Shown one piece after another: positions 1 through 64,000 of a stretch of DNA of 64,000 bases. The notes beneath the pieces were generated by a model that had not been told where the DNA came from, did no database searches, and worked only from the letters and a program-made list of their open reading frames with translations. Every line of letters begins with the position of its first letter. Positions within the stretch are counted from its first letter, which is position 1. The position numbers and the translations under genes were made by a program. The stretch covers positions 1 to 64,000 of IMG/VR virus record IMGVR_UViG_3300021964_009390; one strand, 5' to 3'.

Positions 1-139
1 CTGACGAGCTGTGCGGAACTAACACTGACGAGCTGTGCGGAACTAACACTGACGAGCTGTGCGGAACTAACACTGACGAGCTGTGCGGAACTAACACTGA
101 CGAGCTGTGCGGAACTAACACTGACGAATTGTGCGGAAC
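1..139 (+). repeat. 24-bp tandem repeat CTGACGAGCTGTGCGGAACTAACA (5 perfect copies plus 1 degenerate), encoding (TDELCGTN)n
   Basis: Read directly: units at 1, 25, 49, 73 and 97, degenerate unit at 121. No spacers; in frame with the neck ORF. Confidence 0.97.
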
Positions 140-782
140 GAATAGCTCTGAAACTACCGGTACAACTGCTACAACTGCTACAACTGCTACAACTGCTACA
201 ACTGCGGCGAATTGTGAGTTTAATATATCATATGATTATGATTTAAATGATTATAGGAAAGTTATTGATGTGTGGAGTTTCCGTCAAGGTAGCCATACAG
301 GAGTAAACACTCTATTCACACTAGAGCAATCATTAGCTCAGCAAACATACTTTAGTTACGCAATGGGTAACTATGGTTTTGATTTGGTGAGTTGGTATGC
401 AGTCAAAGAATGGTTGGAATTGCGTGAAAAATTATTAGTTACAAAACCAAGCATAACGTTTAATGATCGGACACAGTACATGAAAATCATCCCGGAACCT
501 AGAAACAGATATTACGGTATCGTGGGATGTTATGTTGAAGCGCCAGTTAGAGACTTGGTCAAAAGTTTGTGGGTGTATCAATATGCACTGGCGTTAACTA
601 AAATGGTTGTCGGTAGAGTACGTGGCAAATACGGGGGAACAAGTCTGGTAGGTGGTGGTAACATAGATGGAGATAGCTTGATATCTGAAGGTAAAGAAGA
701 AAAAGCTCAACTCGAAAAAGAGTTGTACGAAGTTGCCCCCGGTTTAGGTGACTCCCCACCACCGCAGTTTTTTGTTGCATAA
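3..782 (+). CDS. T4 gp13-like neck protein, 5'-truncated by the window edge, with internal repeat insertion
   Basis: The frame is open from base 3 through the repeats. The C-terminus WVYQYALALTKMVVGRVRGKYGGTSLVGGGNIDGDSLISEGKEEKAQLEKEL resembles the gp13 C-terminal motif. Head genes are adjacent. Confidence 0.75.
   Translation, partial: DELCGTNTDELCGTNTDELCGTNTDELCGTNTDELCGTNTDELCGTNSSETTGTTATTATTATTATTAANCEFNISYDYDLNDYRKVIDVWSFRQGSHTGVNTLFTLEQSLAQQTYFSYAMGNYGFDLVSWYAVKEWLELREKLLVTKPSITFNDRTQYMKIIPEPRNRYYGIVGCYVEAPVRDLVKSLWVYQYALALTKMVVGRVRGKYGGTSLVGGGNIDGDSLISEGKEEKAQLEKELYEVAPGLGDSPPPQFFVA
162..206 (+). repeat. 9-bp tandem repeat ACAACTGCT (4 perfect copies plus 1 near-perfect), encoding (TTA)n
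   Basis: Read directly. Confidence 0.95.
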
Positions 783-1087
783 TGTTGTACAATACAAATT
801 GTGACTTGTGTAATCTAGTTAAAAAAACTAAATGGTATTATGAATGCGGTACATTCGTTATATTGGATTGTGTTGTATGCAAAATACCCATGGCTGTGTC
901 TAGAGAGCATATACCACCAACTGCTAGTGACCTTGTTGTGAATCAGATTAGATTGAACATGAGGACCAAACTGGAGCAAATCGCTGAAAAGTTTTACAAC
1001 GATAAACCTTTCTACATAGACAAGATACAGAGGAAAATACCTGACCATTTGCACTGGCATGCTCGATTGTTAACTGATGCATCATAA
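782..1087 (+). CDS. Small HIT-like protein
   Basis: Two CxxC motifs and a C-terminal HLHWH (HxHxH) motif. Confidence 0.5.
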   Translation: MLYNTNCDLCNLVKKTKWYYECGTFVILDCVVCKIPMAVSREHIPPTASDLVVNQIRLNMRTKLEQIAEKFYNDKPFYIDKIQRKIPDHLHWHARLLTDAS

Positions 1088-1532
1088 AGACGAGAGATAC
1101 AAACAAGGGGTGTACCGCCCTATAAACAAAAAATATACCGGTAAGCATTATCCTAAATACAGAAGTAGTTGGGAGTTAAAATTTTTTAGATGGTGTGACC
1201 TGAATCCAAACGTTGTAGAATGGAACAGTGAAAATGTAGTGATACCATATCGTATAGGTAACGGTAAACCTCGCCGATACATAGTTGACAACACTGTGTC
1301 CATGAAACAAAATGGTTGTATCAAGAAATATCTTGTTGAAATCAAACCTTACGCGCAAACACAACCACCCAAACCACATGGAAACAAAAAACGTAGTACT
1401 TTGATATACGAGCAATACACATATGCAAAAAACAAAAGCAAATGGCTTGCTGCGAAACAATGGTGTAGCAAGCACGGTTACCAATTCATGATACTCACCG
1501 AACGCGAGTTATACAACAAGCGTACTAAATAA
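1077..1532 (+). CDS. T4 gp4-like head completion nuclease (TnsA-like fold)
   Basis: YKQGVYRPIN..KY..YRSSWELKFFRWCDLNPNVVEWNSE..IPY and LVEIKPYAQTQPP motifs. Confidence 0.9.
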   Translation: MHHKDERYKQGVYRPINKKYTGKHYPKYRSSWELKFFRWCDLNPNVVEWNSENVVIPYRIGNGKPRRYIVDNTVSMKQNGCIKKYLVEIKPYAQTQPPKPHGNKKRSTLIYEQYTYAKNKSKWLAAKQWCSKHGYQFMILTERELYNKRTK

Positions 1533-1536
1533 TTAT

Positions 1537-1845
1537 ATGAAATATATAATGATAACATGCTTACTTTTGACCGGATGCTTGTCTTCAGTCGTGAAACATC
1601 ATAAATCCGCATCGGTATCCAACGCTACTGTTGAACCTACCGTACCATTTGTAACTAATGTCGAAACGACTTTACCTCGAAACAGCGTCAATCCTGGTAC
1701 ATATGACCTGACAAATGATATTATGTTAATAATTGGTACAATAATCATGCTGATATGTTTCGCACCTCTAATACTATCTTTTCTAGACTATTCAATAGAA
1801 ATTGTTCGTGATAAAATATCGAACTTAATTAACAAGACTAAATAA
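1537..1845 (+). CDS. Putative membrane-anchored lipoprotein
   Basis: Lipobox-like LLLTGC and one C-terminal hydrophobic segment; TAAATA motif upstream. Confidence 0.5.
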   Translation: MKYIMITCLLLTGCLSSVVKHHKSASVSNATVEPTVPFVTNVETTLPRNSVNPGTYDLTNDIMLIIGTIIMLICFAPLILSFLDYSIEIVRDKISNLINKTK

Positions 1846-1849
1846 TTAC

Positions 1850-2281
1850 ATGTTTGGGAGTGTATTAAACACAATTATAGGGGCTGGTATCAAAATAGGT
1901 GCCAACTTAATAAGCGCGTGGATTGAACAACGTAAAGTTGATAGAACATTAATGGCCGCGCGGGATGAAAATATACTCAAGATGATAGCAGAGAGTCAAA
2001 AAGAAACAAGAAGCGACCCGTTTGTAAAAACTACTCGGAGAATATTGTTCTTAGCACTCACATTCACCTACTGTTATTTAATGATATTTTACGCGTTGAA
2101 TCCTGATATAACATACCAAATTGTAAAACCAGCAGACCCCAGCGGTGGTATTTTGAGCTGGTTTTTTGGTGATACACAATGGGTGACATTCAACCTAACC
2201 GGTGGTTTGTTATTAGCAAGTTTTGTTGATTTAATGTTCATGGTTATAGGTTTTTACGCCATTCCTAGTAACAAAAGGTAG
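1850..2281 (+). CDS. Multi-TM membrane protein, holin-like candidate
   Basis: N-terminal amphipathic segment plus two hydrophobic helices. Function is inferred only. Confidence 0.4.
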   Translation: MFGSVLNTIIGAGIKIGANLISAWIEQRKVDRTLMAARDENILKMIAESQKETRSDPFVKTTRRILFLALTFTYCYLMIFYALNPDITYQIVKPADPSGGILSWFFGDTQWVTFNLTGGLLLASFVDLMFMVIGFYAIPSNKR

Positions 2282-2316
2282 TAGTATTTTCCGTTCTCGG
2301 ACTAAATACTCGTATT

Positions 2317-2988
2317 ATGGCATTTAAGTTACTAGTGGAAAAACCTGACATGCACGAGTTTGAATACATTCTCGAGGAGCAAAACGACAAATCAGAAAGC
2401 AATTTGTACGTCTCTGGCCCGTATATGCAATTTGGAGAAAAGAACCGAAACGGTCGAATATACGAAGAACGGGAGATGTGTACTGAAGTGAACCGGTACA
2501 TAAAAGAGATGGTCAATGAAAAAAGATCGTTAGGGGAGCTAAACCACCCCACAAGCGCGGAAGTGAATCCAGAAAAGGCATGTCATATGGTTACTGAGCT
2601 CAAACAAAACGGTAATATATTTTTCGGAAAATCTAAAGTGTTGGGTACACCATGTGGACAAATCATGAGAAGCTTGATAATGGATGGTGTGAAACTTGGC
2701 ATGAGTAGCCGCGCGTTAGGCCAATTGGAAGAAAAGGAAGACGCTAATTATGTTAAAGAAATGAGACTAGTGGCAGTAGATTGTGTAGCAGATCCTAGCT
2801 TTCCAAAAGCTTTTGTGAATGGTATACTAGAAAGTAAAAATTACGTGCTCACACAGGATGGAGGTTTCAGTGAAACTTACGAAGATTTTGAAGCTGGTAT
2901 AAAAAATTTACCAAAAAAAGATCTAGATACATATTTAAAAGAACAAATTTGTATGTTTTTAAATAGAATTAACCAAGTGATTGACTAA
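2317..2988 (+). CDS. Prohead core protease (T4 gp21-like)
   Basis: KNRNGRIY, LGELNHP, GMSSRALG and VDCVADPSFPKAFVNGILE motifs; lies upstream of scaffold and capsid genes. Confidence 0.93.
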   Translation: MAFKLLVEKPDMHEFEYILEEQNDKSESNLYVSGPYMQFGEKNRNGRIYEEREMCTEVNRYIKEMVNEKRSLGELNHPTSAEVNPEKACHMVTELKQNGNIFFGKSKVLGTPCGQIMRSLIMDGVKLGMSSRALGQLEEKEDANYVKEMRLVAVDCVADPSFPKAFVNGILESKNYVLTQDGGFSETYEDFEAGIKNLPKKDLDTYLKEQICMFLNRINQVID

Positions 2989-2998
2989 ATAATTAGTA

Positions 2999-3163
2999 AT
3001 GACAATGAAACCACGTAGCAAAGAAAGAACACACATTGTAAATTTTATCAAAAACTTAAATGAACAAGATTATGCTAATGCTAATCGCTGTTTAAAAAAT
3101 GTTGTTTTCGAAAAGATCCGGAAAAAAATTAGATTAGCCGCTACAAAACCCCTTTTTAATTGA
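2999..3163 (+). CDS. 54-aa small head-cluster protein (possible gp67-like core protein); missing from the ORF track
   Basis: Translated by hand as MTMKPRSKERTHIVNFIKNLNEQDYANANRCLKNVVFEKIRKKIRLAATKPLFN. It fills the gp21-gp22 gap exactly. Confidence 0.55.
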   Translation: MTMKPRSKERTHIVNFIKNLNEQDYANANRCLKNVVFEKIRKKIRLAATKPLFN

Positions 3164-3164
3164 T

Positions 3165-4091
3165 ATGAGCACTGAAAACCAAAAATTCCAAGAGATGTTA
3201 AAAGAGGTCACCAAGGATATCTTGAGTGAAGACAGCCTGTCTCAAATCCAAGAAGCTTTTGACTCTGCAGTACAAGAGCGAGTTGACCTGCATGTAGAAA
3301 AAGCTTTAGTTGAACAGGACGACCAGTACGCTGGAAAGCTAGAAAAGCTACTTGAAGCTATTGATAACGACCATTGTAACAAATTAGAGCAACTAGTTGA
3401 AGCTATTGACACCAACCACGCTCAAAAATTACAACTTATAGTCAACAAGTATAAAACGGCTTTGAACGAAGAAGCAGTTGAATTGAAAGAAAGTCTTATA
3501 GACAACATAAGTAACTATTTAGAATTGTATGTAGAAAAGTCATTACCTATGGAACATATACAGGAAGCTGTGAACAACAAACGCGCTCGTAGTGTGCTCG
3601 GTGAGTTGCGTCAGGTACTAGCAGTTGACGGTGTGTTGGGTAAACAATCAATTGCAAACGCAATCGCGGACGGTAAGCATCAAATAGACGAGTCTACTGC
3701 GATCGCTCGGAAAAAAGCTAAAGAAAACAAATTACTCAAAGAAAATTTAGACCGTGCTCAAGCAGAGTTAATATTAGAAAGAAAGTCTGTTGGTTTACCG
3801 GAGCGTAAAAAAGAATATGTACGCCGAGTGTTAGATGGGAAGTCCGCGGAGTTCATCACGGAAAACTTTGATTACACGCTGCAGTTATTTGAAAAAGACG
3901 ATATAAATGCTAGAAACAGTTTGAGAGAACAAGCTAAACAGTCTCGAGCAGTCAGTAAAAAGAATGTAGATGTTATAGTTGAGAACAAACAACCAGAACA
4001 AGCACCAATACAAGAGAGTGCTAGCAATTTAGATGATACTGCTAATGACCCGATGTTCAACACGTACATGGGGGAACTTGGTAAGTATTAA
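3165..4091 (+). CDS. Prohead scaffolding protein (T4 gp22-like)
   Basis: Acidic, coiled-coil-like protein between protease and capsid genes; C-terminus MFNTYMGELGKY. Confidence 0.85.
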   Translation: MSTENQKFQEMLKEVTKDILSEDSLSQIQEAFDSAVQERVDLHVEKALVEQDDQYAGKLEKLLEAIDNDHCNKLEQLVEAIDTNHAQKLQLIVNKYKTALNEEAVELKESLIDNISNYLELYVEKSLPMEHIQEAVNNKRARSVLGELRQVLAVDGVLGKQSIANAIADGKHQIDESTAIARKKAKENKLLKENLDRAQAELILERKSVGLPERKKEYVRRVLDGKSAEFITENFDYTLQLFEKDDINARNSLREQAKQSRAVSKKNVDVIVENKQPEQAPIQESASNLDDTANDPMFNTYMGELGKY

Positions 4092-4149
4092 TTTTATACG
4101 ATGATGAGGTAGCGATACCTGAGTAACAAGGTCAAGGAGAAAACATAAT

Positions 4150-5706
4150 ATGTCAAAAGTTATTAAACCAACTCAAGCTTATATCGATGAAAGTCGCGCA
4201 AGGGTGTTGCTCGAGAAGTGGGGTCCAGTACTCGACTACAACTCAGCAAATGTAGCACCTATTGAAGATGATCATACACGTCTCAACACAGCCATGCTTT
4301 TGGAAAACCAAGAGTCTTGGTGTTTGAATGAGGCCAATGTAGCAGGTGGAACTGGTGCAGTATTCGGCGGTCCTTCCGCTGGTGCCGGTGCACAAGGTGG
4401 AGTCTTCCCAGGTTCTGGGGACACTGCTTATGCACAAGGTGACGCACGTCTGCCAAAGATCCTCATCCCGATGATTCGTCGTACATTCCCAGAGTTGTTG
4501 ACTAATGAATTAGTAGGTGTTCAGCCAATGAGCGGTCCTGTAGGGCTCGCTTTTGCTTTGCGTTACAAGTACAGCGACACAATGCTTGGAGAGACTAACA
4601 ACAACGGTAAAGACGGAAGTCTTGGATCCGGAGTGTCAGGTCCTGCAGGTACAGACGCGTACAGTGCCGCGGCCGGAAATGCCGGTCCTGGTGGTCGTAA
4701 TGTTCCGGGCAACCTCAATGGTAGCCCAGTCGCTGGTGAACTTGGATATCAATATCTTGATACCCGCTTCACTGGTAAGAGCAGCGCGGCTCTTCAAGGT
4801 TCAGATATCTCCCAAACTTCTGGTACATTCGGGCTCAGCCCCGGGAAAGGTACCGTCAATTGGGACGCATTGAATCAGGACGCTGGTGTAGCAGCTCTCT
4901 TGGGTGAATTCGAATTAGGAAGTAACATTCCTACAATCGAGGTCAGTTTCGAGAAAACAGCTGTTGAAGCCGGAACACGTAGGCTTGCTGCCAACTGGAG
5001 TGTGGAACTCGAACAAGACTTGAAGAACATGAACGGTATCGACATTGATACTGAGCTCACCAACGCGATGAGCTACGAGCTTCAAGCCGAAATCGATCGT
5101 GAGATGATTGTTCGTATGATCCAAACAGCACTTCAAGGAGGAATCGGCAAAGGCTACAGTGCATGGTTTGCTGAAACCGCTGATGGACGTTGGATGGCAG
5201 AACGTAACCGTGACCTTTACGCAAAACTCATCGTTGAAGCAAATCGTATAGCGATCCGCAACCGTCGTGGTGCAGCAAACTTTATTGTTGCTAGCCCGTC
5301 CGTTTGCGCGATACTAGAGATGCTTCCTGAGTTTACATGGATGCCTGTCAATGGTTCCGTCAACACACAACCTGTTGGCGTTGCTAAGGTAGGTAACCTA
5401 GGCGGAAGGTTCAACGTTTACAGAGACACCCGTACTGAGGCTCAAAAGGAACAAGGTTTACGTTCCAATCAAGTCGAGTACGCACTCTTAGGATACAAGG
5501 GACCAGAGTTTTATGATACTGGTATCATATACTGCCCTTACATCCCTGTGATGGTTCAACGCACTATTGGCCCTAACGACTTCAGTCCACGTGTTGGACT
5601 ACTCACCCGTTACGGTGTTGTAGACAACATTTTTGGTGCTGAGTTGTACTACCATGTAGTACTAGTCGGTGGGCTCAAGGGTGGTTTGTCAACAGGACAC
5701 CTCTGA
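4150..5706 (+). CDS. Major capsid protein (T4 gp23-like)
   Basis: LLEKWGPVLD, MLLENQE, ILIPMIRRTFP..GVQPMSGPVGLAFALR, WSVELEQDLK and GIIYCPYIP..GLLTRYG motifs; AAGGAG upstream. Confidence 0.97.
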   Translation: MSKVIKPTQAYIDESRARVLLEKWGPVLDYNSANVAPIEDDHTRLNTAMLLENQESWCLNEANVAGGTGAVFGGPSAGAGAQGGVFPGSGDTAYAQGDARLPKILIPMIRRTFPELLTNELVGVQPMSGPVGLAFALRYKYSDTMLGETNNNGKDGSLGSGVSGPAGTDAYSAAAGNAGPGGRNVPGNLNGSPVAGELGYQYLDTRFTGKSSAALQGSDISQTSGTFGLSPGKGTVNWDALNQDAGVAALLGEFELGSNIPTIEVSFEKTAVEAGTRRLAANWSVELEQDLKNMNGIDIDTELTNAMSYELQAEIDREMIVRMIQTALQGGIGKGYSAWFAETADGRWMAERNRDLYAKLIVEANRIAIRNRRGAANFIVASPSVCAILEMLPEFTWMPVNGSVNTQPVGVAKVGNLGGRFNVYRDTRTEAQKEQGLRSNQVEYALLGYKGPEFYDTGIIYCPYIPVMVQRTIGPNDFSPRVGLLTRYGVVDNIFGAELYYHVVLVGGLKGGLSTGHL

Positions 5707-5756
5707 TACGAGAGCGCCTAGAGCGTTGAAATGATACACACGCTCTAAAAAATTTA

Positions 5757-5789
5757 ACACCGGTCTTAACCGACCGGTGTTTCTTTTTG
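5757..5789 (+). terminator. Intrinsic terminator after the major capsid gene, probably bidirectional
   Basis: Stem ACACCGGTC/GACCGGTGT with a 6-nt loop, followed by TTCTTTTT. The clpC stop codon lies in the loop. A second hairpin TAGAGCGT/ACGCTCTA sits at 5719-5747. Confidence 0.85.
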
Positions 5790-8228
5790 TTCAATTACAA
5801 TCTCGTCGTCATGTAGCTTGATTACTACATCAGTTGTCCGCTCATTTTTTAAAATGTATTTAGCGAGTGGAGTCTGTATATGTGTTTGTATAGCACGTCT
5901 CAACGGCCTGGCCCCGAATTTGCTATCAAACCCTCGATCAACTAACATATTCCTCACCGGCCTGGTGATTTCTAAGTTGATCTGTTTCATATTCATACGG
6001 GTTATAAATTTTTTCAACTCACTATTCAAAATCTTTTTACATACATCCAATGTGAGACTGTTAAACATTACAATTTCATCCAACCGGTTTAAAAATTCCG
6101 GACGTAGATATTGCTGCAATTGTTTCTTCACATTGTCTAAATTATCCTGTTCATTAGAACCAAACCCTACTACATGATTTTTCTGCATCCGATCCGCACC
6201 GATATTAGACGTCATTAAAATGATACAATTTCTAAAATTAATAGTCACTCCTCGGCTATCAGTCAACTGCCCCTCATCTAACAATTGCAACAACAACTGC
6301 ATCACATCCGGATGTGCTTTTTCTATCTCATCAAACAATACAACACTGTATGGATTGTACCGTATTTGCTCGGTAAGTTGCCCACCCTCACCGTAACCAA
6401 CATAACCCGGAGGACTGCCAATCAATTTGCTGACAGAATGTGATTCCATTAATTCGCTCATGTCCACACGAATCATATTATCCATGTCCCCGTATATATG
6501 TTCCGCTAGTTGTTTGGCTAGATATGTTTTACCCACACCTGTAGGTCCCATCAACAAGAATGACCCAACAGGTTTACCCGGTTCATTGACATCAGTACGA
6601 CCACGTATCACACTGTCGCAAATTAAATTTACTGCTTGCTGTTGCCCTATCACCTTTTTATTAATGGTTCTTTCTAGCGACAGCAGCTTTTTACTCTCGC
6701 TACGTTTCAAATGCTGCAACGGGACCCCGCACCAGTTGCTTACTGTTTTACGTATATCTTCTTCTGTTATGGTAGTGGTTTTCTGATTATTTTTCACCCG
6801 TTCTAATGCATTGTATTTTTTCTTACGTAATCGCTTCTCCGCTTCTCTGTATGTTGCAGCTGCGATATAATCATCTTTATCTAGAAACTCATGAATCAAC
6901 TGTACGCTGTCCTGAATTTTTTCATCTATAGACAATACCGACTTGGGTATCTTACCCTTAGCTAATTTGACACGAGCTGCACATTCATCTAGTACATCTA
7001 TCGCTTTGTCTGGAAAAAATCTATCTGATATGTACCGTTCACTCAAACTAACAGCCGCTTCTATCGCATCCGGTGTGAACTCTACACTATGAAAGTCTTC
7101 ATATTTATATTTCAACCCATCTAGTATGTCTATAACCATATCATATTCCGGTTCATCTACAACAATTTTTTGAAATCTACGCTCAAGAGCACCATCACTT
7201 TCTATAAACTCTCTGTATTCATCAAATGTAGTTGTACCGATACAGCAAATACCACCTCTACTTAACGCAGGTTTTAAAATATTGGCGGCATCCATAGCAC
7301 CGTCCGCGTTACCAGCTCCAACTAACATATGGATCTCATCAATAAACACAATAGCGTTGTCAATATTGAGTAAATCATCCATGACCTGTTTCATACGCTC
7401 TTCAAACTGTCCGCGGAATTTTGTACCAGCCACCATCAAAGACAAATCTAGATTGTATATGTTTTTGTCTTTCAATTGTACCGGTACTAGATCGGAGGCA
7501 ATCAAATTGCACAAACCTTCTACAACAGCAGTCTTCCCCACTCCCGGTTCACCTACTAGCACCGGGTTGTTCTTTTGCCGGCGGACTAGAACTTGCATAA
7601 CGCGTTCAATTTCCGAGTCTCTACCAATCACAGGATCTAGCTCCCCTTGTTTGGCAAGTTCTGTCATGTTGCTGCTGAACATACGCAAAGCTTCACCTGG
7701 TGCCACAGTTGTTTCTTCCCCTCCGGTACCAACATTTTGCTCTTCGTTTTTTGTACCCCCGTTTTCGATTTGTGGATTTAAATAAGCCCGTAGGCTTTGT
7801 GCTAATTCCGGAAGATCTACACTATGTTCATATAGAAAATTAAAAGCTGGGCATTCTGTATGACATACAACCCCTAGAAATATATGCTCGGTACCTATAA
7901 ATGAATGGTCCATTTTGATACTAATGTTCCTGGCGATTTGCAACACCTTGTCAACATCATCAGAAGCGGGGATCTTTATTTTAGCTTCTAGTTTAGGATC
8001 CACTTTTTTGATGTCTAAATTGTCTAGGTAATGATCCAAACGCTCGATTAACCGCGATACATCCACCCGCTGTTCGTTTGCTAGTATGTCACATATGTAA
8101 CTGCCTTGTGTGTTTAGTGTAGCATACAACAGATGTAATGTGTTGATCTCACCATGGTTATATTTCTTGGCTGTGATTTGAGCTGCCGCTAATAAATCGC
8201 TAGCGCGAGGTGTAAAATTATACATCAT
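5766..8228 (-). CDS. clpC: ClpC/ClpA-type AAA+ unfoldase (ClpP partner)
   Basis: Double Clp-N domain, two Walker A motifs (GEPGVGKT, GPTGVGKT), pore loops GTKFRG and GYVGY, short UVR-like middle domain, VGF ClpP-docking tripeptide. Confidence 0.92.
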   Translation of the reverse strand: MMYNFTPRASDLLAAAQITAKKYNHGEINTLHLLYATLNTQGSYICDILANEQRVDVSRLIERLDHYLDNLDIKKVDPKLEAKIKIPASDDVDKVLQIARNISIKMDHSFIGTEHIFLGVVCHTECPAFNFLYEHSVDLPELAQSLRAYLNPQIENGGTKNEEQNVGTGGEETTVAPGEALRMFSSNMTELAKQGELDPVIGRDSEIERVMQVLVRRQKNNPVLVGEPGVGKTAVVEGLCNLIASDLVPVQLKDKNIYNLDLSLMVAGTKFRGQFEERMKQVMDDLLNIDNAIVFIDEIHMLVGAGNADGAMDAANILKPALSRGGICCIGTTTFDEYREFIESDGALERRFQKIVVDEPEYDMVIDILDGLKYKYEDFHSVEFTPDAIEAAVSLSERYISDRFFPDKAIDVLDECAARVKLAKGKIPKSVLSIDEKIQDSVQLIHEFLDKDDYIAAATYREAEKRLRKKKYNALERVKNNQKTTTITEEDIRKTVSNWCGVPLQHLKRSESKKLLSLERTINKKVIGQQQAVNLICDSVIRGRTDVNEPGKPVGSFLLMGPTGVGKTYLAKQLAEHIYGDMDNMIRVDMSELMESHSVSKLIGSPPGYVGYGEGGQLTEQIRYNPYSVVLFDEIEKAHPDVMQLLLQLLDEGQLTDSRGVTINFRNCIILMTSNIGADRMQKNHVVGFGSNEQDNLDNVKKQLQQYLRPEFLNRLDEIVMFNSLTLDVCKKILNSELKKFITRMNMKQINLEITRPVRNMLVDRGFDSKFGARPLRRAIQTHIQTPLAKYILKNERTTDVVIKLHDDEIVIEQKETPVG

Positions 8229-8267
8229 ATATATTAATACTAATGTAACTATCTGTATTTTTCAACG

Positions 8268-8876
8268 TCATATTTTTTTAACAAAAAATGGTTCCCATTC
8301 CTCCCTGTAGTGTTTAAACACATGGAGATAGGGAAGCGGTTTTATTGGTGCTAGCTCGTTTCCGGCCACGTCTTTGAATGGATATATATTACCACGTGTG
8401 TTATTACAAGGCTTACATGTGAGAGTCAAATTAAAATCATCGTTTGTACCGTGTAAGCTTTTAGGTAATATATGCTCCACACTCATGTCACATATTGGTT
8501 TCTTATTACCGCATATCTGGCAACGACCGGAATAACGTTTGTACATGTATTTGACTGTAGGCTTGATTTTACAATTATAACTCCACTTAGATGTAGTCAA
8601 TAAAATAGTCGGTACAGGATATTTAGACTTGTTCGTTCGGACATACGGTTGATTGTTATATAACTCCCCCGGTGATGATTCGACCCATTGATCCCAGTTT
8701 TTAATGTTACTATGACTATCTATAACAAACACAGAACATTGAGTCCTAGATTTACCTTGGTCTCGGACTATTTTATGTACACTCTCCCGAGCTGATGTGA
8801 CTCCGATAGGTGTCCAAAACTTTGATAAGATCAATGTTATACTATCATACGGGTCACATATATATCCAACGCTCAT
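8268..8876 (-). CDS. HNH endonuclease (probable start MSVGY at 8876)
   Basis: RYSGRCQICG...SVEHILPKSLHGTNDDFNLTLTCKPCNNTRGN. Confidence 0.85.
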   Translation of the reverse strand: MSVGYICDPYDSITLILSKFWTPIGVTSARESVHKIVRDQGKSRTQCSVFVIDSHSNIKNWDQWVESSPGELYNNQPYVRTNKSKYPVPTILLTTSKWSYNCKIKPTVKYMYKRYSGRCQICGNKKPICDMSVEHILPKSLHGTNDDFNLTLTCKPCNNTRGNIYPFKDVAGNELAPIKPLPYLHVFKHYREEWEPFFVKKI

Positions 8877-8929
8877 ATATGTATATTTATATGTTGATAA
8901 TGCAGCTTCTACATTATATAATATGTTAT

Positions 8930-9730
8930 ATGAAAATTGAAGTTTCTCATGAGAGCCCGTTAAGCCTTTTAGATAAATCATTAGAATACAACGACTATTG
9001 TTACGCATTAGTACATCTGTTCGAACAATACCCGGAATATTATAATTTCTTCAAAAATGCAAAAGATGTTCATGACAAATGTGTGTATCTAGACAACAGT
9101 ATATTCGAACTAGGTACCAGCTTCGAACCTAAAAGTTACAGCAAATGGATAGAACAGCTGCAACCTAATGTGTATATCGTTCCGGACACATTAGAGGATG
9201 GTAAGGAGACAATTACACAATTTTATACATTCACTGGTGAATACACGAGTTTACCAGGTATAAAGATGGGAGTGGTTCAAGGTAAGACATATGATGATCT
9301 AGTTAGATGTTACAGTTTCATGAGCGAGTATGCAGATATTGTTGCTATAAGCTTTGACTATTCATACTATTTATCCACCGGAGTGGGTAACACTAAACTA
9401 GAAAGGTACATGAATGGTCGTAAAAAATTTATACAAGATTTAATAAATGAAAATCGATGGAACTGGGCAAAGCCAGTACATTTACTAGGTTGTAGTTTGG
9501 CTAGAGAATTCACATACTATGTAGACAACAACATACACAACATCAGAAGCTGTGACACATCAAACCCGATAGTTGCATCTATGTTCGATTTAAAATACAA
9601 TGATGAATGGGGATTGAATGAGAAACCATCGCAAAAATTAGCGGATATGTTAGAAGCAAACTTGAATGACGACCAAATGGAACTTTTAGAGTATAATTTG
9701 AAAATGTTTAAGAAAATTTTAAGAAGATGA
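8930..9730 (+). CDS. TGT-fold (tRNA-guanine transglycosylase-like) protein, DpdA-like candidate (probable start MKIEVSHE)
   Basis: YLDNSIFELG, IVPD, MGVVQG, HLLG and SCDTSNP match TGT barrel motifs; adjacent to QueF. Subfamily is inferred. Confidence 0.7.
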   Translation: MKIEVSHESPLSLLDKSLEYNDYCYALVHLFEQYPEYYNFFKNAKDVHDKCVYLDNSIFELGTSFEPKSYSKWIEQLQPNVYIVPDTLEDGKETITQFYTFTGEYTSLPGIKMGVVQGKTYDDLVRCYSFMSEYADIVAISFDYSYYLSTGVGNTKLERYMNGRKKFIQDLINENRWNWAKPVHLLGCSLAREFTYYVDNNIHNIRSCDTSNPIVASMFDLKYNDEWGLNEKPSQKLADMLEANLNDDQMELLEYNLKMFKKILRR

Positions 9731-10272
9731 CACGTGACCGTCCATGGATAGCCTTGTACAGTCATACTGGGTCTGAAATAGTAAATGTATCTAAAAAATT
9801 AGGAGCCCTTCCGGACCTGGTAGTAACAAACAACGATCGATCACTCATACATGTCAAACATTCACTCCGGACAGCATCTAAACCATCAGCAGTTGATTAC
9901 CGAACTGTATTCGACACTGTCGGTGAGAATCCAATAGTCACGCTGCATGGATGGATGAGAATTATTCCCGGTGAAATCTGCGAAGAATATGATATATACA
10001 ATTTGCACCCTGGGTTGATAACCAAATATCCAGAGCTCAAAGGTAAGGACCCGCAGCAAAGGGTATTTGAAATGCTAAACTCGCCACAATATGTTGGCTG
10101 TGTGTTACATCGAGCCATTGCTGAAGTAGATGCCGGTGATATTATCATGACCCGGAGCGTGTTCAACACATACATGTCCGTACATACATTGACAGATGTA
10201 TTGCATGAAATGGCCGGGTCAATGTGGGTAGATTTTTTCGAAAGAGAATTATATGATGAATCAAACCTTTAA
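9727..10272 (+). CDS. PurN-like formyltransferase (DpdN-like candidate)
   Basis: LHGWMRIIP, YNLHPGL and GCVLHRAIAEVDAGDII are 10-formyl-THF transferase motifs. Confidence 0.85.
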   Translation: MTRDRPWIALYSHTGSEIVNVSKKLGALPDLVVTNNDRSLIHVKHSLRTASKPSAVDYRTVFDTVGENPIVTLHGWMRIIPGEICEEYDIYNLHPGLITKYPELKGKDPQQRVFEMLNSPQYVGCVLHRAIAEVDAGDIIMTRSVFNTYMSVHTLTDVLHEMAGSMWVDFFERELYDESNL

Positions 10273-10537
10273 GTTAAAACCAATAAAAACCCCAGACGGT
10301 AAAATACACATAAGGGAAGTGTATTACACCTCAACCGGGTCGATATGCGATATAGAGATGCAAGTAAAACATCCATACACTGGTGATCGAGTGAAAGATT
10401 TAGAATATTTGAAACCACTATATTACAATGTGGAACAGTTCGGAATGTATGATGACCGAGTCATAAAATATGATCCGGACAATGACACTTTGGTTGAATG
10501 GGAATTACAAGAAGATGGTACCGTGGAGACATCTTAA
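10253..10537 (+). CDS. Hypothetical protein
   Basis: ORF with overlapping start/stop inside the operon. Confidence 0.55.
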   Translation: MMNQTFKLKPIKTPDGKIHIREVYYTSTGSICDIEMQVKHPYTGDRVKDLEYLKPLYYNVEQFGMYDDRVIKYDPDNDTLVEWELQEDGTVETS

Positions 10538-10695
10538 CAATCGAGGAAAATTGATGGTACTGTGTGTACCGTTAAACATGTACATAGCGATACTGTATGC
10601 TACAGCTGGAAGTTATCTCGCAATATTACCGGTATGTGCAGCGGCAATATGTGGCATGGCTACATATAATAAGAAATATCAAATTTACAATACAG

Positions 10696-11064
10696 ATGAG
10701 CAACCAAAATCAACAGACTCCCGAGAATAGACAATTCACCACCGGTGCGCAACGTGACACAGGAGAAGGTAAACTTCGAATGAGTTTAGTACCACAACAG
10801 GAATTAAAACGTGTAATGAAGCGTTACCTAGACGGTGCAAAAAAATATGGGGAGAACAACTGGATGAGAGGCATGCCGTTGAGTGTATATTACGATTGCG
10901 CGCATAGACATCTGGATGCATGGTGGCGTGGTGATGATGGAGAAGATCATGCAGCAGCTGTAGTATGGAACATGCTATGCGCCATGTGGACAGAAGCAAA
11001 CCACAATGATGATGAACATTTAGGGGATGGTTTAAATGATAAGTGGAAATTCCCTAGTGATTAG
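10696..11064 (+). CDS. dATP/dGTP diphosphohydrolase domain protein (DUF5664-like)
   Basis: FTTGAQRD..GKLRMSLVP, GAKKYGENNWMRG, RHL.AW..G...EDHAAAVVWN. Confidence 0.85.
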   Translation: MSNQNQQTPENRQFTTGAQRDTGEGKLRMSLVPQQELKRVMKRYLDGAKKYGENNWMRGMPLSVYYDCAHRHLDAWWRGDDGEDHAAAVVWNMLCAMWTEANHNDDEHLGDGLNDKWKFPSD

Positions 11065-11079
11065 TTTATAATATATACA

Positions 11080-11637
11080 ATGTTAATTAGTTTCACAGGT
11101 GCGCAAAGTACTGGTAAGAGTACACTATTAGAACGTATGGTGAGTGATGTAAAATTTAGAAAATGTTCATTCATCAAAGAAGTTACACGTAAAGTTGCCC
11201 GGCAAGGAGTGAATATAAATGACTCTGGTGACAATATAACTCAGCTATTGATATTATCAGAGCATATAAACAATCATATCATGCGCGGTTGCACGGTTTT
11301 AGATCGGTGCATAGTAGATGGCTTGATATATACTGAATGGTTGTATAATGAAGGCAAAGTAGACAAATGGGTATATGAATATGCTGTCAACTTACACAAC
11401 GCATTATTACCTAAACTAGACATTATATTTTATACAAACCCAGCAGATGTACCATTAGTAAACGATGGTCAGAGGAGCGTGAACAAAGAATTTAGGGAGG
11501 GTATAATACGGCTATACAACGAATATTACGAGTGTAACACTATAGCTAGAGACAAGACTGTAACATTATCAGGCACAGTTGATCAAAGATACAAAACCAT
11601 TACAAACACTTTAAAAAATCATGACACAACTAGATAA
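11080..11637 (+). CDS. P-loop nucleotide monophosphate kinase-like protein (AAA_28/NadR-like)
   Basis: ISFTGAQSTGKSTL Walker A and VLDRCIVD motif. Confidence 0.8.
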   Translation: MLISFTGAQSTGKSTLLERMVSDVKFRKCSFIKEVTRKVARQGVNINDSGDNITQLLILSEHINNHIMRGCTVLDRCIVDGLIYTEWLYNEGKVDKWVYEYAVNLHNALLPKLDIIFYTNPADVPLVNDGQRSVNKEFREGIIRLYNEYYECNTIARDKTVTLSGTVDQRYKTITNTLKNHDTTR

Positions 11638-12535
11638 TTCACATATTAGCAAAGTGCTGGGACAAACTGTTGATTACCCAGATCAATATGACCCTACTAT
11701 ACTGGTCAGAGAACCAAGGATCAACAATAGGCAACACTTGGATATACACGATGACAACCTACCTTTTGTAGGTTACGACACATGGAACGCGTACGAAGTA
11801 AGTACTCTGACTACAAAGGGTCTCCCGGTGACTGGAGTATTGAAAATAGTATATCCTTGTGATAGTAAATACATAGTAGAGAGCAAAAGCATCAAACTGT
11901 ATTTGAACTCATTCAATATGTTCAACTGCGGAGACACTAGACAACAGTCAATAACAAATCTAGTGAATGCGGTTAGACGGGATTTGGGTGAATTGCTACA
12001 AACCACTGTACAAGCTGAGTTTATTGATGACAATAATAGGACCAACCCAGAACCAGTGTTTGGTGAAATGTATCATTACAGTAGTTTAGAGTATGACCTG
12101 GTACCAGGAGATACGATTGACGATAGCGACTTCACTATATACGAGGAAACCCCGGGAATATTGAAGAGTCATAATGTGACACAGAGTGTACAAGTATTTA
12201 AATCTGGATTGTTGAAGAGCAATTGCCGTGTGACTAGCCAACCTGACTGGGGAGATGTATTTGTTTACATACTAGGTAACAAACACGTTACATATGAAAG
12301 TATGTTGGAGTACATTGTTTCGTTTAGAAATGAATGTCATTTCCATGAAGAAATATGCGAGACAATTTACAAGAGATTGTCCACATTACTATCACCGGAC
12401 GAATTGTGTGTTACATGCTTGTATGCGAGAAGGGGTGGCATAGATATAAATCCAACCAGAGCGTCACACGAACATTTACTACCACAGAATTTGATAGACC
12501 CTAAAATAGAGCACTGTAAAACACAAAAACAGTAG
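11621..12535 (+). CDS. queF: NADPH-dependent 7-cyano-7-deazaguanine reductase, long (type II) form
   Basis: IVESKSIKLYLNSFN, LKSNCRVTSQPDWG (catalytic Cys and Asp), FHEEICE, RRGGIDINPTR. Confidence 0.93.
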   Translation: MTQLDNSHISKVLGQTVDYPDQYDPTILVREPRINNRQHLDIHDDNLPFVGYDTWNAYEVSTLTTKGLPVTGVLKIVYPCDSKYIVESKSIKLYLNSFNMFNCGDTRQQSITNLVNAVRRDLGELLQTTVQAEFIDDNNRTNPEPVFGEMYHYSSLEYDLVPGDTIDDSDFTIYEETPGILKSHNVTQSVQVFKSGLLKSNCRVTSQPDWGDVFVYILGNKHVTYESMLEYIVSFRNECHFHEEICETIYKRLSTLLSPDELCVTCLYARRGGIDINPTRASHEHLLPQNLIDPKIEHCKTQKQ

Positions 12536-12566
12536 TTAAACATAACTGGAGCTCATAAATAATGTT

Positions 12567-13193
12567 ATGAGTGATGAAGCTAGTATATTACGTACCGGTC
12601 CTTTGCAACCAGTCCAGCCACATGTGACGCGCCGCCGGGAGCGGATGATGGAACAGGACATGTCTGATACCGCGTTCAGACAAGAGCAAGCGATCAAGAA
12701 AAACAAAATAGGTGATGCAACTGCTGTGGTGGCGGACCAAGCAGAGGCCGCGGCGGATGCTGGTACACCGTTTACAAAAAAACAACTCGCCCAAACAGCA
12801 GTGGAGGTGCTTTCTCAGATGAATTTTGAAGTACCGTCTCAATCTGGGAAAATGATCGAACGAGACCCATCACAACAAGGTAGCCAATTTAGTTTACCAG
12901 AATACGGGTATTATATGGATTTGATAGAACTAGCAACAGAGGGTATACCTATTGAGTACCCAAAAGGTAACTTAACAACCAAAGGTGTGAAACCAGAGAC
13001 CCCGGAACGATTCCGGAATGTATTTGAAGGTGGTTTGAAAAAAGCTCGTAACCGGATAAGTGATGACCCGGAATTAAAAGAGGTGTTACCACAATATGTT
13101 AGAGAACAAAAATCCGGCATGCCAGTGCCATTGAGTATACCCAAACTAGACAATTTCACAAGCCTGAACCAATTTATCAACAGACATAGTTGA
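12567..13193 (+). CDS. Hypothetical late protein
   Basis: ORF with a TAAATA motif 5 nt upstream. Confidence 0.6.
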   Translation: MSDEASILRTGPLQPVQPHVTRRRERMMEQDMSDTAFRQEQAIKKNKIGDATAVVADQAEAAADAGTPFTKKQLAQTAVEVLSQMNFEVPSQSGKMIERDPSQQGSQFSLPEYGYYMDLIELATEGIPIEYPKGNLTTKGVKPETPERFRNVFEGGLKKARNRISDDPELKEVLPQYVREQKSGMPVPLSIPKLDNFTSLNQFINRHS

Positions 13194-13437
13194 AATATAC
13201 AATAACATACACTATATATTAGTGTATGAACCGATACTCATCGAACAAAAAATTCATAGTAACCATAAAAAACAAATGGTCTAACCAATCTAGAACCATT
13301 GTTTTATCCAGCGACAAGGACATCCGGGACCTGCACAAGTATGCATATTACAAACATACAAACAACCTCGAAGATATAACATCCATACAGAACACTGGTA
13401 AAAAAAATCTATTTACTTTACGTTCCGGGTTTAGAAA

Positions 13438-14487
13438 ATGACACGTACTGGTTATGTAGTTTTTTGTGAAGACAAAAAGTATCTGTTGTGGCAGACAGAA
13501 CTGTTGATACAGTCACTCACTAAGAGAGCTCAGGTGTCACGTGATGATATAGTGGTGTTATTTGCTGACCCAGCGTATCATAACAAGAACAACGAGTATA
13601 GTGTGTCACCGTACATGAGCGGCATGATATCGTGTTACTCACCTGCACGTTTCCATTGTGTTCAAAACTGGGGAAGGAAAAACTGGTATTACCGGTTCAA
13701 AGACGATGGTTCGTGGTACCCTAAACAATATCCCGGTATCAATAAATGGTTGAGTTTATGTGAAGCTGCAAATGCCGGTTGGTTAGACGACTTCGATGAA
13801 GTGCTACTGTTAGAACAAGATTTATGGTTCAGTGGTACAATACCAGAGTTACCACCAGGTAACTGCGCGACGGACAACTGGATAAACAACCGTTACCGGG
13901 CATTTGAAGTGACAGATAAAGAGGTGCATATGAACACTGTAGGCTTCGACTTGGATGACATAATGAAACTATGCAAAGTTCCACCATCAAGCAGAGAAAA
14001 ATGGGTAGGTGGAGCCATAATATTTAAATTTGTTACCGATCAATTGAAGAAGGGTAAGTTTTTAAACAGCATTGTGAATTACAACCAATTGCTCATGACG
14101 TTGGGAGAATTAGCACTACCTCAAGGCGCTCGCCACGAGACTGACATGGTGGCACCATCACTAGCGATGGCGCATTGTGGAATGGACTGCACTCTCATAC
14201 AAGATTTGCAATGGCGGTCAGATGTATGGACCTGGCATGAAGAACCACCAACCAACACAGTAGTACACTATGGATGGGATTTCGCACATTACCCACATTT
14301 GAAATGCCCATTTAGTAAATTTAAATACAACGAATCACTACCCTGGGATGACCGGGAAACCTTGCTATCTGGACAGTCTAGCACAACATATACATGGATG
14401 AAATCATTCATTGACGACCTACTAGAGGTAGGGGAAATACAAATGGATCGAACATGTAACAACCAAGTGTCTATACCTGTGATATAA
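13438..14487 (+). CDS. Putative glycosyltransferase resembling plant-type peptidyl O-glycosyltransferases (HPAT/SGT1-like)
   Basis: YLLWQTELLIQS, YPGINKW and EVLLLEQDLWF resemble YxxWQ / YxxxNKP / DxD-type motifs. Weak match, judged by eye. Confidence 0.4.
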   Translation: MTRTGYVVFCEDKKYLLWQTELLIQSLTKRAQVSRDDIVVLFADPAYHNKNNEYSVSPYMSGMISCYSPARFHCVQNWGRKNWYYRFKDDGSWYPKQYPGINKWLSLCEAANAGWLDDFDEVLLLEQDLWFSGTIPELPPGNCATDNWINNRYRAFEVTDKEVHMNTVGFDLDDIMKLCKVPPSSREKWVGGAIIFKFVTDQLKKGKFLNSIVNYNQLLMTLGELALPQGARHETDMVAPSLAMAHCGMDCTLIQDLQWRSDVWTWHEEPPTNTVVHYGWDFAHYPHLKCPFSKFKYNESLPWDDRETLLSGQSSTTYTWMKSFIDDLLEVGEIQMDRTCNNQVSIPVI

Positions 14488-14857
14488 TGACAGTGGCTGA
14501 ACTGTTTCGTAAAGGAGATGTAAAAGAATGTGTAGACACTTTAGTAGCCTTGCATCGTAGACATTATCACCACCCCGGTTACACGTTGAACAGCCGGTTG
14601 GTAAGAGAAAAATACACCGACAAATTCAACAATATCGCCTCCATGTCTGGAAAGTCTGAAGATACAATCACGATAAAATATGACGAAAACAGCAGTACAT
14701 ATCGTTTAAAATTTAAAAATCAATTGATTAGAGAGTTGAACATACAAGACAAACAGTTAGGTTCCGCTACTATAAATCATCATGAAACGGCACTGTCTGA
14801 TGAACAAATCATAACAGAAATTTTATTTGAAACTACATATTACACGCTATAAAGGTG

Positions 14858-14886
14858 TTGATATCACATGAAAAATAAACTATATA
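14858..14886 (+). promoter_or_regulatory. Sigma70-like promoter for the prkA operon
   Basis: TTGATA-17 nt-TATATA; the ATG follows 6 nt after the -10 box with no Shine-Dalgarno. Confidence 0.55.
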
Positions 14887-14892
14887 TATTAT

Positions 14893-16959
14893 ATGAGCCA
14901 ACAAGACATTTATAATTTATCCGACCTATTAACATCTACTGCATCAGAAACTGATTATGGTGCCTTGAATTGGACTGGTACTTTTGACGAATACCTGGAC
15001 ATAGTGAATGAAACTCCAAAAGTAACTAGGAACTCATATCAGCGTATGTATGACATGGTAATGTCCCATGGTACAGAGGAAGTCAATTACTGTAAACAAA
15101 CATATACAAAATATAAATTTTTCGCTAGCGGTAAGGATGGTGACATAAGTATTTACGGTTTGGAAGAACCGTTGATGGAACTTGTAGATGTATTGAGATC
15201 CGCTGCGTATCACTATGGACCAGAGCGCAGAATCATATTGCTGCACGGTCCAGTAGGTAGTAGCAAATCGACGATAGTAACCACATTGAAAAAGGGATTA
15301 GAACAATATTCAATCACCGATCCATTGTATTCATTCACCTGGTGTGTGGAAGATGATAATGGTACACCAGTTGAAGTTCCATGCCCCATGAATGAAGAGC
15401 CATTGAAATTGTTACCGGAAGCCGCTAGGAAGAACATTGTTGAACGTATCAACAATTCACTAGCCAACGATGATTATAGAATCAAACTAGATGGCAATTT
15501 GTCACCAGTGTCCGAGTTTTACAGAGATAAGTTGCTGAAAAAATATAACGGTGATTTTAACAAAGTACTATCACACGTCAAAGTGAGACGTGTTATATTG
15601 TCTGAAAAATCAAGAGTAGGTATAGGAACATTTCAACCGAAAGATGAAAAGAGTCAAGATGCTACTGAATTAACAGGCGACATAAACTACAGAAAGCTAG
15701 CTCAATATGGTAGTGAGAGTGACCCACGTGCTTTTGACTTTGATGGTGAATTTTTGATATCAAACAGAGGCATGGTTGAGTTTCAAGAGATCCTCAAATT
15801 GCAAACAGAGTTTTTGTACGACCTCTTGGGAGCCACGCAAGAGCATCGAGTCAAGCCTAAACGATTCAATCAAGTACCGATAGATGAAGTGATTATAGGT
15901 CACACCAACAACGCAGAATATGACAAGCTGAAAAACAATAAGTTCATGGAGGCTCTACGTGACAGAACCATAAAAATAGATGTACCGTACTTACTGAAAA
16001 TAAATGATGAGAAAAAAATATACGATTATTTCTACAATCAACACACGGTACACAAACACATCGCACCACATACTACATATCTTGCTGCGCTGTATGCAGT
16101 AGTGTCACGTCTAGAAAAACCGGTCAAGAATGACATGAGTATAATCCAAAAAGCAAAATTGTACAACGGAGTTGGTGTACATGGTTTCACAGAAGAACAT
16201 GTCAAGGAGATGTTAGAAGAGACACCTAACGAAGGTTTGTTGTCTGGTGTGAGTGCGCGTTTCATACAGAATCAATTTAGTAACGCTATTGTGAACCCTA
16301 GGATGGGTAAAAAAAGTATCAATCCTTTCATGCTGTTCTCGCAAATACGAGACGGTATCAAAAATTATTCCGGTTTCAACAGCGAGGATCTGCGCGCTGA
16401 AGCGTTAGAAAGATTGGAACTAGTCGAGAAAGAATATGACCGTATAGTGAAAAGAGAGGTACAACAAGCGCTCAGCAGTAGTGAAGAGGCCATCAAAACG
16501 TTGTGTACAAATTATATTGACAACGTTGTTGCTTTTGTAAACGATGAAAAGGTGACCAACCCCATTACTGGTAAAGATGAACCGGCTAATGAAAAGATGA
16601 TGAGATCTATTGAGGAAAAAATAAATGTCTCTACCAATATGAAAGAAGATTTCCGTCGTGAGATCATGAATTATATGGGTTCACTGGCAGCAAAAGGTAA
16701 GTCATTTAAATACGATAGTAACGAGCAATTGCATAAAGCCCTAGAAAAGAAGTTGTTTGAAGATATTAAAGACAGTATCAAACTATCCGCGCTGGCACAA
16801 GACACGGCCACTGTGGTAGACAAGGAGTTACTTGATAAAATCAACGCACTCAAGCAACGACTGGTGAAAGACTTTGGGTATGATGAAGATAGTGCTCATG
16901 ATGTTCTCGTGTATGTGGGGAGTATATTTGCCCGAGGTGACGACGTAGGAGACAAGTAA
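14893..16959 (+). CDS. prkA: PrkA/YeaG family AAA+ serine kinase
   Basis: LLHGPVGSSKST, GELxGDIN..L..YGSESDPRAFDFDGEF..SNRGMVEFQEILK, EALRDR, SGVSARF. Confidence 0.93.
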   Translation: MSQQDIYNLSDLLTSTASETDYGALNWTGTFDEYLDIVNETPKVTRNSYQRMYDMVMSHGTEEVNYCKQTYTKYKFFASGKDGDISIYGLEEPLMELVDVLRSAAYHYGPERRIILLHGPVGSSKSTIVTTLKKGLEQYSITDPLYSFTWCVEDDNGTPVEVPCPMNEEPLKLLPEAARKNIVERINNSLANDDYRIKLDGNLSPVSEFYRDKLLKKYNGDFNKVLSHVKVRRVILSEKSRVGIGTFQPKDEKSQDATELTGDINYRKLAQYGSESDPRAFDFDGEFLISNRGMVEFQEILKLQTEFLYDLLGATQEHRVKPKRFNQVPIDEVIIGHTNNAEYDKLKNNKFMEALRDRTIKIDVPYLLKINDEKKIYDYFYNQHTVHKHIAPHTTYLAALYAVVSRLEKPVKNDMSIIQKAKLYNGVGVHGFTEEHVKEMLEETPNEGLLSGVSARFIQNQFSNAIVNPRMGKKSINPFMLFSQIRDGIKNYSGFNSEDLRAEALERLELVEKEYDRIVKREVQQALSSSEEAIKTLCTNYIDNVVAFVNDEKVTNPITGKDEPANEKMMRSIEEKINVSTNMKEDFRREIMNYMGSLAAKGKSFKYDSNEQLHKALEKKLFEDIKDSIKLSALAQDTATVVDKELLDKINALKQRLVKDFGYDEDSAHDVLVYVGSIFARGDDVGDK

Positions 16960-18083
16960 TGCCCGGTCGCCGGATACGAGAAGATCACAGTGAATATCGT
17001 GATCTAATCAAAGACAAAGTAAAAAGCCGAGTCAAAGATCATATCAAAACCGGTAAAAAAGTCAAACGTCATGGGAAAGACTTGGTTGTTGTAGATATAC
17101 CTGTTATAGATCTACCGTCATTCCGCCATGGGAAAAGTAAATCTGATGGTGGTGTAGGTAACGGTCCAGTGGATGTAGGGGACGAAGTAGGTGATGGTCC
17201 ACAACAACCCGGAAAGGGTCAAGCTGGTGATCAACAAGCGGAGCATACAATGGGTGTAGGTGTTACTGTCGAAGACTATATTGATGTACTAGGTGATGAA
17301 CTAGAATTACCACGTCTAGTACCTAAACTGAGAGGTGATATAATAAATCAAAAGGTCAAATATAACGGTATTAGTCGAGTTGGTAACAATTGTCTGCTAC
17401 ATAAAAAGAAGACATTGAAAAATGCAATGAAACGCGTGATGTCTACCGGGTTATATAATCCTGACAATATATCTAATGTGTACCCAATAACACAAGACAA
17501 GGTATATAAAACATGGAACGTTGTTGACTCACCGGACATAAACGCAGTAGTATTTTTTTTACAGGATATAAGCTGGAGTATGGATGGTGAGAAAAGAGAT
17601 CTAGTAAGAGAACTATGCTGGTATCTGGAACAATGGATAAGAAAATTTTACAATCAAGTCGATTTAAAACATATTGTACACGATGTAGTGGCTCAAGAAG
17701 TTGATCAAGAAAAATTTTACAGTTTTGAAGCTGGAGGTGGTACCAAGATAAGCTCCGCCTTCGAATTGACGTCGGATATTATAGATAGTTCCTACCCGGC
17801 CGAGGATTGGAACATGTATGTCTTTTATTTCTCCGATGGTGAAAATTTTTCAAATGACACTAAGAGATGTATACAGTTATTAGAACAATTGCAAACCAAA
17901 TGCAATTTGATAGGGGTTGGAGAAGTCAAAGGTGTTACGGATTGGGCCGATTTCGCGCTATCAATAGAAGAGGAAATAGACAATAAAGTCCTAGACGAGG
18001 GTGTTATAACCACAAGCTCGATCGATTCACATGATGATGTGTTACGCGCAATTCAAGAATTTTTATCACCGGTTTCACGATGA
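16959..18083 (+). CDS. yeaH: YeaH/YhbH (DUF444) vWA-domain protein
   Basis: Gly-rich linker, MIDAS-like DISWS, GGTKISSA, YFSDGEN; translationally coupled to prkA. Confidence 0.9.
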   Translation: MPGRRIREDHSEYRDLIKDKVKSRVKDHIKTGKKVKRHGKDLVVVDIPVIDLPSFRHGKSKSDGGVGNGPVDVGDEVGDGPQQPGKGQAGDQQAEHTMGVGVTVEDYIDVLGDELELPRLVPKLRGDIINQKVKYNGISRVGNNCLLHKKKTLKNAMKRVMSTGLYNPDNISNVYPITQDKVYKTWNVVDSPDINAVVFFLQDISWSMDGEKRDLVRELCWYLEQWIRKFYNQVDLKHIVHDVVAQEVDQEKFYSFEAGGGTKISSAFELTSDIIDSSYPAEDWNMYVFYFSDGENFSNDTKRCIQLLEQLQTKCNLIGVGEVKGVTDWADFALSIEEEIDNKVLDEGVITTSSIDSHDDVLRAIQEFLSPVSR

Positions 18084-19690
18084 GACGTACAACATCTAGC
18101 AATTTATTACAACAGGGTGTAGGTACCGAGCTAGCCAAGCAAATCCCGGAGATCATTGATGTATGTAAAAAGGAAGGATTGGACCCATACGAACTGGTTA
18201 TTGAAGAATATACTGCTGACGAGATTGCGGAACTAGGAGCCTATGGTGGGTTCCCCGTGAGATACCCACACTTTTCATTTGGTCAGCAATACGAAACATT
18301 ACACCACCAGTATCACAGTGGTATGGGTAAGATATATGAAATGGTTGTGAATAACGATCCTACATACATGTATTTGCAGCGAAACAATCCAATAGTGGAC
18401 AATTTGACAGTTGTCGCTCATGCATTAGCACATTCTGATTTTTTTAAAAATAATATATACTTTGGTAACACCAACCGAAACATGATGAATGTGATGGCTA
18501 ACCATGGTCAAAAAATCCGGCAGTATATGAATATATACGGTAAATCTCGAGTGTCTAAATTTTTAGATGCCTGTTTGTCTGTCGATGATTTAATAGACCC
18601 GAACATTGTGTGGTCGGATCAACAATATAACAAACCTACAATAACGGAATTTGCACCACCGATAGAACAATTCACTCCGAAGCGTATAGGTACCAATCAT
18701 TACATGGACCATTATGTGAATACAGCCAAATTTTTAGAGAAGCAGCATAAATCACATTTGAGACAAAAAGCTCGCGCAGACAGTAAATATCCTTTGAAAC
18801 CAGTGAAAGACATACTGTTGTTCATACTACAACATGTCCGAATGGAACGCTGGCAGCAAAACATATTATCCATGGTACGTGACGAGAGCATCTATTTCCG
18901 TCCGCAAATGTTGACAAAAGTGTTAAACGAAGGTTGGGCTAGTTACTGGGATAGTTACATCATGACCAAATGTGGTTACGCAGGTGATGAAGGTATAATA
19001 CAATACGCGCAACACCATTCAGGGGTGTTAGGTGGTAAATATGCAATGAGTAACCCGTACAGATTGGGTAACTGTTTGCTCCGTCATGTGGAGGATCGAT
19101 GGAACAAAGGGCAGTTCGGCCGGGCATGGGACAACTGTGATGACGAATTCAAAAGAAAATCATGGGACACTAAAGCTAGTCAAGGTCGCGACAAAATATT
19201 TGAAGTTCGTCGCGATTATAATGACGTTAATTTTATAAACGAATTTTTTACACCGGAATTTTGTGACGAGCATGAATATTTTGAATACCAATTGGACCCG
19301 GAAACAAACAAATACGTGGTTGTGAGCAAGGATTATGACAAAATTAAATCTAAATTGCTGCAACGTTACACGAATGGTGGTCGCCCTAGTATAGTGCTCA
19401 CAAATTTTGACAAGTCTGGTATAGAATTGAGACATCGGTATGAAGGCATGGAACTAGAGAGTAATTATGTTGAAAGTACCATGAAGATGTTGTATAATAT
19501 TATAAATATGCCAATTGTATTGAAATCCAAAGCGTATGTATCTAAAAAGAAAAAGGTATATGGTGCAGTGTTTGCTGTCGCGGAAGAGGAAGAAGAACTA
19601 TGTGGTCGTGTGTTTAAATATGATGGTAAGACGTTCAAGTCATGGGAAGACTACAAACAACGTGACTTTCCCAACTACCAAATTACATGA
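18080..19690 (+). CDS. spoVR: SpoVR/YcgB family protein
   Basis: GGFPVRYPHFSFG, IYEMVVNNDP, AHALAHSDFFKNN, TKVLNEGWASYW, NPYRLG. Confidence 0.93.
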   Translation: MRRTTSSNLLQQGVGTELAKQIPEIIDVCKKEGLDPYELVIEEYTADEIAELGAYGGFPVRYPHFSFGQQYETLHHQYHSGMGKIYEMVVNNDPTYMYLQRNNPIVDNLTVVAHALAHSDFFKNNIYFGNTNRNMMNVMANHGQKIRQYMNIYGKSRVSKFLDACLSVDDLIDPNIVWSDQQYNKPTITEFAPPIEQFTPKRIGTNHYMDHYVNTAKFLEKQHKSHLRQKARADSKYPLKPVKDILLFILQHVRMERWQQNILSMVRDESIYFRPQMLTKVLNEGWASYWDSYIMTKCGYAGDEGIIQYAQHHSGVLGGKYAMSNPYRLGNCLLRHVEDRWNKGQFGRAWDNCDDEFKRKSWDTKASQGRDKIFEVRRDYNDVNFINEFFTPEFCDEHEYFEYQLDPETNKYVVVSKDYDKIKSKLLQRYTNGGRPSIVLTNFDKSGIELRHRYEGMELESNYVESTMKMLYNIINMPIVLKSKAYVSKKKKVYGAVFAVAEEEEELCGRVFKYDGKTFKSWEDYKQRDFPNYQIT

Positions 19691-20535
19691 CCAAATCAGT
19701 TTATATAATTGGTGAGATAGGTATAAATCATAATGGTGACCTAGACATAGCCAAACGATTGATAGATATAGCTAGTTGCGCTGGGTTTGATGCGGTGAAG
19801 TTTCAGAAGAGGACACCGGATGTGTGTGTGCCCGACGCGCAAAAAAACGTTACTAGATCCACACCATGGGGTGACATGCCCTATATAGAGTATAAAAAAA
19901 GACTAGAATTTGGTAAACGTGAGTATAACAAAATCTCATCATATTGCCACGAAAAGGGTATAGACTGGTCCGCTAGTCCATGGGATTTAGACAGCGCTGA
20001 ATTTTTGTCACAATACAAACTACCATGGGTGAAAATTGCTAGCGCTAGTATGACGAATTTAGAGTTGTTACGCTACTGCGCCATCACATTTGACAAGATA
20101 ATACTTAGCACTGGTATGTGTACATATGAGCAAATAATAACTGCTGTTAAAAACTGCAAGAGGTACACAGACATATCAAACATAACACTGCTACACTGTA
20201 ACAGCAGTTACCCCACACCTGTCGATGAAATAAATTTAAATGTTATACATACATACAAAACAGATCCACAGCTTAAAGGTGTGTCTATAGGTTACAGTGG
20301 TCATGAATATGGACTAACAACCACAATAGCTACTACAGCTATGGGCGTTAGTTGTATAGAGAGGCACATCACTTTAGACAAAGGAATGTGGGGTAGTGAC
20401 CAACAATGCTCGTTAGAACCACATGCTATGTTCAAACTGGTACGTGGTATCAGAGAGTTAGAATCAGCAATGGGTAGCTATGATAAGTGTATAACTCCTA
20501 GTGAGCAGGAGAAAATAAAAACGTTGAGAGGTTAA
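19687..20535 (+). CDS. neuB: N-acetylneuraminate (nonulosonate) synthase, short form without the antifreeze-like domain
   Basis: IGEIGINHNGD, DAVKFQKR, LLHCNSSYP, GYSGHE, IERHITLD..WGSD. Confidence 0.92.
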   Translation: MTKSVYIIGEIGINHNGDLDIAKRLIDIASCAGFDAVKFQKRTPDVCVPDAQKNVTRSTPWGDMPYIEYKKRLEFGKREYNKISSYCHEKGIDWSASPWDLDSAEFLSQYKLPWVKIASASMTNLELLRYCAITFDKIILSTGMCTYEQIITAVKNCKRYTDISNITLLHCNSSYPTPVDEINLNVIHTYKTDPQLKGVSIGYSGHEYGLTTTIATTAMGVSCIERHITLDKGMWGSDQQCSLEPHAMFKLVRGIRELESAMGSYDKCITPSEQEKIKTLRG

Positions 20536-21308
20536 TGATACACGCTATAACATATTGCTCTAACCAGTATACTAAGCGCGCATGTTGGATATCTAAACAG
20601 TTCGAAGCCACTAATTATATAGATACATACAAGTGCTATACCCAGGCTGACCTGTCAACTAATTATATGGGGGAATTTCCAAGCAAATGGTTTTCAACAA
20701 CGAGTAAAGGTGGTGGATGGTGGGTATGGAAACCGTACATTATCAAGCATGCCATTGAACAAATCGACCGGAATGATGTGCTTATGTATATAGATTGTGG
20801 ATGTACGTTGAATAATACACCGGCTGCAACTGACCGGTTCAGTCAATATATTAATGCAATTGACGAATCAACAAGCAAGATGCTATTATTCGAGTTGCCC
20901 GAGTGTGTTGAAAAGGACTGGACTAATATGCACTGTATAAATACACTGAAGCAAAAGTATAATATAACAGATCAACGTATGAACGAATATATAAATAAAC
21001 CTCAACATGCTGCAACTACAACTATAATGAAACCTAGCGAGTTTACATACAATTTATGTGACGAATGGTTGAAGGTAGCAGTATATAAAAACGGTATATT
21101 ATTTTCTGAACAACATACACTTTCTGGTGAACGTCACCGGCATGATCAGTCATGTTTAAGCATGTTATACAAAATATATCAAGGGGATATAAGTATATCA
21201 AACGAAACATGGTTCGGTTCTCGAGGTTTCGGAACTAAAAAATCATTAAAGTATCCGATTTGGTCTACTAGACTTACCAAATACCACCCTAGGTTTGACA
21301 CCGCTTGA
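20535..21308 (+). CDS. Putative glycosyltransferase
   Basis: GGWWVWKPYII, MYIDCGC and RHRHDQSCLS motifs typical of viral GT-A-like proteins. Confidence 0.55.
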   Translation: MIHAITYCSNQYTKRACWISKQFEATNYIDTYKCYTQADLSTNYMGEFPSKWFSTTSKGGGWWVWKPYIIKHAIEQIDRNDVLMYIDCGCTLNNTPAATDRFSQYINAIDESTSKMLLFELPECVEKDWTNMHCINTLKQKYNITDQRMNEYINKPQHAATTTIMKPSEFTYNLCDEWLKVAVYKNGILFSEQHTLSGERHRHDQSCLSMLYKIYQGDISISNETWFGSRGFGTKKSLKYPIWSTRLTKYHPRFDTA

Positions 21309-21542
21309 TTTATACTACAGATATATAAATATACACATGGAAATAGATCGTATAGAGGTCAAAAAAATTATTGAACAAGAGGTAAAACCTAATGAAAATT
21401 TAATAGTATGGACAGATGCATATATACGAGGTATAAAAAAAACATTCGATGAGCAAAAATTAGTGTATAATGTGGAGTCAGAAGTTGCTAAACAACGTAT
21501 CATAACGTACGTTATGGAACGTCTAGAAAACGAACTCAGAGA

Positions 21543-21881
21543 ATGACAGTATGTTTTGACTTGGATGGTACAATATGCCATACCGATGAAACCCTTCCCA
21601 TACCCGAGAGATACTATCAATCAACTGTCGAACCGGTGATAAGAGATGTAATTCAAAGAATGTATCAACGTGGTCATACTATTATTATAGACACCGCTCG
21701 TGCTAGTTCTGCAACCGGTTTGAATAAATATTGGAAAAGGTACAGGATGAAATTAGTCACAATGAAACAACTAAAAGAATGGAAGGTTCCATACCACCGG
21801 TTGAGAGTGGGTGTGAAATTCCCGGCGGACTTATATATAGATGACAAAGCCACAACACCTGGAGTTTTTGAAAACAGATAG
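21543..21881 (+). CDS. HAD-family phosphatase (capsule-biosynthesis phosphatase-like)
   Basis: FDLDGTIC, TAR, KFPADLYIDDKA. Confidence 0.8.
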   Translation: MTVCFDLDGTICHTDETLPIPERYYQSTVEPVIRDVIQRMYQRGHTIIIDTARASSATGLNKYWKRYRMKLVTMKQLKEWKVPYHRLRVGVKFPADLYIDDKATTPGVFENR

Positions 21882-21888
21882 AGGTACA

Positions 21889-22548
21889 ATGAGCTTGAAA
21901 AATATTATTATACCGGCTCGAGCCGGTAGCAAAGGCTGGGTGCGCAAAAATTTGAAACTATTCACCCATACAGCGGATTCAATACCTGTACAATACCGAT
22001 CACGTGTGATTGTGTCTACAGACGATCTACAAATAGCTGCATTGAGTGAAGACGCCGGGTTCACTGTGCATAATAGGTCCGAAGAAACATCACAAGATGT
22101 ATCAGACACAAAATCAACAGTCACAGAAGTAATTGACAGTCTAGAGACTACACCTACTGACTTATTTGTCATGTTGTATCTAACATACCCAACAAGAACA
22201 TGGGACGATGTACAAGGTATGTACAACAAGTTCGTCTCAACAAAATGTTCTAGTATGCTGTGTCGACAACCAGTGAAAACACATCCGTACTTGGTGATGT
22301 ACCCGGGGGATCAAGACACTGGTGAACTGGTAATAAATCATCGAGCGTATCAACGACAGCAGTATCCTGAATGTTTTGAGATATCTCATTATATGTGCAT
22401 GTTTAGAGCTGGTGAGTTACCAAAATTAGGCCGGAACATGTACAACAAAAACACAAAATACTACCCGATCGAACGAGTTATCGATGTAGATAGCGAAACA
22501 GACTACAAAAATTTTACAAACATATATGAATCTGAAAATAGTAATTGA
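21889..22548 (+). CDS. neuA: CMP-nonulosonate synthetase (cytidylyltransferase)
   Basis: IIPARAGSKG..RKN, VSTDD, LYLTYPTR, IDVD. Confidence 0.88.
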   Translation: MSLKNIIIPARAGSKGWVRKNLKLFTHTADSIPVQYRSRVIVSTDDLQIAALSEDAGFTVHNRSEETSQDVSDTKSTVTEVIDSLETTPTDLFVMLYLTYPTRTWDDVQGMYNKFVSTKCSSMLCRQPVKTHPYLVMYPGDQDTGELVINHRAYQRQQYPECFEISHYMCMFRAGELPKLGRNMYNKNTKYYPIERVIDVDSETDYKNFTNIYESENSN

Positions 22549-23297
22549 GGAACGTGGTACAAAATCAATCCGAGCGACCATGTATATCACAGATACAAAC
22601 GCCAATATAGGTACACTATGGATGACACATGAAGAGTTTGAACAATTTCATGATATGTTAACGTTTGGTATGAACGAGACTTGTACATTAGAAGTAGAAG
22701 ATAACATATAGTGATGGACTCACATTTTGAAGTAATACTGGAAAGAGTAAAACAACTTTCCAATGTGACTAATCAGGTTGTATGGTTCGAACTATACAAC
22801 AGCGATTCAAAGACACCTTCAATGATATTGATAAACAAATCGAACACTATAGGACTAATAAATTTAACTTACAAAGGTAAGACCCCAATCCTCACTGGTT
22901 ATCTATTGGGTAAAAATGTATATGATGATTTAGTTGACACTACCATCGCATTTGATCAAGTACGCGATCATACAAAACAAACAACACCTGTACCCAAACT
23001 GATACAAAAGATAGTCAAATCTTAAGGTACGTATATAAAAGTACTAGTTACAGTGTTCCTTGGATGTACACAGGCTTTGAACACTTCTTGGTAACCTAAG
23101 TTCTTCAATCTGATAGATAATGGAAAATAAAATTCATGTTCTACATTGACTAAAATACTCAAGTTACCAGTGTCTAGTACCACGTATCTACAGAATTCTT
23201 CACAAAGCGCCATGGCTCTAGATTCTACATCGGTTATGTTACTATTGTCCATATAACTATTTAGTTTATTTCCGAAAATTAAAGAGTAAATAATCAC

Positions 23298-23834
23298 GTG
23301 AATATTGATACATTTGAACAAAGCATACTAGATGTGTCGGGAATCCGGCAACGTAATTTAATAGTTCCAGCGAAGCTGGCGGCTGAAAAACCAGACACAG
23401 GTGTGAAAATCTTGAAAAAAAGTGCATATTATGTTATAAAGGATTGCGCGAGTATAGCATGTCAGTATGTCACCTTGTTAGCATATGCCAGTTTATCAGA
23501 CCCTATCAAACAACTACAAGGAGCATTCACCCGTGAATCCGTAGAAGATTTCGTCAAAAGATCCAAAGAAGAACATCAAACTAACCAATTGCTCACGTTG
23601 ATATTCGCAGACATTAGCAAATTTGCACCACCCAAAGTCATAATAAACATAGACAAAGGACCGGAGTTTAATTTCAACAACGAAGATGGTCCGTACGGTG
23701 ATTATAATTACGATGGTTATTTGGATCCTGATGATTATGTAGAACATGACCCAGAGGTGGTGATAGAAAAAATTGACATGACAGATGACACTATAGTGAT
23801 ATCAAAATTGTTAGAAATATTTAAAATTAAATAA
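23298..23834 (+). CDS. Hypothetical protein
   Basis: 178-aa ORF with an acidic C-terminus. Confidence 0.55.
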   Translation: MNIDTFEQSILDVSGIRQRNLIVPAKLAAEKPDTGVKILKKSAYYVIKDCASIACQYVTLLAYASLSDPIKQLQGAFTRESVEDFVKRSKEEHQTNQLLTLIFADISKFAPPKVIINIDKGPEFNFNNEDGPYGDYNYDGYLDPDDYVEHDPEVVIEKIDMTDDTIVISKLLEIFKIK

Positions 23835-23853
23835 TTGGAGACTAAATAAACAT

Positions 23854-24033
23854 ATGAGTGAAACACATGAAAATATCTTAGAAGCAATTGATGCTTATCT
23901 AGAAGAAAACGCTAAATTTGAAGAAAAAGGTGTAAAAGCTGCCGCGACTAGGGCGCGTAAAGCTCTTATGGATCTTAAAAATTTGGCGCATGATCGGCGG
24001 AAAGAGATACAGGACAAGAAAAACTCCGGGTAA
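23854..24033 (+). CDS. Small basic histone H1-like/Hc1-type protein (59 aa); missing from the ORF track
   Basis: Translated by hand as MSETHENILEAIDAYLEENAKFEEKGVKAAATRARKALMDLKNLAHDRRKEIQDKKNSG; contains the KG.KAA.TRARKA motif. Confidence 0.75.
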   Translation: MSETHENILEAIDAYLEENAKFEEKGVKAAATRARKALMDLKNLAHDRRKEIQDKKNSG

Positions 24034-24036
24034 AGC

Positions 24037-24459
24037 ATGTTCACGTCTGATGCGCATGAAATTGTTCTCGTGTACGAGAGCATGAAAAATGCAAATCGGG
24101 TCAGCAAAGTAGTGATAGTAAACAACAACAAGATACTGTTGCTACAAAAAAACGGCTCTCTCAAATGGGAGTTACCAGGGGGGCATGTGGAGAGTGAAGA
24201 GAAGTTTTCACAAGCAGCTGTCCGTGAAGTCCGAGAGGAAACCGGTTACAAATTGGAATCTGATCGCTTGACCAAATTGCAGACTAGTGTAAATGACAAT
24301 GTCAAACAACGTGTTTACAGGTACACTGAGCTGGTCAAACACAAGCCACGTCTGAGCGATGAACATGTGGATTACGCTTGGGTTTCCCGGGATAAACTAG
24401 ATAAATACAAGCTATCACCATCTACAAACCATTTGGCTATACTGAGCAGTTACAACTAA
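24037..24459 (+). CDS. NUDIX hydrolase
   Basis: Nudix box WELPGGHVESEEKFSQAAVREVREETG. Confidence 0.92.
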   Translation: MFTSDAHEIVLVYESMKNANRVSKVVIVNNNKILLLQKNGSLKWELPGGHVESEEKFSQAAVREVREETGYKLESDRLTKLQTSVNDNVKQRVYRYTELVKHKPRLSDEHVDYAWVSRDKLDKYKLSPSTNHLAILSSYN

Positions 24460-24960
24460 TTGAAACCCCCTAATATAGGTGATATAGTCACCATACGTTT
24501 CGCTGGCATGACACGCATCGGTCCAGTGGTGGAAATTACCGGTACTGGTACTGACAAACGATGGGTGGTCAAAAGCAAAGGTATATTTTATCCATGTTTG
24601 ACTCTTGACACTAGCAAATTAAATTATATAATAGGATATACATAATGATATCGATAATGCCAGAACACGCTCCACCAGGTAGTAATATAGGTAAGCTATC
24701 ATTAGTTGTTGCAGAGGATGAACTGATTCAGTTTGACGCGGAAGATGCGATGGAAACCTTGACTGAATATGCGGACCTGATGATCAAGGACATAATGGAC
24801 CTGGAATTGATGAAATTGATCCCGGGAGAAATCACATTAGATTCACTCAACGTGGCATTAAACTTTATTGTAGTAAACGATTATTATGGTGATGAGGACC
24901 CGCACTGGACAAACACGTATCATAATTTAATACGTATAAAATTTATGTTGAATAAATAGT

Positions 24961-25908
24961 ATGAACGTAGCGTTTTTTGAAAATAAGTTGTCTGAACGAG
25001 GTACAACTACTAGTTTGTTTGATTATGCATACTACAACCAAAAAATATTAGGTAATAAATCGTATGTATTTTATTGTAAACAGCACCACGTGAACAACAA
25101 TGATCAGGTAATTGAAAAATTTAACAAACATTTTACAGTACATGGAGTTGTAGAGTTTGAAGAGGTAGATAGATATCTAACACATTACAATATCAATCAT
25201 ATCTATATAATTAAAGGTGGTGGTATCGATAACCAATTGAGTAGAGTTGCTAAAAATTGCATTCATTGTGTTTTTAACAGTAAACACCCACATGGTGATG
25301 TGTATAGTTCTATAGCTCCTTGGGTAAAAGGTAATAATAATAAATATCCTGTTGTTCCTCATATGATAAATTTACCAAAACATAATTTAAATATGCGTCA
25401 ACAATTAAATATTCCAAAAGAAGCAATTGTGTTTGGTGGTTATGGTGGCCGGGATAGTTTTAGTATTTCATTCGTTCATAATGTTGTATATGATATAGCA
25501 AAAAATAATTCAAATATATAATTTTTATTTGCGAATTTTAATAAATTTTGTAAAAGTTTGCCAAATATTATTCATTTACCTACTATAATAGATTTAAATG
25601 AAAAAGTTAAATTTATAAATAGTTGTGATGCTAATTTATGGGCACAAAAACATGGAGAAGTAATGAGTTTGTCTATGGGTGAATTTAGTATTAATAATAA
25701 ACCAATTATATGTAAAAATATAGGTAATCCCGGTCATGTTCATTTATTAAAAGATAAAGCAATTTGGTATAAAAATAAAAATGATTTAAAAAAGATTTTA
25801 TTAAATTTTAATCCTAAAATAGAAAGTCAAAAAGATTGGAATGCGTATAAAGAATATACCCCAAAAAAAGTAATGAAAATATTTAATGATGTATATTTAA
25901 ACTCATGA
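24961..25908 (+). pseudogene. AT-rich glycosyltransferase interrupted by one in-frame TAA at 25519-25521
   Basis: The two ORFs share a frame: KNNSNI*FLFANFNKFCKSLPNIIHL. The GT-B-like FGGYGG and GExxxLSxGEFS motifs lie on either side of the stop. Confidence 0.75.
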
Positions 25909-25953
25909 AATATCTGTTGCAAAAACAATAAACATAATATATCATATATATAT

Positions 25954-26400
25954 ATGAACATAAAACATACACTATATCTTATCGGTACTCTAGTAGCAAC
26001 TCATACATATGGTAACACTTGCCCGTTGATGCAAGGAGACACCGTCGACCCGGACGAGACCAGTGTTGTCGCTGGACAGACAATAGAGTTTTGTTGCGGG
26101 AGTTGTGTGAAAGCGTTTGATAACAATGTAGCTTACTACATAAAAGCGATCCCATCATTAGGCGAGCTGTTCACTGACGAACAAAAAAAGCAACTCAAGG
26201 TGTGTTGTGTAAAATTGTTACCTCAACGTTTCTGCCCGGTGTACCCGGATCGGATCATCAACCCAAAAAGTCCAAGCGTAGAATACAAAGGTACTAAAAT
26301 ATATTTGTGGAGCAGCTCCGCGGTACGACGGTGGAATCGTGACCCGGATCGATATTACAAGCAAGCTGTAGAAGCCGGCGTGTTACCGGGATCCAAGTGA
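25954..26400 (+). CDS. Secreted YHS-like metal-binding protein
   Basis: Signal-peptide-like N-terminus, CPLM..VDP, IEFCCGSC, and a second repeat FCPVYP..VEYKG.KIY. Confidence 0.6.
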   Translation: MNIKHTLYLIGTLVATHTYGNTCPLMQGDTVDPDETSVVAGQTIEFCCGSCVKAFDNNVAYYIKAIPSLGELFTDEQKKQLKVCCVKLLPQRFCPVYPDRIINPKSPSVEYKGTKIYLWSSSAVRRWNRDPDRYYKQAVEAGVLPGSK

Positions 26401-26747
26401 TCACCCGGTTCACGTTGCTGGTGTTACTTCTCACTGGATGTAACCACAGTAACACGTTGTCCCCTGGAGACACCAATGTATACCGTACAGCTAGCTATGA
26501 TTCTGAAATACAAGCGTTGCTCAGAACAGACGCAGATAACAAACGCTGGTCCCGGACGTATTTACATGAAATAGACACAGCGGTGAGAAACGATGACCAT
26601 GACGCGATTAAATTCTACGTATCCGAATATGAAAAAATACCAATGGATATAGTACCTCATCATTTGAGACATGAACCAGGCTATGTACAACCGGTAACAC
26701 CATTAGAAAAATTCTTTAGAATCACCATATTTTTACCAGCTGAGTAA
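26397..26747 (+). CDS. Putative lipoprotein
   Basis: Lipobox LLTGC. Confidence 0.5.
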   Translation: MITRFTLLVLLLTGCNHSNTLSPGDTNVYRTASYDSEIQALLRTDADNKRWSRTYLHEIDTAVRNDDHDAIKFYVSEYEKIPMDIVPHHLRHEPGYVQPVTPLEKFFRITIFLPAE

Positions 26748-26896
26748 ACCTAAATAAGTATGTGGATCAGGAAGGGCAAGAGTCGATTGAGCAACTCAAA
26801 AATCAATTGGACAAGCAAAGACAAGAAATACAGTGGTTACAATCTGAGCTCATGAGATATAAAATGTTATTGGAGGGTAAAGATGTGATGATGAAC

Positions 26897-27067
26897 TCAC
26901 TTCCGACCACTAGACCTGATGCGTGACGGTTCAATTTGTATTTTGTTATCTACAATTTTAATTTTAAAACCTTCCGGACTGACATTTTTATAATATTGTA
27001 AATAATGCTTCAAACGATTGAATTTAGGCGCTTCATCACCCTCTACATATTGTCTAAACGATTTCAC
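26897..27067 (-). CDS. Small late protein with MKSFRQYVE N-terminus (GTG start)
   Basis: TAAATA lies 5 nt upstream of the GTG at 27067 on the minus strand. Confidence 0.6.
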   Translation of the reverse strand: MKSFRQYVEGDEAPKFNRLKHYLQYYKNVSPEGFKIKIVDNKIQIEPSRIRSSGRK

Positions 27068-27102
27068 ATGTATATTTATCGACCCAAACAATAAATACTA
27101 TA

Positions 27103-28803
27103 GTGATAACATTCAAAGAGTATGCAAAAACATTACTGAACGAGGTCAAAGACACGCGTCGTAATCGGGAACAGATGATACAATCATACGGTTTGATGGA
27201 TCATGCACCCGAACATGTAGCTCAAGAACGAGCCAAAGAGTTGATAGACAAATTCACAAAATTAGAACCACTCATAGACCCTAATCATGACTATTTTGGT
27301 CTTCCGGGGAAAAAATACAATCCGAAAGATATATTCAGCTGGGCTAGATTATCCAAGGACATGGGGTATGACAAGCTAGAAGCGTTACAAAATTTTGAAG
27401 CGATGTTGATCGATCTAGGTAGAATGTCAGATCGGAAAGAACAAACAAAACTATCTGAAAAAGAATATGATGTATTAGTTGATAATGAACATGCTACTCT
27501 GTATCGCCCCAAGTCGATGGCCGCTAGCTGTAAACTAGGTGCAGGAACAAAATGGTGCACGGCTGCAACTAATAACAACCAATTTGATAGTTACATAGCA
27601 CGAGGTATTGTGTTGTTTTATGCTATAACCAAGCGGAAGAAGTATAACACAGCACAAGCTGTATGGCCACCACAACCCGCTGGGGCCGGTGGCCGTGCAC
27701 CTGGTAGTGATTTCAAGCCGGAGGAGAAATATGCAGTGGCCATGTACCCTGATGGCGAAACATTTGAATTTTTTGATTCTCAAGATTTTGCTATGGATAA
27801 ATCTGACTGGAAGGATGAATTCGCTGCTTTGGAGCTACCAACAGATTTAAATTTTTACAAGAAACATGGCCCATCACCCATATCCTTGCTCCGACAATCT
27901 GCTATTGACGCGCAATCCAAGTTGAGCGGTCAAGTGGCGCGTAGTGAGTTCGATGAAGAGACTAACTGGGAGTTGTTAAATGATGTGTTAGACAGGGTCA
28001 AGAGAATATTCAAGGACCAGGATCCGGAACAAATAGAACAGTTAAAAAAATATCGCGCGGACGAAGGCATGCCGGATGAAGTGTTTTTGATGGATGTGTT
28101 TGATAGCAACTCAATGGAATATTTCACAGACCAGGAATACAACCCACCTGGCAGCAACAACTGGGGCAACGCGCAATTCCAACAGGAGATAGTAAGAAAC
28201 GTCAAGCGATTGACATACTTGACCAAACAATTGAACGACCGTCAAGGATCCGAGGACGATGGTCGTGAGATGGATGACATAAATCGACTGCTATACGGTC
28301 CTAATGACAGTGAAGAGTCTCAAAACCGCATGCACATGTTGATTGGATATGTCGTCAAACACATGAACGGTTCTTGGCCGGAGCTAGAAAAGGCTCTTAT
28401 CGACATGTGGATGACCAATCATGCTTCTACAGACATGGTGGTCGCAGATGGTTACTCTGAACACTCACAACACCCGTTTCAAGACAGCATGATGTGGTTG
28501 AGACTGGTGATGAAATACAAAGATTACAACTGGCCGGAGCTAGAACAAGCTTTACATACACGTATCAAGCAAGTGTTGCATAAAAAACCAGATGATGAGA
28601 ACCTCACACGAGGATTGATAAGCATGGGTAAGTCATTCAACCTGTTGAGCAACATAGGTATCAAAACAACCGAGATGCTTGCTCATGTACCGGAGACAAA
28701 AAATCATCTGTTGAGGTATGCTGGTGGTGAGTGGGATATTGATGGACCACCTTTGACTGACCGAGCCGAGCGAGAGCTCAGATGGCGAAAAACTGGTAGA
28801 TAA
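27103..28803 (+). CDS. Large putative internal virion protein
   Basis: MITFKEY..LLNE N-terminus, ASCKLGAGTKWCTAA motif, late motif 5 nt upstream. Confidence 0.6.
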   Translation: MITFKEYAKTLLNEVKDTRRNREQMIQSYGLMDHAPEHVAQERAKELIDKFTKLEPLIDPNHDYFGLPGKKYNPKDIFSWARLSKDMGYDKLEALQNFEAMLIDLGRMSDRKEQTKLSEKEYDVLVDNEHATLYRPKSMAASCKLGAGTKWCTAATNNNQFDSYIARGIVLFYAITKRKKYNTAQAVWPPQPAGAGGRAPGSDFKPEEKYAVAMYPDGETFEFFDSQDFAMDKSDWKDEFAALELPTDLNFYKKHGPSPISLLRQSAIDAQSKLSGQVARSEFDEETNWELLNDVLDRVKRIFKDQDPEQIEQLKKYRADEGMPDEVFLMDVFDSNSMEYFTDQEYNPPGSNNWGNAQFQQEIVRNVKRLTYLTKQLNDRQGSEDDGREMDDINRLLYGPNDSEESQNRMHMLIGYVVKHMNGSWPELEKALIDMWMTNHASTDMVVADGYSEHSQHPFQDSMMWLRLVMKYKDYNWPELEQALHTRIKQVLHKKPDDENLTRGLISMGKSFNLLSNIGIKTTEMLAHVPETKNHLLRYAGGEWDIDGPPLTDRAERELRWRKTGR

Positions 28804-28814
28804 GCCGTGTAACC

Positions 28815-28840
28815 AAAAAAAAGCCCTCCGAAGAGGGCTT
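28815..28840 (-). terminator. Intrinsic terminator with cUUCGg tetraloop
   Basis: The minus strand reads AAGCCCTC-TTCG-GAGGGCTT-TTTTTT. Confidence 0.9.
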
Positions 28841-28863
28841 AGTCAATAGACTTCTTGATCTTG

Positions 28864-29103
28864 CTACTCTTGTTTGCCTCCTTTTTGCAGCAATGCGACC
28901 ACCAAAAGCAAGGTGATCACACCAGCAAGACTGGCACCTTCACCTACAAATCCATTTACTACAGATTGGAGGTTACCAATGACGTTAATACTAGCAGTTT
29001 CGCCAAAAACTACTTGCGCTACTACGAGAAGGCCGAGTACTGACAGAAGCACGGTCGTGACTCCACCAACTAGGCCCTTGATTGTTGATAATGTATCTTT
29101 CAT
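28864..29103 (-). CDS. Small two-TM membrane protein
   Basis: MKDTLSTIKGLVGG... with two hydrophobic helices; followed by a strong terminator. Confidence 0.7.
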   Translation of the reverse strand: MKDTLSTIKGLVGGVTTVLLSVLGLLVVAQVVFGETASINVIGNLQSVVNGFVGEGASLAGVITLLLVVALLQKGGKQE

Positions 29104-29160
29104 ATCCCCAATATTTATTCTAGACACTATCATTAGCAACTACTTTCAATAAATATACAT

Positions 29161-29439
29161 ATGTCTATCAAAACTTTCAAACAGTATGTGGAGATGCTCG
29201 CCCGGGACGCGAAAAAAGGAGACAAGATTAAAAACATTAATCCTGACTGTGAACATCATGGGTCTGAAGGTGAAATAGAAGATGTGGTTGACTTACCAGA
29301 AAAAGGATCAAAACAAGTAAAGAGCAAGCACAACATGCCAGGTAAGCTAATCAAATATAAAGTTTCTAATACCGATGGTAAAAATTATGATTCTGGTGAC
29401 ACGTTATACAAGGACCCGAGTCAACTTAAAAAACGCTAG
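29161..29439 (+). CDS. Putative virion protein (IKTFKQYVE N-terminus)
   Basis: N-terminal motif plus TAAATA 5 nt upstream. Confidence 0.6.
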   Translation: MSIKTFKQYVEMLARDAKKGDKIKNINPDCEHHGSEGEIEDVVDLPEKGSKQVKSKHNMPGKLIKYKVSNTDGKNYDSGDTLYKDPSQLKKR

Positions 29440-29456
29440 ACTTGTAGTCTATATAA

Positions 29457-31646
29457 TTAATTTTGTTCTAACTTCTTAATATACACTCCCCATACACAAT
29501 TTTCCAGGAGAGCTTCTCCTGCCCATTCCACGTCCTTTAAATTTAAAATATTTTCGAACCCAGACTCATGCCACTGCCACCGTCCGGAACCATAAATTCT
29601 ATCGTATGCCTCTTGGTTTCTAGCAAAATCATGCAACATCAATACATCCCCTTCTTCAGCTATAGGTGAGTAAGTCCCGAACTCTGCGTTTTTTGAATTA
29701 CCGTCTACGAGCCAGCAAGTTTTTTTATCTTGAGCTAGCTTCCGCAAATGCTCTATTGTCTTGGTATTAAAACAATCAAGAGGTTTAAATTTTATATTAT
29801 TAAATGTATCAAACATCTTTTGAGAGTGCCTGGGGAATGGGTCAATCGTATGTATCGGAGTTTGAGGACAAATAGTTGCCAAAAAGGCAGTCAGGCCCCC
29901 CTCCCCTGTACCTAGTTCAATAATTAAATCAAACTTGTTACGAGAAAAGTAATCATGGAAGGCGTGGTACGCTCCTGGATGTTGTTGTGATCGTAAACCT
30001 TTTAGGGAATCGCTCCACCCTCCTTCAAAACAAGGTCCGTTATATTCAGATTTGGATGTACGTAATAGTATGTCAAGCTCATCCGTACCAAGGTAAGTAT
30101 CTATTAGTCGTTGAAGTAAAAAGTCTTCCGGCATGATACCTTTTTGATGATGCCGGATTTGAGACGAATGTAGAGTTACTACAACTGTATCTTCGAGTAC
30201 AATATCGTCTAGCGGGATCGTTGCTGATTTGTATATGTCACTAAACGAGCCATGCCGGCTTTGCGCAAACTGAAGAGAGATTACATTCTCATCAATATAT
30301 TTTACTAAATTTCTATAACCGAGCTCTTTAATACCATATTTTGTAGGAGTGTTTAACAAATCTCCCCAGCCGATATGCAAGGACATAACAGCATTTACAG
30401 ATTCCATTACCTTTTTGAACACTTGAGACCTAGGCCTACATGCCATCGCGCAGATGTTAACGCTACCACACCCCGCATTTTCGAGAGGTTGAACCTGATC
30501 ATGTGTCCATGTATGGCTCATAATAGACTCGTACAGGTCTCCTACAACAAACATATCAGCGTCTAACCACATACCCCCATTCTCGTACAAGACCCTTTGC
30601 CGAGCGTAATCTGATTTAAATTCAACACATAGTGAGTCATATTCTTCTGGTATATCGTCAAACGTTGATTTTAACTTTTCAGTGTTCCACACTTCGAAGA
30701 CGCAATTAGAATTCTTTTCCATAGACTGTAAACATTTTTCAATGAAATACGGTTTTTCTCCCTCCCAAAATGTGAATAGTTTCCTTTCTTCGAAGAATCG
30801 CCAATCGTAACTGTCTAGTCTGTCAATAAGTGCGGTTCTTTCTTCTTCTGTGAATTCTTGATCAAACCTTTTCAAATGCAAATTCTCCATGATGAAATCA
30901 AAATACGTAGCCCCTGGATACAAAGGCCGGCCTGAGCCAGTATCGTTATTTTGAGTAGTGATTCCCTCAGATGTACATTGCAAATGGACATACGAAGGTT
31001 TACCTCTGTTAGGGTCTCCCCAATAATATACAAAACTATGGTCACCCATACCAACTGCTGGGTCTATACAGAGCATTTCAAATTTGGATGTCCATTGAGG
31101 ATGAGGGTGTTGCTTTTCCGCTTGCATGTTACCGAATCCATAATGGTCTAAAACGGATTTTTTGACTACAATACAACCTTCACAGTAATTGCGTATTGCG
31201 TTAATTTTAGGATACATCTCCAAATTGCTGTCTATTTGAAGCTGTTCTGTTGGCTTACAACCAAGATGTGTACCTTTATTCAACCACTTGACGGCATTGG
31301 ACAAATGCCACGGTAGGTAAATATCATCATCATCCCATATAGCGACGTATTCCGAATGCTGACCACCAAAACTGTCCACGTATGTAAGAGCCTTGTTATA
31401 TACATCCGAGATCGACTCAAACTCACCGGCGTTTATTAGACGTATGTTGTGTTGCTGTTTTAAAAATTCAGACAACTTTATTTCTACTCGGTGATTGTTA
31501 AAAATAATCAGCTCTTTATTAGGATAATCCTGTAACATAAAATACGATATAGCTGAACGTAATAACTCATATCGCCCCTTCGTCGCGCAAAGGCATGTCA
31601 CTTTAGGTACACCGTAAATGTATTCTGGTTCCGGCTTAACTTCCAT
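29457..31646 (-). CDS. Three-domain fusion: GT2 glycosyltransferase + GT32/capsular DxD glycosyltransferase + class I SAM methyltransferase
   Basis: N-terminus CATKGR...IWDDDDIYLP; middle FKSDYARQRVLYENGGMWLDAD; C-terminus IIELGTGEGG...LVDG...LMLHD. Confidence 0.8.
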   Translation of the reverse strand: MEVKPEPEYIYGVPKVTCLCATKGRYELLRSAISYFMLQDYPNKELIIFNNHRVEIKLSEFLKQQHNIRLINAGEFESISDVYNKALTYVDSFGGQHSEYVAIWDDDDIYLPWHLSNAVKWLNKGTHLGCKPTEQLQIDSNLEMYPKINAIRNYCEGCIVVKKSVLDHYGFGNMQAEKQHPHPQWTSKFEMLCIDPAVGMGDHSFVYYWGDPNRGKPSYVHLQCTSEGITTQNNDTGSGRPLYPGATYFDFIMENLHLKRFDQEFTEEERTALIDRLDSYDWRFFEERKLFTFWEGEKPYFIEKCLQSMEKNSNCVFEVWNTEKLKSTFDDIPEEYDSLCVEFKSDYARQRVLYENGGMWLDADMFVVGDLYESIMSHTWTHDQVQPLENAGCGSVNICAMACRPRSQVFKKVMESVNAVMSLHIGWGDLLNTPTKYGIKELGYRNLVKYIDENVISLQFAQSRHGSFSDIYKSATIPLDDIVLEDTVVVTLHSSQIRHHQKGIMPEDFLLQRLIDTYLGTDELDILLRTSKSEYNGPCFEGGWSDSLKGLRSQQHPGAYHAFHDYFSRNKFDLIIELGTGEGGLTAFLATICPQTPIHTIDPFPRHSQKMFDTFNNIKFKPLDCFNTKTIEHLRKLAQDKKTCWLVDGNSKNAEFGTYSPIAEEGDVLMLHDFARNQEAYDRIYGSGRWQWHESGFENILNLKDVEWAGEALLENCVWGVYIKKLEQN

Positions 31647-31681
31647 GAAGTTATTTATATACAGCTGTATATCTGTTCAAC

Positions 31682-32221
31682 TTATTGTTGAGCAGGCTGT
31701 TGCTGTTGCTGAGCAGGCTGTTGCTGTTGCTGAGCAGGCTGTTGCTGTTGCTGAGCAGGCTGTTGCTGAGCAGGCTGTTGCTGTTGCTGAGCAGGCTGTT
31801 TACCCAACTGCTGTTGAACTTGTTGTATCAGTTGCTCCACTTTGCCGATACGCTGATCTATTGCAGCAATTTTCTGAACGTTAGTGTCAATCTCTTGCTC
31901 TTGTGTTTGGTCTAGTTGATCAGCCGCTTGTTGCGCCTTCTCGATACCTTGTGCTTGTTGAGCATCCACCTCCGCTTCTTGTGAAGCTTGTTGTTCTGCG
32001 TCTTGCGCTTGTTGGTCTACTTGTCCTTGTAAATTGTCAATTTGTGTTCCTGCATCCTTACCTCGAGCGGCATCCACCGTGTCTTGTATTGCGGTGCTGA
32101 TTCCCCCGGTGGCTATATCTAAAGCATGCCCTCCTGCAGTCTTCGCGGCATTTTTCATGTTCTGCCAGTTAACCTCGTTAATTTTAACGTACTGTTTGTA
32201 AATATCATCAACTTTGCTCAT
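31682..32221 (-). CDS. Gln-rich late protein with a PAQQQQQ repeat tail
   Basis: TAAATA 5 nt upstream; coiled-coil-like Q/A-rich body. Confidence 0.75.
   Translation of the reverse strand: MSKVDDIYKQYVKINEVNWQNMKNAAKTAGGHALDIATGGISTAIQDTVDAARGKDAGTQIDNLQGQVDQQAQDAEQQASQEAEVDAQQAQGIEKAQQAADQLDQTQEQEIDTNVQKIAAIDQRIGKVEQLIQQVQQQLGKQPAQQQQQPAQQQPAQQQQQPAQQQQQPAQQQQQPAQQ
31690..31800. repeat. 21-bp tandem repeat GAGCAGGCTGTTGCTGTTGCT (4 full copies, one 15-bp copy, one partial copy)
   Basis: Read directly; encodes QQQQQPA on the minus strand. Confidence 0.95.
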
Positions 32222-32276
32222 GTTATTATTTATTTAGTTGCACCGGATAACAATATAATATATAATAAATAATTAC

Positions 32277-32660
32277 GGGCCTGTAAAGGATTCGACGTTC
32301 ATTGACAGTTAACAACCGCAAGTGAGAGAGATGCCTGGCTCTCTAAAAAGGCATACCCGCATACTTGGCGATATTCAAGATGCTAAGCGTGGTGTTCAAG
32401 AGGTCCTTCACGGGATCTTCTCCGAGCAGCCCGCTCTCTTGGCAGCTTAAGCTGTCACGTGTCACCCCGGATGCTCGATAAGGGAGTGATGCGTCAACAT
32501 CGAGCAAGCACCAGATATGTTGTCTGTTGATGACTGGTGTTGAAACTCAAATCGAAACAGGATAGGAGGTCTGCAGCCGAGAACAGTAGACTAAACTTGT
32601 GAACGAGGTGTTAACCAGAGATGTTAACGGACGCCGGTTCGACTCCGGCCAGGTCCACCA
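32277..32660 (+). ncRNA. ssrA: tmRNA (transfer-messenger RNA), 384 nt
   Basis: 5' GGGCCTG pairs with 3' CAGGTCC-ACCA, including the G3:U alanine determinant. Also GGATTCGAC, the T-arm GCCGG-TTCGACT-CCGGC, pseudoknot 1 (GAGAGAG/CTCTCT with ATGCCT/AGGCAT), and a tag ORF ending ALLAA-TAA. Confidence 0.95.
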
Positions 32661-32912
32661 TTTTCATGAAATATACAATATTATCCATCATACTACCATG
32701 AGGCTCACAAAGTATCAAAAAGCTAGACTACTAGAGTTTGAATGGAACGTTGTTGACAACGGCGTGGACAACACGTGTTGGTTGAGGATAGACAAAAACG
32801 ATGGTCGAGTGTTTGAAGACGTCAAACAATTGCTAGATTGCAGTGATGGTACAGACCATATTAAAATTTTGATCGTGGCACACAGTGGTCGAGCCATCGA
32901 CCCGGTCAGTCA

Positions 32913-33653
32913 TTGAGTATATATATGGTTTGTTTTAAAAAACAAGTACGTAAGGTAAGTGTAGAACAACGCGGGGAATTTGCATATAGCTTAGGTAACA
33001 TAATAACATGGTCACTTACCCTCAAACCAGGGTACCGTCCGGTTGTGGACCAACATACGAGCAATTACCCTAACACACTGGCCAGCGATATAATAGAGTA
33101 TGCCAAAGACGACAATACACCTGGCCATCAAAACAGATTGAAAAATATCTACGAAAATATAATCAAACCAAAATTGAGTTATACAAGTAAAATATATGTA
33201 CATTTGAGACTAGGAGATTGTTCGATATCTAGAAGAGTTGTAGATAAGAACAAAATAACTTATGTGGAAAACCCTGTGAATACTACTCATTTTAAAAATA
33301 CTGTTATAGATATATACAAACACGACCAAACCACTTGTATCAATTTTGTTACTGGTGTTCATAATCATAAAGATTTAAAACATAATAAATATCTACAAAA
33401 AGGCCGACCTGGTCAAGGTTCATATGATAATATGGTTGAACAACTCGAAACACTAAAAACATTCTTAGAAGATAATTATATAACATATGATTTTTCTATT
33501 AACAACCACCCAGACGATGATTTTTTAAATATGGTTGGCTGTAAACAAGTGGTAACAACATATGGTAGTTTCGGTAAATATGTTAGAATGTTCCGCGCAT
33601 TAGGTGGTGCTAATGACGATATAAATTTATGTAACAAAAATGTGGAGCGCTAG
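32913..33653 (+). CDS. GT11-like (alpha-1,2-fucosyltransferase-like) protein
   Basis: YVHLRLGD and DDDFLNM...GSFG motifs. Confidence 0.5.
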   Translation: MSIYMVCFKKQVRKVSVEQRGEFAYSLGNIITWSLTLKPGYRPVVDQHTSNYPNTLASDIIEYAKDDNTPGHQNRLKNIYENIIKPKLSYTSKIYVHLRLGDCSISRRVVDKNKITYVENPVNTTHFKNTVIDIYKHDQTTCINFVTGVHNHKDLKHNKYLQKGRPGQGSYDNMVEQLETLKTFLEDNYITYDFSINNHPDDDFLNMVGCKQVVTTYGSFGKYVRMFRALGGANDDINLCNKNVER

Positions 33654-33691
33654 TGGTCCTAGCTTTATAAAAAAGTATAACTATATAATAT

Positions 33692-34483
33692 ATGTTCTAT
33701 TGCTTTGACGATTTAAATATAATTGTACATACACCACCAAAAAATGCGTGTACCACTGTAAAAGAATACATGTGGAACCAGCTACGCGTAAAGCATCCTG
33801 ACTTACCAAATCATCACCCACATGCGCGATCCATGGTGGAATACATGATAAGTGAACGTGCATGGGTTAGAGAGAAGGATATACCTGCTAGAATAAATGA
33901 TCGAGGGTATAAATTATATACAATATACAGAGACCCATACACCAGATTTTATAGCGCTTTACATCAAAAATTTATCGCTCATCACCCAGCTGGTAACAAA
34001 AATTTACTCCATCCGGAAACCCCTAGTCAAAAAAGAGGAGGGGAGTTTTACAACTGGTTTAAAAGTATACACGGGCAAGATATATCTAAGATAACAAATA
34101 AACAATTGATAGACTACCATTGTGGAACATATACTAGCATAGTAGACCCACATTTTACACCAATATTTAATAATGATATATACAATAACATAATCGATTA
34201 CAAAAACATTATTATATTAAATATTGATTCAAATTTAAATAAAAATTTGGATGAAATTTTTAAAGAGCGTACCACTACCTTTAAATTAAAAAGACATAAC
34301 ACAAGTACTTACAACACAAAATACCTGGCAGATTTCAATGAAAAAACATTTTTAGAAAACTGTATCGATGATAATAGATGTATAAACAAAAGCGAGTATT
34401 ACAAGAGCTCGGTACGTGAATCGTTCAAAATTGATTTTGATATGTACAACAAATTAGATAAGTTATCTATATATAGTACCTAA
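33692..34483 (+). CDS. Sulfotransferase family 2 protein
   Basis: 5'-PSB-like PKNACTTVK and 3'-PB-like RDPYTRFYSA. Confidence 0.75.
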   Translation: MFYCFDDLNIIVHTPPKNACTTVKEYMWNQLRVKHPDLPNHHPHARSMVEYMISERAWVREKDIPARINDRGYKLYTIYRDPYTRFYSALHQKFIAHHPAGNKNLLHPETPSQKRGGEFYNWFKSIHGQDISKITNKQLIDYHCGTYTSIVDPHFTPIFNNDIYNNIIDYKNIIILNIDSNLNKNLDEIFKERTTTFKLKRHNTSTYNTKYLADFNEKTFLENCIDDNRCINKSEYYKSSVRESFKIDFDMYNKLDKLSIYST

Positions 34484-35173
34484 TTTTTTTTGTTGCTTAG
34501 ACCAGTGTGTACCACCTCTTGTTATTGGGTATATCTTTATATATTTAATAATATCTTCTCTACATACTAGATTGATACTATGGTCTACTTTTAACTTGTC
34601 GATGTAAAATAGAAGGTTTTGTTTCCAATCAGTATCACTAGGGTAACCAATCAGTGAGGAGATATAATGCTGAATTACACCAGGCCCTGTACAGCTCCAA
34701 ACATTATTATGTTTTCTCTTTTCAATATTAACACATACATTACGCCATATTGTGGAGATATGTATATTTCTAGGTGTGGATATCAAAGGACTATTAGAAA
34801 TTCGAAACTTTCCCCGGGCATTAATTTTACAAACCAGTGTAATGTCGTACTCCGGAGCGATAAACAACTGTTTAATTTTTTTAAGATTACTGTGTATAAT
34901 TCGATGACTAGTATCCCAATAACTGCCCCCGTCAACCAAACATCTGACTATCCTAAACATATCCGACCGGGCGGCCGGTAATGTATCATGGAAATTTTCA
35001 AAATATTCACAAACTTCCGGAGACATGTTGTCACGTATGTATTCACTAGCAGTGTCTCTGTTATACAAAACATAGCTTTCACTCGAAACAATATTTTCCA
35101 TTGACTTAATATTAGGAGTTAGCCGTGGGTCTATATTAATTGTGTCCCAGTATTGAAATAATGTTTTTATCAT
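34463..35173 (-). CDS. GT32/OCH1-like DxD glycosyltransferase
   Basis: LFQYWD, AARSDMFR...GGSYWD, TGPG. Confidence 0.75.
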   Translation of the reverse strand: MIKTLFQYWDTINIDPRLTPNIKSMENIVSSESYVLYNRDTASEYIRDNMSPEVCEYFENFHDTLPAARSDMFRIVRCLVDGGSYWDTSHRIIHSNLKKIKQLFIAPEYDITLVCKINARGKFRISNSPLISTPRNIHISTIWRNVCVNIEKRKHNNVWSCTGPGVIQHYISSLIGYPSDTDWKQNLLFYIDKLKVDHSINLVCREDIIKYIKIYPITRGGTHWSKQQKKLGTIYR

Positions 35174-35190
35174 ATAAGTATATATAACTT

Positions 35191-35961
35191 ATGGGAAAAT
35201 TACAACATGTATATGTAGCTACTGTATGTACCGGTAACCGATTAGAAGAGTTTAAATTGTTAAAACGGACATTAGAAAGATATCATCGTTGTACATGGTA
35301 TGTGACATGTGACACGTATAGTCACACGACCATCAAACAATATCATAATGTAGTTGCATTAGAGAAGCAGTTACAACCCGCTAGAAACACTGGAGAAAGC
35401 TTTCAAAACTTCACCGCGGTAGTTGAGAACAAGATGGAGAGCATGATACATGGTATAAACCAGCATGGTTGGTGCCTATTCTTGGATACCGATTTGATAT
35501 TTTTAAATAAACTAGACGGTGAGTTTACATCTTATATTAATAATGACACAAAACGGTTATTTGTAACTGATCACTATTCTTTAACACCACGAAAATACGG
35601 TAGATTCAACGCCGGAATGATCGCGATGAAAGATGTAGATACCGCTCGTCGATGGTCGCAATTGACATATGAGCTGTCATGCCCAGTAGGTCTAGAACAA
35701 AAACCAATTGAAAGTCTAGTACGTGAGAATAAACCCAACACCATTATCGCTGGTCCGCAATATAATTACGGGTGGTGGAGAGATAGGAACATAGATAATG
35801 CGCATAATGTTGTAGGAGGTCAATTCTGTATTAATAATAAACCGGTGGTAAACTTACATGTACATACAGATAAACTGTTGCAAAGAGCCCGGGAGTCTAG
35901 ATGGCTCGCTAAAATAAAAACCGACGTAAAAGAGTGTTCAAATTATCAAAATATATTATAA
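35191..35961 (+). CDS. GT-A fold nucleotide-sugar transferase
   Basis: LFLDTDLIF, FNAGMI, EQK..E, YNYGWW. Confidence 0.65.
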   Translation: MGKLQHVYVATVCTGNRLEEFKLLKRTLERYHRCTWYVTCDTYSHTTIKQYHNVVALEKQLQPARNTGESFQNFTAVVENKMESMIHGINQHGWCLFLDTDLIFLNKLDGEFTSYINNDTKRLFVTDHYSLTPRKYGRFNAGMIAMKDVDTARRWSQLTYELSCPVGLEQKPIESLVRENKPNTIIAGPQYNYGWWRDRNIDNAHNVVGGQFCINNKPVVNLHVHTDKLLQRARESRWLAKIKTDVKECSNYQNIL

Positions 35962-36698
35962 ACATACTTAGCAGTATTGTAACATATATTACTCACTTCA
36001 CTATCATTAAGCTTTATTTTTTTACAAATCTTATTCAATCTATCAAACTGTGTAATTTCATTAGAATATGGATAATCACTACCAAACATGATCTTGTTAG
36101 AAGGCATGTACCGTAAGAAATGTTTTACATCTTTCCAGATTGAACTACCTTTGAAATAACCTAATGTTAACGATAGGTCATAATACATATTACCAATTTT
36201 CCTCGTATGCATGAAGTAATCCAATATCTTCGACCCCCCAGCATGTGCTATAACAAACTTTTTATGTGGGTATCTCAATGCTAGCTTTATATTATGTTCT
36301 AGTGATGGTTGTATTGACAAATCGCACCAATCGTACCAGCCATCAATTATAATAGGAATCCTGTCCGGTATTATAGATATTATATCTGAAATAGTATCAT
36401 AGTCATGTGTACTAATCTGTTGAATTTTCGAATGTATTTTGGCACCTTGTATCTCACCTCGGTCTACCCTGTCTAAAAAGATTGATATATTATCCTCTGA
36501 TCGGAAATCGAATATACATGTAAGACTGTAACGTTTAGATGAATTATTGATAGTATCTCTGTACAATTCAAACAACTCTAGAAAATTGACTATCAGGTTA
36601 CCACCGGTGATATCAAGATTATAGTTATCAAAACCTACTACATTTTTTTCAAATACATCACCCTCTAGGTGTATATGACTATCAAAAATCATCGACAC
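35946..36698 (-). CDS. Amidohydrolase family 2 protein
   Basis: FDSHIH, GAKIHS, IAHAGG, YDLS, MFGSDYP. Confidence 0.85.
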   Translation of the reverse strand: MSMIFDSHIHLEGDVFEKNVVGFDNYNLDITGGNLIVNFLELFELYRDTINNSSKRYSLTCIFDFRSEDNISIFLDRVDRGEIQGAKIHSKIQQISTHDYDTISDIISIIPDRIPIIIDGWYDWCDLSIQPSLEHNIKLALRYPHKKFVIAHAGGSKILDYFMHTRKIGNMYYDLSLTLGYFKGSSIWKDVKHFLRYMPSNKIMFGSDYPYSNEITQFDRLNKICKKIKLNDSEVSNICYNTAKYVYNIF

Positions 36699-37740
36699 TT
36701 TCCTTTACAATCAACCACCCAGGTCTATGAGTTTTATCTACCACTGACATATTATCAAAGTTATCAGGTACAATATGACTATCGAGTACATCCACATACT
36801 TATTTTTAATATTATTAAATGATTGTATATCATTTACTTTAGGGTATAAAACAGTTACATTGTACGTACTATCAGTTTTGTTTATCGTCTTAAGCTCTCT
36901 AGCATATAACAGTTCATAAGGGGTAGGGGATATAAATTCCGGAAGAACTCTAGATGCGATATTACATCCACCGCCTCTACATGCAAAATCAATTAGATTG
37001 AAATTTCCGGAATCATTAACAACCCACTCTGAGTGAGTTAACCCGTTCTGCAAATTAGTGAAACTTACAAACATATCATTGTATTTTAAAATATGTTTAT
37101 ATTTAGAATTATTAGCAGTTGAGTAACTAATTTTATTCGCGACCGCAAATTGACTATGAGACTTCACACCTACAATAATAGAAGTATGTTCACCGTTCAT
37201 ACATACACCTTCAATTGTGATTTCAGTACCTTGCAGGAGTGGTTGTACTAATGAATCAGTAGTAATAACTACACTACCTGCAGGTTCAACTACATGTATG
37301 CTTTTACTATTGCTACCAATAACAGGTTTAACCACCATAGAATTGCTATTGCTATTTATATATTCAGTACCTCTCAATATTTTTTTTACTGAAGGTGTAG
37401 GTATATTATACTGCTTACATAGTCTATACATACTGTGCTTGTTACAATAATACTTTAATGTATTTGTCGATATATGAGGTAAATTATAATGACCGCTAAC
37501 AATACTGGCTGTTTGTGTTAAGTGATCTGATTGATCTGTAATGACACTATGTATGTCTATATTTTTTAAAAAATTTATAATACCCCGTATATCACAAGCA
37601 TCATGACATATCCATTGAAAATTATATCTAACATTTATCGGTCGATTTGGGGCGATGACTAATGTATTGTATTTGCTAGCAACATAGTTTATCAAGTCAA
37701 CCTGGCAGACCCCTGCGCCCAATACTACCACAGTACTCAT
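36682..37740 (-). CDS. ATP-grasp ligase
   Basis: VLGAG, NKHSM, VVKP..GSNSKSI, HSEW...IDFACRGGG. Confidence 0.8.
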   Translation of the reverse strand: MSTVVVLGAGVCQVDLINYVASKYNTLVIAPNRPINVRYNFQWICHDACDIRGIINFLKNIDIHSVITDQSDHLTQTASIVSGHYNLPHISTNTLKYYCNKHSMYRLCKQYNIPTPSVKKILRGTEYINSNSNSMVVKPVIGSNSKSIHVVEPAGSVVITTDSLVQPLLQGTEITIEGVCMNGEHTSIIVGVKSHSQFAVANKISYSTANNSKYKHILKYNDMFVSFTNLQNGLTHSEWVVNDSGNFNLIDFACRGGGCNIASRVLPEFISPTPYELLYARELKTINKTDSTYNVTVLYPKVNDIQSFNNIKNKYVDVLDSHIVPDNFDNMSVVDKTHRPGWLIVKESVDDF

Positions 37741-38318
37741 CTTGTTAAATTATAGAGCATCGAGTAATAATTATTGACCACTGGTTCAAAATATGTAACT
37801 TTAATATCACCAAAGTACTCGTCGTTCAAATAATCTCGACCGCCTGAACCGCTGATATATTCTCTACCATCTACTGCTCTTACAATATTTGCTAAAAGCT
37901 CAGACTTGTGCCCTTTAACGTTCAACTCACTAGCCATCACAATTGGAGTTTCAATACCCATCCTAACCATACACCATTTTATACTACTCATATTAATATC
38001 TACAAGCTTATCATACATGTATATGTCAGATATATCAGTTTTTAAATTTTGAAATATGGTCTGATTTATTTTTTTTCTCCAGATAACATCGGCTGATACA
38101 GTAACATCTTTAATAATCTTCCGGGTAGCTTTTTTTTCAACCGGAACAGTTATCCATTGCACCTTCCCGGACAACAACTTTATTTTGTTTCTATTTTGAA
38201 AATTATTTTTACAGAATTTAACATCATCTAATATTACAAATATATCTGCCAATTTTAACTTTTGGAAAAAACCTTCATATGGGAAATGTTCAGGCTGATG
38301 TATCGCAACTTTCATCAA
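37737..38318 (-). CDS. WbqC-like protein
   Basis: IHQPEHFPYEGFF.K....FVILDDVKF...FQNRNKI, YISGSGGRDY. Confidence 0.9.
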   Translation of the reverse strand: MMKVAIHQPEHFPYEGFFQKLKLADIFVILDDVKFCKNNFQNRNKIKLLSGKVQWITVPVEKKATRKIIKDVTVSADVIWRKKINQTIFQNLKTDISDIYMYDKLVDINMSSIKWCMVRMGIETPIVMASELNVKGHKSELLANIVRAVDGREYISGSGGRDYLNDEYFGDIKVTYFEPVVNNYYSMLYNLTR

Positions 38319-38959
38319 ATAAATAACCTATGTGGTATGTAACCCTCCGCATACTTGCAAGTTCTAGACAACGCACCATTTGAAAGAGCTTTAGAAGTTA
38401 TATAATCCTCCAAAGTTAGTTCATATTTATCGATACCTGCAGCTCCAAGTATTTGAGACCTGTAGAATGACGATATTTTGACTTTGTTACTTAGTTGTGT
38501 ACCATTTAACTCGGTGTATAATGTCGGTACAAATCTCAAGGTTGAAGGTGTCTCGTAGAGTAAAATATTCCGCTTATATCTGCATGCAGCAACTGCCGCC
38601 TGGTTTACTACTAGATGATCCTGGTGCGTGTCTTCATGATATGGTATGAATATATTGTGATAATGATTGTTAGTAACCAGGTTTTGTATAAAAATAATAA
38701 GCGAGTTTAAGTCTTTGTATAACTGTGTATCTACACCACCAGGGTACCTGATATGATTTACTTTGCAACCTAACGTACCGCGTAGCTCATTTACCGCGGC
38801 AATTTCCTCATCAATACGTACCTTGTCAGAAGGTAGCAAATCCTTATTCGCGACCAGTAGTATATCAAATTTATAACGGTCACTATACTTTAAAATATAA
38901 CCACCGCAGCTTATGACAAAGTCGTCCGGGTGCGGGGCAATTATTAAGATTTTATCCAT
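38315..38959 (-). CDS. PIG-L/LmbE family deacetylase
   Basis: IAPHPDD, DTHQDH, YETPST. Confidence 0.9.
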   Translation of the reverse strand: MDKILIIAPHPDDFVISCGGYILKYSDRYKFDILLVANKDLLPSDKVRIDEEIAAVNELRGTLGCKVNHIRYPGGVDTQLYKDLNSLIIFIQNLVTNNHYHNIFIPYHEDTHQDHLVVNQAAVAACRYKRNILLYETPSTLRFVPTLYTELNGTQLSNKVKISSFYRSQILGAAGIDKYELTLEDYITSKALSNGALSRTCKYAEGYIPHRLFI

Positions 38960-38989
38960 GTCGTATTATAGTATATATTGTAGTATGTT

Positions 38990-39631
38990 TCAAGTATGGT
39001 GGATTGAGCTCTCGAATTGGTTTTGAGTCACTATAGTTGGTTCTAACCAATACACATCTAAATCGAGAAACCTAGCTGCTTTGTTCATCCACCAGTCGAG
39101 AGGTAAATATACATGGGTGATTTCATTAGAGAAATGTTCATATAATTTATACGCACATTTTGGTGATATAATGTATGAGTCGGTACAACGTGTACAACCA
39201 TCACCTCCCCATTTTGTGGCATAGTTACACTTTTTATATATGTTAATTCCGGTGGTTTGTTGTTTTAGAGGGATATGTAAATCACAACCATCACCAATAA
39301 ACAACATGTCATAATCCTCCGGTAAAATGTGTGTATATATGTTTAGTTTATTGATAAAATCGTTACATAATTTGACATCATCTTCTAAAATTAACACATA
39401 ATTAGTCTGTTGTAATTTTTGCGAATCCCATATTGATAGATGTTTACAAAAACATGAAATCTCTCCTGGTGACAACTGGTTACTAAATTTACATTTATAA
39501 TTATGAGGTATGTTGTTACAGTCATAGTCGAATACATACTCCCACTCGACATTATATAATTTCAATTGCTCCTCCATATGCGCATGCCGTTCATTAAATG
39601 ATTTACATGTAACTACAAATGTATTATACAT
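38990..39631 (-). CDS. GT25 glycosyltransferase
   Basis: GEISCFCKH, LILEDDV, YIISPKCAYKL, PLDW. Confidence 0.85.
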   Translation of the reverse strand: MYNTFVVTCKSFNERHAHMEEQLKLYNVEWEYVFDYDCNNIPHNYKCKFSNQLSPGEISCFCKHLSIWDSQKLQQTNYVLILEDDVKLCNDFINKLNIYTHILPEDYDMLFIGDGCDLHIPLKQQTTGINIYKKCNYATKWGGDGCTRCTDSYIISPKCAYKLYEHFSNEITHVYLPLDWWMNKAARFLDLDVYWLEPTIVTQNQFESSIHHT

Positions 39632-40268
39632 ATTTACCCAACCAAAATTTAGTGTTAGCTTGTAAGTGTGTGGAACGAGTACGCCAGTAAGAGTATGTCA
39701 ATTTGTCGAAATTATAAACTGTGTTGCTAATTGTATCGTATACATGGTTTAAATATTCAATAGTGATGTCACTATAATCGGTGGTCCACAACACCGGTAA
39801 ATCGTTATATTTTCTCATATACGATGAATCCCAACATACCGGGACTTTAATTATAGGTATGCATTTCGCAAGTATAGACTCGTAATGCCTATGGCAATCA
39901 ACACCATTCCCTTCTGGTGAAAAGCAAAACTTATGTTGTTTTAACATGTCAAAATAAGAATTAAAATTAGTTAACTTAGGGTTACATGTAGTCAAATATT
40001 GCGGACCTAAATTGTGTTGAACCGTACTGTAATGTGACCTACGTAACTTAGAGTAACTATGTTCCCCGGACGCAGTGACGCTACTGTAACACAGTTTGTT
40101 TTTCCCGGTCTGTTTTAAACTACACTTTTGAAAGTGTGACCATGCTTGAGGCGCTACTCCGATCGGATGCACCACTGGTCGATCTTTACCGTCAGTAGTA
40201 CTCCCACCGCCAATCAAATTGGTTTTATCTATACAGCAAGGATCCCAATCTTTATATGTTATATTCAT
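39624..40268 (-). CDS. Exostosin/GT47-like protein
   Basis: HKFCFSPEGNGVDCHRHYESILAKCIPII. Confidence 0.65.
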   Translation of the reverse strand: MNITYKDWDPCCIDKTNLIGGGSTTDGKDRPVVHPIGVAPQAWSHFQKCSLKQTGKNKLCYSSVTASGEHSYSKLRRSHYSTVQHNLGPQYLTTCNPKLTNFNSYFDMLKQHKFCFSPEGNGVDCHRHYESILAKCIPIIKVPVCWDSSYMRKYNDLPVLWTTDYSDITIEYLNHVYDTISNTVYNFDKLTYSYWRTRSTHLQANTKFWLGKYV

Positions 40269-41157
40269 TAATAATATTATTTAAAAACATTTTCAACCGG
40301 TTTACATCATAACTGTTAACGTTTTTAACTTTGTCAGTTATTAGCATCTCATTGTATAGATCATCGTCATGGTCAAGGGAAACAATTTTATCAATAAATT
40401 GACTATCAGTATGAAAATCCACCCTATTTAAAAAACTATGCTGTACATGGTCCATATATACATCCGGGTCGCCCCAGTATATGGGTATTGTGTTTGCCAG
40501 GAAACCGTACCACGGCTTCTCAGTAAAATACCCACTATTGGAGCTGTTCTCAAACGATATTATAAATTTGTATTGAGATACTCTATTCAATGTCTCTTGA
40601 TACCCTCGAGGCCATGGCCTGTCAATATTCAAGAGCCTTTTACCGGTACAGTCAATACGTTTGTATGTGGATAATTTCTTTACAAATTCTTCCCGGAACG
40701 GTACAGGGTTTGAATTGATAAAACAACAAAATTTAGTTTTTTTAATTTTTGCTAAACCTTTAGCCTGCCCAGTAGAGAAATACTTAGGTAACAGTGAACC
40801 AAAGACAGGTTCGACGGCAGCTAGTGGTATGTATATACACCGGCGACTGTCTGAGCACCTATCCATGGAGATCAAATACCGGTTGTTTGATATTTGTAGT
40901 ATATTGTCAGGCGATTTAAAACCATACCTTTTTATATTTTCTCCACTAAAACATATTATGTAATCAAATTCAGTATATTTAGACCAATTGATTTTTTGAG
41001 AATTGCAGACACTATACACGAGTATTTTTTTGGATGTTTTAAATAGTACCGGTAAACACTCCCGGAACACTGATTTGCCTATCCATGGAAAAAACCAATT
41101 GTTAACATCTCTAACTAAAAACGTAACATTTTTTACTGTTACTGTATAGTCTTTCAT
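40252..41157 (-). CDS. GT10 alpha-1,3/4-fucosyltransferase
   Basis: KFCCFINSN, YKFIISFENS..GYFTEKP...TIPIYWG. Confidence 0.85.
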   Translation of the reverse strand: MKDYTVTVKNVTFLVRDVNNWFFPWIGKSVFRECLPVLFKTSKKILVYSVCNSQKINWSKYTEFDYIICFSGENIKRYGFKSPDNILQISNNRYLISMDRCSDSRRCIYIPLAAVEPVFGSLLPKYFSTGQAKGLAKIKKTKFCCFINSNPVPFREEFVKKLSTYKRIDCTGKRLLNIDRPWPRGYQETLNRVSQYKFIISFENSSNSGYFTEKPWYGFLANTIPIYWGDPDVYMDHVQHSFLNRVDFHTDSQFIDKIVSLDHDDDLYNEMLITDKVKNVNSYDVNRLKMFLNNIINEYNI

Positions 41158-41165
41158 TGCTTAAT

Positions 41166-41795
41166 TTATTCTCCAAATTCATAACCAAAATACTCAATAT
41201 CTTTTGCGTATTTTTCTGCAACAATTTCTCTTGTTTCGTCATCGTAGTATTCAGTGTAGTGTTTGTGATTAGATTTGTTCACATGGGGAAGTTTCATATC
41301 GGGTATATTCAATTGTCTATTAATTGTATCAACGTCTTGCTGAAAATTTTCCACCTTACCAACAAAGTCTAAACTACTAACATAGTAATGTGGGTTCATT
41401 AAACCAGAGCAGTGTAACTTTAAATCATCAATCACCCGGATCAAATTATTATGATCTAGAATCATCGGAGTATATACATCCATCCCGGTCAATGTATCTA
41501 CAACAAAGTGTTTAAATGTGGGGCTCACCCGGGTGCTTAATTTGTTATGGTACAGTGAAACTATCCTAGAGAATGGATTCCTCACAAACCCTACCTTGTA
41601 CATTTGTGACCATCGGCAATGATCTGTATCAATAACGTGAGAAGTAACTAACTGATTACTGGGCATACCACCTGGAGAGTTTACATGATGACTTTGTGTA
41701 TATACATGTGATATGTCTTTATACATGTAGTCTAGACTCTGGGTACCACATTTGTGGATCCGGGCTATGTACATTTCTTTATTGGTCATATTCAT
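41166..41795 (-). CDS. Sulfotransferase family 2 protein
   Basis: RIHKCGTQSL, FVRNPFSRIVSLY, DFVGKVENFQQD. Confidence 0.85.
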   Translation of the reverse strand: MNMTNKEMYIARIHKCGTQSLDYMYKDISHVYTQSHHVNSPGGMPSNQLVTSHVIDTDHCRWSQMYKVGFVRNPFSRIVSLYHNKLSTRVSPTFKHFVVDTLTGMDVYTPMILDHNNLIRVIDDLKLHCSGLMNPHYYVSSLDFVGKVENFQQDVDTINRQLNIPDMKLPHVNKSNHKHYTEYYDDETREIVAEKYAKDIEYFGYEFGE

Positions 41796-41808
41796 GTTTT
41801 ACTGTCTA

Positions 41809-42393
41809 TTACTCACCGAATTTGTAGCCGAACCGCTCGATATCTTTTGCGTAACGTTCCGCAACAATTTGTCTTGTTTCATCATCATAGTATTCAGTGT
41901 AATGTTTATGTTTAGATTTGTTTTCATGTGGCAGCTGTCGTGGAGGTATGCCAATTTTATCGCAGATTATGTTGAAATCATTTTGGAGGTTTTCGTAGCG
42001 GCCAATAAAATCAATGTCGGTTACCCACCTGAACTGTTGTAAGTGCTCATATATATTCCAAGTAGTGCCATCTATGTTTACGTAATTTTTATCATGCCTA
42101 TGTTGATCTTGCGGTCTTTTTCTCAAAACTTCGTGTTTAGCGTGTGATGGGCAACCAGATTTTACCCATGTTTTGAAATCGTGATACGACTGCTTGATAC
42201 CTGGTTGAAAGCTATACCATGAAACTAAAAGGTCATAGGTATTTCTTACGAATGTAAATCTAAAATATTCTTTGTTTTTGTCATTACTATAAGTTTGATG
42301 TCTTAATCCATTATAGCTAAGAGATCTTTCTATGCTAACACCACCTGTTTTTGGTATATGGATAAAAATAAATTTATATTTATGGTTTATCAT
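41809..42393 (-). CDS. Sulfotransferase family 2 protein (paralogue)
   Basis: FIHIPKTGGVSI, FTFVRNTYDLLVSWY, DFIGRYENLQND. Confidence 0.9.
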   Translation of the reverse strand: MINHKYKFIFIHIPKTGGVSIERSLSYNGLRHQTYSNDKNKEYFRFTFVRNTYDLLVSWYSFQPGIKQSYHDFKTWVKSGCPSHAKHEVLRKRPQDQHRHDKNYVNIDGTTWNIYEHLQQFRWVTDIDFIGRYENLQNDFNIICDKIGIPPRQLPHENKSKHKHYTEYYDDETRQIVAERYAKDIERFGYKFGE

Positions 42394-42400
42394 TTAAGTT

Positions 42401-43249
42401 TTAGCCTCGCTTGTACCAATGATAAGAAATATAATTGTAGTTTGCTTCACTCTTGAGTAAAAGATCAGCCCATTTGGGCGGTATGGAAGTGGGTTTGTTA
42501 AGTAAGATTTTTTCCCAGTCTTTTATACGTGCATTACTCCATTGCAAGTTTCTAATTTTTATTTTATCTGAGTGGTTTATCATCATATAGTTAAAATAAA
42601 TTTCATATTCAGAGGCGCCCGATTTTTGCTCATTATCTATATTGTTAAGAAAAACAGTGTAGAAATTTTCATTAAATATATTCTCTACACGGGACATAAT
42701 CTCTTTCACGTATTTTGTTTCAAACATCATGTGGTGACATATTCCAGATATTTTTTTATCATATCTTTTTAATCCAATTCCAAGCTTTTCCATGTGAGCA
42801 AAGTATGGCTTATGATATTGGAAACCATGGAACCCTTTACCTCTTCGACCCGTGTTATACAGGCACTTATCATTTTCTATAAAAGTAGTTGGTTTTAAAA
42901 AATAAGTATCTGCGTCAATTACTAAGTATCTATCGAGAATATTTGGAATGCAAATACCAGCATATAGTTTTAGCAATTGTTGCAAATACCAACCAGTGCG
43001 ACAGTCTGCGTTTTTTTCTTTTTCTTTTTCTGTTAGTTTGTATCTGTTTTGACAGTCAGCTAATCCAAACGGAAAAATATTTTCATTTATTGTAATACAG
43101 TTATCAATTTTTAAGTCTTCATTGGATGTGACCAAATAAATATTTCTGTACCCTATAATGTTATTTTTAGTATATTCTATTTGCGTGTGAATTACCTCCG
43201 AATCCTTAGGGCCTACATTAATTACTACGTCGAATTTATAATCTTTCAT
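42401..43249 (-). CDS. DUF6492-like putative glycosyltransferase (probable start MKDYKF)
   Basis: TGWYLQQLLKL, YLVIDADTYFLKP, SGASEYEIYFNY. Confidence 0.65.
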   Translation of the reverse strand: MKDYKFDVVINVGPKDSEVIHTQIEYTKNNIIGYRNIYLVTSNEDLKIDNCITINENIFPFGLADCQNRYKLTEKEKEKNADCRTGWYLQQLLKLYAGICIPNILDRYLVIDADTYFLKPTTFIENDKCLYNTGRRGKGFHGFQYHKPYFAHMEKLGIGLKRYDKKISGICHHMMFETKYVKEIMSRVENIFNENFYTVFLNNIDNEQKSGASEYEIYFNYMMINHSDKIKIRNLQWSNARIKDWEKILLNKPTSIPPKWADLLLKSEANYNYISYHWYKRG

Positions 43250-43373
43250 TTTATTCTCCAAATTCATATCTTATCGCACATATTGATTTCTATTGACGTA
43301 CCACCACATCGAGGGATGTGAATAAAAATACATTTATGTTTATGACTTATCATGTATAATATTTACTCAAAAG

Positions 43374-43402
43374 TTGACTTATGCCAATTTATATTATACA
43401 AT
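43374..43402 (+). promoter_or_regulatory. Sigma70-like promoter
   Basis: TTGACT-17 nt-TACAAT; the ATG at 43408 is only 5 nt downstream. Confidence 0.65.
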
Positions 43403-43407
43403 AATAT

Positions 43408-44124
43408 ATGGAGTACAACCCGAAACATCGCAGAAGAACTAGAGAAACAAAAGCATACAACAACAACACTTTTCTGAACAGCAGAGAGGCTCGAAACATC
43501 CGCGTACAATGCGAGGTGATGGAACCGGGAATGAGACTAGATCGGCTAGGAGTTGACAACATGATCACATTTTTCGGAAGCGCCAGAACCAAACCAAACC
43601 ACCCGGATTATATAGACGCGTACAAACTAGCGTACAAACTAGGTACATGGACCAAAAAACATGCACCTACCACAGGTATATCCAGCGGCGGTGGTCCGGG
43701 TATAATGGAAGCCACAAACAAAGGTGCATATGACAGTGGTGCCAAAAGCATAGGGATGGGTATCAGTCTCCCGTTCGAACAGCACAATAACGAATATATC
43801 TCACCTGATTTGGATTTTGAATTCCATTACTTTTTCACTCGCAAATACTGGTGTGTATATTTGAGCAAGGCATATGTGATGATGCCCGGTGGAGTAGGTA
43901 CCATGGACGAGCTGTTCGAGGTGTTGACACTGATACAGACACAAAAAATAAAACAACCCAAACCTATTGTTTTATATAATACAGACTTTTGGAAAAAAAC
44001 TGTGAATTTCTCCCGTATGATTGACCAGGGTACAATAGGTGAGGACGATCTAGAGTTGTTCGAGTATCACGATGACACGCAGACTGCATATGATTATATT
44101 GTCTCAAACATACATTTGACATAA
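43408..44124 (+). CDS. LOG family (TIGR00730-like) nucleotide monophosphate phosphoribohydrolase
   Basis: FFGSART, SGGGPGIMEA, FFTRK, PGGVGTMDELFE. Confidence 0.92.
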   Translation: MEYNPKHRRRTRETKAYNNNTFLNSREARNIRVQCEVMEPGMRLDRLGVDNMITFFGSARTKPNHPDYIDAYKLAYKLGTWTKKHAPTTGISSGGGPGIMEATNKGAYDSGAKSIGMGISLPFEQHNNEYISPDLDFEFHYFFTRKYWCVYLSKAYVMMPGGVGTMDELFEVLTLIQTQKIKQPKPIVLYNTDFWKKTVNFSRMIDQGTIGEDDLELFEYHDDTQTAYDYIVSNIHLT

Positions 44125-44375
44125 ATAACTATGTGACCGCAAAAGGTGAGCCAGTATTTCATATATATTTGATATTCATTTTATGCTGTTTGTGTTACGG
44201 TGGTTGGTCACTGTTCAAGTATATTAAATACATGGAAGATACGATTGAACTCCAGTTAGAAGCTATAGACAAACAGAACCAAGAAAACCAAGCGTTAAAG
44301 AACTACATGCTAATGATGCAGCAATACAATCAATCACCAACACATCGATACCAGCCAACACCTCAGCAATTGTAA

Positions 44376-44879
44376 TTACAATGTTGTGTCACGATTGATA
44401 ATGTCTATCGCATGAGCTTTATCCAACCAATCCCCAACTTCGACTTTTTTATTCTCTAGGTCTTTGTAGTGTTTGAAAAAGTTCTTTGTAACTTTCAAAA
44501 ACATTGGATCTATATCGTTGTGTATACATCTATACTCTTTGATGTGAGAGCAAGGTGTAGCTAGGATTTTATAATCCTTCTTACCCTGGTCTGTCATGTC
44601 CAAAACACCAATCACATTGCACTCGACCAGTGTACCTCTCATGATGGGTGTGTTGTTGTATATCAAGATATCCAATGGGTCATCATCATCAGCTTTGGTA
44701 CTGGGAATGAAACCATAATTACATGTGTATACCATGGCGCTATTCAAGCATCTGTCCAGCTTGAAAGCTTCAATCACTGGATCGTACTCGTATTTGGCGC
44801 TGGTACCTTTGGATATCTCTACTACTGCATACACCATGTCCGGCGAATTTTTATGTGGTGCCACGTGATACAAATTCAT
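44376..44879 (-). CDS. ppa: Inorganic pyrophosphatase (family I)
   Basis: VEISKG..AKYEYD, NYGFIPST.ADDDDPLDIL, FF.HYKDLE. Confidence 0.95.
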   Translation of the reverse strand: MNLYHVAPHKNSPDMVYAVVEISKGTSAKYEYDPVIEAFKLDRCLNSAMVYTCNYGFIPSTKADDDDPLDILIYNNTPIMRGTLVECNVIGVLDMTDQGKKDYKILATPCSHIKEYRCIHNDIDPMFLKVTKNFFKHYKDLENKKVEVGDWLDKAHAIDIINRDTTL

Positions 44880-45289
44880 AGTTGCTAATATATATTGTAA
44901 AATTAAATAGATTACAAGATGGAAAAGGAACTTTTAAAAGAAATAAACAAATTAAACCGGCATAAAAATGATATGTACGTGGTCATAGACACGTTGCAAA
45001 CGAACCTCCGGTCAATATGCAGCTATCTCACGAACGAGCAATTGGACGAAGTCAAAACCCCTAGTTACAAATGGTGTGTTGAATGGACCAGAAACGAGTT
45101 AGATGACTAGTTATCAAGACTTGACTGAGATGTGGCGGGACCATATGTATTATGAAGTGGGTAAAACCATACAGTTAGAACAATGGCCACCTCGTAGAGT
45201 GGCTGAGTTTTGTACATATTTTGCTAGGTATATAGGGTTGAAACAACTAGAAACACTGTATAAGTTCATATAGTAGATTAAATAAATAC

Positions 45290-46057
45290 ATGAGCGATCG
45301 AGACGATAAAAAAATATTTGAATCATACACAGACTCCCCGGCTTCAACTCGACCGGGTTCATACATAAGCCGGTTGATACAATCCGCAAAAGACCGAAAA
45401 TCCCGGGGAAGACAGGAAACAGAAACACATAAAGGTTTCAGTTCGGATGACCAACGCGAGGATGATGAACGTGAGATGGAACGTATCATGGCATTGCAAA
45501 AATTCGGTCATGGAGCAGATTACAACACACCATTTGAAGAGACTGACCACAGCAAGGATGACCCGGCATTAGCTCCTGGTGACAAACGTATGAAGGATGG
45601 GAGCGTGGTAGACAAGGATGGTAAAGTGGTGTACAAACCCAAACCAAAAGTTGCCAAAGAGAAGAAAAAGCCGGATGGTGATAGTGATGGAGTGCCGGAC
45701 TGGGCGGACAAACATCATGGTGAAGATGACCATGCTAAGAAAAGAGTGGCTAAAGAAGGTACCAAGGGTACTCGATCAGATCGCGAAAAAGCTGATGTTA
45801 ATGACGATGAAAAAATAGAACCATGGGAAAAGGCCCGGGCGAACGCCATTCGAAAGTCTCAAGGTAAAACGCATTTATGTGCTAAAACAGTGAATCATGA
45901 AAGTTATGGACCAGGTGCCACAATACATGGTCAACACGCCATACCGGACGTGAACGGAAACATCGAGTGGTACATGGTCGAGTTCAAACATGGAACAGAA
46001 AAGGTACGTACAGAAGATGTTGAAGTCGTTTTTGCTGTTGAACATCACCACAATTAA
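45290..46057 (+). CDS. Putative virion protein with Ca-binding DxDxDG-like motifs
   Basis: PDGDSDGVPDWAD and DVNDDEKIEPWE; C-terminal His-rich domain HLCAK..H..QHAIPD..G..EWY.VEF.HG. Confidence 0.6.
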   Translation: MSDRDDKKIFESYTDSPASTRPGSYISRLIQSAKDRKSRGRQETETHKGFSSDDQREDDEREMERIMALQKFGHGADYNTPFEETDHSKDDPALAPGDKRMKDGSVVDKDGKVVYKPKPKVAKEKKKPDGDSDGVPDWADKHHGEDDHAKKRVAKEGTKGTRSDREKADVNDDEKIEPWEKARANAIRKSQGKTHLCAKTVNHESYGPGATIHGQHAIPDVNGNIEWYMVEFKHGTEKVRTEDVEVVFAVEHHHN

Positions 46058-46071
46058 GTATATATATATGT

Positions 46072-46947
46072 ATGCCCTCTGGTAGAGTTACTATATATGT
46101 TGTTACATGGAATAACGAGCAGTTCATAGACTTGTTAGTTAACCGTATACATGAAACTACATCATATCCTTACCGGTTGGTTGTTTCCGAAAACCGGTCT
46201 GAAAATTCTCCAGCTATTATAGAAAAGTTAAAAACACTCAAAGAGAAAGGGCTTATTGATAAAATATACGCGTTTGATCAAAATACTGTTGGTACAGCAC
46301 AACGATTCACACCGGAACATGATGAAGCTGACCGTTTAAAGGAAGGCCGATCATTTTATGTAACTACTGACCATGATGCCTATATAAAGGGGATGTCTGA
46401 TGTCATTCCTGATTGGTTAGAACACTACGCTACTGTGTTAGAGGATGCTCAAAGTGACGTCCGCGCTATAAGAATGAGACCCACAACTGGGCACTTGGCT
46501 GCATATATTGGCGCATGTAACCCGAGACCATCTGACACATCGTTAAAATATAACGATATAGAAAAGTGGTACCACCAGTCCCGGGTAGAAGGTAAACTAC
46601 ATAAAAAATACGATTATTTAAGTAGTAAACATGTACCAACAAATTATCATTTTCAAGCCGTTACTGAATCAGCCATGACCCGGTGGTTTGAAATGCACCC
46701 AACATGTAACCCTGTAGATGGTAATATATGGCCCTACCTTGTCAAAGAACATAATGTACATATATATGCTCCTGCGTATGTTGAAAATTTAAGTATATTT
46801 CAGCACTTTCCAGACCCCACAGGTACAGTGCAATTAGATCCAAAGTACGTCGAAGACAGGAAAAAAGTTTTCCGGTCGGGTAAAAATGAATCTGGTTATA
46901 GTTTCCTCGAATATAAACCCCGTAACTTGACATTTAAAATTATATAA
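46072..46947 (+). CDS. GT2-like glycosyltransferase
   Basis: IYVVTWNN, VVSENRS, YVTTDHD. Confidence 0.55.
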   Translation: MPSGRVTIYVVTWNNEQFIDLLVNRIHETTSYPYRLVVSENRSENSPAIIEKLKTLKEKGLIDKIYAFDQNTVGTAQRFTPEHDEADRLKEGRSFYVTTDHDAYIKGMSDVIPDWLEHYATVLEDAQSDVRAIRMRPTTGHLAAYIGACNPRPSDTSLKYNDIEKWYHQSRVEGKLHKKYDYLSSKHVPTNYHFQAVTESAMTRWFEMHPTCNPVDGNIWPYLVKEHNVHIYAPAYVENLSIFQHFPDPTGTVQLDPKYVEDRKKVFRSGKNESGYSFLEYKPRNLTFKII

Positions 46948-46948
46948 T

Positions 46949-47602
46949 ATGAATAAGATAAATATAGCTAATATATATACAGTAACAGACTCCTTTGAAC
47001 TGAAATTGGCTGAATACACAGGAGCAAAATATGCTATATGTGTAGATAACATGAGTAACGCATTATTTTTGTCACTATATTATGAAAAACATGTAAAAAA
47101 ATCTTGTGAGGACTTTATAACTATACCTAGTAGAACATATCCTTCGGTCCCGTGTGAAATTATACATGCGGGATTAAAAGTGAAATTTAAACAAGTCGCC
47201 GGTGAAACGTTAACAGGGGCATATCTACTTGAGGGGAGCAATGTATGGGATTCAGCTTTACGGTTTACTGCGGATATGTATAAACCTAAATCACATATGT
47301 GTATATCATTCACCGGTCCGTATAAACACTTCAAATTAAGCAAAGGAGGAGCAATACTTACTGATTCATCAGAAGCAAATAATTGGTTCCGGAGAGCGAG
47401 GTACAGTGGTCGGAGAGAGTGTTCATATCACGAGGATAATTTTGACATGACTGGCTGGAACTACTATATGATGCCAGAACTTGCAGCGCGTGGATTATTG
47501 TTGATGAGCCAATTTTACACCCATGATGGTAAAAAAATAGATAATGACGATTTGACCCTCCCGTACCCTGACCTGAGCAAGTACCCGATATACACGACAT
47601 AA
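46949..47602 (+). CDS. DegT/DnrJ/EryC1/StrS-family PLP sugar aminotransferase, short form
   Basis: FELKLAEYTGAKYA, TYPSVP, WDSA, SFTGPYKH (PLP Lys), GWNYYM. Confidence 0.75.
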   Translation: MNKINIANIYTVTDSFELKLAEYTGAKYAICVDNMSNALFLSLYYEKHVKKSCEDFITIPSRTYPSVPCEIIHAGLKVKFKQVAGETLTGAYLLEGSNVWDSALRFTADMYKPKSHMCISFTGPYKHFKLSKGGAILTDSSEANNWFRRARYSGRRECSYHEDNFDMTGWNYYMMPELAARGLLLMSQFYTHDGKKIDNDDLTLPYPDLSKYPIYTT

Positions 47603-47619
47603 TTATTACAATTTGCAAT

Positions 47620-48243
47620 ATGAAAAATTATAAATATACAAAACAATGGTTCACATCTAAAGATTTAGAGCAGTTTTTAAAAATCGACCGGGAGAAAGAA
47701 TTGCATATTCTTGAAATTGGCTCATTTGAAGGTGAAAGTACAGTCTGGTTTCTTAACAATGTACTCCAACATTCAAAATCTACTATCACATGTATAGACC
47801 CGTGGGACAGTTATTCGCAGAATAGCAAAAGCTTTCAAAGTTACTCCAACCCAGAAAATGAATGGCATAATAGTGATAAGTATGACACATTCAAGCATAA
47901 TATAAAAGAGTCTGGGGTTGAAGAAAAGGTTTTAGTTAAAAGAGGATTATCTCATGAAATTTTACCGGAATTGCTTGTTGAGAACAACCAATATGACATC
48001 GTCTTTATAGATGGTAACCATGTAGCCCCATATGTACTAACAGACGCCATGTTTAGCTGGTACATGCTAAAAGATCGTGGGATAATGATATTTGATGATT
48101 ACTTGTGGAGACCTCAGCTTAATAAAGTCTTGACACCAAAACTGGCTGTAGATTCGTTTATAACCAACTTTCAAGATTATTGTGAGGTAATTTACGATGG
48201 CTACCGCAAGGCCATTAAAAAGGTAATGAGTGACAATGAATAA
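47620..48243 (+). CDS. Class I SAM methyltransferase (Methyltransf_24-like)
   Basis: LEIGSFEGEST, YDIVFIDGNH, IMIFDDYLW. Confidence 0.9.
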   Translation: MKNYKYTKQWFTSKDLEQFLKIDREKELHILEIGSFEGESTVWFLNNVLQHSKSTITCIDPWDSYSQNSKSFQSYSNPENEWHNSDKYDTFKHNIKESGVEEKVLVKRGLSHEILPELLVENNQYDIVFIDGNHVAPYVLTDAMFSWYMLKDRGIMIFDDYLWRPQLNKVLTPKLAVDSFITNFQDYCEVIYDGYRKAIKKVMSDNE

Positions 48244-48934
48244 AAAAACACTCATACTAACTGACAATTTACAAGCATACAAGCTAGCGGGTGAACTCAA
48301 CCAGTTGCACGGCGGTATTGATACATATCAATCACCTAATGGTACTATAGAAGGTATACCACATTTACATGTTCGAGATCAAGTAACATCAATTATTGAC
48401 AAATATGACCTTGTCTTATCTATACATTGCAAACAGATTTTCCCAGACGAACTAGTTATCGGTTCACGATGTGTAAATGTACATCCCGGGCTGAACCCAT
48501 ATAATAGAGGTTGGTTTCCACAGGTCTTTTCAATTATTAACGGTCTTCCCAGTGGGGTAACCATTCATGAAATTGATAACGAACTGGACCATGGACCGAT
48601 AATCGCTCAGAAGGAATACACAATACAACCCTGGGACACATCCGGGTCAGCATATGCGAAAATTATAGCTCTTGAAAAAGAATTGCTAATGGAACATTTT
48701 ACATCGATCAGAAATCGTACTTACAAGGCTATACCACCAGAAGAAGAAGGTAATCTCAATTATAAAAAAGATTTTAATAAGTTGAAACATATTGACATGA
48801 ACCAGCAAGGTACATTTGGTGAGTTCATAAACCGGCTCCGTGCACTCACTCATGATAATTATAACAACGCCTATTATATAGAACCTTCCGGTAAAAAGGT
48901 TTTTGTTAAACTCCAACTAGAGTTGGAAGGTTAA
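48230..48934 (+). CDS. dTDP-4-amino-4,6-dideoxyglucose formyltransferase (VioF/Rv3404c-like)
   Basis: LSIHCKQIFP, CVNVHPGLNPYNRGWFPQVFSI, GVTIHEID.ELDHGPII. Confidence 0.85.
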   Translation: MTMNKKTLILTDNLQAYKLAGELNQLHGGIDTYQSPNGTIEGIPHLHVRDQVTSIIDKYDLVLSIHCKQIFPDELVIGSRCVNVHPGLNPYNRGWFPQVFSIINGLPSGVTIHEIDNELDHGPIIAQKEYTIQPWDTSGSAYAKIIALEKELLMEHFTSIRNRTYKAIPPEEEGNLNYKKDFNKLKHIDMNQQGTFGEFINRLRALTHDNYNNAYYIEPSGKKVFVKLQLELEG

Positions 48935-49003
48935 TTAATTAGTCTATATTAACAACTTTGTAATAAAAGTTGCTAGATTGTATAAAATAACATAAATTAT
49001 ATT

Positions 49004-51052
49004 ATGAAAATAATACACCATGTCACTATGTGGGCCATGTCAGTAGGTACAGTTACCGGTGGAGAGTTGTGGTTCAACAACGGAAAAATGCTAGAAGGAG
49101 AAATACTAGAAGCGAACAACACTCACGTACTGTTCGCGCGCGCGTCCGATCTACAACAATTCAGATTCAGCAAAGAGCTACTGACACTAGACAGTCAAAA
49201 ATTAATAGAGCTATATTATAACACAAACAGATATGGTGAAATTCCACAGGTCAAAACACCGTTAGACGATCGAACATTACAAATCTACACCAATCGTATA
49301 GATCAATTGATCGAGAACCGTTTGAGAGGCCTGAAAAAGAGACCCACTGCAAAAGCTGATGATAATACATGGGTGAGAAGGGTGTATTTGACCACGATTG
49401 GTCGTATACCCAATAGACAAGAGGTCGCGGAGTATCTGAACGATAGAGACTCTCAAAAGAGGGACAAACTGATACAGAAGCTGCTGTCTGGTCCCGGTCA
49501 TGTGACACATCAATTGAACTGGCTGAGCGATTTGTTACGAGTCAAAGATCGTCTGGACGGAGTCAACATAAACGTAGGTGGTGTATACAGGGAATGGCTC
49601 CGACAGCAATTGCAAAACAATGTACCGTGGGACCAGTTTGTGAGAAGTTTGTTGGATAGTGAGGGTGATTTATTCGGTAACAATCCGGCCGCCGGTTATT
49701 ATCTACGAGACAGAGGCATGCAACAAGACAACATAGCGCACACTGTACAAATATTTTTAGGTACACGTCTCGAATGCGCCATGTGTCACAACCACCCGTT
49801 CGACAGATGGACACAAAAAGAGTTTTACGAGATGACCGCATTCACTAGCGGTGTTGGGGGAGTGACTAGAAGCGCTAGGAGGCAACCGTTGAGAGATTTG
49901 AATAGAATGATAAGCAGAGATGGTACACCCCTTGCAGGTAAGTTACAAAATTGGAGAAACGTAGTGAGAGATTCTATACAGTTTGGTGTAGACACAAACG
50001 GTACTGGTAAAATAAAATTGACAGATGAGTTTATGGAAAATGATGCCAAGCCAGGCGACACACTACATGCTAAAGCCATGTTCACACCACATACCTACAT
50101 AGACCCTGAGGATAAAAACCCTAGAAGTCTCACCATACTGGCAAAATGGTTGACTGATCGGAACAACCCGCGGTTCACCACCGTGATAGCCAATAGATTG
50201 TGGAAGAACGTATTTGGTGTAGGTGTAATAGAACCAGTCGACAATTTTATGGATAGCACCATCCCGGAAAACACAGACCTCATGTGGTTTATTGAAAGAA
50301 TATTAGTTAGTGTCAATTATGACATGAGAGAATTCCAACGAGTGTTGTTGAATACCAAGCTGTTCTCTAGAGAGAGCAAACCGACTGATTACGAGAGTCT
50401 GGAAACTTATGATTTTTCTGGACCAGTGTTACGTCGAATGACCGGTGAGCAACTATGGGATTCATTGGTCACTCTAGTATACAACAACATAGACACGAGT
50501 GACAGAGTGTACATACAAAATCAGTCTGCTGTGTATGTGAACATATACAACAAGTACAAGGATTGGAACGGTACAGCCATATATCAAGACCTGGTTCGGA
50601 TAGCTCAAGCCAACCCAGATCAGAGACGGTTGGAAGATTCATTCAAACAAGAGTCTAGCGACGTGAAACCGATACCAGACAGAGGTCTGATTCGAAGCAG
50701 CTATTTGTCGTATCCAGCACCAGGGGGTCACTTGATAAGGCAGTTTGGTGGTAGTGATAAATTGGCAATTGAGAACAGCAACAGTGAACCAAACACAACA
50801 CAAGTGTTAAACTTGTTGAACGGATTTGTAGAGAAAAATATATTGAACAACAAAAAGGCGGATTTTATCAAAAGCATGCAAGCTGAGAAAAACTCGGTCA
50901 AGCAAATTGAAGATGTGTACATGTCTGTGTTGGCACGTAAACCAACCAGTCAAGAGTTACGTGAGCTGAAAGATATACTAAAAGAAGAGAATGGATACAA
51001 ACACGTCGCATGGATATTGCTCAACACCCACGAGTTTATGTTTATACAGTAA
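49004..51052 (+). CDS. DUF1549/DUF1553 (PSD1/PSD2) protein with N-terminal signal and SHD1-like domain
   Basis: ADD.TWVRRVYL..IGRIP, FLGTRLECAMCHNHPFDRWTQKEFY, NPRFTTVIANRLW, RRMTGEQLWDS, QVL.LLN, W.LLNT.EF.F. Confidence 0.9.
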   Translation: MKIIHHVTMWAMSVGTVTGGELWFNNGKMLEGEILEANNTHVLFARASDLQQFRFSKELLTLDSQKLIELYYNTNRYGEIPQVKTPLDDRTLQIYTNRIDQLIENRLRGLKKRPTAKADDNTWVRRVYLTTIGRIPNRQEVAEYLNDRDSQKRDKLIQKLLSGPGHVTHQLNWLSDLLRVKDRLDGVNINVGGVYREWLRQQLQNNVPWDQFVRSLLDSEGDLFGNNPAAGYYLRDRGMQQDNIAHTVQIFLGTRLECAMCHNHPFDRWTQKEFYEMTAFTSGVGGVTRSARRQPLRDLNRMISRDGTPLAGKLQNWRNVVRDSIQFGVDTNGTGKIKLTDEFMENDAKPGDTLHAKAMFTPHTYIDPEDKNPRSLTILAKWLTDRNNPRFTTVIANRLWKNVFGVGVIEPVDNFMDSTIPENTDLMWFIERILVSVNYDMREFQRVLLNTKLFSRESKPTDYESLETYDFSGPVLRRMTGEQLWDSLVTLVYNNIDTSDRVYIQNQSAVYVNIYNKYKDWNGTAIYQDLVRIAQANPDQRRLEDSFKQESSDVKPIPDRGLIRSSYLSYPAPGGHLIRQFGGSDKLAIENSNSEPNTTQVLNLLNGFVEKNILNNKKADFIKSMQAEKNSVKQIEDVYMSVLARKPTSQELRELKDILKEENGYKHVAWILLNTHEFMFIQ

Positions 51053-51071
51053 ATTGAATCAAATTAGTACC

Positions 51072-51497
51072 ATGAAAAAACACGACAGTATAGATGCATC
51101 AATATTAAAAACATTACCTAACCCAACCACTGGTGCATATGAAATTAAAATAAAAATCCCAGAATTTACATTTTTAGGGGTCAAAGAACAACCGGATTTC
51201 GCAGATACATACCTGAGTTTTTACCCTAAAGACAAAATAATTGAGTTGAAAAGCCTTAAACAATATGTGTACCAATTGAGAGATATTGTTGTTTCATACG
51301 AGAGGTTGATTAATGTATTTTACGATCACGTAATGGGTGTTTATCAGCCTGAGAGACTTAGGGTTGTAATGGTGTTTAACCCGCGTGGTGGTATAACATC
51401 GAAATTGACTATAGATTCTGATTGGTCAGTCAGAGGCGGTGAAGAAAAATTTAAAGACTGGACTAACAAAAACGAACAGTGGAACATAACACTATAA
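51072..51497 (+). CDS. QueF type I-fold protein lacking the catalytic Cys
   Basis: LPNP..YEI.I..PEFTFLGVKEQPDFA..ELKSLK.Y....SYE..RGGI. The canonical CP..G.PDF is replaced. Confidence 0.75.
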   Translation: MKKHDSIDASILKTLPNPTTGAYEIKIKIPEFTFLGVKEQPDFADTYLSFYPKDKIIELKSLKQYVYQLRDIVVSYERLINVFYDHVMGVYQPERLRVVMVFNPRGGITSKLTIDSDWSVRGGEEKFKDWTNKNEQWNITL

Positions 51498-51505
51498 TAG
51501 TGTAA

Positions 51506-51907
51506 ATGGATAAAGATCTCCCGGATAATGTAGCGCCGAACCCACACTCACTACCATATGCGAGTAATATAGGTGCACCAGTAATTAAACCGGACCATAG
51601 TATCACTGGATGGAAGCATGGAGCAGTACACTCAGCTAACAAACACTACCAGGACCGGTTTGATGAATTGAAAAAACAATTCGAACAGCTAGCAGAAGAT
51701 TTTAAATGGAACGATATAATGTTCAACGCCGATTTTCGCTTGAAGCCAGTTATAGGTAACACATATTATTTGTACAAGAGACCCAGTCAGAACAAACACT
51801 ACATATCGTTGTTCGCCCCGCAGGAACGTGTTGGAGGATATGACAACTATGTAGGCGCTTTCCGCTTAAACTATGACAACAGGTGGGAAAAAATTACAAA
51901 TGATTAG
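51506..51907 (+). CDS. DUF2452-like protein
   Basis: LPYASNIGAP.I, F...PVIG.TYYLY.R, G.FRLN.D..W. Confidence 0.65.
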   Translation: MDKDLPDNVAPNPHSLPYASNIGAPVIKPDHSITGWKHGAVHSANKHYQDRFDELKKQFEQLAEDFKWNDIMFNADFRLKPVIGNTYYLYKRPSQNKHYISLFAPQERVGGYDNYVGAFRLNYDNRWEKITND

Positions 51908-52874
51908 CTAGCAATCTACGTGCTTGTTTCTCTTCATGCTCAATCATAAGATTGATCGCGTAGTCTTTTTGTTTGAGTTCGATGTCCCAGTCAATATGCA
52001 TGTTCTCTGTATAGAAACTCTCGTGTTTGTGTCGCCACAACGCTGGTGAATCAATAGCAAAATCTGTATGGGCTCGTGGGTTACCATTGGCACCACCCTC
52101 ACTGTAATGAAACAATGGATTCACATCATGAGCTTTCCATGTACTAGCACACACTCGGAACGCCTCTTTAGCGCCCCACGTACCTGGGTTACATGCATGA
52201 TGCAAGTTGTCAAATGTGATGGGTATACCAGTCTCTAGATGGATCAGCTCGAACAACATGTCGGGTGTCCATAGACCTTTGTCTTCGTTCTCTAGCACTA
52301 GCCGAGATTTGACTCGATCCGGAAGCTTGTGGTAGTTAGTTATGAATTCAGCAGCTATAGTTTCTGCATCACCGGTACTGCGACTCATGTGTATATTCAA
52401 GGGATACCAGTAAGATCTACTGTGTTCACCTGCCATACGATCCAGCAGCCATGCATGATGGTCCAACTCATTTATGGTGCGTCTCACAACTTCTGGATTG
52501 GCGCTACACAACACATTGAAATGATCCGGATGAAAACTGACACGAAAATCTTTGGGAGACTGTCTGGTCACAAAATGTTGTATCTCTGCAAACTTGTCGT
52601 CAATCAACGTGGCGTTAGGTAGGTCTCGTAAACCAACGTTGGCTTTGTCAAGATTGAACAACGGAAACAGCGTGCTACTGATTCGATAACCCCAGCCGTT
52701 ACTGAGCGCGAACCGCATGGTTTCGAGAGTGGTTGTGAGATTCTCTAGTGCACGTTCTCCTAGGATCTCTAGAGCATCCACACGTTCATGTTTCTCGAAC
52801 TGAGTGAATCTGAACGCGCGATGGTTAAATCCTTGTTTTTTTAACGCTAAACTAATGCAACATAGGTTATACAT
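51894..52874 (-). CDS. uvsE: UV damage endonuclease
   Basis: YRISS.LFP, RVSFHPDHFNVL.S, LNIH, RLVLENED, TFDNLHH, HYSE. Confidence 0.9.
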   Translation of the reverse strand: MYNLCCISLALKKQGFNHRAFRFTQFEKHERVDALEILGERALENLTTTLETMRFALSNGWGYRISSTLFPLFNLDKANVGLRDLPNATLIDDKFAEIQHFVTRQSPKDFRVSFHPDHFNVLCSANPEVVRRTINELDHHAWLLDRMAGEHSRSYWYPLNIHMSRSTGDAETIAAEFITNYHKLPDRVKSRLVLENEDKGLWTPDMLFELIHLETGIPITFDNLHHACNPGTWGAKEAFRVCASTWKAHDVNPLFHYSEGGANGNPRAHTDFAIDSPALWRHKHESFYTENMHIDWDIELKQKDYAINLMIEHEEKQARRLLANHL

Positions 52875-52887
52875 AATAAATAAGTAT

Positions 52888-53418
52888 ATGAGCATAAACC
52901 AAGACACGCAACTAATATGGGAGAATTACAACTATTCATTCGACAAAGATTCCATGATAAATCACGCGGTAAAAATGCACCAGAAACATGGTGCTGGGAT
53001 TGACGAGATAAAAGAAACATTGATGGCTGCGGCGATGTCCGGTGGTCCGGAACAAGCACATCATGTGGCGCAGTATTTAAAAAGTGATGAATTCACTAAC
53101 GAACTTAAAAATCGTTTACAGTCTCTAGATGATGAGATGATGCACGAGGAGCTTGACCGAGGAGACGAAGCTGGTGATTATACTGCGTTTTTGAAGGAGA
53201 TGGCACGAGAGCTGGTGAGAAACGACATGCCGGAGGAGGAAGCAATGGAAATTGTGTTGAGTCATCCATTTGAAGAAACATACGGTGAATATTTGAGAGT
53301 CAGAGGAGCAGCCGGTGTATACACAGCCGCTCAAAAGCACAAAGAACTAGCGGAAAAGTCCGGATATTACCATGAGGTTGACATGAACATGTTACAAAAT
53401 TGGAAGTATGTTAGCTAG
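52888..53418 (+). CDS. Putative virion protein (DTQLIWENY N-terminus)
   Basis: Late motif 5 nt upstream. Confidence 0.6.
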   Translation: MSINQDTQLIWENYNYSFDKDSMINHAVKMHQKHGAGIDEIKETLMAAAMSGGPEQAHHVAQYLKSDEFTNELKNRLQSLDDEMMHEELDRGDEAGDYTAFLKEMARELVRNDMPEEEAMEIVLSHPFEETYGEYLRVRGAAGVYTAAQKHKELAEKSGYYHEVDMNMLQNWKYVS

Positions 53419-54383
53419 TCTATATAATATTTAATTGTACTTTCTAACAGCTCATCAAAATTAGCGCTTGAAGACCAACCAAGTTCAGTCTTCAATTTGT
53501 TACAATCAACCGCGTACCGGTAGTCATGCCCCTTACGATCCGTTACAAATGTAATTTGCTGTTTATATGACATACCATCTTGTTTAGGTCTCAATCTATC
53601 TAGCAACCCACATATTTTGCTCACAAGGTCAATGTTACTCATCTCATGATCACCTCCAATATTATATGTTTCCCCGGTCAAACCTTTACGAAAGACCAGC
53701 TCGATGGCTCGGCAATGGTCTAATACATACAACCAGTCTCGTATGTTTTTACCGTCACCATACACTGGTATATTCCCACCTGTTAACGCGGTTTTCACCA
53801 CTGTAGGTATCAATTTTTCTACATGTTGATGGGGTCCAAAATTGTTACTACAACTGGTGATGACTGTGTCAATTCCATATGTACGTTGATAACTACGCAC
53901 CATCAAACCACCACTCGCTTTGCTGGCGCTGTAAGGGCTGTTAGGCGCAACTGGTGTATCCTCTGTGAACATACCTGTGTCACCTAAAGTACCATATACT
54001 TCATCGGTACTTACATAGTGAAACCTACCGGTACAATATTTCCGGAATGCTTCTAGTAACACTCCTGTACCATTCACATTTGTGGTGACAAATTGCAAAG
54101 GGTCTTCGATAGAGTTATCCACGTGACTCTCAGCCGCTAGATGTATGATAGAATCTATACCGTACTGTTGGATGGTGTATTCAACTTGCTGAGCATTGCA
54201 TATGTCACCTTTGACAAATGTGTATCTACCATTCAATTTGACTGAATCTAAATTGCTCAAGTCTCCTGCGTATGTCAGCTTGTCATAATTAACAAACCAC
54301 ATGTCATTACTATTGTTGATCAAATGCAATATCAAATTACTACCAATAAAACCGCACCCTCCAGTGATTAAAACATGTTTCAT
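53415..54383 (-). CDS. rmlB: dTDP-glucose 4,6-dehydratase
   Basis: ITGGCGFIGSN, DKLTYAG, HLAAESHVD, VSTDEVYG, YSASKAS, YGDG.NIRDWLYV, DRKGHD.RY. Confidence 0.95.
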   Translation of the reverse strand: MKHVLITGGCGFIGSNLILHLINNSNDMWFVNYDKLTYAGDLSNLDSVKLNGRYTFVKGDICNAQQVEYTIQQYGIDSIIHLAAESHVDNSIEDPLQFVTTNVNGTGVLLEAFRKYCTGRFHYVSTDEVYGTLGDTGMFTEDTPVAPNSPYSASKASGGLMVRSYQRTYGIDTVITSCSNNFGPHQHVEKLIPTVVKTALTGGNIPVYGDGKNIRDWLYVLDHCRAIELVFRKGLTGETYNIGGDHEMSNIDLVSKICGLLDRLRPKQDGMSYKQQITFVTDRKGHDYRYAVDCNKLKTELGWSSSANFDELLESTIKYYID

Positions 54384-54396
54384 AATAAATATATGT

Positions 54397-54918
54397 ATGT
54401 TAGAACGATTCGATAATCTATATGAAAAGCACCTTCCGGAGGAAAAAAAGAAAGGTTTAGACGGCAAAGCATGTTGGAAAGGATATCGACAACAGGGCAC
54501 CAAAAAGAAGGGTAACAAAACTGTCGACAACTGCGTGAAGGTCGGTGAGGGTTTATGGGCCAATATAAACAAGAAAAATAAGTCCGGTCGTAAATCAGCC
54601 AGCAAAGGAAGCAAAGCCTACAAAGCCGCTGTCAAAGCCGGAGACAAGCTAGAAGCCACCAAGGAAAGTATTGCTGCTGAGAAAAATGCACAATGCACTG
54701 GACCTACTAAAAAAGCCAGTAGCACCAGCAAAGGTAAAAAATGGATGAAATGTGTGAAAAGTGACAGCGGTGGTTACAAACGTATACACTGGGGTCAAAA
54801 AGGAGTCAAAGTGAGCGGCAAAGCAAACACCAAAAGACGTAAAAGCTTCAGAGCTCGTCACAAATGTAGCACGGCCAAAAGCAACACACCACGCGGACAA
54901 GCATGCAAGGACTGGTAG
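54397..54918 (+). CDS. Basic modular putative virion protein
   Basis: CWKGY..GTKKKG..VDNCV and GLWANIN modules; Lys-rich. Confidence 0.65.
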   Translation: MLERFDNLYEKHLPEEKKKGLDGKACWKGYRQQGTKKKGNKTVDNCVKVGEGLWANINKKNKSGRKSASKGSKAYKAAVKAGDKLEATKESIAAEKNAQCTGPTKKASSTSKGKKWMKCVKSDSGGYKRIHWGQKGVKVSGKANTKRRKSFRARHKCSTAKSNTPRGQACKDW

Positions 54919-55538
54919 TAACAGACGCTAGATTGCATGAGCAACCTCATTGCGAAAAAGCAGTAGCCGACTACACACCCACATTGCAAGATGTGGCCAT
55001 ATTCGATCAGAACGGATATGACATGTGCCCGGTGGAGCTGGAATATGCAAAAGCGAACGGTTTCATACACAGCAATCATCGTGTGAGTCACATAGCGTTA
55101 AGACAGGAGTGGATGACACATGAACCGGTCACAATAGGAGCACACTTCAATCATTGCAATCTATTCGAGCGCAAAGGGTACACAGGAGAAGCTAGACAAC
55201 AGCTGCACACATGGAGCAAACACAACGCGCTTGTGTGGAAGATAATAAAAATTCGTCCAAAATGGGGATTAGACTTCAGTGTAGATTATGCAGACAACGA
55301 TGGTAATGTGTTCGAGGTGTTACACTGGGAATGGGACAGCTTCGACTACAACGAAGTGAGACAGAAGCGAGACAAATACGAACCTTTCTTGTTAAGTACA
55401 GACTGGGATGACGCGGCTAAACAATTGTTGAAACGTAAAGACGAATGGCATTCATTAGATTTCTTTGCACAAAGTGACTGGAAGTGTAAATACTTTGGAA
55501 TAGAACCAGAACAATTTAAAATGGTATTATGGCAATAG
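54903..55538 (+). CDS. Conserved phage hypothetical protein
   Basis: FDQNGYD, FERKGY and PKWGLDFSVDY recognised as T4-like accessory motifs. Confidence 0.6.
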   Translation: MQGLVVTDARLHEQPHCEKAVADYTPTLQDVAIFDQNGYDMCPVELEYAKANGFIHSNHRVSHIALRQEWMTHEPVTIGAHFNHCNLFERKGYTGEARQQLHTWSKHNALVWKIIKIRPKWGLDFSVDYADNDGNVFEVLHWEWDSFDYNEVRQKRDKYEPFLLSTDWDDAAKQLLKRKDEWHSLDFFAQSDWKCKYFGIEPEQFKMVLWQ

Positions 55539-55948
55539 AACAAGAACATCAAGACGAATCAATACGCCCATGGGGTCATTACGAGATCCTGTTGGATGAA
55601 GAGTATTGCAAAGTGAAACGTATATATGTGAAGCCCGGTCAACGTCTGAGTTATCAGTATCATCACAAGAGGCAGGAAGCATGGACCGTGGTGAGCGGAG
55701 TCGCTAGAATCACCTTGAACGGTAACACAAGCGATTATGAACCAGGTCAAACTGTGTTGATACCACTAGGTGCTAAACATCGCATGGCCAACCCAGCAGA
55801 AGATCAGGACATGATACTGATCGAGGTGCAAACGGGTACATATTTTGGTGAGGATGACATAGTGAGAGTAGAAGATGACTACGATCGTCCGAAGAAACAT
55901 GTCAATGTGTGGAAACCTAAATGGGAATGGACAGATGAGGACCTTTAA
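55529..55948 (+). CDS. Mannose-6-phosphate isomerase type II-like cupin
   Basis: RPWGHY, VKRIYVKPGQRLSYQYHHKRQEAW, IEVQTG.YFGEDDIVR. Confidence 0.88.
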   Translation: MAIEQEHQDESIRPWGHYEILLDEEYCKVKRIYVKPGQRLSYQYHHKRQEAWTVVSGVARITLNGNTSDYEPGQTVLIPLGAKHRMANPAEDQDMILIEVQTGTYFGEDDIVRVEDDYDRPKKHVNVWKPKWEWTDEDL

Positions 55949-56381
55949 AAAATTTCATGAAAACCGAGAGGGTTGCCCAAAAGCAACACAGGACCTAGAA
56001 CTGAACACCAAGAACAGGAACGCCACAAGAGAAAACCACATGTACGGTCCGTTGAACCCGGCCATGCCCAGCAAAGATTACTGGCAAAAGATCGCTGACA
56101 AATGGGGCTCTAGTGTGGAAGAGGCCATGAACAGTCGATGTGCCAATTGTGTAGCGTTTGACAAATCCCCTCGTATGAAAGATTGCTTACCGATGTCTGA
56201 CGAGAAGATGCATTGGTCATATCACGACATGCCGGGGTTCGATCAAGACCCAGAGTTTGGCTATTGCTGGATGCATCACTTCAAATGTTTCAACGGCCGG
56301 ACTTGTGACACCTGGGCCACCGGCGGGCCTATAACAGATGATGAAACATCTAAAAAGTGGCAAGAAAAAAACCAGTCATGA
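55935..56381 (+). CDS. Putative virion protein (MRTFKKFHE N-terminus), Cys-rich
   Basis: CPKATQD, YGPLNP, CANCVAFD. Confidence 0.6.
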   Translation: MRTFKKFHENREGCPKATQDLELNTKNRNATRENHMYGPLNPAMPSKDYWQKIADKWGSSVEEAMNSRCANCVAFDKSPRMKDCLPMSDEKMHWSYHDMPGFDQDPEFGYCWMHHFKCFNGRTCDTWATGGPITDDETSKKWQEKNQS

Positions 56382-57604
56382 AAACGTTCAAACAATTTTT
56401 TTACGAAAACAGAGAGTATCAAGTAGATGACTTTCAGCAAGAAGAATATCTAGAGTATCAGAGCGAGTTTGTATATGATTATGAAGCCATGATGGGCTTA
56501 CCACATGATAAACTAGCCAGTATCATAACCAAAGCCGGTAACAAACGTTTCTCTGCAACCATTGATGGTGTGGATCCATCTGTTGATGGTACTGAGCATT
56601 ATTATGTCGTTACTGATCGTGACGTGTTGAAAAATATAGCGTCATTGATTGCTAGTACAGGTGAGCCACATCATGAGGAATTCGCCATGGGTGTTGGTAC
56701 TGGTGATAGTTTTGAATTCATGGTACGTTTACCCAAATCCGGTTTCACCGGTGAAGAGATTGGTGACATGCAAGTGTTTCTTGTAACACCAGGAGGTTCT
56801 GATCAGCTACATGCACTACTATCTCAAGTGAGAGAAGGTTTATGGACCAACATCAACGCCAAGAAAAAACGCGGAGGCAAGAGTGCCAAGAAAGGCAGCA
56901 AAGCTTACAAAGCAGCCAAGAAAGCTGGTGACAAGCTAGAAGCCACAAAAGAAAGTGTATGGAAACCGGGAGATTTAGGTGTTCAGAATTGGGGTGAGTA
57001 TGAAGCAGGTGGTCGGCATGCTGAACTAGGAGCCATCGAACCTCATATGGAGAAAATCCCAGGTCCGGATCGTGTGGTAGCGCACATGAACGGATTGCAG
57101 AATGAATACATGAGAGTGTTAAAAACCCGGAAATCCAACCCAGATGTGAAGGACAACTACAAGTATGTCCGCAACAATATAGATCAAGCCATACAGATGA
57201 TGAATCAGACGACAGGTGGAGAAACCGAATCAAGAAGAAGCATCATACAAGACATCCACATTGCAGGATTTGCAGCACGTAGATACATACGAGCAATTGA
57301 ATCAGGTGAAACTAATCAAGCTTATTACAAGAGATTGTTGAATCATCTGCGTGACGCGGCTGATGCCATGGAGGGATTGATCGAACAAGAGGTTGAAGGA
57401 GAACTTGGTGGATGGAATGTCAATGAAAATTTCAAGGACGGCAAGAAAAAAGGCAAGAGCCGTCCGGGTCGAGTCAAAAGAGCCGGGGCCAGTTGCAACG
57501 GCAGCGTCACAAGTTTACGTAAAAAGGCCAAAGCCGGTGGTGAGAAGGGCAAGATGTACCACTGGTGCGCCAACATGAAGAGTGGGAGGAAGAAGAAAAA
57601 ATAA
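56378..57604 (+). CDS. Modular putative virion polyprotein (MKTFKQFFYE N-terminus)
   Basis: Acidic domains alternate with basic modules EGLWTNIN... and ENFKDGKKKG... Confidence 0.65.
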   Translation: MKTFKQFFYENREYQVDDFQQEEYLEYQSEFVYDYEAMMGLPHDKLASIITKAGNKRFSATIDGVDPSVDGTEHYYVVTDRDVLKNIASLIASTGEPHHEEFAMGVGTGDSFEFMVRLPKSGFTGEEIGDMQVFLVTPGGSDQLHALLSQVREGLWTNINAKKKRGGKSAKKGSKAYKAAKKAGDKLEATKESVWKPGDLGVQNWGEYEAGGRHAELGAIEPHMEKIPGPDRVVAHMNGLQNEYMRVLKTRKSNPDVKDNYKYVRNNIDQAIQMMNQTTGGETESRRSIIQDIHIAGFAARRYIRAIESGETNQAYYKRLLNHLRDAADAMEGLIEQEVEGELGGWNVNENFKDGKKKGKSRPGRVKRAGASCNGSVTSLRKKAKAGGEKGKMYHWCANMKSGRKKKK

Positions 57605-57667
57605 TGATTAGACCAAGTTTAATTAATACTATAAATAGTATGGAAAAAAATTGCAATATCACTTGAA

Positions 57668-58390
57668 ATGAGATCAAAAAAACATATTTTAGTTTTAGGT
57701 GACTCACATGCAAATAAGTTTTTTAGCTCTACCAAACTAGCAACCGGGGCCCAGAAACAACCGGATAGAATAATAAACGCTTTACAACCTGACTTTAGAT
57801 TCGATACCGTGGTCTGCCCGGGCGCGACTGCTCAGGGTGCAGTAAATCCTACATCCAAAACAAAAGCACTTGAAACATTTAAAAAGAAATTGAGTAAAAT
57901 AAATCCAGACGATTATGATTACATTGCAATTATGTTGGGTGAAGTAGATTGTGGTTTCGTAATTTGGTATCGTGCGGAAAAATACTCGATATCGGTTGAG
58001 GAACAATTGAATTTGTCGGTAAACAATCTGTTTGAATTTATTCGGAATGAAGTGCTTTTAAAGTTTAAACCAAAACAAGTTATCGTTATGGGAAGTGTTT
58101 TGCCTACCATAAAAGACGATCAAGATTGGGGTGAAGTTTGTCATCTTAGAAGTTCCGTAAAAGCAACTCAACTCGAAAGAACAAATTTGACACTAAGATA
58201 CAATTGTATATTGAAAGAAGAGTCGTGTAAACTAGGTTATAATTATATTGATATTACAGATGAGACAATCGATAAACATACAGGTTTAATTGGTGACAAA
58301 TACATAAATAGTAACGAATTTGACCACCACCTGCCTTTCAAAAAAACATGGAAGTTTTTTTATACCAAATTAATTAAATTAACAAAATGA
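57668..58390 (+). CDS. SGNH/GDSL-like hydrolase or acyltransferase
   Basis: LVLGDSH, G.TAQG, GEVDC, DHH. Confidence 0.65.
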   Translation: MRSKKHILVLGDSHANKFFSSTKLATGAQKQPDRIINALQPDFRFDTVVCPGATAQGAVNPTSKTKALETFKKKLSKINPDDYDYIAIMLGEVDCGFVIWYRAEKYSISVEEQLNLSVNNLFEFIRNEVLLKFKPKQVIVMGSVLPTIKDDQDWGEVCHLRSSVKATQLERTNLTLRYNCILKEESCKLGYNYIDITDETIDKHTGLIGDKYINSNEFDHHLPFKKTWKFFYTKLIKLTK

Positions 58391-58496
58391 AAACATTTAA
58401 ACAATATTAGATATGAAATACAAATTTACAAAAAATTGGTTCGATGACTCAGCAATAAAAAAAATAACATATAAGTTGCGGATTAGTCAAAATACC

Positions 58497-58504
58497 TATA
58501 AATA
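58497..58504 (+). promoter_or_regulatory. Canonical T4-type late promoter TATAAATA upstream of DUF1501
   Basis: Exact match, 8 nt before the ATG. Confidence 0.6.
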
Positions 58505-58512
58505 TATAGTAT

Positions 58513-59781
58513 ATGAATGATTTAAGCCGCCGCGAATTTGTAAGTACAGTTGCCAAAAGCTGTTTAGGAGTGAGCGCCATACTGAGCGCTCAAGATTTAT
58601 TAGCAATCAAACCCACCGGGCAGATACCAACCGCTCGGAATGTTATATTTTTATACATGGCAGGAGGCATGACTCACATCGACACGTTCGACCCAAAACC
58701 GGAGAACAGTGACGTGATGGGTGAAACAACTGCCATTGACACTACAGCGGACGGGGTACAGATAGGCAACTGGTTACCCAACACCGCCAAACAGATGCAC
58801 AACGCAAGTTTGATACGTACATTGTCGTCCAATCAAGGTGCACATGCACAAGCCAACTATTTGTTACACACCAGCTACCAACGCCGCGGCACGATCGTGC
58901 ATCCAACCATGGGTGCATGGGTGAGCAAACAGACACCCAAACTGAATCGATCGTTACCATCTAACGTGAGAATCAACGGAGGTAGCGACATATTAGGTTC
59001 CGGTTATTTGGAGAAAAAACACGGACCGTTACCATTGGGTAACCCCAACGCAGGTATACAAAATGTGTCACAGGCCAAGTATCTGGACGAGACCATGTAC
59101 AACAAACGGATGGACATATCCAGCAAATTCAACAAAAATTTCTTAGACATGTTCCCACAAAAGCAAGTACGTGCATACACTGATTTATATGATGATGCCA
59201 TCCGGTTGATGAAAAGCACAGATCTTGAAGCGTTCGATCTGACAAAAGAAGACCAAGCCACTCGAGACATGTACGGTACCAACAGTTTTGGTCAGGGCTG
59301 CCTATTAGCTAGACGGTTGGTTGAGACTGGTGTACGTTATGTCGAGGTGCAGCTAGGTGGTTGGGACATGCACAACGATGTGTTTGGTAACATGGAGACA
59401 CGAGGTGCTACATTGGACAATGGATTGGCTTCGTTGTTACAAGATTTGAACCGTCGTGGTCTGTTGAGCTCCACACTAGTTGTTGTGGCGAGTGAATTTG
59501 GTCGTACACCAGAGGTCAAAGCAGGCCGCGTGGGACGTGACCATCACCCATCTGCATTCAGCGCCATGTTGGCCGGAGGAGGAGTCAAAGGAGGTTACGT
59601 ACATGGCAAGAGCGACAAGCGTGGTCACTATGTAGAAGAGAAAGGTGTGAAAATGGAAGATCTGAACGCCACGATTGCTTACATGATGGGAATGGACATC
59701 ACTGAAACAATCTATTCTCCAAGTGGCAGACCATTTAAAATTGCTAATGCGGGTGAGGTTGTAACTGACATTTTAGCATAA
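58513..59781 (+). CDS. DUF1501 protein with twin-arginine (Tat) signal
   Basis: LSRREFV, VIFLYMAGGMTHIDTFDPKP, FGQGCLLARRLVETGV..VEV..GGWD.H, SEFGRTP, GRDHHP, GGGVKGG..G.SD. Confidence 0.93.
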   Translation: MNDLSRREFVSTVAKSCLGVSAILSAQDLLAIKPTGQIPTARNVIFLYMAGGMTHIDTFDPKPENSDVMGETTAIDTTADGVQIGNWLPNTAKQMHNASLIRTLSSNQGAHAQANYLLHTSYQRRGTIVHPTMGAWVSKQTPKLNRSLPSNVRINGGSDILGSGYLEKKHGPLPLGNPNAGIQNVSQAKYLDETMYNKRMDISSKFNKNFLDMFPQKQVRAYTDLYDDAIRLMKSTDLEAFDLTKEDQATRDMYGTNSFGQGCLLARRLVETGVRYVEVQLGGWDMHNDVFGNMETRGATLDNGLASLLQDLNRRGLLSSTLVVVASEFGRTPEVKAGRVGRDHHPSAFSAMLAGGGVKGGYVHGKSDKRGHYVEEKGVKMEDLNATIAYMMGMDITETIYSPSGRPFKIANAGEVVTDILA

Positions 59782-59789
59782 ATAATGAC

Positions 59790-60215
59790 ATGCACGACAA
59801 AGACCACCACCTGATATGGGAATCATATTTTGATGAGACTGTAGCCACACCTAAAAACATTGAACGTGTGAGGTCCACATTGAACGATCCGGACCTGCAA
59901 GAACATGAACGACAGCTCATAATAGACACGTTACGCGAGCTAGAGAGACTAGCCACAACACAAGACATCAAAACTGTCAAGCAGAGCATCATGGACAAGC
60001 TGGGCAAGATGCTAGGACGTGAGCGAGTCAATGAACAGGGTAACTATGCCCGGATTGTGGCGGATGAAGAAAAGTTTTTAGAAATAGCGTACAAGTATTA
60101 CGGAGACATGGAAGAAGCCGAGCTGAAATTCCACCACTATGTACTGGAGGAGTTGCTAGAGATGGACGAGCTGACACGTCGCGAGTATCAAGGCCAAGGA
60201 CCACAGCGAGACTAA
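59790..60215 (+). CDS. Putative virion protein (DHHLIWESY N-terminus)
   Basis: Late motif 5 nt upstream. Confidence 0.6.
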   Translation: MHDKDHHLIWESYFDETVATPKNIERVRSTLNDPDLQEHERQLIIDTLRELERLATTQDIKTVKQSIMDKLGKMLGRERVNEQGNYARIVADEEKFLEIAYKYYGDMEEAELKFHHYVLEELLEMDELTRREYQGQGPQRD

Positions 60216-60216
60216 C

Positions 60217-60519
60217 ATGCATAACGGTACAGACATACGGAGCATATATGATATCTACTCCGGTAACAGCTCGTTGATTACCGAGTCTAAAGAGCAACCA
60301 GGTGAGATACCTGAGCTAGGTATTCGAGTGATACGTAACGAACATGGTGATAATGATGGTGACAGATATTATGAAACGTGGGAAGTATATCCCATAGATA
60401 ACACATCTGGTACTGGAGCACCATTGGATTGGGACTACGCCGGAGGGACTGAAACCATTGACGAGGTGGTAGCCAGAGTCAAAATGAATTTCAAAACAAG
60501 AGGAACACCAACATTATGA
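60217..60519 (+). CDS. Putative virion protein
   Basis: DIRSIYDIY..LITE N-terminus; in an operon with its neighbours. Confidence 0.5.
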   Translation: MHNGTDIRSIYDIYSGNSSLITESKEQPGEIPELGIRVIRNEHGDNDGDRYYETWEVYPIDNTSGTGAPLDWDYAGGTETIDEVVARVKMNFKTRGTPTL

Positions 60520-61043
60520 AAGATAAAGATCAACAATTAATATGGGAATCATACATTCGAGAGAATGAATATGGACCCAGTGGAGCACCTAGTATCAATG
60601 TATCAGATTGGAAATTAGAATCATGGTACAAACAAGACGATTGGGATGACAATCCAAACCCATGGGACCGGTATGTTGATGACGTGCTAGGTGACATATA
60701 TCAAGATATCCAAGAATATGGAGTAGAGTCTGACCGAGTGTATGTCGCGTTTTTCGGTCCACCTCGAGGAACTGCTGATTACGAGCAATGGACCGACCCG
60801 GGTATTGTGGTGGCTTTTGGAAACAATTCAGAAGAATACGGAGGAGACACGTTCAATTCGAAAGGTATATTTGTTGATAATGATGGAGAAGGTGAGAGTT
60901 TTGTATTACCATCACAACAACTAGAAGAATTGCTCAAAGTTAACAACCGAGCAATAGACGATGAAGTCACTAGTGACGAAGACTACAAGACTTGGGACCC
61001 ATACGGTCCAGAAGGTGTCGTGAGTAGAAGCGATTTTTACTGA
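60516..61043 (+). CDS. Acidic putative virion protein (DQQLIWESY N-terminus)
   Basis: Shares its N-terminal motif with the gene at 59790. Confidence 0.6.
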   Translation: MKDKDQQLIWESYIRENEYGPSGAPSINVSDWKLESWYKQDDWDDNPNPWDRYVDDVLGDIYQDIQEYGVESDRVYVAFFGPPRGTADYEQWTDPGIVVAFGNNSEEYGGDTFNSKGIFVDNDGEGESFVLPSQQLEELLKVNNRAIDDEVTSDEDYKTWDPYGPEGVVSRSDFY

Positions 61044-61078
61044 GTAAACATATAAGGAGGTACACCAACCAAACATAC

Positions 61079-63163
61079 ATGATTGACGAACATTTTCTCA
61101 CCAGTGTTGAAGTATTCACCAGCAAATGGTCTACATTCTGCAAAATACACAAAGTACCAAACGGGATATTGACATCAGAAAATTTCATGAGTTTTTGTGA
61201 CGCCACCGGGATTGAATATCATTCCCGGTTTGACATATGCACACAAGACCAGAAACTCATGCATTCGTTGATGTGTTACTTGCGTACAGACGAGTTACGA
61301 GACAAAACGAAAAACGTGAAGACCATCAGATCCACTGAAAATTTGGCTATAATGATGGAGGATCGAGTGTTACCACACCTGGAGTTCATGATTCGTAACA
61401 CTGTACATTTACTACCCAAAGATTTTGCTCACATGATCGTGTGTACTGACAAATCATACGATCAGATACGTGACATATGTGACAACATATGCGAGAACAT
61501 CATGGTGATGAGCTGCAAAGAGAGCTGTATAACACAGAACATATACAACAATTTGTTCATGAGCAAATCTTTTTGGAGCGGTATTGAATATGAAAACATA
61601 TTGGTGTATCAACAGGACACCTGTTTGTTCCGACCCGGGATCGCAAAGTTCATGCAATATGATTATGTAGGTGCACCGTGGCCTGGTATGAGCGATGACA
61701 ATGTGATAGGGGTGGGTAACGGTGGCTTGTCATTTCGCCGGCGGAGCAAAATGTTACAATGTTTAGATGTCGTAAAACCGCAAGATTTTGTATCCGGTCG
61801 CACCACCAGAGGTTACATGTTGAGGTGCAAATTAGATCATGTACCAGAGGATGTGTATTACAGTTCAACCATGATACTACATGGTGTGGGGAGAGTGGCT
61901 CCCCGAGCGGTGGCCAATCAATTTTCACAAGAGTGTGTGTTACATGACAATCCGTTTGGTGGTCATCAATACTGGCTAGGTCATGTACAATTGCATGATG
62001 AAAAACGTGGCAAGCTGTTGTTGATAGACGACAATTTCGCGTATGACTCGCAAGGTCAAGGCTTCAACCGCGCTAAAACTGTGGTGGAAATGCTATGCAA
62101 AATGTTCCATGTGACTTTCATGCCAACTAACTATCGACCATGTGATCATGATCGAATAGAACATTACCATACGTTGGGTGTGAATGTGGTGCTGGAGCGT
62201 CGCGATCATCATGGTATGAAAATATTTGATGTGGTGGGTGAACATATAAAGCAACATGCCGGTGAATACGATGTGATATATTTCAGCCGACCTCACAACT
62301 TTGGATATGTGATAGATTACTGCCGCGAGCATTCTCCATCTAGCAAAATAGTGTATGATGCAGAAGCGTTGTTTTACAAGCGTATACAAGCTCAATACAA
62401 CACCACCGGGCAGATCAGCATCTGGCCACCATGTGACACACCGTCACAGCAAGTGGTGGATCAAGAGAAGGCAAAAGAATTTGACATGTTGTCCAAAACG
62501 GACAATGTTATTGTTGTGTCAGATTCAGAACGTGAAAGTGTGGTCAAAAACGTACCGGCTTTGAAGGGTAAAGTTGCAGTGTATGGACATGCTATACCAC
62601 CTCGACCTACCGATAACAACTATCATGAGCGAGCGCACATGCTGTTTGTAGGTTCTTTCGGTAAGGATGACACACCCAATTCTGACGCCATGATACATTT
62701 TGTGAACAACATGTTTGACAAGATACATGAACGTACCGGTAGCAAATTGTACATCATAGGTACAAACCCAACCGAGACCATTTTGTCTCTGACCAGTGAC
62801 AAGGTGGAGGTTCTAGGTTATGTAGAGGACATAACACCGTACTACAATAATTGTCGATTGTTTGTGGCCCCACATCGCTTCGCCGGAGGTATACCATGGA
62901 AAATATCGGAATCCATGTCGAGAGGTTTACCGGTCGTCATCACAAAACTACTGGCCGATCAGTTGGGTATCGGGAGAGAATGTTGCGGTGTGGGTGATAA
63001 CGATACTCAATTCATAAACCAAGCGGTACAAATATACAACTACTCAACCCGGTGGGACAATTGTAGGAACAAAAGCTTACAATACATAAAAAACACACAT
63101 GACCCCATGACACATAGAAAGCAGCTACTAAACAGTATAAACAAGGCATTAAAAACACCATGA
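61079..63163 (+). CDS. DUF5672 domain fused to a GT4-like glycosyltransferase
   Basis: YDYVGAPW...VGNGGLSFR, PEDVYY, PFGGH; C-terminal LFVGSF...N.DA, VAPHRFAGG..K..E.M..GLPVV. Confidence 0.8.
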   Translation: MIDEHFLTSVEVFTSKWSTFCKIHKVPNGILTSENFMSFCDATGIEYHSRFDICTQDQKLMHSLMCYLRTDELRDKTKNVKTIRSTENLAIMMEDRVLPHLEFMIRNTVHLLPKDFAHMIVCTDKSYDQIRDICDNICENIMVMSCKESCITQNIYNNLFMSKSFWSGIEYENILVYQQDTCLFRPGIAKFMQYDYVGAPWPGMSDDNVIGVGNGGLSFRRRSKMLQCLDVVKPQDFVSGRTTRGYMLRCKLDHVPEDVYYSSTMILHGVGRVAPRAVANQFSQECVLHDNPFGGHQYWLGHVQLHDEKRGKLLLIDDNFAYDSQGQGFNRAKTVVEMLCKMFHVTFMPTNYRPCDHDRIEHYHTLGVNVVLERRDHHGMKIFDVVGEHIKQHAGEYDVIYFSRPHNFGYVIDYCREHSPSSKIVYDAEALFYKRIQAQYNTTGQISIWPPCDTPSQQVVDQEKAKEFDMLSKTDNVIVVSDSERESVVKNVPALKGKVAVYGHAIPPRPTDNNYHERAHMLFVGSFGKDDTPNSDAMIHFVNNMFDKIHERTGSKLYIIGTNPTETILSLTSDKVEVLGYVEDITPYYNNCRLFVAPHRFAGGIPWKISESMSRGLPVVITKLLADQLGIGRECCGVGDNDTQFINQAVQIYNYSTRWDNCRNKSLQYIKNTHDPMTHRKQLLNSINKALKTP

Positions 63164-63945
63164 AAAAATATAAAGACAACTTTTTAATTATGTGCGAGTC
63201 ACGGACCGGTAGTACCATGTTGAGTACTGCACTCTGGAACCATCCGCAGGTGTGCATGCATGGAGAGATATTGCAACCTCGGCAGTTCAATAAACAAAAA
63301 CGCGATGACAAATTAGAATTTTTCGGGCTGAGCTACGATACACCAGGAGCTTTGCTCGATCTGTTACGTGATGAGCTGGTGAATGATCCGGTAAAATATA
63401 TAAGCAGGTACGGTTTCTATACCGGTAGATACAAACGTGGAGGTTTCAAATTTAAATATGAAGAGATGTCATGTGGATTGTTTGATCCAGTATTAGAGTT
63501 TATAGTCACACATCCGGAGATCAAAATAATACATTTGACCCGGGACAATCTGTGGCACCGGTATAGATCTTCATATGTAGCCACAAAAATTACAAAACAA
63601 TACAACTCGGTAACAGACACGATATCAATCGATACTGACACTGACAAGGTCAAATTGAATATACAAGATATTGAATCGAGTTTCAAGCGGACAGTTCAAT
63701 GGCAAAGGAAATATAGAAACATGTTCAAACACCATGCGATGTTAAACATAACATACGAATCACTCCTGGCTGACCCGCAAGGAACTTTTGACCAAGTGAC
63801 CGGTTTCTTAAAAATATCCAACCAAAAATGGAAACCATGGACAAAGCAAGTACAACCAGTACAGGACGATGACATAATCCGAAACATGGATAAGATCAGA
63901 GAGCATTTCATTTCCAGTAAATACGGTGTATATTTCGATAAATAA
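63160..63945 (+). CDS. Sulfotransferase (Stf0/Sulfotransfer_3-like)
   Basis: SRTGSTML...LWNHPQV..HGE, IHLTR.N, YE.L. Confidence 0.8.
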   Translation: MKKYKDNFLIMCESRTGSTMLSTALWNHPQVCMHGEILQPRQFNKQKRDDKLEFFGLSYDTPGALLDLLRDELVNDPVKYISRYGFYTGRYKRGGFKFKYEEMSCGLFDPVLEFIVTHPEIKIIHLTRDNLWHRYRSSYVATKITKQYNSVTDTISIDTDTDKVKLNIQDIESSFKRTVQWQRKYRNMFKHHAMLNITYESLLADPQGTFDQVTGFLKISNQKWKPWTKQVQPVQDDDIIRNMDKIREHFISSKYGVYFDK

Positions 63946-64000
63946 TATTATTGATGAATCTTAAAAAAAAATAAATACTATTATATCAATATGGACAGCT

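What the first reader, a model, noticed from the sequence alone, without database searches (positions are those of the whole stretch)
12541..64000. CCGG looks strongly over-represented rather than avoided
Seen, counted by hand: 7 CCGG in 12541-13200 (versus 1 GGCC) and 7 in 26041-26460 (versus 0 GGCC), where roughly one per several hundred bp is expected at this AT content. CCGG persists even in the extremely AT-rich gene at 24961-25908 (2 sites). CTAG, GTAC and CGCG also look common. Phages usually deplete 4-bp palindromes. Inference: the genome is shielded from restriction, and CCGG may be positively selected as a modification, methylation or packaging motif.
Basis: partly seen in the sequence, partly recalled or inferred. 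Interest (0 to 1): 0.62.

Follow-up and report, generated by a model that had tools for sequence, protein, structure and literature searches.

The report
Real CCGG excess in deazaguanine-modified phage
An uncultured marine T4-like phage really does carry about three times more CCGG sites than its composition predicts, no CCGG methylase explains it, and just upstream lies a gene set predicted to replace guanine with a 7-deazaguanine base, which would explain why restriction-type palindromes are tolerated but not why CCGG is enriched.

Summary
CCGG is the most over-represented of all 256 tetranucleotides in the window (282 observed, 93 expected) and in the whole 222-kb phage genome (1016 observed, 330 expected). 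The refutation test fails. The z-score is 26.5 under a second-order Markov model, 25.7 under synonymous-codon shuffling, and 22.5 when protein, codon usage and every dinucleotide are preserved.

The excess appears in all three codon phases and in non-coding DNA, and has no flanking context. Individual sites are not conserved with near relatives, so what is maintained is site density, not site position.

I found no C5 or N4/N6 DNA methyltransferase, dCMP hydroxymethylase, Vsr or HpaII nuclease. At 8930-12535 there is a DpdA3 transglycosylase, DpdN formyltransferase, kinase and QueF cluster. It is syntenic with Flavobacterium phage immuto, whose dG is fully replaced by fdPreQ1. The "shielded" inference is therefore supported, but through a different chemistry.

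The cluster does not explain the enrichment. It is shared across the clade, yet CCGG ranges from 0 to 3 times expectation among relatives. My preferred cause is a lineage-specific mutational or repair drive linked to a site-recognising enzyme. Selection for site density is the main rival. The mechanism is unresolved.

The parts
1..64000 (.). Genome-wide CCGG over-representation. The window holds 282 sites, about 4.4 per kb, and the same density continues through the remaining 158 kb of the genome.
   Evidence: The excess is present in codon phases 0, 1 and 2 (1.39x, 2.04x, 2.65x) and in non-coding DNA (33 against 13.9). Flanking bases are near background.
12541..13200 (.).
   Evidence: At the genome rate 3.0 sites are expected, P = 0.03. 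The ORF has no Pfam or PHROG match.
26041..26460 (.).
   Evidence: At the genome rate 1.9 sites are expected, P = 0.004, which is unremarkable among roughly 500 such windows.
8930..9730 (+). DpdA3-type DNA guanine transglycosylase, predicted to insert a 7-deazaguanine base into DNA.
   Evidence: [quoted passage not shown] AlphaFold2 pLDDT is 92.8. The top 50 Foldseek PDB hits are all tRNA-guanine transglycosylases, probability 1.00. Pfam TGT itself does not match.
9727..10272 (+). DpdN-like formyltransferase, predicted to convert preQ1/dPreQ1 to fdPreQ1.
   Evidence: PF00551 match. 44% identity to the immuto formyltransferase that PMC10516641 names DpdN. It sits downstream of DpdA3 in the same gene order as in immuto, where one short hypothetical ORF lies between them.
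10597..11064 (+). MazZ-like dATP/dGTP diphosphohydrolase domain protein. In this data set it occurs only in this genome and L071 (the available L008 piece does not cover the region).
   Evidence: PF18909, E 7.5e-22, and phrog_801. Absent from G008, G015, G017, G019, G007 and G001. Present at 75% identity in L071.
11080..11637 (+). Nucleotide (thymidylate-like) kinase belonging to the modification cluster.
   Evidence: AAA_28 and phrog_2107 matches. 30-32% identity to the kinases next to DpdA3 in immuto and CP220.
11621..12535 (+). Bimodular QueF, the preQ0 to preQ1 reductase.
   Evidence: QueF_N and QueF domains. 49% identity to immuto QueF.
50991..51497 (+). Second, short QueF-like protein.
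   Evidence: PF14489, E 1e-17. Weak tblastn match to immuto QueF.

Best explanation
Shown: the window belongs to a complete 222-kb uncultured estuarine/marine T4-like phage. In it CCGG is enriched at the level of duplex DNA. The enrichment is about 3x over base composition and 1.3-1.8x over every codon, dinucleotide or trinucleotide control. It occurs in all codon phases, on both coding strands and in intergenic DNA, as a bare 4-bp palindrome. It is maintained as a density of about 4.6 sites per kb, not as conserved positions.

Shown by gene content, inferred for chemistry: the phage encodes a DpdA3 transglycosylase, a DpdN formyltransferase, a kinase and QueF, plus FolE, QueD and QueC. By analogy with Flavobacterium phage immuto it probably replaces most or all dG with 7-(formylamino)methyl-7-deazaguanine. 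That would make G-containing restriction sites uncleavable and remove the usual selection against short palindromes.

Inferred, my preferred mechanism for the excess itself: once avoidance is lifted, a lineage-specific, site-directed mutational or repair bias keeps converting near-cognate words into CCGG wherever protein sequence allows. This bias would be linked to an enzyme that recognises CCGG on phage DNA, most plausibly a methyltransferase/repair activity of the particular host lineage. CATG, CTAG and CGCG would be affected to a lesser degree. This is the same kind of ratchet proposed for methyltransferase-associated over-represented palindromes in cyanobacteria. Different sub-lineages of the phage clade, meeting different hosts, end up enriched or depleted for different palindromes.
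For: Reality and DNA-level nature:
- The excess survives every control.
- Within each codon family only the CCGG-forming choice is raised. CCG is 36% of Pro codons before G against 13-14% before A or C. NCC is 40-46% before Gly against 11-19% elsewhere. CGG is 26% of Arg codons after C against 6-8% otherwise.
- Non-coding DNA holds 33 sites against 13.9 expected.
- Context biases are strand-symmetric, r about 0.5.
- Of the 16 CNNG words, all four palindromes are enriched (1.30-1.79x); non-palindromic ones reach at most 1.21x (CCCG, CAAG).

Density rather than position:
- 30% of CCGG sites are shared with L008, against 33% for all 4-mers. Sharing is lower still with L005 and L012.

Lineage dependence:
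- The near relative L008 repeats the CCGG/CTAG/CATG triple signature.
- Relatives range from 0 of 18 expected (L067) to 3.1x.
- High and low states each need at least 4 changes on the capsid tree.
- Other lineages enrich other classical restriction-modification palindromes, such as TGCA, CATG, GATC and AGCT.
- Host-like, probably recently acquired genes and the capsid gene have the lowest excess.

Shield:
-, and PMC10516641.
- No 5- or 6-mer avoidance.

Precedent for enzyme-linked palindrome excess:
- rCCGGy together with its cognate methyltransferase in Oscillatoria, and the mismatch-repair ratchet model (PMC4390886).
- Unexplained CCGG excess in Helicobacter genomes carrying CCGG R-M systems (PMC4687349).
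Against: - No CCGG-recognising enzyme was identified in the phage. There is no C5 or N4/N6 methyltransferase, Vsr or HpaII nuclease, although 184 of 285 ORFs are lineage-specific and mostly unannotated.
- The host is unknown. Loci from the best candidate donors, marine Opitutia/Verrucomicrobiota, show no Markov-corrected CCGG excess and are CTAG-poor.
- A very-short-patch type T:G repair predicts depletion of CTGG/CCAG. They are at 1.12x and 0.97x.
- If all G is hypermodified, host methyltransferases and repair nucleases may not act on this DNA at all.
- The DNA modification itself is inferred from homology. QueE (radical SAM) was not found.
- Nothing here separates a mutational drive from selection for site density.
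Confidence: 0.4

Rival explanations
1. CCGG density is positively selected because a phage-encoded protein uses the site. This is the reader's idea in general form: a modification, binding, nicking, priming or packaging motif that works anywhere in the genome, so number matters and position does not.
For: - The excess is uniform across core and accessory genes and both strands, at 1.67-1.93x.
- In 5-kb windows CCGG density is independent of local GC (Spearman 0.06), while GGCC, GCCG and CGCG scale with GC.
- Amino-acid adjacency also contributes more than in relatives. The ratio of synonymous-shuffle to codon-permutation expectation is 1.32 against 1.06-1.19.
- Many lineage-specific ORFs of unknown function could encode the reader protein.
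Against: - No candidate protein was found.
- Sites are not conserved and spacing is not regular. The gap CV is 1.17 and variance/mean is 1.6 in 5-kb windows.
- The function would have to be gained and lost at least 4 times in the clade, and reversed to strict avoidance in L067.
- At gene level, density does rise with GC.
- Several unrelated palindromes are enriched together.
Confidence: 0.25
2. CCGG, more generally C-N-N'-G, is the preferred substrate context of the dimeric DpdA3 transglycosylase in this sub-lineage. The genome has evolved to enrich the context in which its guanines are modified fastest.
For: - Other DpdA families are motif-specific: GA and GGC in CAjan, GA in iggy (titles and abstracts of PMC7544227 and PMC10484667).
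- Five of the six large relatives examined carry the DpdA3 cluster (in G001 only QueF/QueC were seen in the fetched part) and have a CCGG synonymous-shuffle ratio above 1.2.
- The symmetry requirement fits a dimeric enzyme.
Against: - DpdA3 phages studied so far replace all G (PMC10516641).
- The immuto and CP220 pieces show no CCGG excess.
- Lineages with the same cluster are CCGG-depleted: L080, L044, L038, L042.
- Recognition that accepts all four self-complementary centres but rejects non-palindromic ones is odd for a protein.
Confidence: 0.1
3. The excess is a by-product of translation or mRNA-level selection (codon-pair bias, tRNA effects, RNA structure) or of amino-acid and composition quirks. 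Under this view it is not a DNA-level feature.
For: - Because CCGG is a palindrome, sense and antisense cannot be told apart.
- CTAG enrichment is confined to coding DNA.
- Phage intergenic DNA is also transcribed.
Against: - The excess is present in all three phases, with the largest ratios at phases 1 and 2.
- It survives a shuffle preserving protein, codons and dinucleotides, z 22.5.
- It is present in non-coding DNA at 2.4x.
- Non-palindromic biases in the same genome are strand-symmetric.
Confidence: 0.03

Closest known systems
Over-represented palindromes tied to DNA methyltransferases in cyanobacteria (HIP1 GCGATCGC; rCCGGy in Oscillatoria PCC 10802), Elhai 2015, PMC4390886
   Same: A short restriction-type palindrome containing CCGG is far above expectation genome-wide. 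It is lineage-specific, and its sites are spread through coding DNA. A mutational ratchet has been proposed as the cause.
   Different: In the cyanobacteria a cognate methyltransferase is encoded in the same genome, whereas none is found in this phage. Here the unit is the bare 4-mer with no rCCGGy-type extension. The genome is viral and probably G-hypermodified.
CCGG over-representation in Helicobacter genomes carrying CCGG R-M systems, Rusinov et al. 2015, PMC4687349
   Same: The same word is over-represented despite being a restriction target, and the authors state they have no explanation.
   Different: The Helicobacter excess is milder (Kr about 1.4-1.5), occurs in a cellular genome and comes with an annotated R-M system. 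Here the order-2 Markov ratio is 1.8, the ratio to base composition is 3.1, and no R-M gene is present.
Very-short-patch repair shaping CCWGG-related word frequencies in E. coli (Bhagwat & McClelland 1992; Merkl et al. 1992; recalled from memory, not read here)
   Same: It shows that a site-specific repair enzyme can raise the frequency of its own recognition word and lower that of its precursors.
   Different: No Vsr is present in the phage. The predicted precursors CTGG and CCAG are not depleted.
[quoted passage not shown] 2023, PMC10516641
   Same: DpdA3, DpdN, kinase and QueF are homologous at 30-49% identity and lie in the same order. FolE, QueD and QueC are also present.
   Different: The virion lineage is different (T4-like Gp23 capsid). 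There is an extra MazZ-like diphosphohydrolase, and QueE was not found. The 50-kb immuto piece examined has no CCGG excess. The chemistry is untested here.
Restriction-site avoidance in phage genomes, Rusinov et al. 2018, PMC6286503
   Same: It concerns the same class of words and the same statistics. Relatives of this phage do show classical avoidance: L067 has 0 CCGG against 18 expected.
   Different: The sign is opposite in this genome.

Membership tests
DpdA3-type 7-deazaguanine DNA modification system (fdPreQ1 type) | A DNA transglycosylase of the DpdA3 subfamily with a TGT fold | tested here: met
   The ORF at 8930-9730 is 44% identical to immuto DpdA and to the CP220 homologue. Model pLDDT is 92.8, and all top-50 PDB fold matches are tRNA-guanine transglycosylases.
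DpdA3-type 7-deazaguanine DNA modification system (fdPreQ1 type) | preQ0 synthesis genes FolE, QueD and QueC | tested here: met
   QueC at genome 171139-171849 matches PF06508 with E 2e-60. FolE at 152295-152906 is 53% identical and QueD at 148097-148516 is 40% identical to the immuto proteins.
DpdA3-type 7-deazaguanine DNA modification system (fdPreQ1 type) | QueE (radical-SAM CDG synthase) | tested here: not met
   No tblastn match to immuto QueE and no PF04055 match. It may be supplied by the host or be too divergent to detect.
DpdA3-type 7-deazaguanine DNA modification system (fdPreQ1 type) | QueF and a DpdN formyltransferase next to DpdA3 | tested here: met
   The gene order is the same as in immuto.
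DpdA3-type 7-deazaguanine DNA modification system (fdPreQ1 type) | The modified nucleoside is actually present in virion DNA | not testable with these tools
   All runs holding the phage are kept as assembled contigs. No mass spectrometry or native-signal data are available.
HpaII/MspI-type CCGG methylation | A C5 or N4 cytosine DNA methyltransferase encoded in the genome | tested here: not met
   PF00145, PF01555 and PF02086 have no match at E <= 1 in the complete genome, while the searches do hit the control genomes. PF00145 is absent from 29 relatives.
HpaII/MspI-type CCGG methylation | Methylated cytosine at CCGG in phage DNA | not testable with these tools
   This needs bisulfite, SMRT or nanopore data.
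Methyltransferase-associated over-represented palindrome (HIP-like) | A palindrome far above Markov and codon-corrected expectation, genome-wide | tested here: met
Methyltransferase-associated over-represented palindrome (HIP-like) | A cognate methyltransferase acting on the same DNA | tested here: inconclusive
   None is encoded in the phage. The host is unidentified, and the candidate Verrucomicrobiota loci carry no such signature.
VSP-repair-driven word bias | A Vsr endonuclease and depletion of the T:G precursor words | tested here: not met
   No PF03852 match. CTGG is at 1.12x and CCAG at 0.97x.
Restriction-site avoidance | Under-representation of the site | tested here: not met
   The sign is opposite in this genome. 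Avoidance is met in relative L067, with 0 of 18 expected.

The most novel reading that the evidence does not exclude
A G-hypermodified phage lineage has turned from avoiding restriction-type palindromes to accumulating them. CCGG (with CATG, CTAG and CGCG) would be enriched because a phage enzyme works at C-N-N'-G dyads. That enzyme could be the dimeric DpdA3 transglycosylase or an unrecognised partner among the 184 lineage-specific ORFs. The genome would then have been selected or driven to multiply its own modification sites. This would be the first case of a virus enriching, rather than depleting, such motifs as part of its anti-defence chemistry.
Probability: 0.12. Interest if true: 0.8.

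Novelty: new variant of a known kind. Interest (0 to 1): 0.58.

Why it matters
Phage genomics usually reads short palindromes as a record of restriction pressure, seen as avoidance. Here the sign is reversed and the effect is very large. Within one clade of uncultured marine phages, the same words swing from complete avoidance to three-fold excess.

If the excess is a drive linked to a site-specific enzyme, tetranucleotide palindrome profiles could report which methyltransferases or repair systems a phage meets. That would make them a host-linkage signal. It would also give a viral test case for the unexplained CCGG excess of Helicobacter and the HIP-type palindromes of cyanobacteria.

If the excess is selected, it points to an unknown CCGG-reading function in a DpdA3 phage.

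Independently of that, the window adds a large, environmentally abundant T4-like clade to the short list of DpdA3/DpdN (fdPreQ1-type) phages. The DpdA3 family alone has more than 3,000 homologues in the metagenome protein set.

Tried and rejected
Cytosine modification as the cause:
- No C5 methyltransferase, N4/N6 methyltransferase, Dam-type methyltransferase or ThyA/dCMP-hydroxymethylase family member.
- Z-base pathway rejected: no PurZ.

Phage-encoded Vsr or HpaII nuclease: none.

A longer motif hiding behind CCGG:
- Flanking bases are near background, and the hexamer palindromes ACCGGT, TCCGGA and CCCGGG are only 1.1-1.2x beyond what CCGG itself predicts.
- No 5- or 6-mer has |z| above 5.

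Host amelioration:
- DUF1501 homologues point to marine Opitutia/Verrucomicrobiota.
- Their loci have CCGG Markov ratios of 0.8-1.2 and are CTAG-poor.
- The true host remains unknown.

A general property of G-replaced DNA: the immuto and CP220 pieces show no CCGG excess, and clade members with the same cluster range from depleted to enriched.

Regular spacing or a ruler: gaps are slightly over-dispersed.

Positional conservation: none.

The substitution partners of CCGG in near relatives are mostly inner-position variants, as expected from which positions are synonymous, so they do not diagnose a mechanism.

Strain variation from public runs:
- All holders are kept as contigs.
- Only 40 of 327 differences were listed, and none touches a CCGG, where about 0.8 hits were expected. 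This is uninformative.

Neighbouring unknown ORFs:
- 13438-14487 looks glycosyltransferase-like (HPAT/DUF7164 neighbours).
- 12567-13193 has no lead.

Megablast of 7.5 kb of the window against GenBank phages found nothing.

I fetched the records and counted locally instead.

No alternative genetic code was used.


Full report
**What the window is**

The window is bases 1-64000 of a single 222,461-bp IMG/VR virus record rated complete. It encodes a Gp23-type major capsid protein (4150-5706), a prohead protease and a scaffold protein. The capsid is only about 33% identical to those of cultured T4-like cyanophages, and megablast finds no GenBank phage. IMG/VR holds hundreds of relatives with 65-88% capsid identity. 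The same sequence occurs in estuary and marine metagenomes from several studies.

**The observation**

CCGG occurs 282 times in the window against 93.5 expected from base composition, and 1016 times in the genome against 330. GGCC, with the same composition, occurs 73 and 238 times.

Under a second-order Markov model, which corrects for di- and trinucleotides, CCGG is the top word of 256, with z 13.4 in the window and 26.5 in the genome.

I called 285 ORFs with a simple longest-ORF rule, giving 94% coding, and ran three shuffles:
- Synonymous codons shuffled within each gene: 983 observed, 552 +/- 17 expected, z 25.7, rank 1.
- Codons permuted within each gene: 414 expected, z 31.
- A strict shuffle keeping protein sequence, codon counts and every dinucleotide count. 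This freezes phase-0 sites by construction: 741 +/- 11 expected, z 22.5. Phase 1 is 398 against 239 and phase 2 is 192 against 109.

**Anatomy of the signal**

- The excess is in all three codon phases, at 1.39x, 2.04x and 2.65x.
- Within each codon family only the choice that creates CCGG is raised. CCG is used for 36% of prolines when the next base is G, against 13-14% before A or C, while ACG, TCG, GCG and the others show no such rise. NCC codons reach 40-46% before glycine, against 11-19% elsewhere. CGG is 26% of arginine codons after a C, against 6-8% after other bases.
- Non-coding DNA has 33 sites against 13.9 expected.
- Flanking positions are near background. At k = 5 and 6 nothing exceeds |z| 5 once shorter words are accounted for. 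The unit is the bare 4-mer.
- Of the 16 words C-N-N-G, all four palindromes are enriched: CCGG 1.79x, CTAG 1.73x, CATG 1.39x and CGCG 1.30x. The non-palindromic ones lie between 0.69x and 1.21x.
- CCGG, CATG and CTAG are ranks 1, 2 and 3 of all 256 words.
- Context biases of non-palindromic words are mirrored between a word and its reverse complement, r about 0.5. This shows that DNA-level forces dominate context bias in this genome.
- The excess is similar in core and accessory genes and on both strands, at 1.67-1.93x. It is lower in host-like genes, at 1.37x. By base-composition ratio, the capsid gene is also among the lowest (1.24x).
- In 5-kb windows CCGG density does not follow local GC (Spearman 0.06), while GGCC, GCCG and CGCG do. 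At gene level density does rise with GC.
- Spacing is slightly over-dispersed, not regular.

**Density, not position**

About 20 kb of near relatives (82-88% capsid identity, 73-78% DNA identity) align to window positions 200-8000. CCGG sites are shared no more often than average 4-mers: 30% against 33% with L008, 18% against 42% with L005 and 27% against 40% with L012. Yet L008 independently shows the same triple signature, with CCGG 37 against 23, CTAG 40 against 21 and CATG 47 against 32. The pressure therefore maintains number, not places.

**The clade**

- Over the 47 related loci of 8 kb or more, CCGG observed/expected runs from 0 (L067) to 3.1 (L027). By codon shuffle L067 has 0 against 18 expected, z -5.5.
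- Six large relatives give synonymous-shuffle ratios of 1.66, 1.25, 1.21, 1.21 and 0.74 for the five tested. Other palindromes are enriched or depleted in other lineages: CATG at 1.47x in G001, TGCA with z 7-8 in L080 and L038, and GATC and AGCT elsewhere.
- On a capsid tree the high and low states are clustered but each needs at least four changes.
- Short restriction-type palindromes are thus "hot" in both directions in this phage group, and the window's lineage is the extreme CCGG-rich case.

**What is not there**

The complete genome has no match to C5 DNA methylase, N6/N4 methylase, D12 Dam, thymidylate-synthase/dCMP-hydroxymethylase, PurZ, Vsr or HpaII endonuclease families. The same searches do hit the control genomes. 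Twenty-nine related records also lack a C5 methylase.

**What is there: a guanine-replacement system**

- 8930-9730 encodes a protein with no Pfam match and no PF01702 hit. [quoted passage not shown] Its AlphaFold2 model (pLDDT 92.8) matches only tRNA-guanine transglycosylases among the top 50 PDB folds.
- Downstream come a PF00551 formyltransferase 44% identical to immuto's DpdN, a MazZ-like dATP/dGTP diphosphohydrolase domain protein, a nucleotide kinase and a bimodular QueF.
- The order DpdA3, DpdN, kinase, QueF is the same as in immuto.
- FolE, QueD, and QueC with a neighbouring amidotransferase lie elsewhere in the genome. QueE was not found.
- Cui et al. 2023 (PMC10516641) showed that immuto DNA contains no detectable dG. 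It contains 7-(formylamino)methyl-7-deazaguanine instead and resists restriction enzymes whose sites contain G.
- By homology, the phage here probably does the same. This fits the absence of any avoided 4-, 5- or 6-mer.

The chemistry itself is untested.

**Why the shield does not explain the excess**

The cluster is found in five of the six large relatives examined (in G001 only QueF and QueC were seen in the fetched part) and is also found in CCGG-depleted lineages. Pieces of immuto and CP220 show no CCGG excess. Something specific to the sub-lineage must add the enrichment.

**Mechanism**

Two families of explanation fit the anatomy: a directional mutational or repair bias, and selection for site number. 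I lean to an enzyme-linked drive for four reasons.
- Several unrelated classical restriction-modification palindromes are enriched together.
- Different lineages enrich different ones.
- The trait flips repeatedly, including to strict avoidance.
- The only known precedents for over-represented restriction-type palindromes are associated with cognate methyltransferases or R-M systems. These are the HIP-type words including rCCGGy, with a proposed mismatch-repair ratchet (PMC4390886), and the unexplained CCGG excess in Helicobacter (PMC4687349).

Four points weigh against the drive.
- No enzyme has been found.
- The candidate host group shows no such signature.
- The precursor words predicted by very-short-patch repair are not depleted.
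- Hypermodified DNA may be a poor substrate for host enzymes.

Selection for density is the main rival, and it includes the attractive idea that DpdA3 prefers C-N-N'-G dyads. An mRNA or translation-level origin is essentially excluded. My confidence in the combined statement is 0.4. The descriptive parts are far more secure than the causal part.

**Limits**

- ORFs were called by a simple rule, not a trained gene finder. The Markov and non-coding results do not depend on the ORF calls.
- Host assignment rests on one auxiliary gene.
- Comparisons with immuto and CP220 used one 50-kb piece each.
- Public runs are held as contigs, so neither modification nor within-population frequencies could be read.

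Noticed in passing
window 32277-32660 (+): The phage encodes a full-length tmRNA gene. It scores 90 bits against Rfam RF00023, and ARAGORN predicts a tag peptide ending in ALLAA.
   Followed up: partly
window 14893-19690 (+): A PrkA / DUF444 / SpoVR trio, a bacterial stress or sporulation-type operon, is carried by the phage and is absent from six large relatives.
   Followed up: partly
window 49004-51052 and 58513-59781 (+): The phage carries PSCyt2/PSD1 (DUF1549/DUF1553) and DUF1501 proteins, a pair typical of Planctomycetes and Verrucomicrobia. The best genomic relatives of the DUF1501 protein are marine Opitutia/Puniceicoccaceae MAGs at 50-58% identity, which hints at the host. These genes have among the lowest CCGG excess in the genome.
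   Followed up: partly
window 5766-9008 (-): An 820-aa ClpB-like double AAA+ chaperone and an HNH endonuclease are inserted between the capsid gene and the DpdA3 cluster. Both are absent from the six large relatives.
   Followed up: no
window 10597-11064; CP220 record 53542-56035 (L207); immuto record 33370-36093 (L206): In three distant phages a nucleotide phosphohydrolase (MazZ-like, HD-domain or 'hydrolase') and a thymidylate-kinase-like gene flank DpdA3. This conserved module would fit some nucleotide-pool step in complete G replacement, although the literature describes insertion as post-replicative.
   Followed up: no
L067 (IMG/VR relative, 13.8 kb): This relative has zero CCGG sites against about 18 expected (z -5.5), which is textbook restriction avoidance. 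The deazaguanine cluster is not seen within 10 kb downstream of its capsid gene.
   Followed up: partly
L207 (Campylobacter phage CP220, 30000-79999): CATG is almost absent, with 4-5 sites against about 53 expected (z about -9), despite reported complete G replacement in that phage group.
   Followed up: no
window 19687-22548, 29457-31646, 53415-55948, 61079-63945: The window holds many sugar-chemistry genes: NeuB, a cytidylyltransferase, GDP-mannose dehydratase, a mannose-6-phosphate isomerase-type cupin, large multi-domain glycosyltransferases and a sulfotransferase. The target, whether virion, host surface or DNA, is unknown.
   Followed up: no
window 51894-52907 (-) and 1077-1532 (+): A UvdE UV-damage endonuclease and a small TnsA-N-like (restriction-fold) endonuclease are present. 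Neither was tested for any link to the palindrome bias.
   Followed up: no
whole clade (G000, G008, G015, G017, G019, G001, G007): All clade members share strand-symmetric word biases: CACC/GGTG is over-represented, and CTTA/TAAG and AACC/GGTT are under-represented. This background signature is separate from the CCGG effect.
   Followed up: partly

What the first reader, a model, noticed from the sequence alone, without database searches (positions are those of the whole stretch)
14893..19690. Intact prkA(yeaG)-yeaH-spoVR(ycgB) operon on a phage
Seen: three full-length, translationally coupled genes (4.8 kb) behind a sigma70-like promoter. Known: this conserved trio acts in nitrogen-starvation and stationary-phase adaptation in E. 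coli and in sporulation in Bacillus, and its mechanism is unresolved. Inference: the phage manipulates host dormancy or starvation state early in infection.
Basis: partly seen in the sequence, partly recalled or inferred. Interest (0 to 1): 0.7.

Follow-up and report, generated by a model that had tools for sequence, protein, structure and literature searches.

The report
Phage-borne PrkA–YeaH–SpoVR starvation operon
A 222-kb marine T4-like phage carries an intact, strongly selected copy of the bacterial PrkA(YeaG)–YeaH–SpoVR starvation module. The copy belongs to a virus-only lineage shared with other giant phages and probably lets the phage turn on bulk protein recycling in its host, though that function is untested.

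Summary
ORFs 14893-16959, 16959-18083 and 18080-19690 are full-length PrkA, YeaH/DUF444 and SpoVR, overlapping by 1 and 4 nt. They lie in a 222,461-bp virus record with a gp23-type head gene.

It is not host contamination. Depth is flat across the junction (19.1 vs 19.9), the flanks are syntenic in two relatives, and GC matches the surroundings.

It is not neutral. dN/dS is 0.007-0.078 in close phage pairs, and 34 of 40 listed strain differences are synonymous.

IMG/VR holds 63 viral contigs with a PrkA relative; 56 of the 62 fetched in that scan carry the whole trio. In all three gene trees the bacteria fall on one side of a branch. In the PrkA tree 30 of 32 viral rows form a virus-only clade. 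Ralstonia phage RsoM2USA and Thermus phage phiYS40 carry more distant copies, so the trio on phages is already on record.

A sigma70-type promoter sits 6 nt before the ATG. It is conserved in 27 of 28 relatives and shares its class with the phage's polymerase, helicase, RNR and SSB genes. Early or middle expression is therefore likely.

Best mechanism (inferred): starvation-type ATP-dependent bulk proteolysis that feeds phage production.

The parts
14858..14886 (+). Sigma70-type promoter of the operon: -35 TTGATA (14858-14863), 17-nt spacer, -10 TATATA (14881-14886). The ATG lies 6 nt downstream, so the mRNA is probably leaderless or nearly so.
   Evidence: Sequence read. The same arrangement occurs in 27 of 28 non-redundant relatives, although the upstream genes differ. 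It belongs to a genome-wide class of 42 of 286 gene starts, mostly 5-8 nt before the ATG. No Shine-Dalgarno sequence precedes it.
14893..16959 (+). prkA (yeaG/spdA family), 688 aa: an N-terminal AAA+ domain and a C-terminal PrkA kinase-like domain.
   Evidence: PF08298 scores 294.5 bits and PF06798 scores 238.8 bits. PDB 9xip 'Serine protein kinase' matches at E 2.5e-212 over residues 21-681. Walker A is GPVGSSKST with K125. T261 corresponds to B. subtilis T217. The pore-loop Y272-G273 sits in the YGSESDPR context (PMC9512850, PMC13001217). dN against L091 is 0.062, the lowest of 10 genes compared.
16959..18083 (+). yeaH/yhbH (DUF444), 374 aa: an N-terminal helix, a disordered Gly-rich linker and a C-terminal vWA domain with a complete MIDAS site.
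   Evidence: PF04285 scores 231.9 bits. D203, S205, S207, T262 and D293 are invariant across 31 phage and bacterial sequences. The model has pLDDT 75. Foldseek matches vWA domains (BatB, CMG2, Rea1-MIDAS, Rpn10, NorD) from E 3.7e-7.
18080..19690 (+). spoVR/ycgB, 536 aa: a helical N-terminal body (about residues 1-400) that resembles zincin metallopeptidases, plus a C-terminal alpha/beta domain.
   Evidence: PF04293 scores 363.3 bits. The model has pLDDT 78. It matches the AFDB models of B. subtilis SpoVR (TM 0.69/0.79) and E. coli YcgB (TM 0.62/0.65). H64, E87, H114, H118, D120, H142, E269 and N283-E-G-W286 are invariant. With VIA-align, most named hits among the top 38 are zincin peptidases, Z 5.7-9.7.
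19687..21308 (+). Downstream genes coupled to the trio: a NeuB-family sugar synthase (19687-20535) and an unnamed ORF (20535-21308). They are not part of the module but probably lie on the same transcript.
   Evidence: The overlaps are 4 nt and 1 nt. PF03102 scores 244.1 bits. In relative L009 about 1.5 kb separates spoVR from neuB. In L093 a DNA methyltransferase follows spoVR instead.

Best explanation
This is a genuine, functional, phage-owned copy of the bacterial PrkA(YeaG/SpdA)-YeaH(YhbH)-SpoVR(YcgB) module. It belongs to an old lineage of the trio found only in viruses, shared by marine and estuarine T4-like jumbo phages and by huge phages of up to about 600 kb. The lineage is inherited as a three-gene block with its own promoter.

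Shown: the identity and completeness of the three genes; phage ownership; strong purifying selection on all three; conservation of the ATP-binding, pore-loop and MIDAS residues and of a candidate metal site; and a conserved sigma70-type promoter placed for a leaderless mRNA.

Inferred, step 1: host RNA polymerase with its primary sigma factor transcribes the operon, together with the phage's replication and nucleotide genes and before the late genes.

Inferred, step 2: PrkA forms an AAA+ ring that threads proteins through its pore. YeaH docks through its vWA/MIDAS domain as adaptor or activator, as in other AAA+/vWA pairs. SpoVR supplies a metal-dependent activity, possibly peptidase-like.

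Inferred, step 3: the module switches the infected cell into starvation-type, largely non-specific ATP-dependent degradation of cytoplasmic proteins, without waiting for the host's RpoS-type signal. The freed amino acids and energy feed virion synthesis in nutrient-poor water. This would be the protein counterpart of host-DNA recycling by T4-like phages.
For: Identity.

Phage ownership:
- The record is a 222-kb virus with gp23, terminase, DNA polymerase and other phage hallmarks.
- One 11,446-nt unitig joins the upstream phage genes to prkA at depth 19.1, and the next unitig has depth 19.9.
- Identical sequence turns up in further samples.
- L091 and L009 are syntenic on both sides.
- GC is 0.39-0.40, like the flanks.

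Selection: omega is 0.007-0.078 for all three genes at dS 0.47-1.26. Of 40 listed strain differences, 34 are synonymous.

Lineage:
- 63 IMG/VR contigs carry a PrkA relative, and 56 of the 62 fetched in that scan have the full trio. Five of the other six are cut by a contig end just after prkA, and L147 shows no yeaH in its last 1.2 kb.
- In the PrkA tree the marine group and 18 of 20 huge-phage rows form a virus-only clade (SH-aLRT 99). The YeaH and SpoVR trees put the bacteria on one side of a branch (98 and 96).
- The flanks differ between subclades while the block and its promoter persist.

Promoter class.

Function by homology:
- E. coli YeaG is required for starvation-induced bulk cytoplasmic proteolysis, which supplies amino acids and ATP (PMC13684143).
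- B. subtilis PrkA degrades casein ATP-dependently, and Walker A K108 is needed (PMC9512850).
- PrkA is a clade III AAA+ protein with a pore-loop Y-G (PMC13001217).
- K125 and Y272-G273 are present here.
- The YeaH vWA domain resembles NorD, Rea1-MIDAS and Rpn10, which partner AAA+ rings.
Against: No experiment exists on any phage copy.

The E. coli result concerns YeaG, which is only about 27% identical to this protein (the YeaG equivalog model scores 213 against a cut-off of 576). That study did not test YeaH or YcgB.

B. anthracis PrkA showed negligible protease and kinase activity in vitro (PMC13001217), so PrkA may be a regulator rather than the protease itself.

SpoVR has HxxxH with Ala or Val where zincins have the catalytic Glu. 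Its fold matches are only Z 5.7-9.7, and Foldseek found nothing significant in the PDB.

The complex prediction for PrkA with YeaH gave no verdict.

The host is unknown, so it cannot be said whether it has its own trio or is amino-acid limited.

The early timing rests on promoter class only.
Confidence: 0.4

Rival explanations
1. Signalling or regulatory reading, the first reader's. PrkA acts as a Ser/Thr kinase or regulatory ATPase that reprograms the host's stationary-phase, nitrogen-starvation or dormancy circuitry. It would, for example, hold the cell in or out of a dormant state, rather than degrade proteins in bulk.
For: YeaG has been reported to autophosphorylate and to phosphorylate AceA (cited in PMC9512850). 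The C-terminal domain carries Hanks-kinase-like motifs (PMC13001217). YeaG matters in sustained nitrogen starvation (Figueira 2015, cited). The PDB depositors name 9xip 'Serine protein kinase'. Phage-encoded protein kinases that take over host functions are an established idea (T7 gp0.7; my own knowledge). The early or middle promoter class fits a takeover function.
Against: Two laboratories found no kinase activity or autophosphorylation for the Bacillus proteins (PMC9512850, PMC13001217). The kinase-like domain lacks a P-loop (PMC13001217). A kinase would not obviously need a vWA partner and a SpoVR partner, both kept under omega below 0.08. In E. coli the clearest phenotype is loss of bulk proteolysis (PMC13684143).
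Confidence: 0.25
2. Targeted remodelling reading. The trio works as a MoxR-like AAA+/vWA chaperone, or as a selective protease acting on a few specific clients. Candidates are host sigma factors, hibernation or defence proteins, or a phage assembly or metal-cofactor step. It would not act on the proteome at large.
For: AAA+/vWA pairs such as NorQ-NorD, Rea1-MIDAS and Rpn10 act on specific clients, and YeaH's vWA domain resembles them. In B. subtilis the PrkA phenotype is specific to the sporulation regulators (PMC9512850). In relative L093 the trio lies next to a tape-measure-like gene and other large unnamed ORFs on one side and replication genes on the other. The phage also carries a ClpA/B-like AAA+ protein and a tmRNA, which hints at tailored proteostasis.
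Against: The E. coli data point to largely non-specific turnover (PMC13684143). The module is a cellular one taken over whole, in two or more separate branches of the family, which argues for a generic host-side function rather than a phage-specific client. It is absent from most phages with similar virions (17 of 50,697 phage records).
Confidence: 0.2
3. Artefact or passenger reading. The region is host DNA mis-joined to a phage contig, or a recently captured gene block that drifts without function.
For: The gene families are typically cellular. One phage record, Enterobacter phage LAU1, starts with YeaG and YeaH beside tail genes and looks like carried-over host DNA at a prophage end.
Against: Unitig depth is flat across the junction. 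The same flanks occur in L091 and L009. No bacterial species representative exceeds 56% identity, whereas viral relatives reach 72-90%. In the three gene trees the bacteria fall on one side of a branch, apart from the viral copies. Omega is 0.007-0.078. GC matches the phage.
Confidence: 0.01

Closest known systems
Bacterial PrkA(YeaG/SpdA)-YeaH(YhbH)-SpoVR(YcgB) stress and sporulation module
   Same: The three Pfam families and the gene order prkA-yeaH-spoVR match those of most of the 80 bacterial loci fetched. The genes are full length. Walker A, the pore loop, MIDAS and the SpoVR invariant residues are conserved. The folds match B. subtilis SpoVR and E. coli YcgB.
   Different: It is encoded by a lytic-type T4-like phage. 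It sits in a virus-only branch, 52-56% (PrkA), 33-41% (YeaH) and 38-46% (SpoVR) identical to the nearest bacteria. It falls below all NCBIfam equivalog cut-offs. It is driven by a constitutive-looking sigma70-type leaderless promoter rather than the RpoS, sigma-E or NtrC control described for the bacterial copies.
Already deposited phage copies: Thermus phages phiYS40/TMA/phiLo, Ralstonia phage RsoM2USA, and huge phages LR756511, LR756502, LR745206 and LR756504
   Same: These phages, mostly jumbo or huge, carry PrkA with YeaH and SpoVR. LR756511 belongs to the same virus-only clade.
   Different: phiYS40 is 32% identical, has the order yeaH-spoVR-X-prkA and sits on a very long branch. RsoM2USA and LR756502 carry the E. 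coli YeaG type (25-26% identical) and fall in a different branch of the family, next to an Enterobacter YeaG. None has been studied functionally. The RsoM2USA paper files SpoVR under 'replication' and PrkA under 'signal transduction' (PMC8504454).
PDB 9xip/9xiq/9xir, 'Serine protein kinase' (692 aa)
   Same: It belongs to the same roughly 690-aa PrkA subfamily. The alignment runs end to end at E 2.5e-212, with an almost identical Walker A (GPVGSAKST against GPVGSSKST) and the same pore-loop context.
   Different: The source organism and any publication are unknown to me. It carries no information on YeaH or SpoVR.
AAA+ ring with vWA/MIDAS partner systems (NorQ-NorD, Rea1-MIDAS, proteasomal Rpn10) and AAA+/zincin proteases (FtsH, YME1)
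   Same: PrkA is a clade III AAA+ protein with a YME1-like pore loop (PMC13001217). YeaH has a vWA/MIDAS fold. SpoVR resembles the zincin fold. Together they could form a split machine working like FtsH, with a vWA receptor.
   Different: This is resemblance only. No complex is shown (one search gave no verdict). SpoVR lacks the HExxH glutamate. PrkA also has a kinase-like domain that those systems lack.
Host-takeover and auxiliary metabolic genes of marine T4-like phages (host-DNA recycling, PhoH, MazG and similar)
   Same: It is a cellular stress or starvation function carried by a marine myovirus. It sits in a block with other host-derived metabolic genes (QueF, NeuB).
   Different: The resource recycled would be protein rather than DNA, phosphate or carbon. 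I found no phage system described for bulk host proteolysis in the searched literature.

Membership tests
PrkA / YeaG (SpdA) family | N-terminal AAA_PrkA domain (PF08298) and C-terminal PrkA domain (PF06798), both above Pfam gathering scores | tested here: met
   294.5 and 238.8 bits against a cut-off of 25, covering residues 30-413 and 418-674.
PrkA / YeaG (SpdA) family | Walker A lysine needed for ATPase, protease activity and sporulation (B. subtilis K108), and pore-loop aromatic-Gly (B. anthracis Y228-G229) | tested here: met
   GPVGSSKST with K125, and Y272-G273 in YGSESDPR. K125 and G273 are invariant in alignment A1; position 272 is Tyr here and Phe in most other rows (residues as defined in PMC9512850 and PMC13001217).
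PrkA / YeaG (SpdA) family | Equivalog of E. coli YeaG (NCBIfam NF011999 / PRK15455 cut-off) | tested here: not met
   213 bits against a cut-off of 576, and about 27% identity to an Enterobacter YeaG. It belongs to the roughly 690-aa subfamily of PDB 9xip, not the YeaG subfamily.
PrkA / YeaG (SpdA) family | ATP-dependent protein degradation or kinase activity; requirement for starvation-induced proteolysis | not testable with these tools
   This needs biochemistry or genetics. The literature on the cellular proteins is itself divided (PMC9512850 against PMC13001217).
YeaH / YhbH (DUF444) | DUF444 (PF04285) above the gathering score; C-terminal vWA fold with a complete MIDAS site (DxSxS...T...D) | tested here: met
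   231.9 bits against 27. D203, S205, S207, T262 and D293 are invariant. Foldseek finds vWA hits from E 3.7e-7.
YeaH / YhbH (DUF444) | NCBIfam equivalog cut-offs (NF003711, TIGR02877 spore_yhbH) | tested here: not met
   355.4 against 388, and 239.3 against 468. It is close to the cut-off, but below it, for one of the non-sporulation models.
SpoVR / YcgB | SpoVR domain (PF04293) above the gathering score and the same fold as B. subtilis SpoVR and E. coli YcgB | tested here: met
   363.3 bits against 27. TM 0.69/0.79 to P37875 and 0.62/0.65 to P29013.
SpoVR / YcgB | NCBIfam equivalog NF008737 (PRK11767) cut-off | tested here: not met
   157.4 against 679.
PrkA-YeaH-SpoVR operon as a system | The three genes adjacent, co-directional and in the order prkA-yeaH-spoVR | tested here: met
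   Overlaps are 1 and 4 nt. The same order holds in most of the 80 bacterial loci fetched and in 56 of the 62 viral loci.
PrkA-YeaH-SpoVR operon as a system | Stress-responsive control (RpoS in E. coli, sigma-E in Bacillus, NtrC under nitrogen starvation) | tested here: inconclusive
   Only a sigma70-type element is seen, of the same class as the phage's replication genes. RpoS-type promoters cannot be told apart from sigma70-type promoters by sequence here.
Zincin (gluzincin-like) metallopeptidases, considered for SpoVR | HExxH on the active-site helix plus a third metal ligand downstream | tested here: not met
   The motif is H114-[AV]-x-x-H118, with no Glu at position 115. H142 lies 24 residues later, and N283-E284 is invariant. 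The spacing is zincin-like but the catalytic Glu is absent.
Zincin (gluzincin-like) metallopeptidases, considered for SpoVR | Zincin fold (mixed sheet, then active-site helix, then helical subdomain) | tested here: inconclusive
   With VIA-align, most named hits among the top 38 are M1, M3, M4, M9, M30, M32 or M61 peptidases, at Z 5.7-9.7. That range can arise by chance for helical models. Foldseek against the PDB gave nothing below E 0.3, and the AFDB clusters returned only SpoVR families.
Phage auxiliary / host-takeover gene | Cellular-type gene resident in phage genomes, maintained by selection, expressed from a phage promoter | tested here: met
   The bacteria fall on one side of a branch in the three gene trees. 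Omega is 0.007-0.078. The promoter is conserved. Expression itself has only one weak RNA contig behind it.

The most novel reading that the evidence does not exclude
PrkA, YeaH and SpoVR together form a self-contained three-part proteolytic machine: an AAA+ unfoldase ring, a vWA/MIDAS receptor and a non-canonical zincin-like hydrolase. It would work like a split FtsH or proteasome. Giant phages have kept their own lineage of it for a long time, to liquidate the host proteome into amino acids and energy soon after infection. Bulk host-protein recycling would then be a general strategy of large phages in nutrient-poor habitats, parallel to host-DNA recycling. The phage versions, stripped of host regulation, would be the simplest handle for solving the mechanism of the trio.
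Probability: 0.25. Interest if true: 0.85.

Novelty: new member of a known kind. Interest (0 to 1): 0.58.

Why it matters
The PrkA/YeaG-YeaH-SpoVR trio is one of the most widespread bacterial modules whose mechanism is still poorly understood. In 2026 YeaG was tied to a global starvation-induced proteolysis programme in E. coli.

This work finds the whole trio in a virus-only lineage. The lineage is under strong purifying selection and carries its own conserved promoter. It is spread over dozens of jumbo and huge phage genomes from marine, estuarine and other samples.

That pattern suggests large phages deliberately trigger this programme. If so, it adds protein recycling to the list of host resources that phages mobilise, with consequences for burst size and nutrient flow in oligotrophic waters.

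It also offers compact, regulation-free versions of the three proteins for biochemical and structural work. The co-inheritance of all three genes in phages is independent evidence that they act together.

Tried and rejected
- blastn of the 4.8 kb against 50,697 phage records gave no match. Only protein-level searches found relatives.
- The generic sigma70 and terminator scan gave hit counts at the chance level and missed the real site because of its rule for the -10 hexamer. I replaced it with comparative and genome-wide tests.
- dN/dS of the window against its two nearest relatives (L091, L009) was unusable because dS is saturated. I used closer pairs within the clade and strain variants from reads instead.
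- RNA evidence: the only metatranscriptome run that holds the sequence gave one 243-nt contig at depth 2.2 inside prkA, from a strain also present as DNA in the same study. DNA carry-over cannot be excluded, so this does not show transcription or timing.
- Complex prediction on PrkA with YeaH residues 96-374 gave no verdict (score 0.00). It is evidence neither for nor against binding.
- Foldseek of the SpoVR model against the PDB gave nothing significant. The AFDB clusters returned only SpoVR families. Pfam at E up to 10 showed no peptidase family. The zincin idea rests on VIA-align and motif position only.
- ClpP (PF00574) and SmpB (PF01668) are not encoded in the phage genome.
- Host identification was not achieved. 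The nearest bacterial homologues are spread over four phyla at equal distance. No cultured phage has a major head protein more than about 34% identical. I briefly considered a Bacteroidota host because Shine-Dalgarno motifs are rare (24 of 286 ORFs). I dropped the idea because the early promoters are canonical TTGACA/TATAAT-like.
- One literature search, on phiYS40, was badly framed and returned nothing useful. One search was a mistyped reference.
- Searches for a paper describing 9xip, or a phage PrkA clade, found none in the library.

Full report
**What is there**

The window is the first 64 kb of a 222,461-bp IMG/VR virus record that CheckV rates as complete.

Pfam assigns them end to end:
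- the first to AAA_PrkA plus PrkA-C (294.5 and 238.8 bits);
- the second to DUF444/YeaH (231.9 bits);
- the third to SpoVR (363.3 bits).

The junctions are TAATG and ATGA. The coupling continues into a NeuB-family gene (19687) and a further ORF (20535).

All three proteins fall below the NCBIfam equivalog cut-offs. They are family members but not close orthologues of the E. coli or Bacillus proteins. PrkA belongs to the roughly 690-aa subfamily represented by PDB 9xip (E 2.5e-212).

**It is a phage, and the block belongs to it**

The record carries these phage genes:
- a gp23-type major head gene (4150-5706; phrog_138; about 33% identical to cyanomyophage gp23);
- a terminase large subunit, a family-B-like DNA polymerase, a helicase, an RNR and a gp32-like SSB.

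First, there is no coverage break. In two runs a single 11,446-nt unitig runs from 7 kb upstream into prkA at depth 19.1 (17.7 in the second run). The next unitig has depth 19.9 (18.5). Two other samples hold 100%-identical fragments. At least 14 estuarine or marine samples hold the sequence or a near relative. Two related contigs, L091 (PrkA 90% identical) and L009 (84%), share the genes on both sides. GC is 0.39-0.40, like the flanks.

Second, the genes are not neutral. Against L091, dN is 0.062, 0.079 and 0.128 with dS saturated. In closer pairs within the clade, omega is 0.027-0.073 (prkA), 0.007-0.078 (yeaH) and 0.024-0.051 (spoVR) at dS 0.47-1.26. Of 40 strain differences listed from DNA runs of another study, 34 are synonymous.

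**A virus-only lineage**

The protein database shows about 80 clusters at 72-90% identity, on contigs of up to 290 kb. It then drops to about 55% for bacterial proteins.

IMG/VR holds 63 contigs with a PrkA relative. About 36 of them are 74-84% identical ('vir1'). About 27 are 41-52% identical ('vir2') and include contigs of 298-572 kb. Of the 62 loci fetched in that scan, 56 carry all three genes in the same order. Five of the other six stop at a contig end just after prkA, and L147 shows no yeaH in its remaining 1.2 kb.

The nearest bacterial species representatives are 52-56% identical. They are spread over Myxococcota, Bdellovibrionota, Planctomycetota and Chloroflexota, largely following phylum lines.

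In the PrkA tree, vir1 is monophyletic (SH-aLRT 100). Together with 18 of the 20 vir2 rows, including huge phage LR756511, it forms a virus-only clade (SH-aLRT 99). L152 joins that clade at 80, and L154 sits apart on a long branch. The YeaH and SpoVR trees give the same virus/bacteria split, with support 98 and 96.

These are 'quick' trees with long viral branches, so long-branch attraction between vir1 and vir2 is not excluded.

The trio's genomic neighbours differ between vir1 subclades:
- here it sits in a block with QueF and NeuB;
- in L093 it lies between a tape-measure-like gene with other large unnamed ORFs on one side and gp32-UvsX-exonuclease-DnaB-RNR on the other;
- in L003 and L008 it is next to homologues of genes that lie 90-140 kb away in this genome.

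The block therefore stays intact while it moves.

Other phages carry different versions of the trio. RsoM2USA and LR756502 carry the E. coli YeaG type and fall in a separate branch of the family. phiYS40 has a very divergent copy in a different gene order.

**Promoter and timing**

A consensus scan is uninformative, but comparison is not. The 40-bp gap before prkA holds TTGATA-17 nt-TATATA, followed 6 nt later by the ATG, with no Shine-Dalgarno sequence.

Of 28 non-redundant vir1 upstream regions, 27 have TTGAnn-N16-17-TAnnn[AT] in the same place, whatever gene lies upstream. Control windows show the pattern in 91 of 560 cases. In the commonest subclade the spacing puts the predicted transcription start on the ATG of a conserved MENKK N-terminus. 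That points to a leaderless mRNA.

Genome-wide, 42 of 286 gene starts have this pattern, against 3.9% of random 80-mers, and it mostly ends 5-8 nt before the start codon. The genes I annotated in this class are RNR, helicase, DNA polymerase, SSB, QueC, QueD, GTP cyclohydrolase, the ClpA/B-like gene and prkA.

A second upstream motif, NATAAATA(A/C)T, is 14-19-fold enriched and lies 11-14 nt before the ATG. It resembles the T4 late promoter. It precedes the terminase, ORFs of 1384, 871 and 1512 aa, and genes beside the head gene.

By analogy with T4-like phages (established knowledge), the trio belongs to the early or middle class that depends on the host's sigma factor. This is inference. The only RNA trace is one low-depth contig.

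**What the proteins look like**

PrkA:
- It keeps Walker A (K125, equivalent to B. subtilis K108, which is required for ATPase activity, protease activity and sporulation).
- It keeps the threonine equivalent to the regulatory phosphosite T217 (T261).
- It keeps the pore-loop Tyr-Gly that places PrkA in AAA+ clade III with FtsH and YME1.

YeaH:
- It has a helical N-terminus and a disordered Gly-rich linker.
- Its C-terminal vWA domain has all five MIDAS residues invariant.
- The fold matches BatB, CMG2, Rea1-MIDAS, Rpn10 and the NorD domain solved with NorQ. This is the kind of domain that partners AAA+ rings.

SpoVR:
- The model has pLDDT 78. It matches the models of B. subtilis SpoVR and E. 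coli YcgB.
- An exhaustive structural comparison brings up mostly zincin metallopeptidases, plus a few uncharacterised proteins, for residues 1-400 (Z 5.7-9.7).
- The invariant H114-x3-H118 lies on the long helix 105-124, after two strands, and H142 lies 24 residues on.
- The canonical Glu of HExxH is replaced by Ala or Val. Foldseek and the AFDB clusters give no support.
- I treat 'zincin-like metal site' as a lead, not a finding.

**Mechanism**

The literature on the cellular proteins gives these points:
- E. coli YeaG, renamed SpdA, is required for a starvation-induced, largely non-specific degradation of cytoplasmic proteins. That degradation supplies amino acids and ATP for new synthesis (PMC13684143).
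- B. subtilis PrkA degrades casein in an ATP-dependent way (PMC9512850).
- B. anthracis PrkA shows negligible protease or kinase activity alone (PMC13001217).

My best explanation has three steps. The phage expresses its own trio, free of host regulation, soon after infection. The trio turns on this bulk turnover. The host proteome is converted into building blocks and energy for a large virion in nutrient-poor water.

I put about 0.4 on this reading. I give about 0.01 to artefact or neutral passenger, and leave the rest open.

That the trio is a genuine, selected phage module I hold at above 0.95.

**Novelty**

The trio on phages has been on record since the phiYS40 genome and appears in the annotation tables for RsoM2USA (PMC8504454). 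The bare observation is therefore not new.

As far as the searchable literature shows, four points are new:
- the virus-only lineage across jumbo and huge phages;
- its inheritance as a block with a conserved leaderless sigma70-type promoter;
- the strength of selection on all three genes;
- the link to the newly described proteolysis programme.

I file it as a new member of a known kind, with a testable and potentially important functional hypothesis.

Noticed in passing
window 32277-32660 (+): The phage encodes its own tmRNA (Rfam RF00023, 90.3 bits against a cut-off of 47). ARAGORN predicts a long tag ending ...EQPALLAA. The 222-kb genome has no SmpB and no ClpP. With the ClpA/B-like gene and the trio, this gives the phage a noticeable proteostasis theme.
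   Followed up: partly
window 5766-8228 (-): An 820-aa double-AAA+ Clp-type protein (phrog_4871 'ATP-dependent protease', E 5e-244; Clp_N, two AAA domains and ClpB_D2-small in the L091 homologue). It lies right after the major head gene and is preceded by the same sigma70-type promoter class as prkA. I did not check whether it is ClpB-like or has a ClpP-docking loop.
   Followed up: no
whole genome G000; in the window, for example upstream of 1537, 1850, 2317, 12567, 23298, 27103, 29457(-) and 59790: The motif NATAAATA(A/C)T is 14-19-fold enriched upstream of gene starts. In about 60 genes it begins 11-14 nt before the ATG. It resembles the T4 and cyanophage late promoter TATAAATA but is unusually close to the start codon. 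It precedes the terminase and giant ORFs.
   Followed up: partly
whole genome G000: Only 24 of 286 ORFs have a Shine-Dalgarno-like core at -20..-4. Both promoter classes end 5-8 nt before the start codon, which suggests that leaderless or near-leaderless mRNAs are the rule in this phage. This may be a clue to the unknown host.
   Followed up: partly
window 11621-12535 (QueF); G000 147818-148525 (QueD-like), 152277-152921 (GTP cyclohydrolase), 171139-171849 (QueC-like): The phage carries a nearly complete 7-deazaguanine (preQ0/preQ1) pathway, presumably for DNA modification. The L091 homologues also show a dGTP diphosphohydrolase-like domain and a formyltransferase-like domain upstream of QueF.
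   Followed up: no
window 19687-20535 and 21841-22548; 53415-54614 (-): A NeuB-family nonulosonic-acid synthase is translationally coupled to spoVR. A CMP-sugar-synthetase-like gene (weak CTP_transf_3 hit in the L091 homologue) and a nucleotide-sugar epimerase are also present. Together they suggest phage-encoded sialic-acid-like sugar synthesis.
   Followed up: no
L091 9197-9952, compared with window 14852-14893: The closest relative has an extra 251-aa methyltransferase-like ORF inserted between the orf121 homologue and prkA. The TTGAAA-17-TATATA promoter is still immediately before prkA. This shows the promoter travels with the trio.
   Followed up: partly
L098 (Enterobacter phage LAU1, MN688132.1) 1-3308: This 30.8-kb record begins with genes annotated YeaG and YeaH, directly beside tail-fibre genes, and has no SpoVR. 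It looks like host chromosome carried at a prophage end rather than a phage-owned module.
   Followed up: no
window 18334-18530 and 18925-19121, in runs X6 and X8: Summed contig depth jumps to 57-70 and 20-28 against a background of 7-9 within spoVR. This probably reflects short conserved segments shared with co-occurring relatives.
   Followed up: no
vir2 loci, for example L134, L144, L148, L156 and L157: In many huge-phage relatives, 1-2 kb of extra sequence separates yeaH from spoVR, or prkA from yeaH, while the order is kept. I did not examine what is inserted.
   Followed up: no

What the first reader, a model, noticed from the sequence alone, without database searches (positions are those of the whole stretch)
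24037..61043. Family of putative capsid-targeting N-termini, in two classes, on at least 12 scattered genes
Seen, class 1 (K.F..Y/F.E): 27067 MKSFRQYVE, 27103 MITFKEY..LLNE, 29161 IKTFKQYVE, 55935 MRTFKKFHE, 56378 MKTFKQFFYE. Seen, class 2 (D..LI(W/F/Y)E.Y): 45290 DDKKIFESY, 52888 DTQLIWENY, 59790 DHHLIWESY, 60516 DQQLIWESY, with looser variants at 24037 (the NUDIX), 32221 and 60217. The protein bodies are unrelated. Known: T4 internal proteins carry an MKTYQEFIAE-type capsid-targeting sequence removed by gp21 after Glu. Inference: this is a modular address tag that loads diverse cargo, possibly including the NUDIX enzyme, for injection into the host. Class 2 may be a second targeting code.
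Basis: partly seen in the sequence, partly recalled or inferred. Interest (0 to 1): 0.72.

Follow-up and report, generated by a model that had tools for sequence, protein, structure and literature searches.

The report
Capsid-targeting tags on phage cargo genes
A distant relative of phage T4 puts two kinds of short conserved N-terminal tag on about 18 otherwise unrelated late proteins; one kind matches T4's known capsid-targeting sequence, so these are most likely proteins loaded into the phage head, trimmed by the head protease and delivered into the host with the DNA.

Summary
The window is the first 64 kb of a 222-kb T4-like phage genome. It carries a T4-type head module: S77 prohead protease, gp22-like scaffold and gp23-like capsid protein.

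Class 1 (M-K-[ST]-F-[KR]-Q-[YF]-[VF]..E) matches the real T4 internal-protein tags (MKTYQEFIAE, MKTFKEF). This includes the aromatic residues at positions 4 and 7 that T4 mutagenesis showed to drive targeting. The same motif marks exactly the non-structural proteins found in the published virion proteome of cyanophage S-CREM2.

Class 2 ([DN]-[KR]-D-x-x-L-I-W-E-[SA]-[YF]) is a separate, highly conserved N-terminal block. It ends in an I-x-Glu protease-type site and is followed by variable spacers and unrelated, mostly acidic bodies. It recurs in related uncultured phages, but no phage with a virion proteome carries it.

Both motifs are essentially confined to ORF starts, vary at synonymous sites, and mostly sit behind late-promoter-like boxes.

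The NUDIX gene, 32221 and 60217 are not supported as members. No virion data exist for this phage.

Verdict: class 1 is a T4-type capsid-targeting sequence family, here expanded. Class 2 is probably a second propeptide or address class. This is a new variant of a known kind.

The parts
2317..2988 (+). Prohead protease, gp21-like (Peptidase_S77). It is the presumed enzyme that removes the tags. Its own N-terminus reads MAFKLLVE.
   Evidence: Pfam PF03420, E 2e-31. Holds 9 [LI]xE sites against 3.5 expected.
3165..4091 (+). Head scaffolding protein, gp22-like (T4_CASP). It is the presumed docking platform for the tags.
   Evidence: Pfam PF25623. Holds 19 [LI]xE sites against about 6 expected from composition.
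4150..5706 (+). Major capsid protein, gp23-like. The predicted maturation cut is after Glu61 (CLNE|A, nt 4330-4332).
   Evidence: Pfam PF07068, E 5e-88. The alignment to T4 gp23 places CLNE|A on the T4 FLTE|A site.
26897..27067 (-). Class-1 tagged gene, 56 aa, GTG start. Tag MKSFRQYVE|G (nt 27041-27067). The mature part is basic (pI about 10).
   Evidence: (PSSM 20.0). Late-promoter-like box ATAAATA ends 6 nt before the start.
27103..28803 (+). Class-1 tagged gene, 566 aa, GTG start. Tag MITFKEYAKTLLNE|V (nt 27103-27144). LLNE resembles the capsid protein site CLNE. The body has unknown function.
   Evidence: The PSSM score is weak. Late box is upstream.
29161..29439 (+). Class-1 tagged gene, 92 aa. 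Tag MSIKTFKQYVE|M, with the motif offset by 2 residues.
   Evidence: score 16.2 at offset 2. Late box is upstream.
55935..56381 (+). Class-1 tagged gene, 148 aa if it starts at 55935. Tag MRTFKKFHE|N. The start is inferred, because the ORF opens at 55875.
   Evidence: score 13.8. It has no late box of its own.
56378..57604 (+). Class-1 tagged gene, 408 aa. Tag MKTFKQFFYE|N. The body is modular and basic, with a LWxNIxAKKKRGG motif and a 60-aa basic C-terminal domain that is widespread in viral contigs.
   Evidence: top score 27.6.
58387..58410 (+). Relic of a class-1 tag: MKTFKQY followed by a stop, about 100 nt upstream of the DUF1501 gene (58513-59781). In relative L007 the DUF1501 orthologue carries an in-frame class-1 tag.
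45290..46057 (+). Class-2 tagged gene, 255 aa. Tag MSDRDDKKIFE|SY. The body is charged and disordered-looking. Its conserved C-terminal domain is shared with proteins that carry other N-termini in other phages.
   Evidence: score 14.2. Late box is upstream.
52888..53418 (+). Class-2 tagged gene, 176 aa. Tag MSINQDTQLIWE|NY. In its family the tag is invariant, the spacer varies from 5 to 130 aa, and the C-terminal domain is conserved.
   Evidence: alignment A4. Late box is upstream.
59790..60215 (+). Class-2 tagged gene, 141 aa, acidic. Tag MHDKDHHLIWE|SY.
   Evidence: score 31.6. Late box is upstream.
60516..61043 (+). Class-2 tagged gene, 175 aa, acidic (pI 4.1). Tag MKDKDQQLIWE|SY.
   Evidence: score 37.1.
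60217..60519 (+). Doubtful. The N-terminus (DIRSIYDIY; orthologue DIRAIWSAY) looks like a decayed class-2 block that has lost the Glu.
   Evidence: Not detected by the PSSMs.
31682..32221 (-). Doubtful. MSKVDDIYKQYVKINE|V has a YKQYV core and an INE site and is partly conserved in an orthologue, but it scores at background.
24037..24459 (+). NUDIX hydrolase. Its 24-residue N-terminal extension (..LVYESM..) only loosely resembles class 2 and is not supported as a member.
   Evidence: Pfam NUDIX covers residues 25-126. The orthologue reads ..ILYEGM... PSSMs give background scores.

Best explanation
The tags are N-terminal capsid-targeting propeptides of the T4 kind.

Proposed mechanism:
1. Late in infection the tagged proteins are made together with the head proteins.
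2. The first 9-14 residues dock the protein onto the assembling scaffolding core, built from the gp22-like scaffold at 3165-4091.
3. The capsid shell (gp23-like protein, 4150-5706) closes around the core.
4. The S77 prohead protease (2317-2988) cuts after the Glu that ends the tag, as it cuts the capsid protein at CLNE|A and shreds the scaffold.
5. The mature cargo stays inside the head with the DNA and is expected to enter the host at infection.

Class 1 is the direct counterpart of the T4 internal-protein tag: aromatic at positions 4 and 7, hydrophobic at 8, Glu at 9-14. Class 2 is a second propeptide type that keeps the Leu-Ile-x-Glu|small processing half but has a different, acidic N-terminal half. 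It sits mainly on small acidic proteins.

Shown here: the motifs, their restriction to N-termini, their conservation, the head module, and the link between this motif type and virion proteins in cyanophages.

Inferred: docking, cleavage, packaging and ejection in this phage.

The overall confidence of 0.7 combines about 0.8 for class 1 and about 0.55 for class 2.
For: Motif position and statistics:
- The motifs occur almost only at ORF starts.
- PSSMs trained on other phages recover them.
- Synonymous codon variation shows protein-level selection.
- The bodies are unrelated.

Match to T4:
- T4's own record reads ipII/ipIII MKTYQEFIAE|A and ipI MKTFKEF....
- T4 mutagenesis places targeting at residues 4 and 7 and processing at residues 8 and 10 (PMC9026906).
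- T4 internal proteins share only the capsid-targeting sequence (PMC3012670).

Head module in this phage:
- S77 protease, T4-type scaffold and Gp23 are in the window.
- The capsid protein site CLNE|A aligns to T4 FLTE|A.
- The scaffold is enriched in [LI]xE, 19 sites against 6 expected.

External proteome test:
- In cyanophage S-CREM2 a whole-genome pattern for M-K-x-[FL]-x-x-F-[LIM]-x-E hits exactly three gene starts: gp6, gp13 and gp154.
- GTG-initiated gp14 also fits the motif.
- All four are in the published virion proteome, where 52 of 221 proteins were detected. Three of them (gp6, gp14, gp154) are all three of the proteome table's 'regulatory' virion proteins; gp13 is listed there as hypothetical.
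- The S-CRM01 kinase g130 starts MISFDQFLSE. The S-CREM2 paper reports serine/threonine kinases in S-CRM01 virions.

The tag follows the phage lineage, not the body:
- DUF6267 has MFTFKEYVLHVE|S in this clade.
- It has other extensions ending [LIF]xE|[AS] in other marine phages.
- It has no extension in cyanophages.
- In the structure model of DUF6267, residues 1-16 are a low-confidence appendage.

Class 2:
- It is invariant in the 171101 family, whose members share 36-45% overall identity.
- It is invariant in the 52888 family despite spacers of 5-130 aa.
- It is present at ORF starts in relatives and in 9 of 12 IMG/VR loci, including an LIAE|A variant.
- Conservation falls to baseline two residues after the Glu.

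Promoters: late-promoter-like TAAATA boxes precede 11 of 18 tagged genes, against 61 of 305 genes overall.
Against: - There is no virion proteome or N-terminal mapping for this phage or any close relative.
- Across orthologue pairs the first 14 residues are not consistently more conserved than the bodies.
- In several class-1 tags the residue three before the Glu is aromatic (YVE, FHE, FYE) rather than the Leu/Ile of the T4 consensus, so the exact cut site is uncertain.
- 153640 has no Glu in range.
- 27103 scores weakly with the PSSM.
- One high-scoring class-1 match is internal to a glycosyltransferase, at 30875-.
- Class 2 is absent from T4 and from the three cyanophages checked. No phage with a virion proteome is known to carry it.
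- The protease-peptide complex prediction gave no answer.
- The regexes and the logo sets were partly chosen by eye.
Confidence: 0.7

Rival explanations
1. Class 1 is a capsid tag, but class 2 is something else. It could be a conserved N-terminal docking motif for another partner, such as a different virion compartment, a phage chaperone like the ClpB-like ATPase next to the capsid gene, or a host factor. On this view it is not removed by the head protease.
For: - Class 2 lacks the aromatic residues at positions 4 and 7 that drive T4 targeting.
- The two residues after the Glu ([SA]-[YF]) are also fairly conserved.
- The decayed copy at 60217 and its orthologue keep I-[YW]..Y but lose the Glu. 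This suggests the Trp/Tyr face matters more than the cut site.
- No known packaged protein carries class 2.
- The cargo differs in character from class 1, being mostly acidic.
Against: - The L-I-x-E|small core equals the processing half of the T4 tag, and an LIAE|A variant exists.
- Class-2 genes have late-type promoters and sit next to class-1 genes in the window and in L117.
- The bodies are unrelated and are separated from the tag by variable spacers.
Confidence: 0.2
2. The shared N-termini are an mRNA-level or translation-initiation feature of leaderless late transcripts, for example favourable A/T-rich early codons, and not a protein signal.
For: - Late-promoter-like boxes sit exactly 5 nt before ATG in 35 cases, and few genes have a Shine-Dalgarno core. 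Early codons could therefore matter for initiation.
- Lys, Asn and Ser are enriched at residue 2 genome-wide.
Against: - Codons for the conserved residues vary synonymously, while Phe, Tyr, Trp and Glu are kept.
- Most leaderless-type late genes lack the motifs.
- The same protein motif occurs in T4 and in cyanophages that have ordinary leaders.
- The motif tolerates offsets of 1-2 residues from the Met.
Confidence: 0.03
3. The genes are diverged paralogues, or carry a duplicated 5' cassette (promoter plus first codons) spread by recombination. The N-terminus persists by descent without any targeting role.
For: - The promoter and tag travel together.
- A tag relic lies upstream of the DUF1501 gene.
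- Domain shuffling is evident in the 56378 family.
- T4-type genomes are known to shuffle promoter-bounded cassettes (PMC2839356 and PMC4122927, listed).
Against: - Key residues stay invariant in families at about 40% overall identity. That requires selection on the peptide.
- Cassette spread explains how tags move, not why they are kept.
- The proteome link in S-CREM2 gives the motif a function.
Confidence: 0.07

Closest known systems
Capsid-targeting sequence (CTS) of T4 internal proteins IPI, IPII and IPIII (Mullaney and Black 1996, as reviewed in PMC9026906 and PMC3012670)
   Same: - About 10 residues at the extreme N-terminus.
- Near-identical pattern: T4 MKTYQEFIAE and MKTFKEF against window MKTFKQFFYE, MITFKEY and MKSFRQYVE.
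- Aromatic at positions 4 and 7, hydrophobic at 8, then a Glu.
- Found on unrelated proteins, with a gp21-type protease, gp22-type scaffold and gp23-type shell in the same genome.
   Different: - The host phage is very distant: its capsid protein is about 33% identical to any GenBank phage.
- About 11 class-1 genes against 3 in T4.
- The cargo includes large proteins and enzymes, among them an RNA-ligase-like DUF6267 and a cytidylyltransferase-like protein.
- The Glu is often at position 9 or 12-14, and the residue three before it is often aromatic.
- Nothing has been tested experimentally.
N-terminal propeptides of T4 Alt, gp24, gp67/68 and of phiKZ/SPN3US head proteins, cut after Glu by gp21-family proteases (PMC5694885)
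   Same: Class 2 ends in Leu-Ile-x-Glu followed by Ser/Ala/Asn. This is a protease-type site like ITE-6 of Alt or the A/S-x-E sites of giant phages. The conserved block stops near the cut.
   Different: The class-2 sequence ([DN]-[KR]-D-x-x-L-I-W-E) has no described counterpart. It is shared by at least 7 unrelated proteins in one genome, whereas most known propeptides are specific to one protein.
Virion-associated 'regulatory' enzymes of T4-like cyanophages: S-CREM2 SAM hydrolase, kinase and cytidylyltransferase; S-CRM01 kinase (PMC10665884)
   Same: These proteins begin MK-x-F-x-x-F-L-x-E, the same motif type as class 1. They were found in purified virions. A cytidylyltransferase-like protein in this genome (153640-) also carries a class-1-like start.
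   Different: Different phage lineage and a different consensus. The authors do not mention a targeting sequence, and cleavage was not mapped.

Membership tests
T4-type capsid-targeting sequence (CTS) | Located at the extreme N-terminus, within the first 10-14 residues of the precursor | tested here: met
   Class 1 and class 2 occur almost only at ORF starts.
T4-type capsid-targeting sequence (CTS) | Targeting determinants: aromatic or hydrophobic residues at positions 4 and 7 (T4 Tyr4, Phe7) | tested here: met
   Class 1 has Phe4 in 27 of 29 collected tags and Phe/Tyr7 in 24 of 29. The T4 determinants come from PMC9026906. Class 2 does not meet this feature.
T4-type capsid-targeting sequence (CTS) | Processing determinants: hydrophobic residue at 8 and Glu at 10, i.e. 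an (L/I)-x-E cut site | tested here: inconclusive
   Class 2 has L-I-W-E followed by a small residue in all members. Class 1 always has a Glu at 9-14 except in 153640, but the residue three before it is often Tyr/Phe.
T4-type capsid-targeting sequence (CTS) | The genome encodes a gp21-type protease, a gp22-type scaffold and a gp23 with a conserved maturation site | tested here: met
   Pfam S77, T4_CASP and Gp23. CLNE|A aligns to the T4 cut site.
T4-type capsid-targeting sequence (CTS) | The same tag on proteins with unrelated mature parts | tested here: met
   No pairwise similarity between the bodies. Tags differ by phage lineage on homologous bodies.
T4-type capsid-targeting sequence (CTS) | Late expression together with the head proteins | tested here: inconclusive
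   TAAATA boxes lie within 14 nt upstream of 11 of 18 tagged genes, against 20% of all genes. Transcription was not measured.
T4-type capsid-targeting sequence (CTS) | The protein is physically packaged in the head, and the tag is removed by the prohead protease | not testable with these tools
   Indirect evidence only: motif-bearing proteins of S-CREM2 and S-CRM01 are in virion proteomes. The complex prediction gave no answer.
T4-type capsid-targeting sequence (CTS) | The tag alone is sufficient to package a foreign protein | not testable with these tools
   Needs a fusion experiment.

The most novel reading that the evidence does not exclude
Short N-terminal 'zip codes' may be a general, lineage-specific packaging system across marine and estuarine T4-like phages, with at least two independent codes in this clade. 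Class 1 would serve mixed or basic proteins and enzymes. Class 2 would serve a set of small acidic proteins that could be injected anti-defence factors. If so, the injected effector repertoire of uncultured phages could be read directly from sequence.
Probability: 0.4. Interest if true: 0.75.

Novelty: new variant of a known kind. Interest (0 to 1): 0.6.

Why it matters
Proteins that a phage carries in its head reach the host before any phage gene is expressed. In T4 these include anti-restriction and host-takeover factors.

A sequence rule that identifies such cargo would let one list candidate first-strike effectors in uncultured phages. Here that list is about 18 proteins, including an RNA-ligase-like enzyme and a cytidylyltransferase-like enzyme.

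The same rule would explain why enzymes turn up in cyanophage virion proteomes. It would also supply new packaging tags for phage engineering.

A second tag class would raise the question of whether head cargo is sorted to different sites or packed in different amounts.

Tried and rejected
- Megablast of the window against GenBank phages: no match.
- Relatives of 27103 and 60516 in IMG/VR: none. The metagenome scan then found relatives of 60516.
- Whole-record searches of the ENA contigs behind L092 and L095: not possible.
- tblastn with the 21-residue class-2 tag against GenBank phages: no match.
- DNA pattern for class 2 in T4, S-CREM2, Syn33, S-CAM9 and S-CRM01: only three scattered matches, none followed up.
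- Exhaustive HMMER search with the 149622 protein, looking for homologues with a swapped tag: only its own cluster.
- Complex prediction of the protease with the class-2 peptide: 'no answer'. This is not evidence either way.
- Nucleotide alignment of the tag relic at 58387 with L007 and L099: uninformative.
- The expectation that tags are always more conserved than bodies was not borne out.
- Global enrichment of Phe at residue 4 over all genes is not significant, because the family is only a few percent of the genes.
- I considered signal peptides or lipoprotein signals and rejected them. The tags are charged and too short.
- Pfam and PHROG gave no function for the window's tagged bodies.


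Full report
**What the window is.** The window is bases 1-64000 of a single 222,461-bp contig with 39% G+C. It encodes a T4-type head module:
- a Peptidase_S77 prohead protease (2317-2988);
- a T4-type scaffolding protein (3165-4091);
- a Gp23 major capsid protein (4150-5706).

The capsid protein is only about 33% identical to its best GenBank matches, which are cyanophages. There is no nucleotide match to any GenBank phage. The phage is therefore a distant, uncultured-type member of the T4 superfamily.

Aligned with T4 gp23, the T4 maturation site FLTE|A corresponds to CLNE|A here, with the Glu at residue 61. The scaffold carries 19 [LI]-x-E motifs where about 6 are expected. This is what a protein shredded by an (L/I)-x-E-specific protease should look like.

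**Check of the observation.** All nine core sites exist as described, with these clarifications:
- 27067 is on the minus strand and starts with GTG.
- 27103 starts with GTG.
- 55935 is an ATG inside an ORF that opens at 55875.
- 56378 overlaps the preceding stop codon.

A six-frame scan of the whole genome finds the class-1 core 7 times. Five are the window gene starts and one is an 8-codon relic (MKTFKQY, then a stop) at 58387. The class-2 core is found 4 times, all at gene starts.

Among about 300 predicted proteins, the first 20 residues contain 5 class-1 and 7 class-2 matches. Shuffled N-termini give about 0.01 of each. The roughly 64,000 internal residues give 1 and 0.

Because those expressions were derived from the data, I built position matrices only from tags of other phages and scored all 6,595 candidate starts of the genome.
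- For class 1, the window genes 56378, 27067 and 55935 rank 1st, 4th and 9th. 29161 scores 16.2 once its two-residue offset is allowed.
- For class 2, the top seven are exactly 60516, 59790, 52888, 171101-, 149622-, 45290 and 101373. A clear gap follows.

Codons differ at synonymous positions between copies. The mature parts show no pairwise similarity.

The three 'looser variants' (NUDIX 24037, 32221-, 60217) score at background. 27103 is weak by matrix, although its TFKEY core equals that of T4 IPI.

**Class 1 compared with T4.** I read the T4 genes from the T4 record instead of relying on memory. ipII and ipIII begin MKTYQEFIAE|A, and ipI begins MKTFKEF.... The window has MKTFKQFFYE, MRTFKKFHE, MKSFRQYVE, MITFKEY.. 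and ..KTFKQYVE.

A review of the T4 work states three things (PMC9026906):
- The first 10 residues of IPIII suffice for packaging.
- Residues 4 and 7 carry the targeting information, and residues 8 and 10 the processing information.
- Asp at position 10 blocks cleavage but not targeting.

T4 internal proteins are otherwise unrelated proteins that share only this sequence (PMC3012670). All T4 internal head proteins join the core through it and are cut after Glu (PMC5694885).

In 29 class-1-type tags collected from this genome, its relatives, T4 and cyanophages:
- position 4 is Phe in 27;
- position 7 is Phe or Tyr in 24;
- position 8 is aliphatic or aromatic;
- Glu dominates positions 9-10.

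**An external, experimentally anchored test.** DUF6267 and 'cytidyltransferase' genes of T4-like cyanophages led me to the S-CREM2 paper (PMC10665884). It reports a virion proteome of 52 proteins and notes that kinases and cytidyltransferases are repeatedly found in cyanophage virions.

- A DNA pattern for M-K-x-[FL]-x-x-F-[LIM]-x-E, scanned over the whole S-CREM2 genome, hits exactly three places. These are the starts of gp6 (SAM hydrolase), gp13 and gp154 (cytidylyltransferase).
- The kinase gp14, which starts with GTG, reads KRFDAFLTE.
- All four proteins are in the virion proteome. gp6, gp14 and gp154 are all three of that table's 'regulatory' virion proteins; gp13 is listed there as hypothetical. 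With 52 of 221 proteins detected, four out of four by chance is about 0.003.
- In S-CRM01 the kinase g130 begins MISFDQFLSE. The S-CREM2 paper reports serine/threonine kinases in S-CRM01 virions.
- The S-CREM2 paper does not mention a targeting sequence. My literature searches found no paper making this link.

**The tag follows the phage lineage, not the body.** The class-1 gene at 155283- is a DUF6267 protein. Its thousands of homologues all start the conserved domain at K-N-T-H-L-E-H. What lies in front depends on lineage:
- MFTFKEYVLHVE|S in this clade;
- other extensions ending [LIF]-x-E|[AS] in other marine phages;
- no extension at all in cyanophages Syn33, S-CAM9 and S-CRM01.

In a confident structure model (mean pLDDT 85) residues 1-16 are a low-confidence appendage.

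The basic C-terminal domain of the 56378 protein occurs in hundreds of viral contigs, on proteins whose N-termini follow yet another pattern, M-[KR]-x-x-[ED]-[LIVF].

In relatives the 56378 tag is joined to different downstream modules. The DUF1501 gene, which has only a tag relic upstream in the window, carries an in-frame class-1 tag in L007. Orthologues in the 212-kb and 174-kb relatives keep Phe4, the hydrophobic 7/8 pair and the Glu. Overall identity of the first 14 residues, however, is not consistently higher than that of the bodies.

**Class 2.** The consensus is [DN]-[KR]-D-x-x-L-I-W-E-[SA]-[YF].
- It is invariant in the 171101 family, whose members are 36-45% identical overall.
- It is invariant in the 52888 family, where it is followed by an indel-rich spacer of about 5 to 130 residues and then a conserved C-terminal domain.
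- Related metagenome contigs keep it on the orthologues of 52888, 59790 and 60516, on a 59790/60516 fusion, and on a gene with no homologue here.
- A DNA pattern for M-x-D-x-D-x-x-L-I-W-E finds it at ORF starts in 9 of 12 IMG/VR loci. The bodies range from 78 to 329 residues. Some sit beside class-1 genes or behind ATAAATA boxes. One variant reads LIAE|A, the same four residues as in T4.
- Information content falls to baseline two residues after the Glu.
- The core Leu-Ile-x-Glu followed by a small residue equals the processing half of the T4 tag. The targeting half is different.
- Class-2 cargo is mostly acidic: 16 of 22 have pI below 5.5, against 35% of all genes. Class-1 cargo is mixed or basic. 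The 22 are not independent, since some are orthologues.
- Class 2 is absent from T4 and from the cyanophages checked. No proteome test is therefore possible, and it remains the weaker half of the interpretation.

**Expression context.** A TAAATA box lies within 14 nt of the start of 11 of 18 tagged genes, against 61 of 305 genes overall. The others follow such genes in what look like operons. This fits late co-expression with the head proteins, but it is inferred from sequence only.

**Conclusion.**
- Class 1 is, with high probability, the T4 capsid-targeting sequence in a far relative. It is expanded to about 11 genes, 5 of them plus a relic in the window.
- Class 2 is probably a second propeptide or address class, with 7 genes, 4 of them in the window.
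- Packaging, cleavage and ejection in this phage remain unproven.
- The NUDIX enzyme is not supported as cargo.

Noticed in passing
whole genome; in the window e.g. 1525-1536, 29147-29160, 45276-45289, 52874-52887: Late-promoter-like TAAATA boxes sit at a fixed 5 nt from the ATG: 35 of 307 boxes, against 4-13 at the other offsets examined. Only 26 of 305 ORFs have a Shine-Dalgarno-like core. TATATA/TATAAT boxes also abut many starts. Most mRNAs of this T4-like phage may be leaderless or nearly so, including two GTG-initiated genes (27067-, 27103+).
   Followed up: partly
window 58513-59781, 49004-51052, 23854-24033: The window carries DUF1501 (with a twin-arginine-like signal), DUF1549/DUF1553 (PSCyt2/PSD1) and an Hc1 histone-like protein. 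From my own knowledge these families are typical of Planctomycetes and the wider PVC group, which hints at the host. The Hc1-like gene has a late-type promoter and lies directly upstream of the NUDIX gene.
   Followed up: no
window 58387-58410; L007 1111-2445: An 8-codon relic of a class-1 tag lies upstream of the DUF1501 gene. In relative L007 the orthologue reads tag, then LLE, then a twin-arginine signal. Protease cleavage there would expose an export signal at the new N-terminus.
   Followed up: partly
G000 154015-155283 (-) = L003 10015-11283: DUF6267 looks like an ATP-dependent RNA ligase. It has an invariant K-W-D-G motif. All 50 listed structural matches are polynucleotide ligases: Naegleria RNA ligase Z 9.2, T4 Rnl2 7.3, T4 Rnl1 7.2. 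It lies close to a cytidylyltransferase-like gene (153059-153640), with one small gene between them, and is sometimes fused to one (P0038, P0042).
   Followed up: partly
window 5766-8228 (-): A ClpB/ClpA-like double AAA+ protein with a Clp_N domain is encoded right next to the capsid gene on the opposite strand. A similar gene is present in the unrelated tagged-gene locus L055.
   Followed up: no
window 14893-19690 (+): Three consecutive large ORFs of 688, 374 and 536 aa. From their N-terminal sequences I judged them PrkA/YeaH/SpoVR-like. This rests on memory and was not run against Pfam.
   Followed up: no
window 56378-57604 and loci L008-L086: The last 60 residues of the 56378 protein (very basic, with ..SRPGRVKR..KMYHWC.NMK..) are 82-93% identical to the C-termini of proteins in most of the 80 IMG/VR loci kept from 570 tblastn matches. 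Those proteins have very different bodies. This domain may be a DNA-binding module of internal head proteins.
   Followed up: partly
window 53419-54900: No convincing ORF on either strand between the 52888 gene and 54903. There are only a TTG-initiated 399-aa low-complexity ORF on the minus strand and a 205-aa ORF that overlaps it. G+C here is higher, at 43%.
   Followed up: no
window 129-782, 1077-1532: A Thr/Ala-repeat ORF lies at the start of the contig. A TnsA-like endonuclease gene sits where T4 has genes 67/68, just upstream of two small membrane-protein genes and the protease gene.
   Followed up: no
OR473000 (S-CREM2) gp6, gp13, gp14, gp154; HQ615693 (S-CRM01) g129-g131: Cyanophage virion-associated enzymes share an MK-x-F-x-x-F-L-x-E start that the original paper does not mention. 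gp12 of S-CREM2 (a Cas9-like virion protein) has a similar RFASFMAE|A stretch at residues 18-26, which may mean its start codon is annotated too far upstream.
   Followed up: partly
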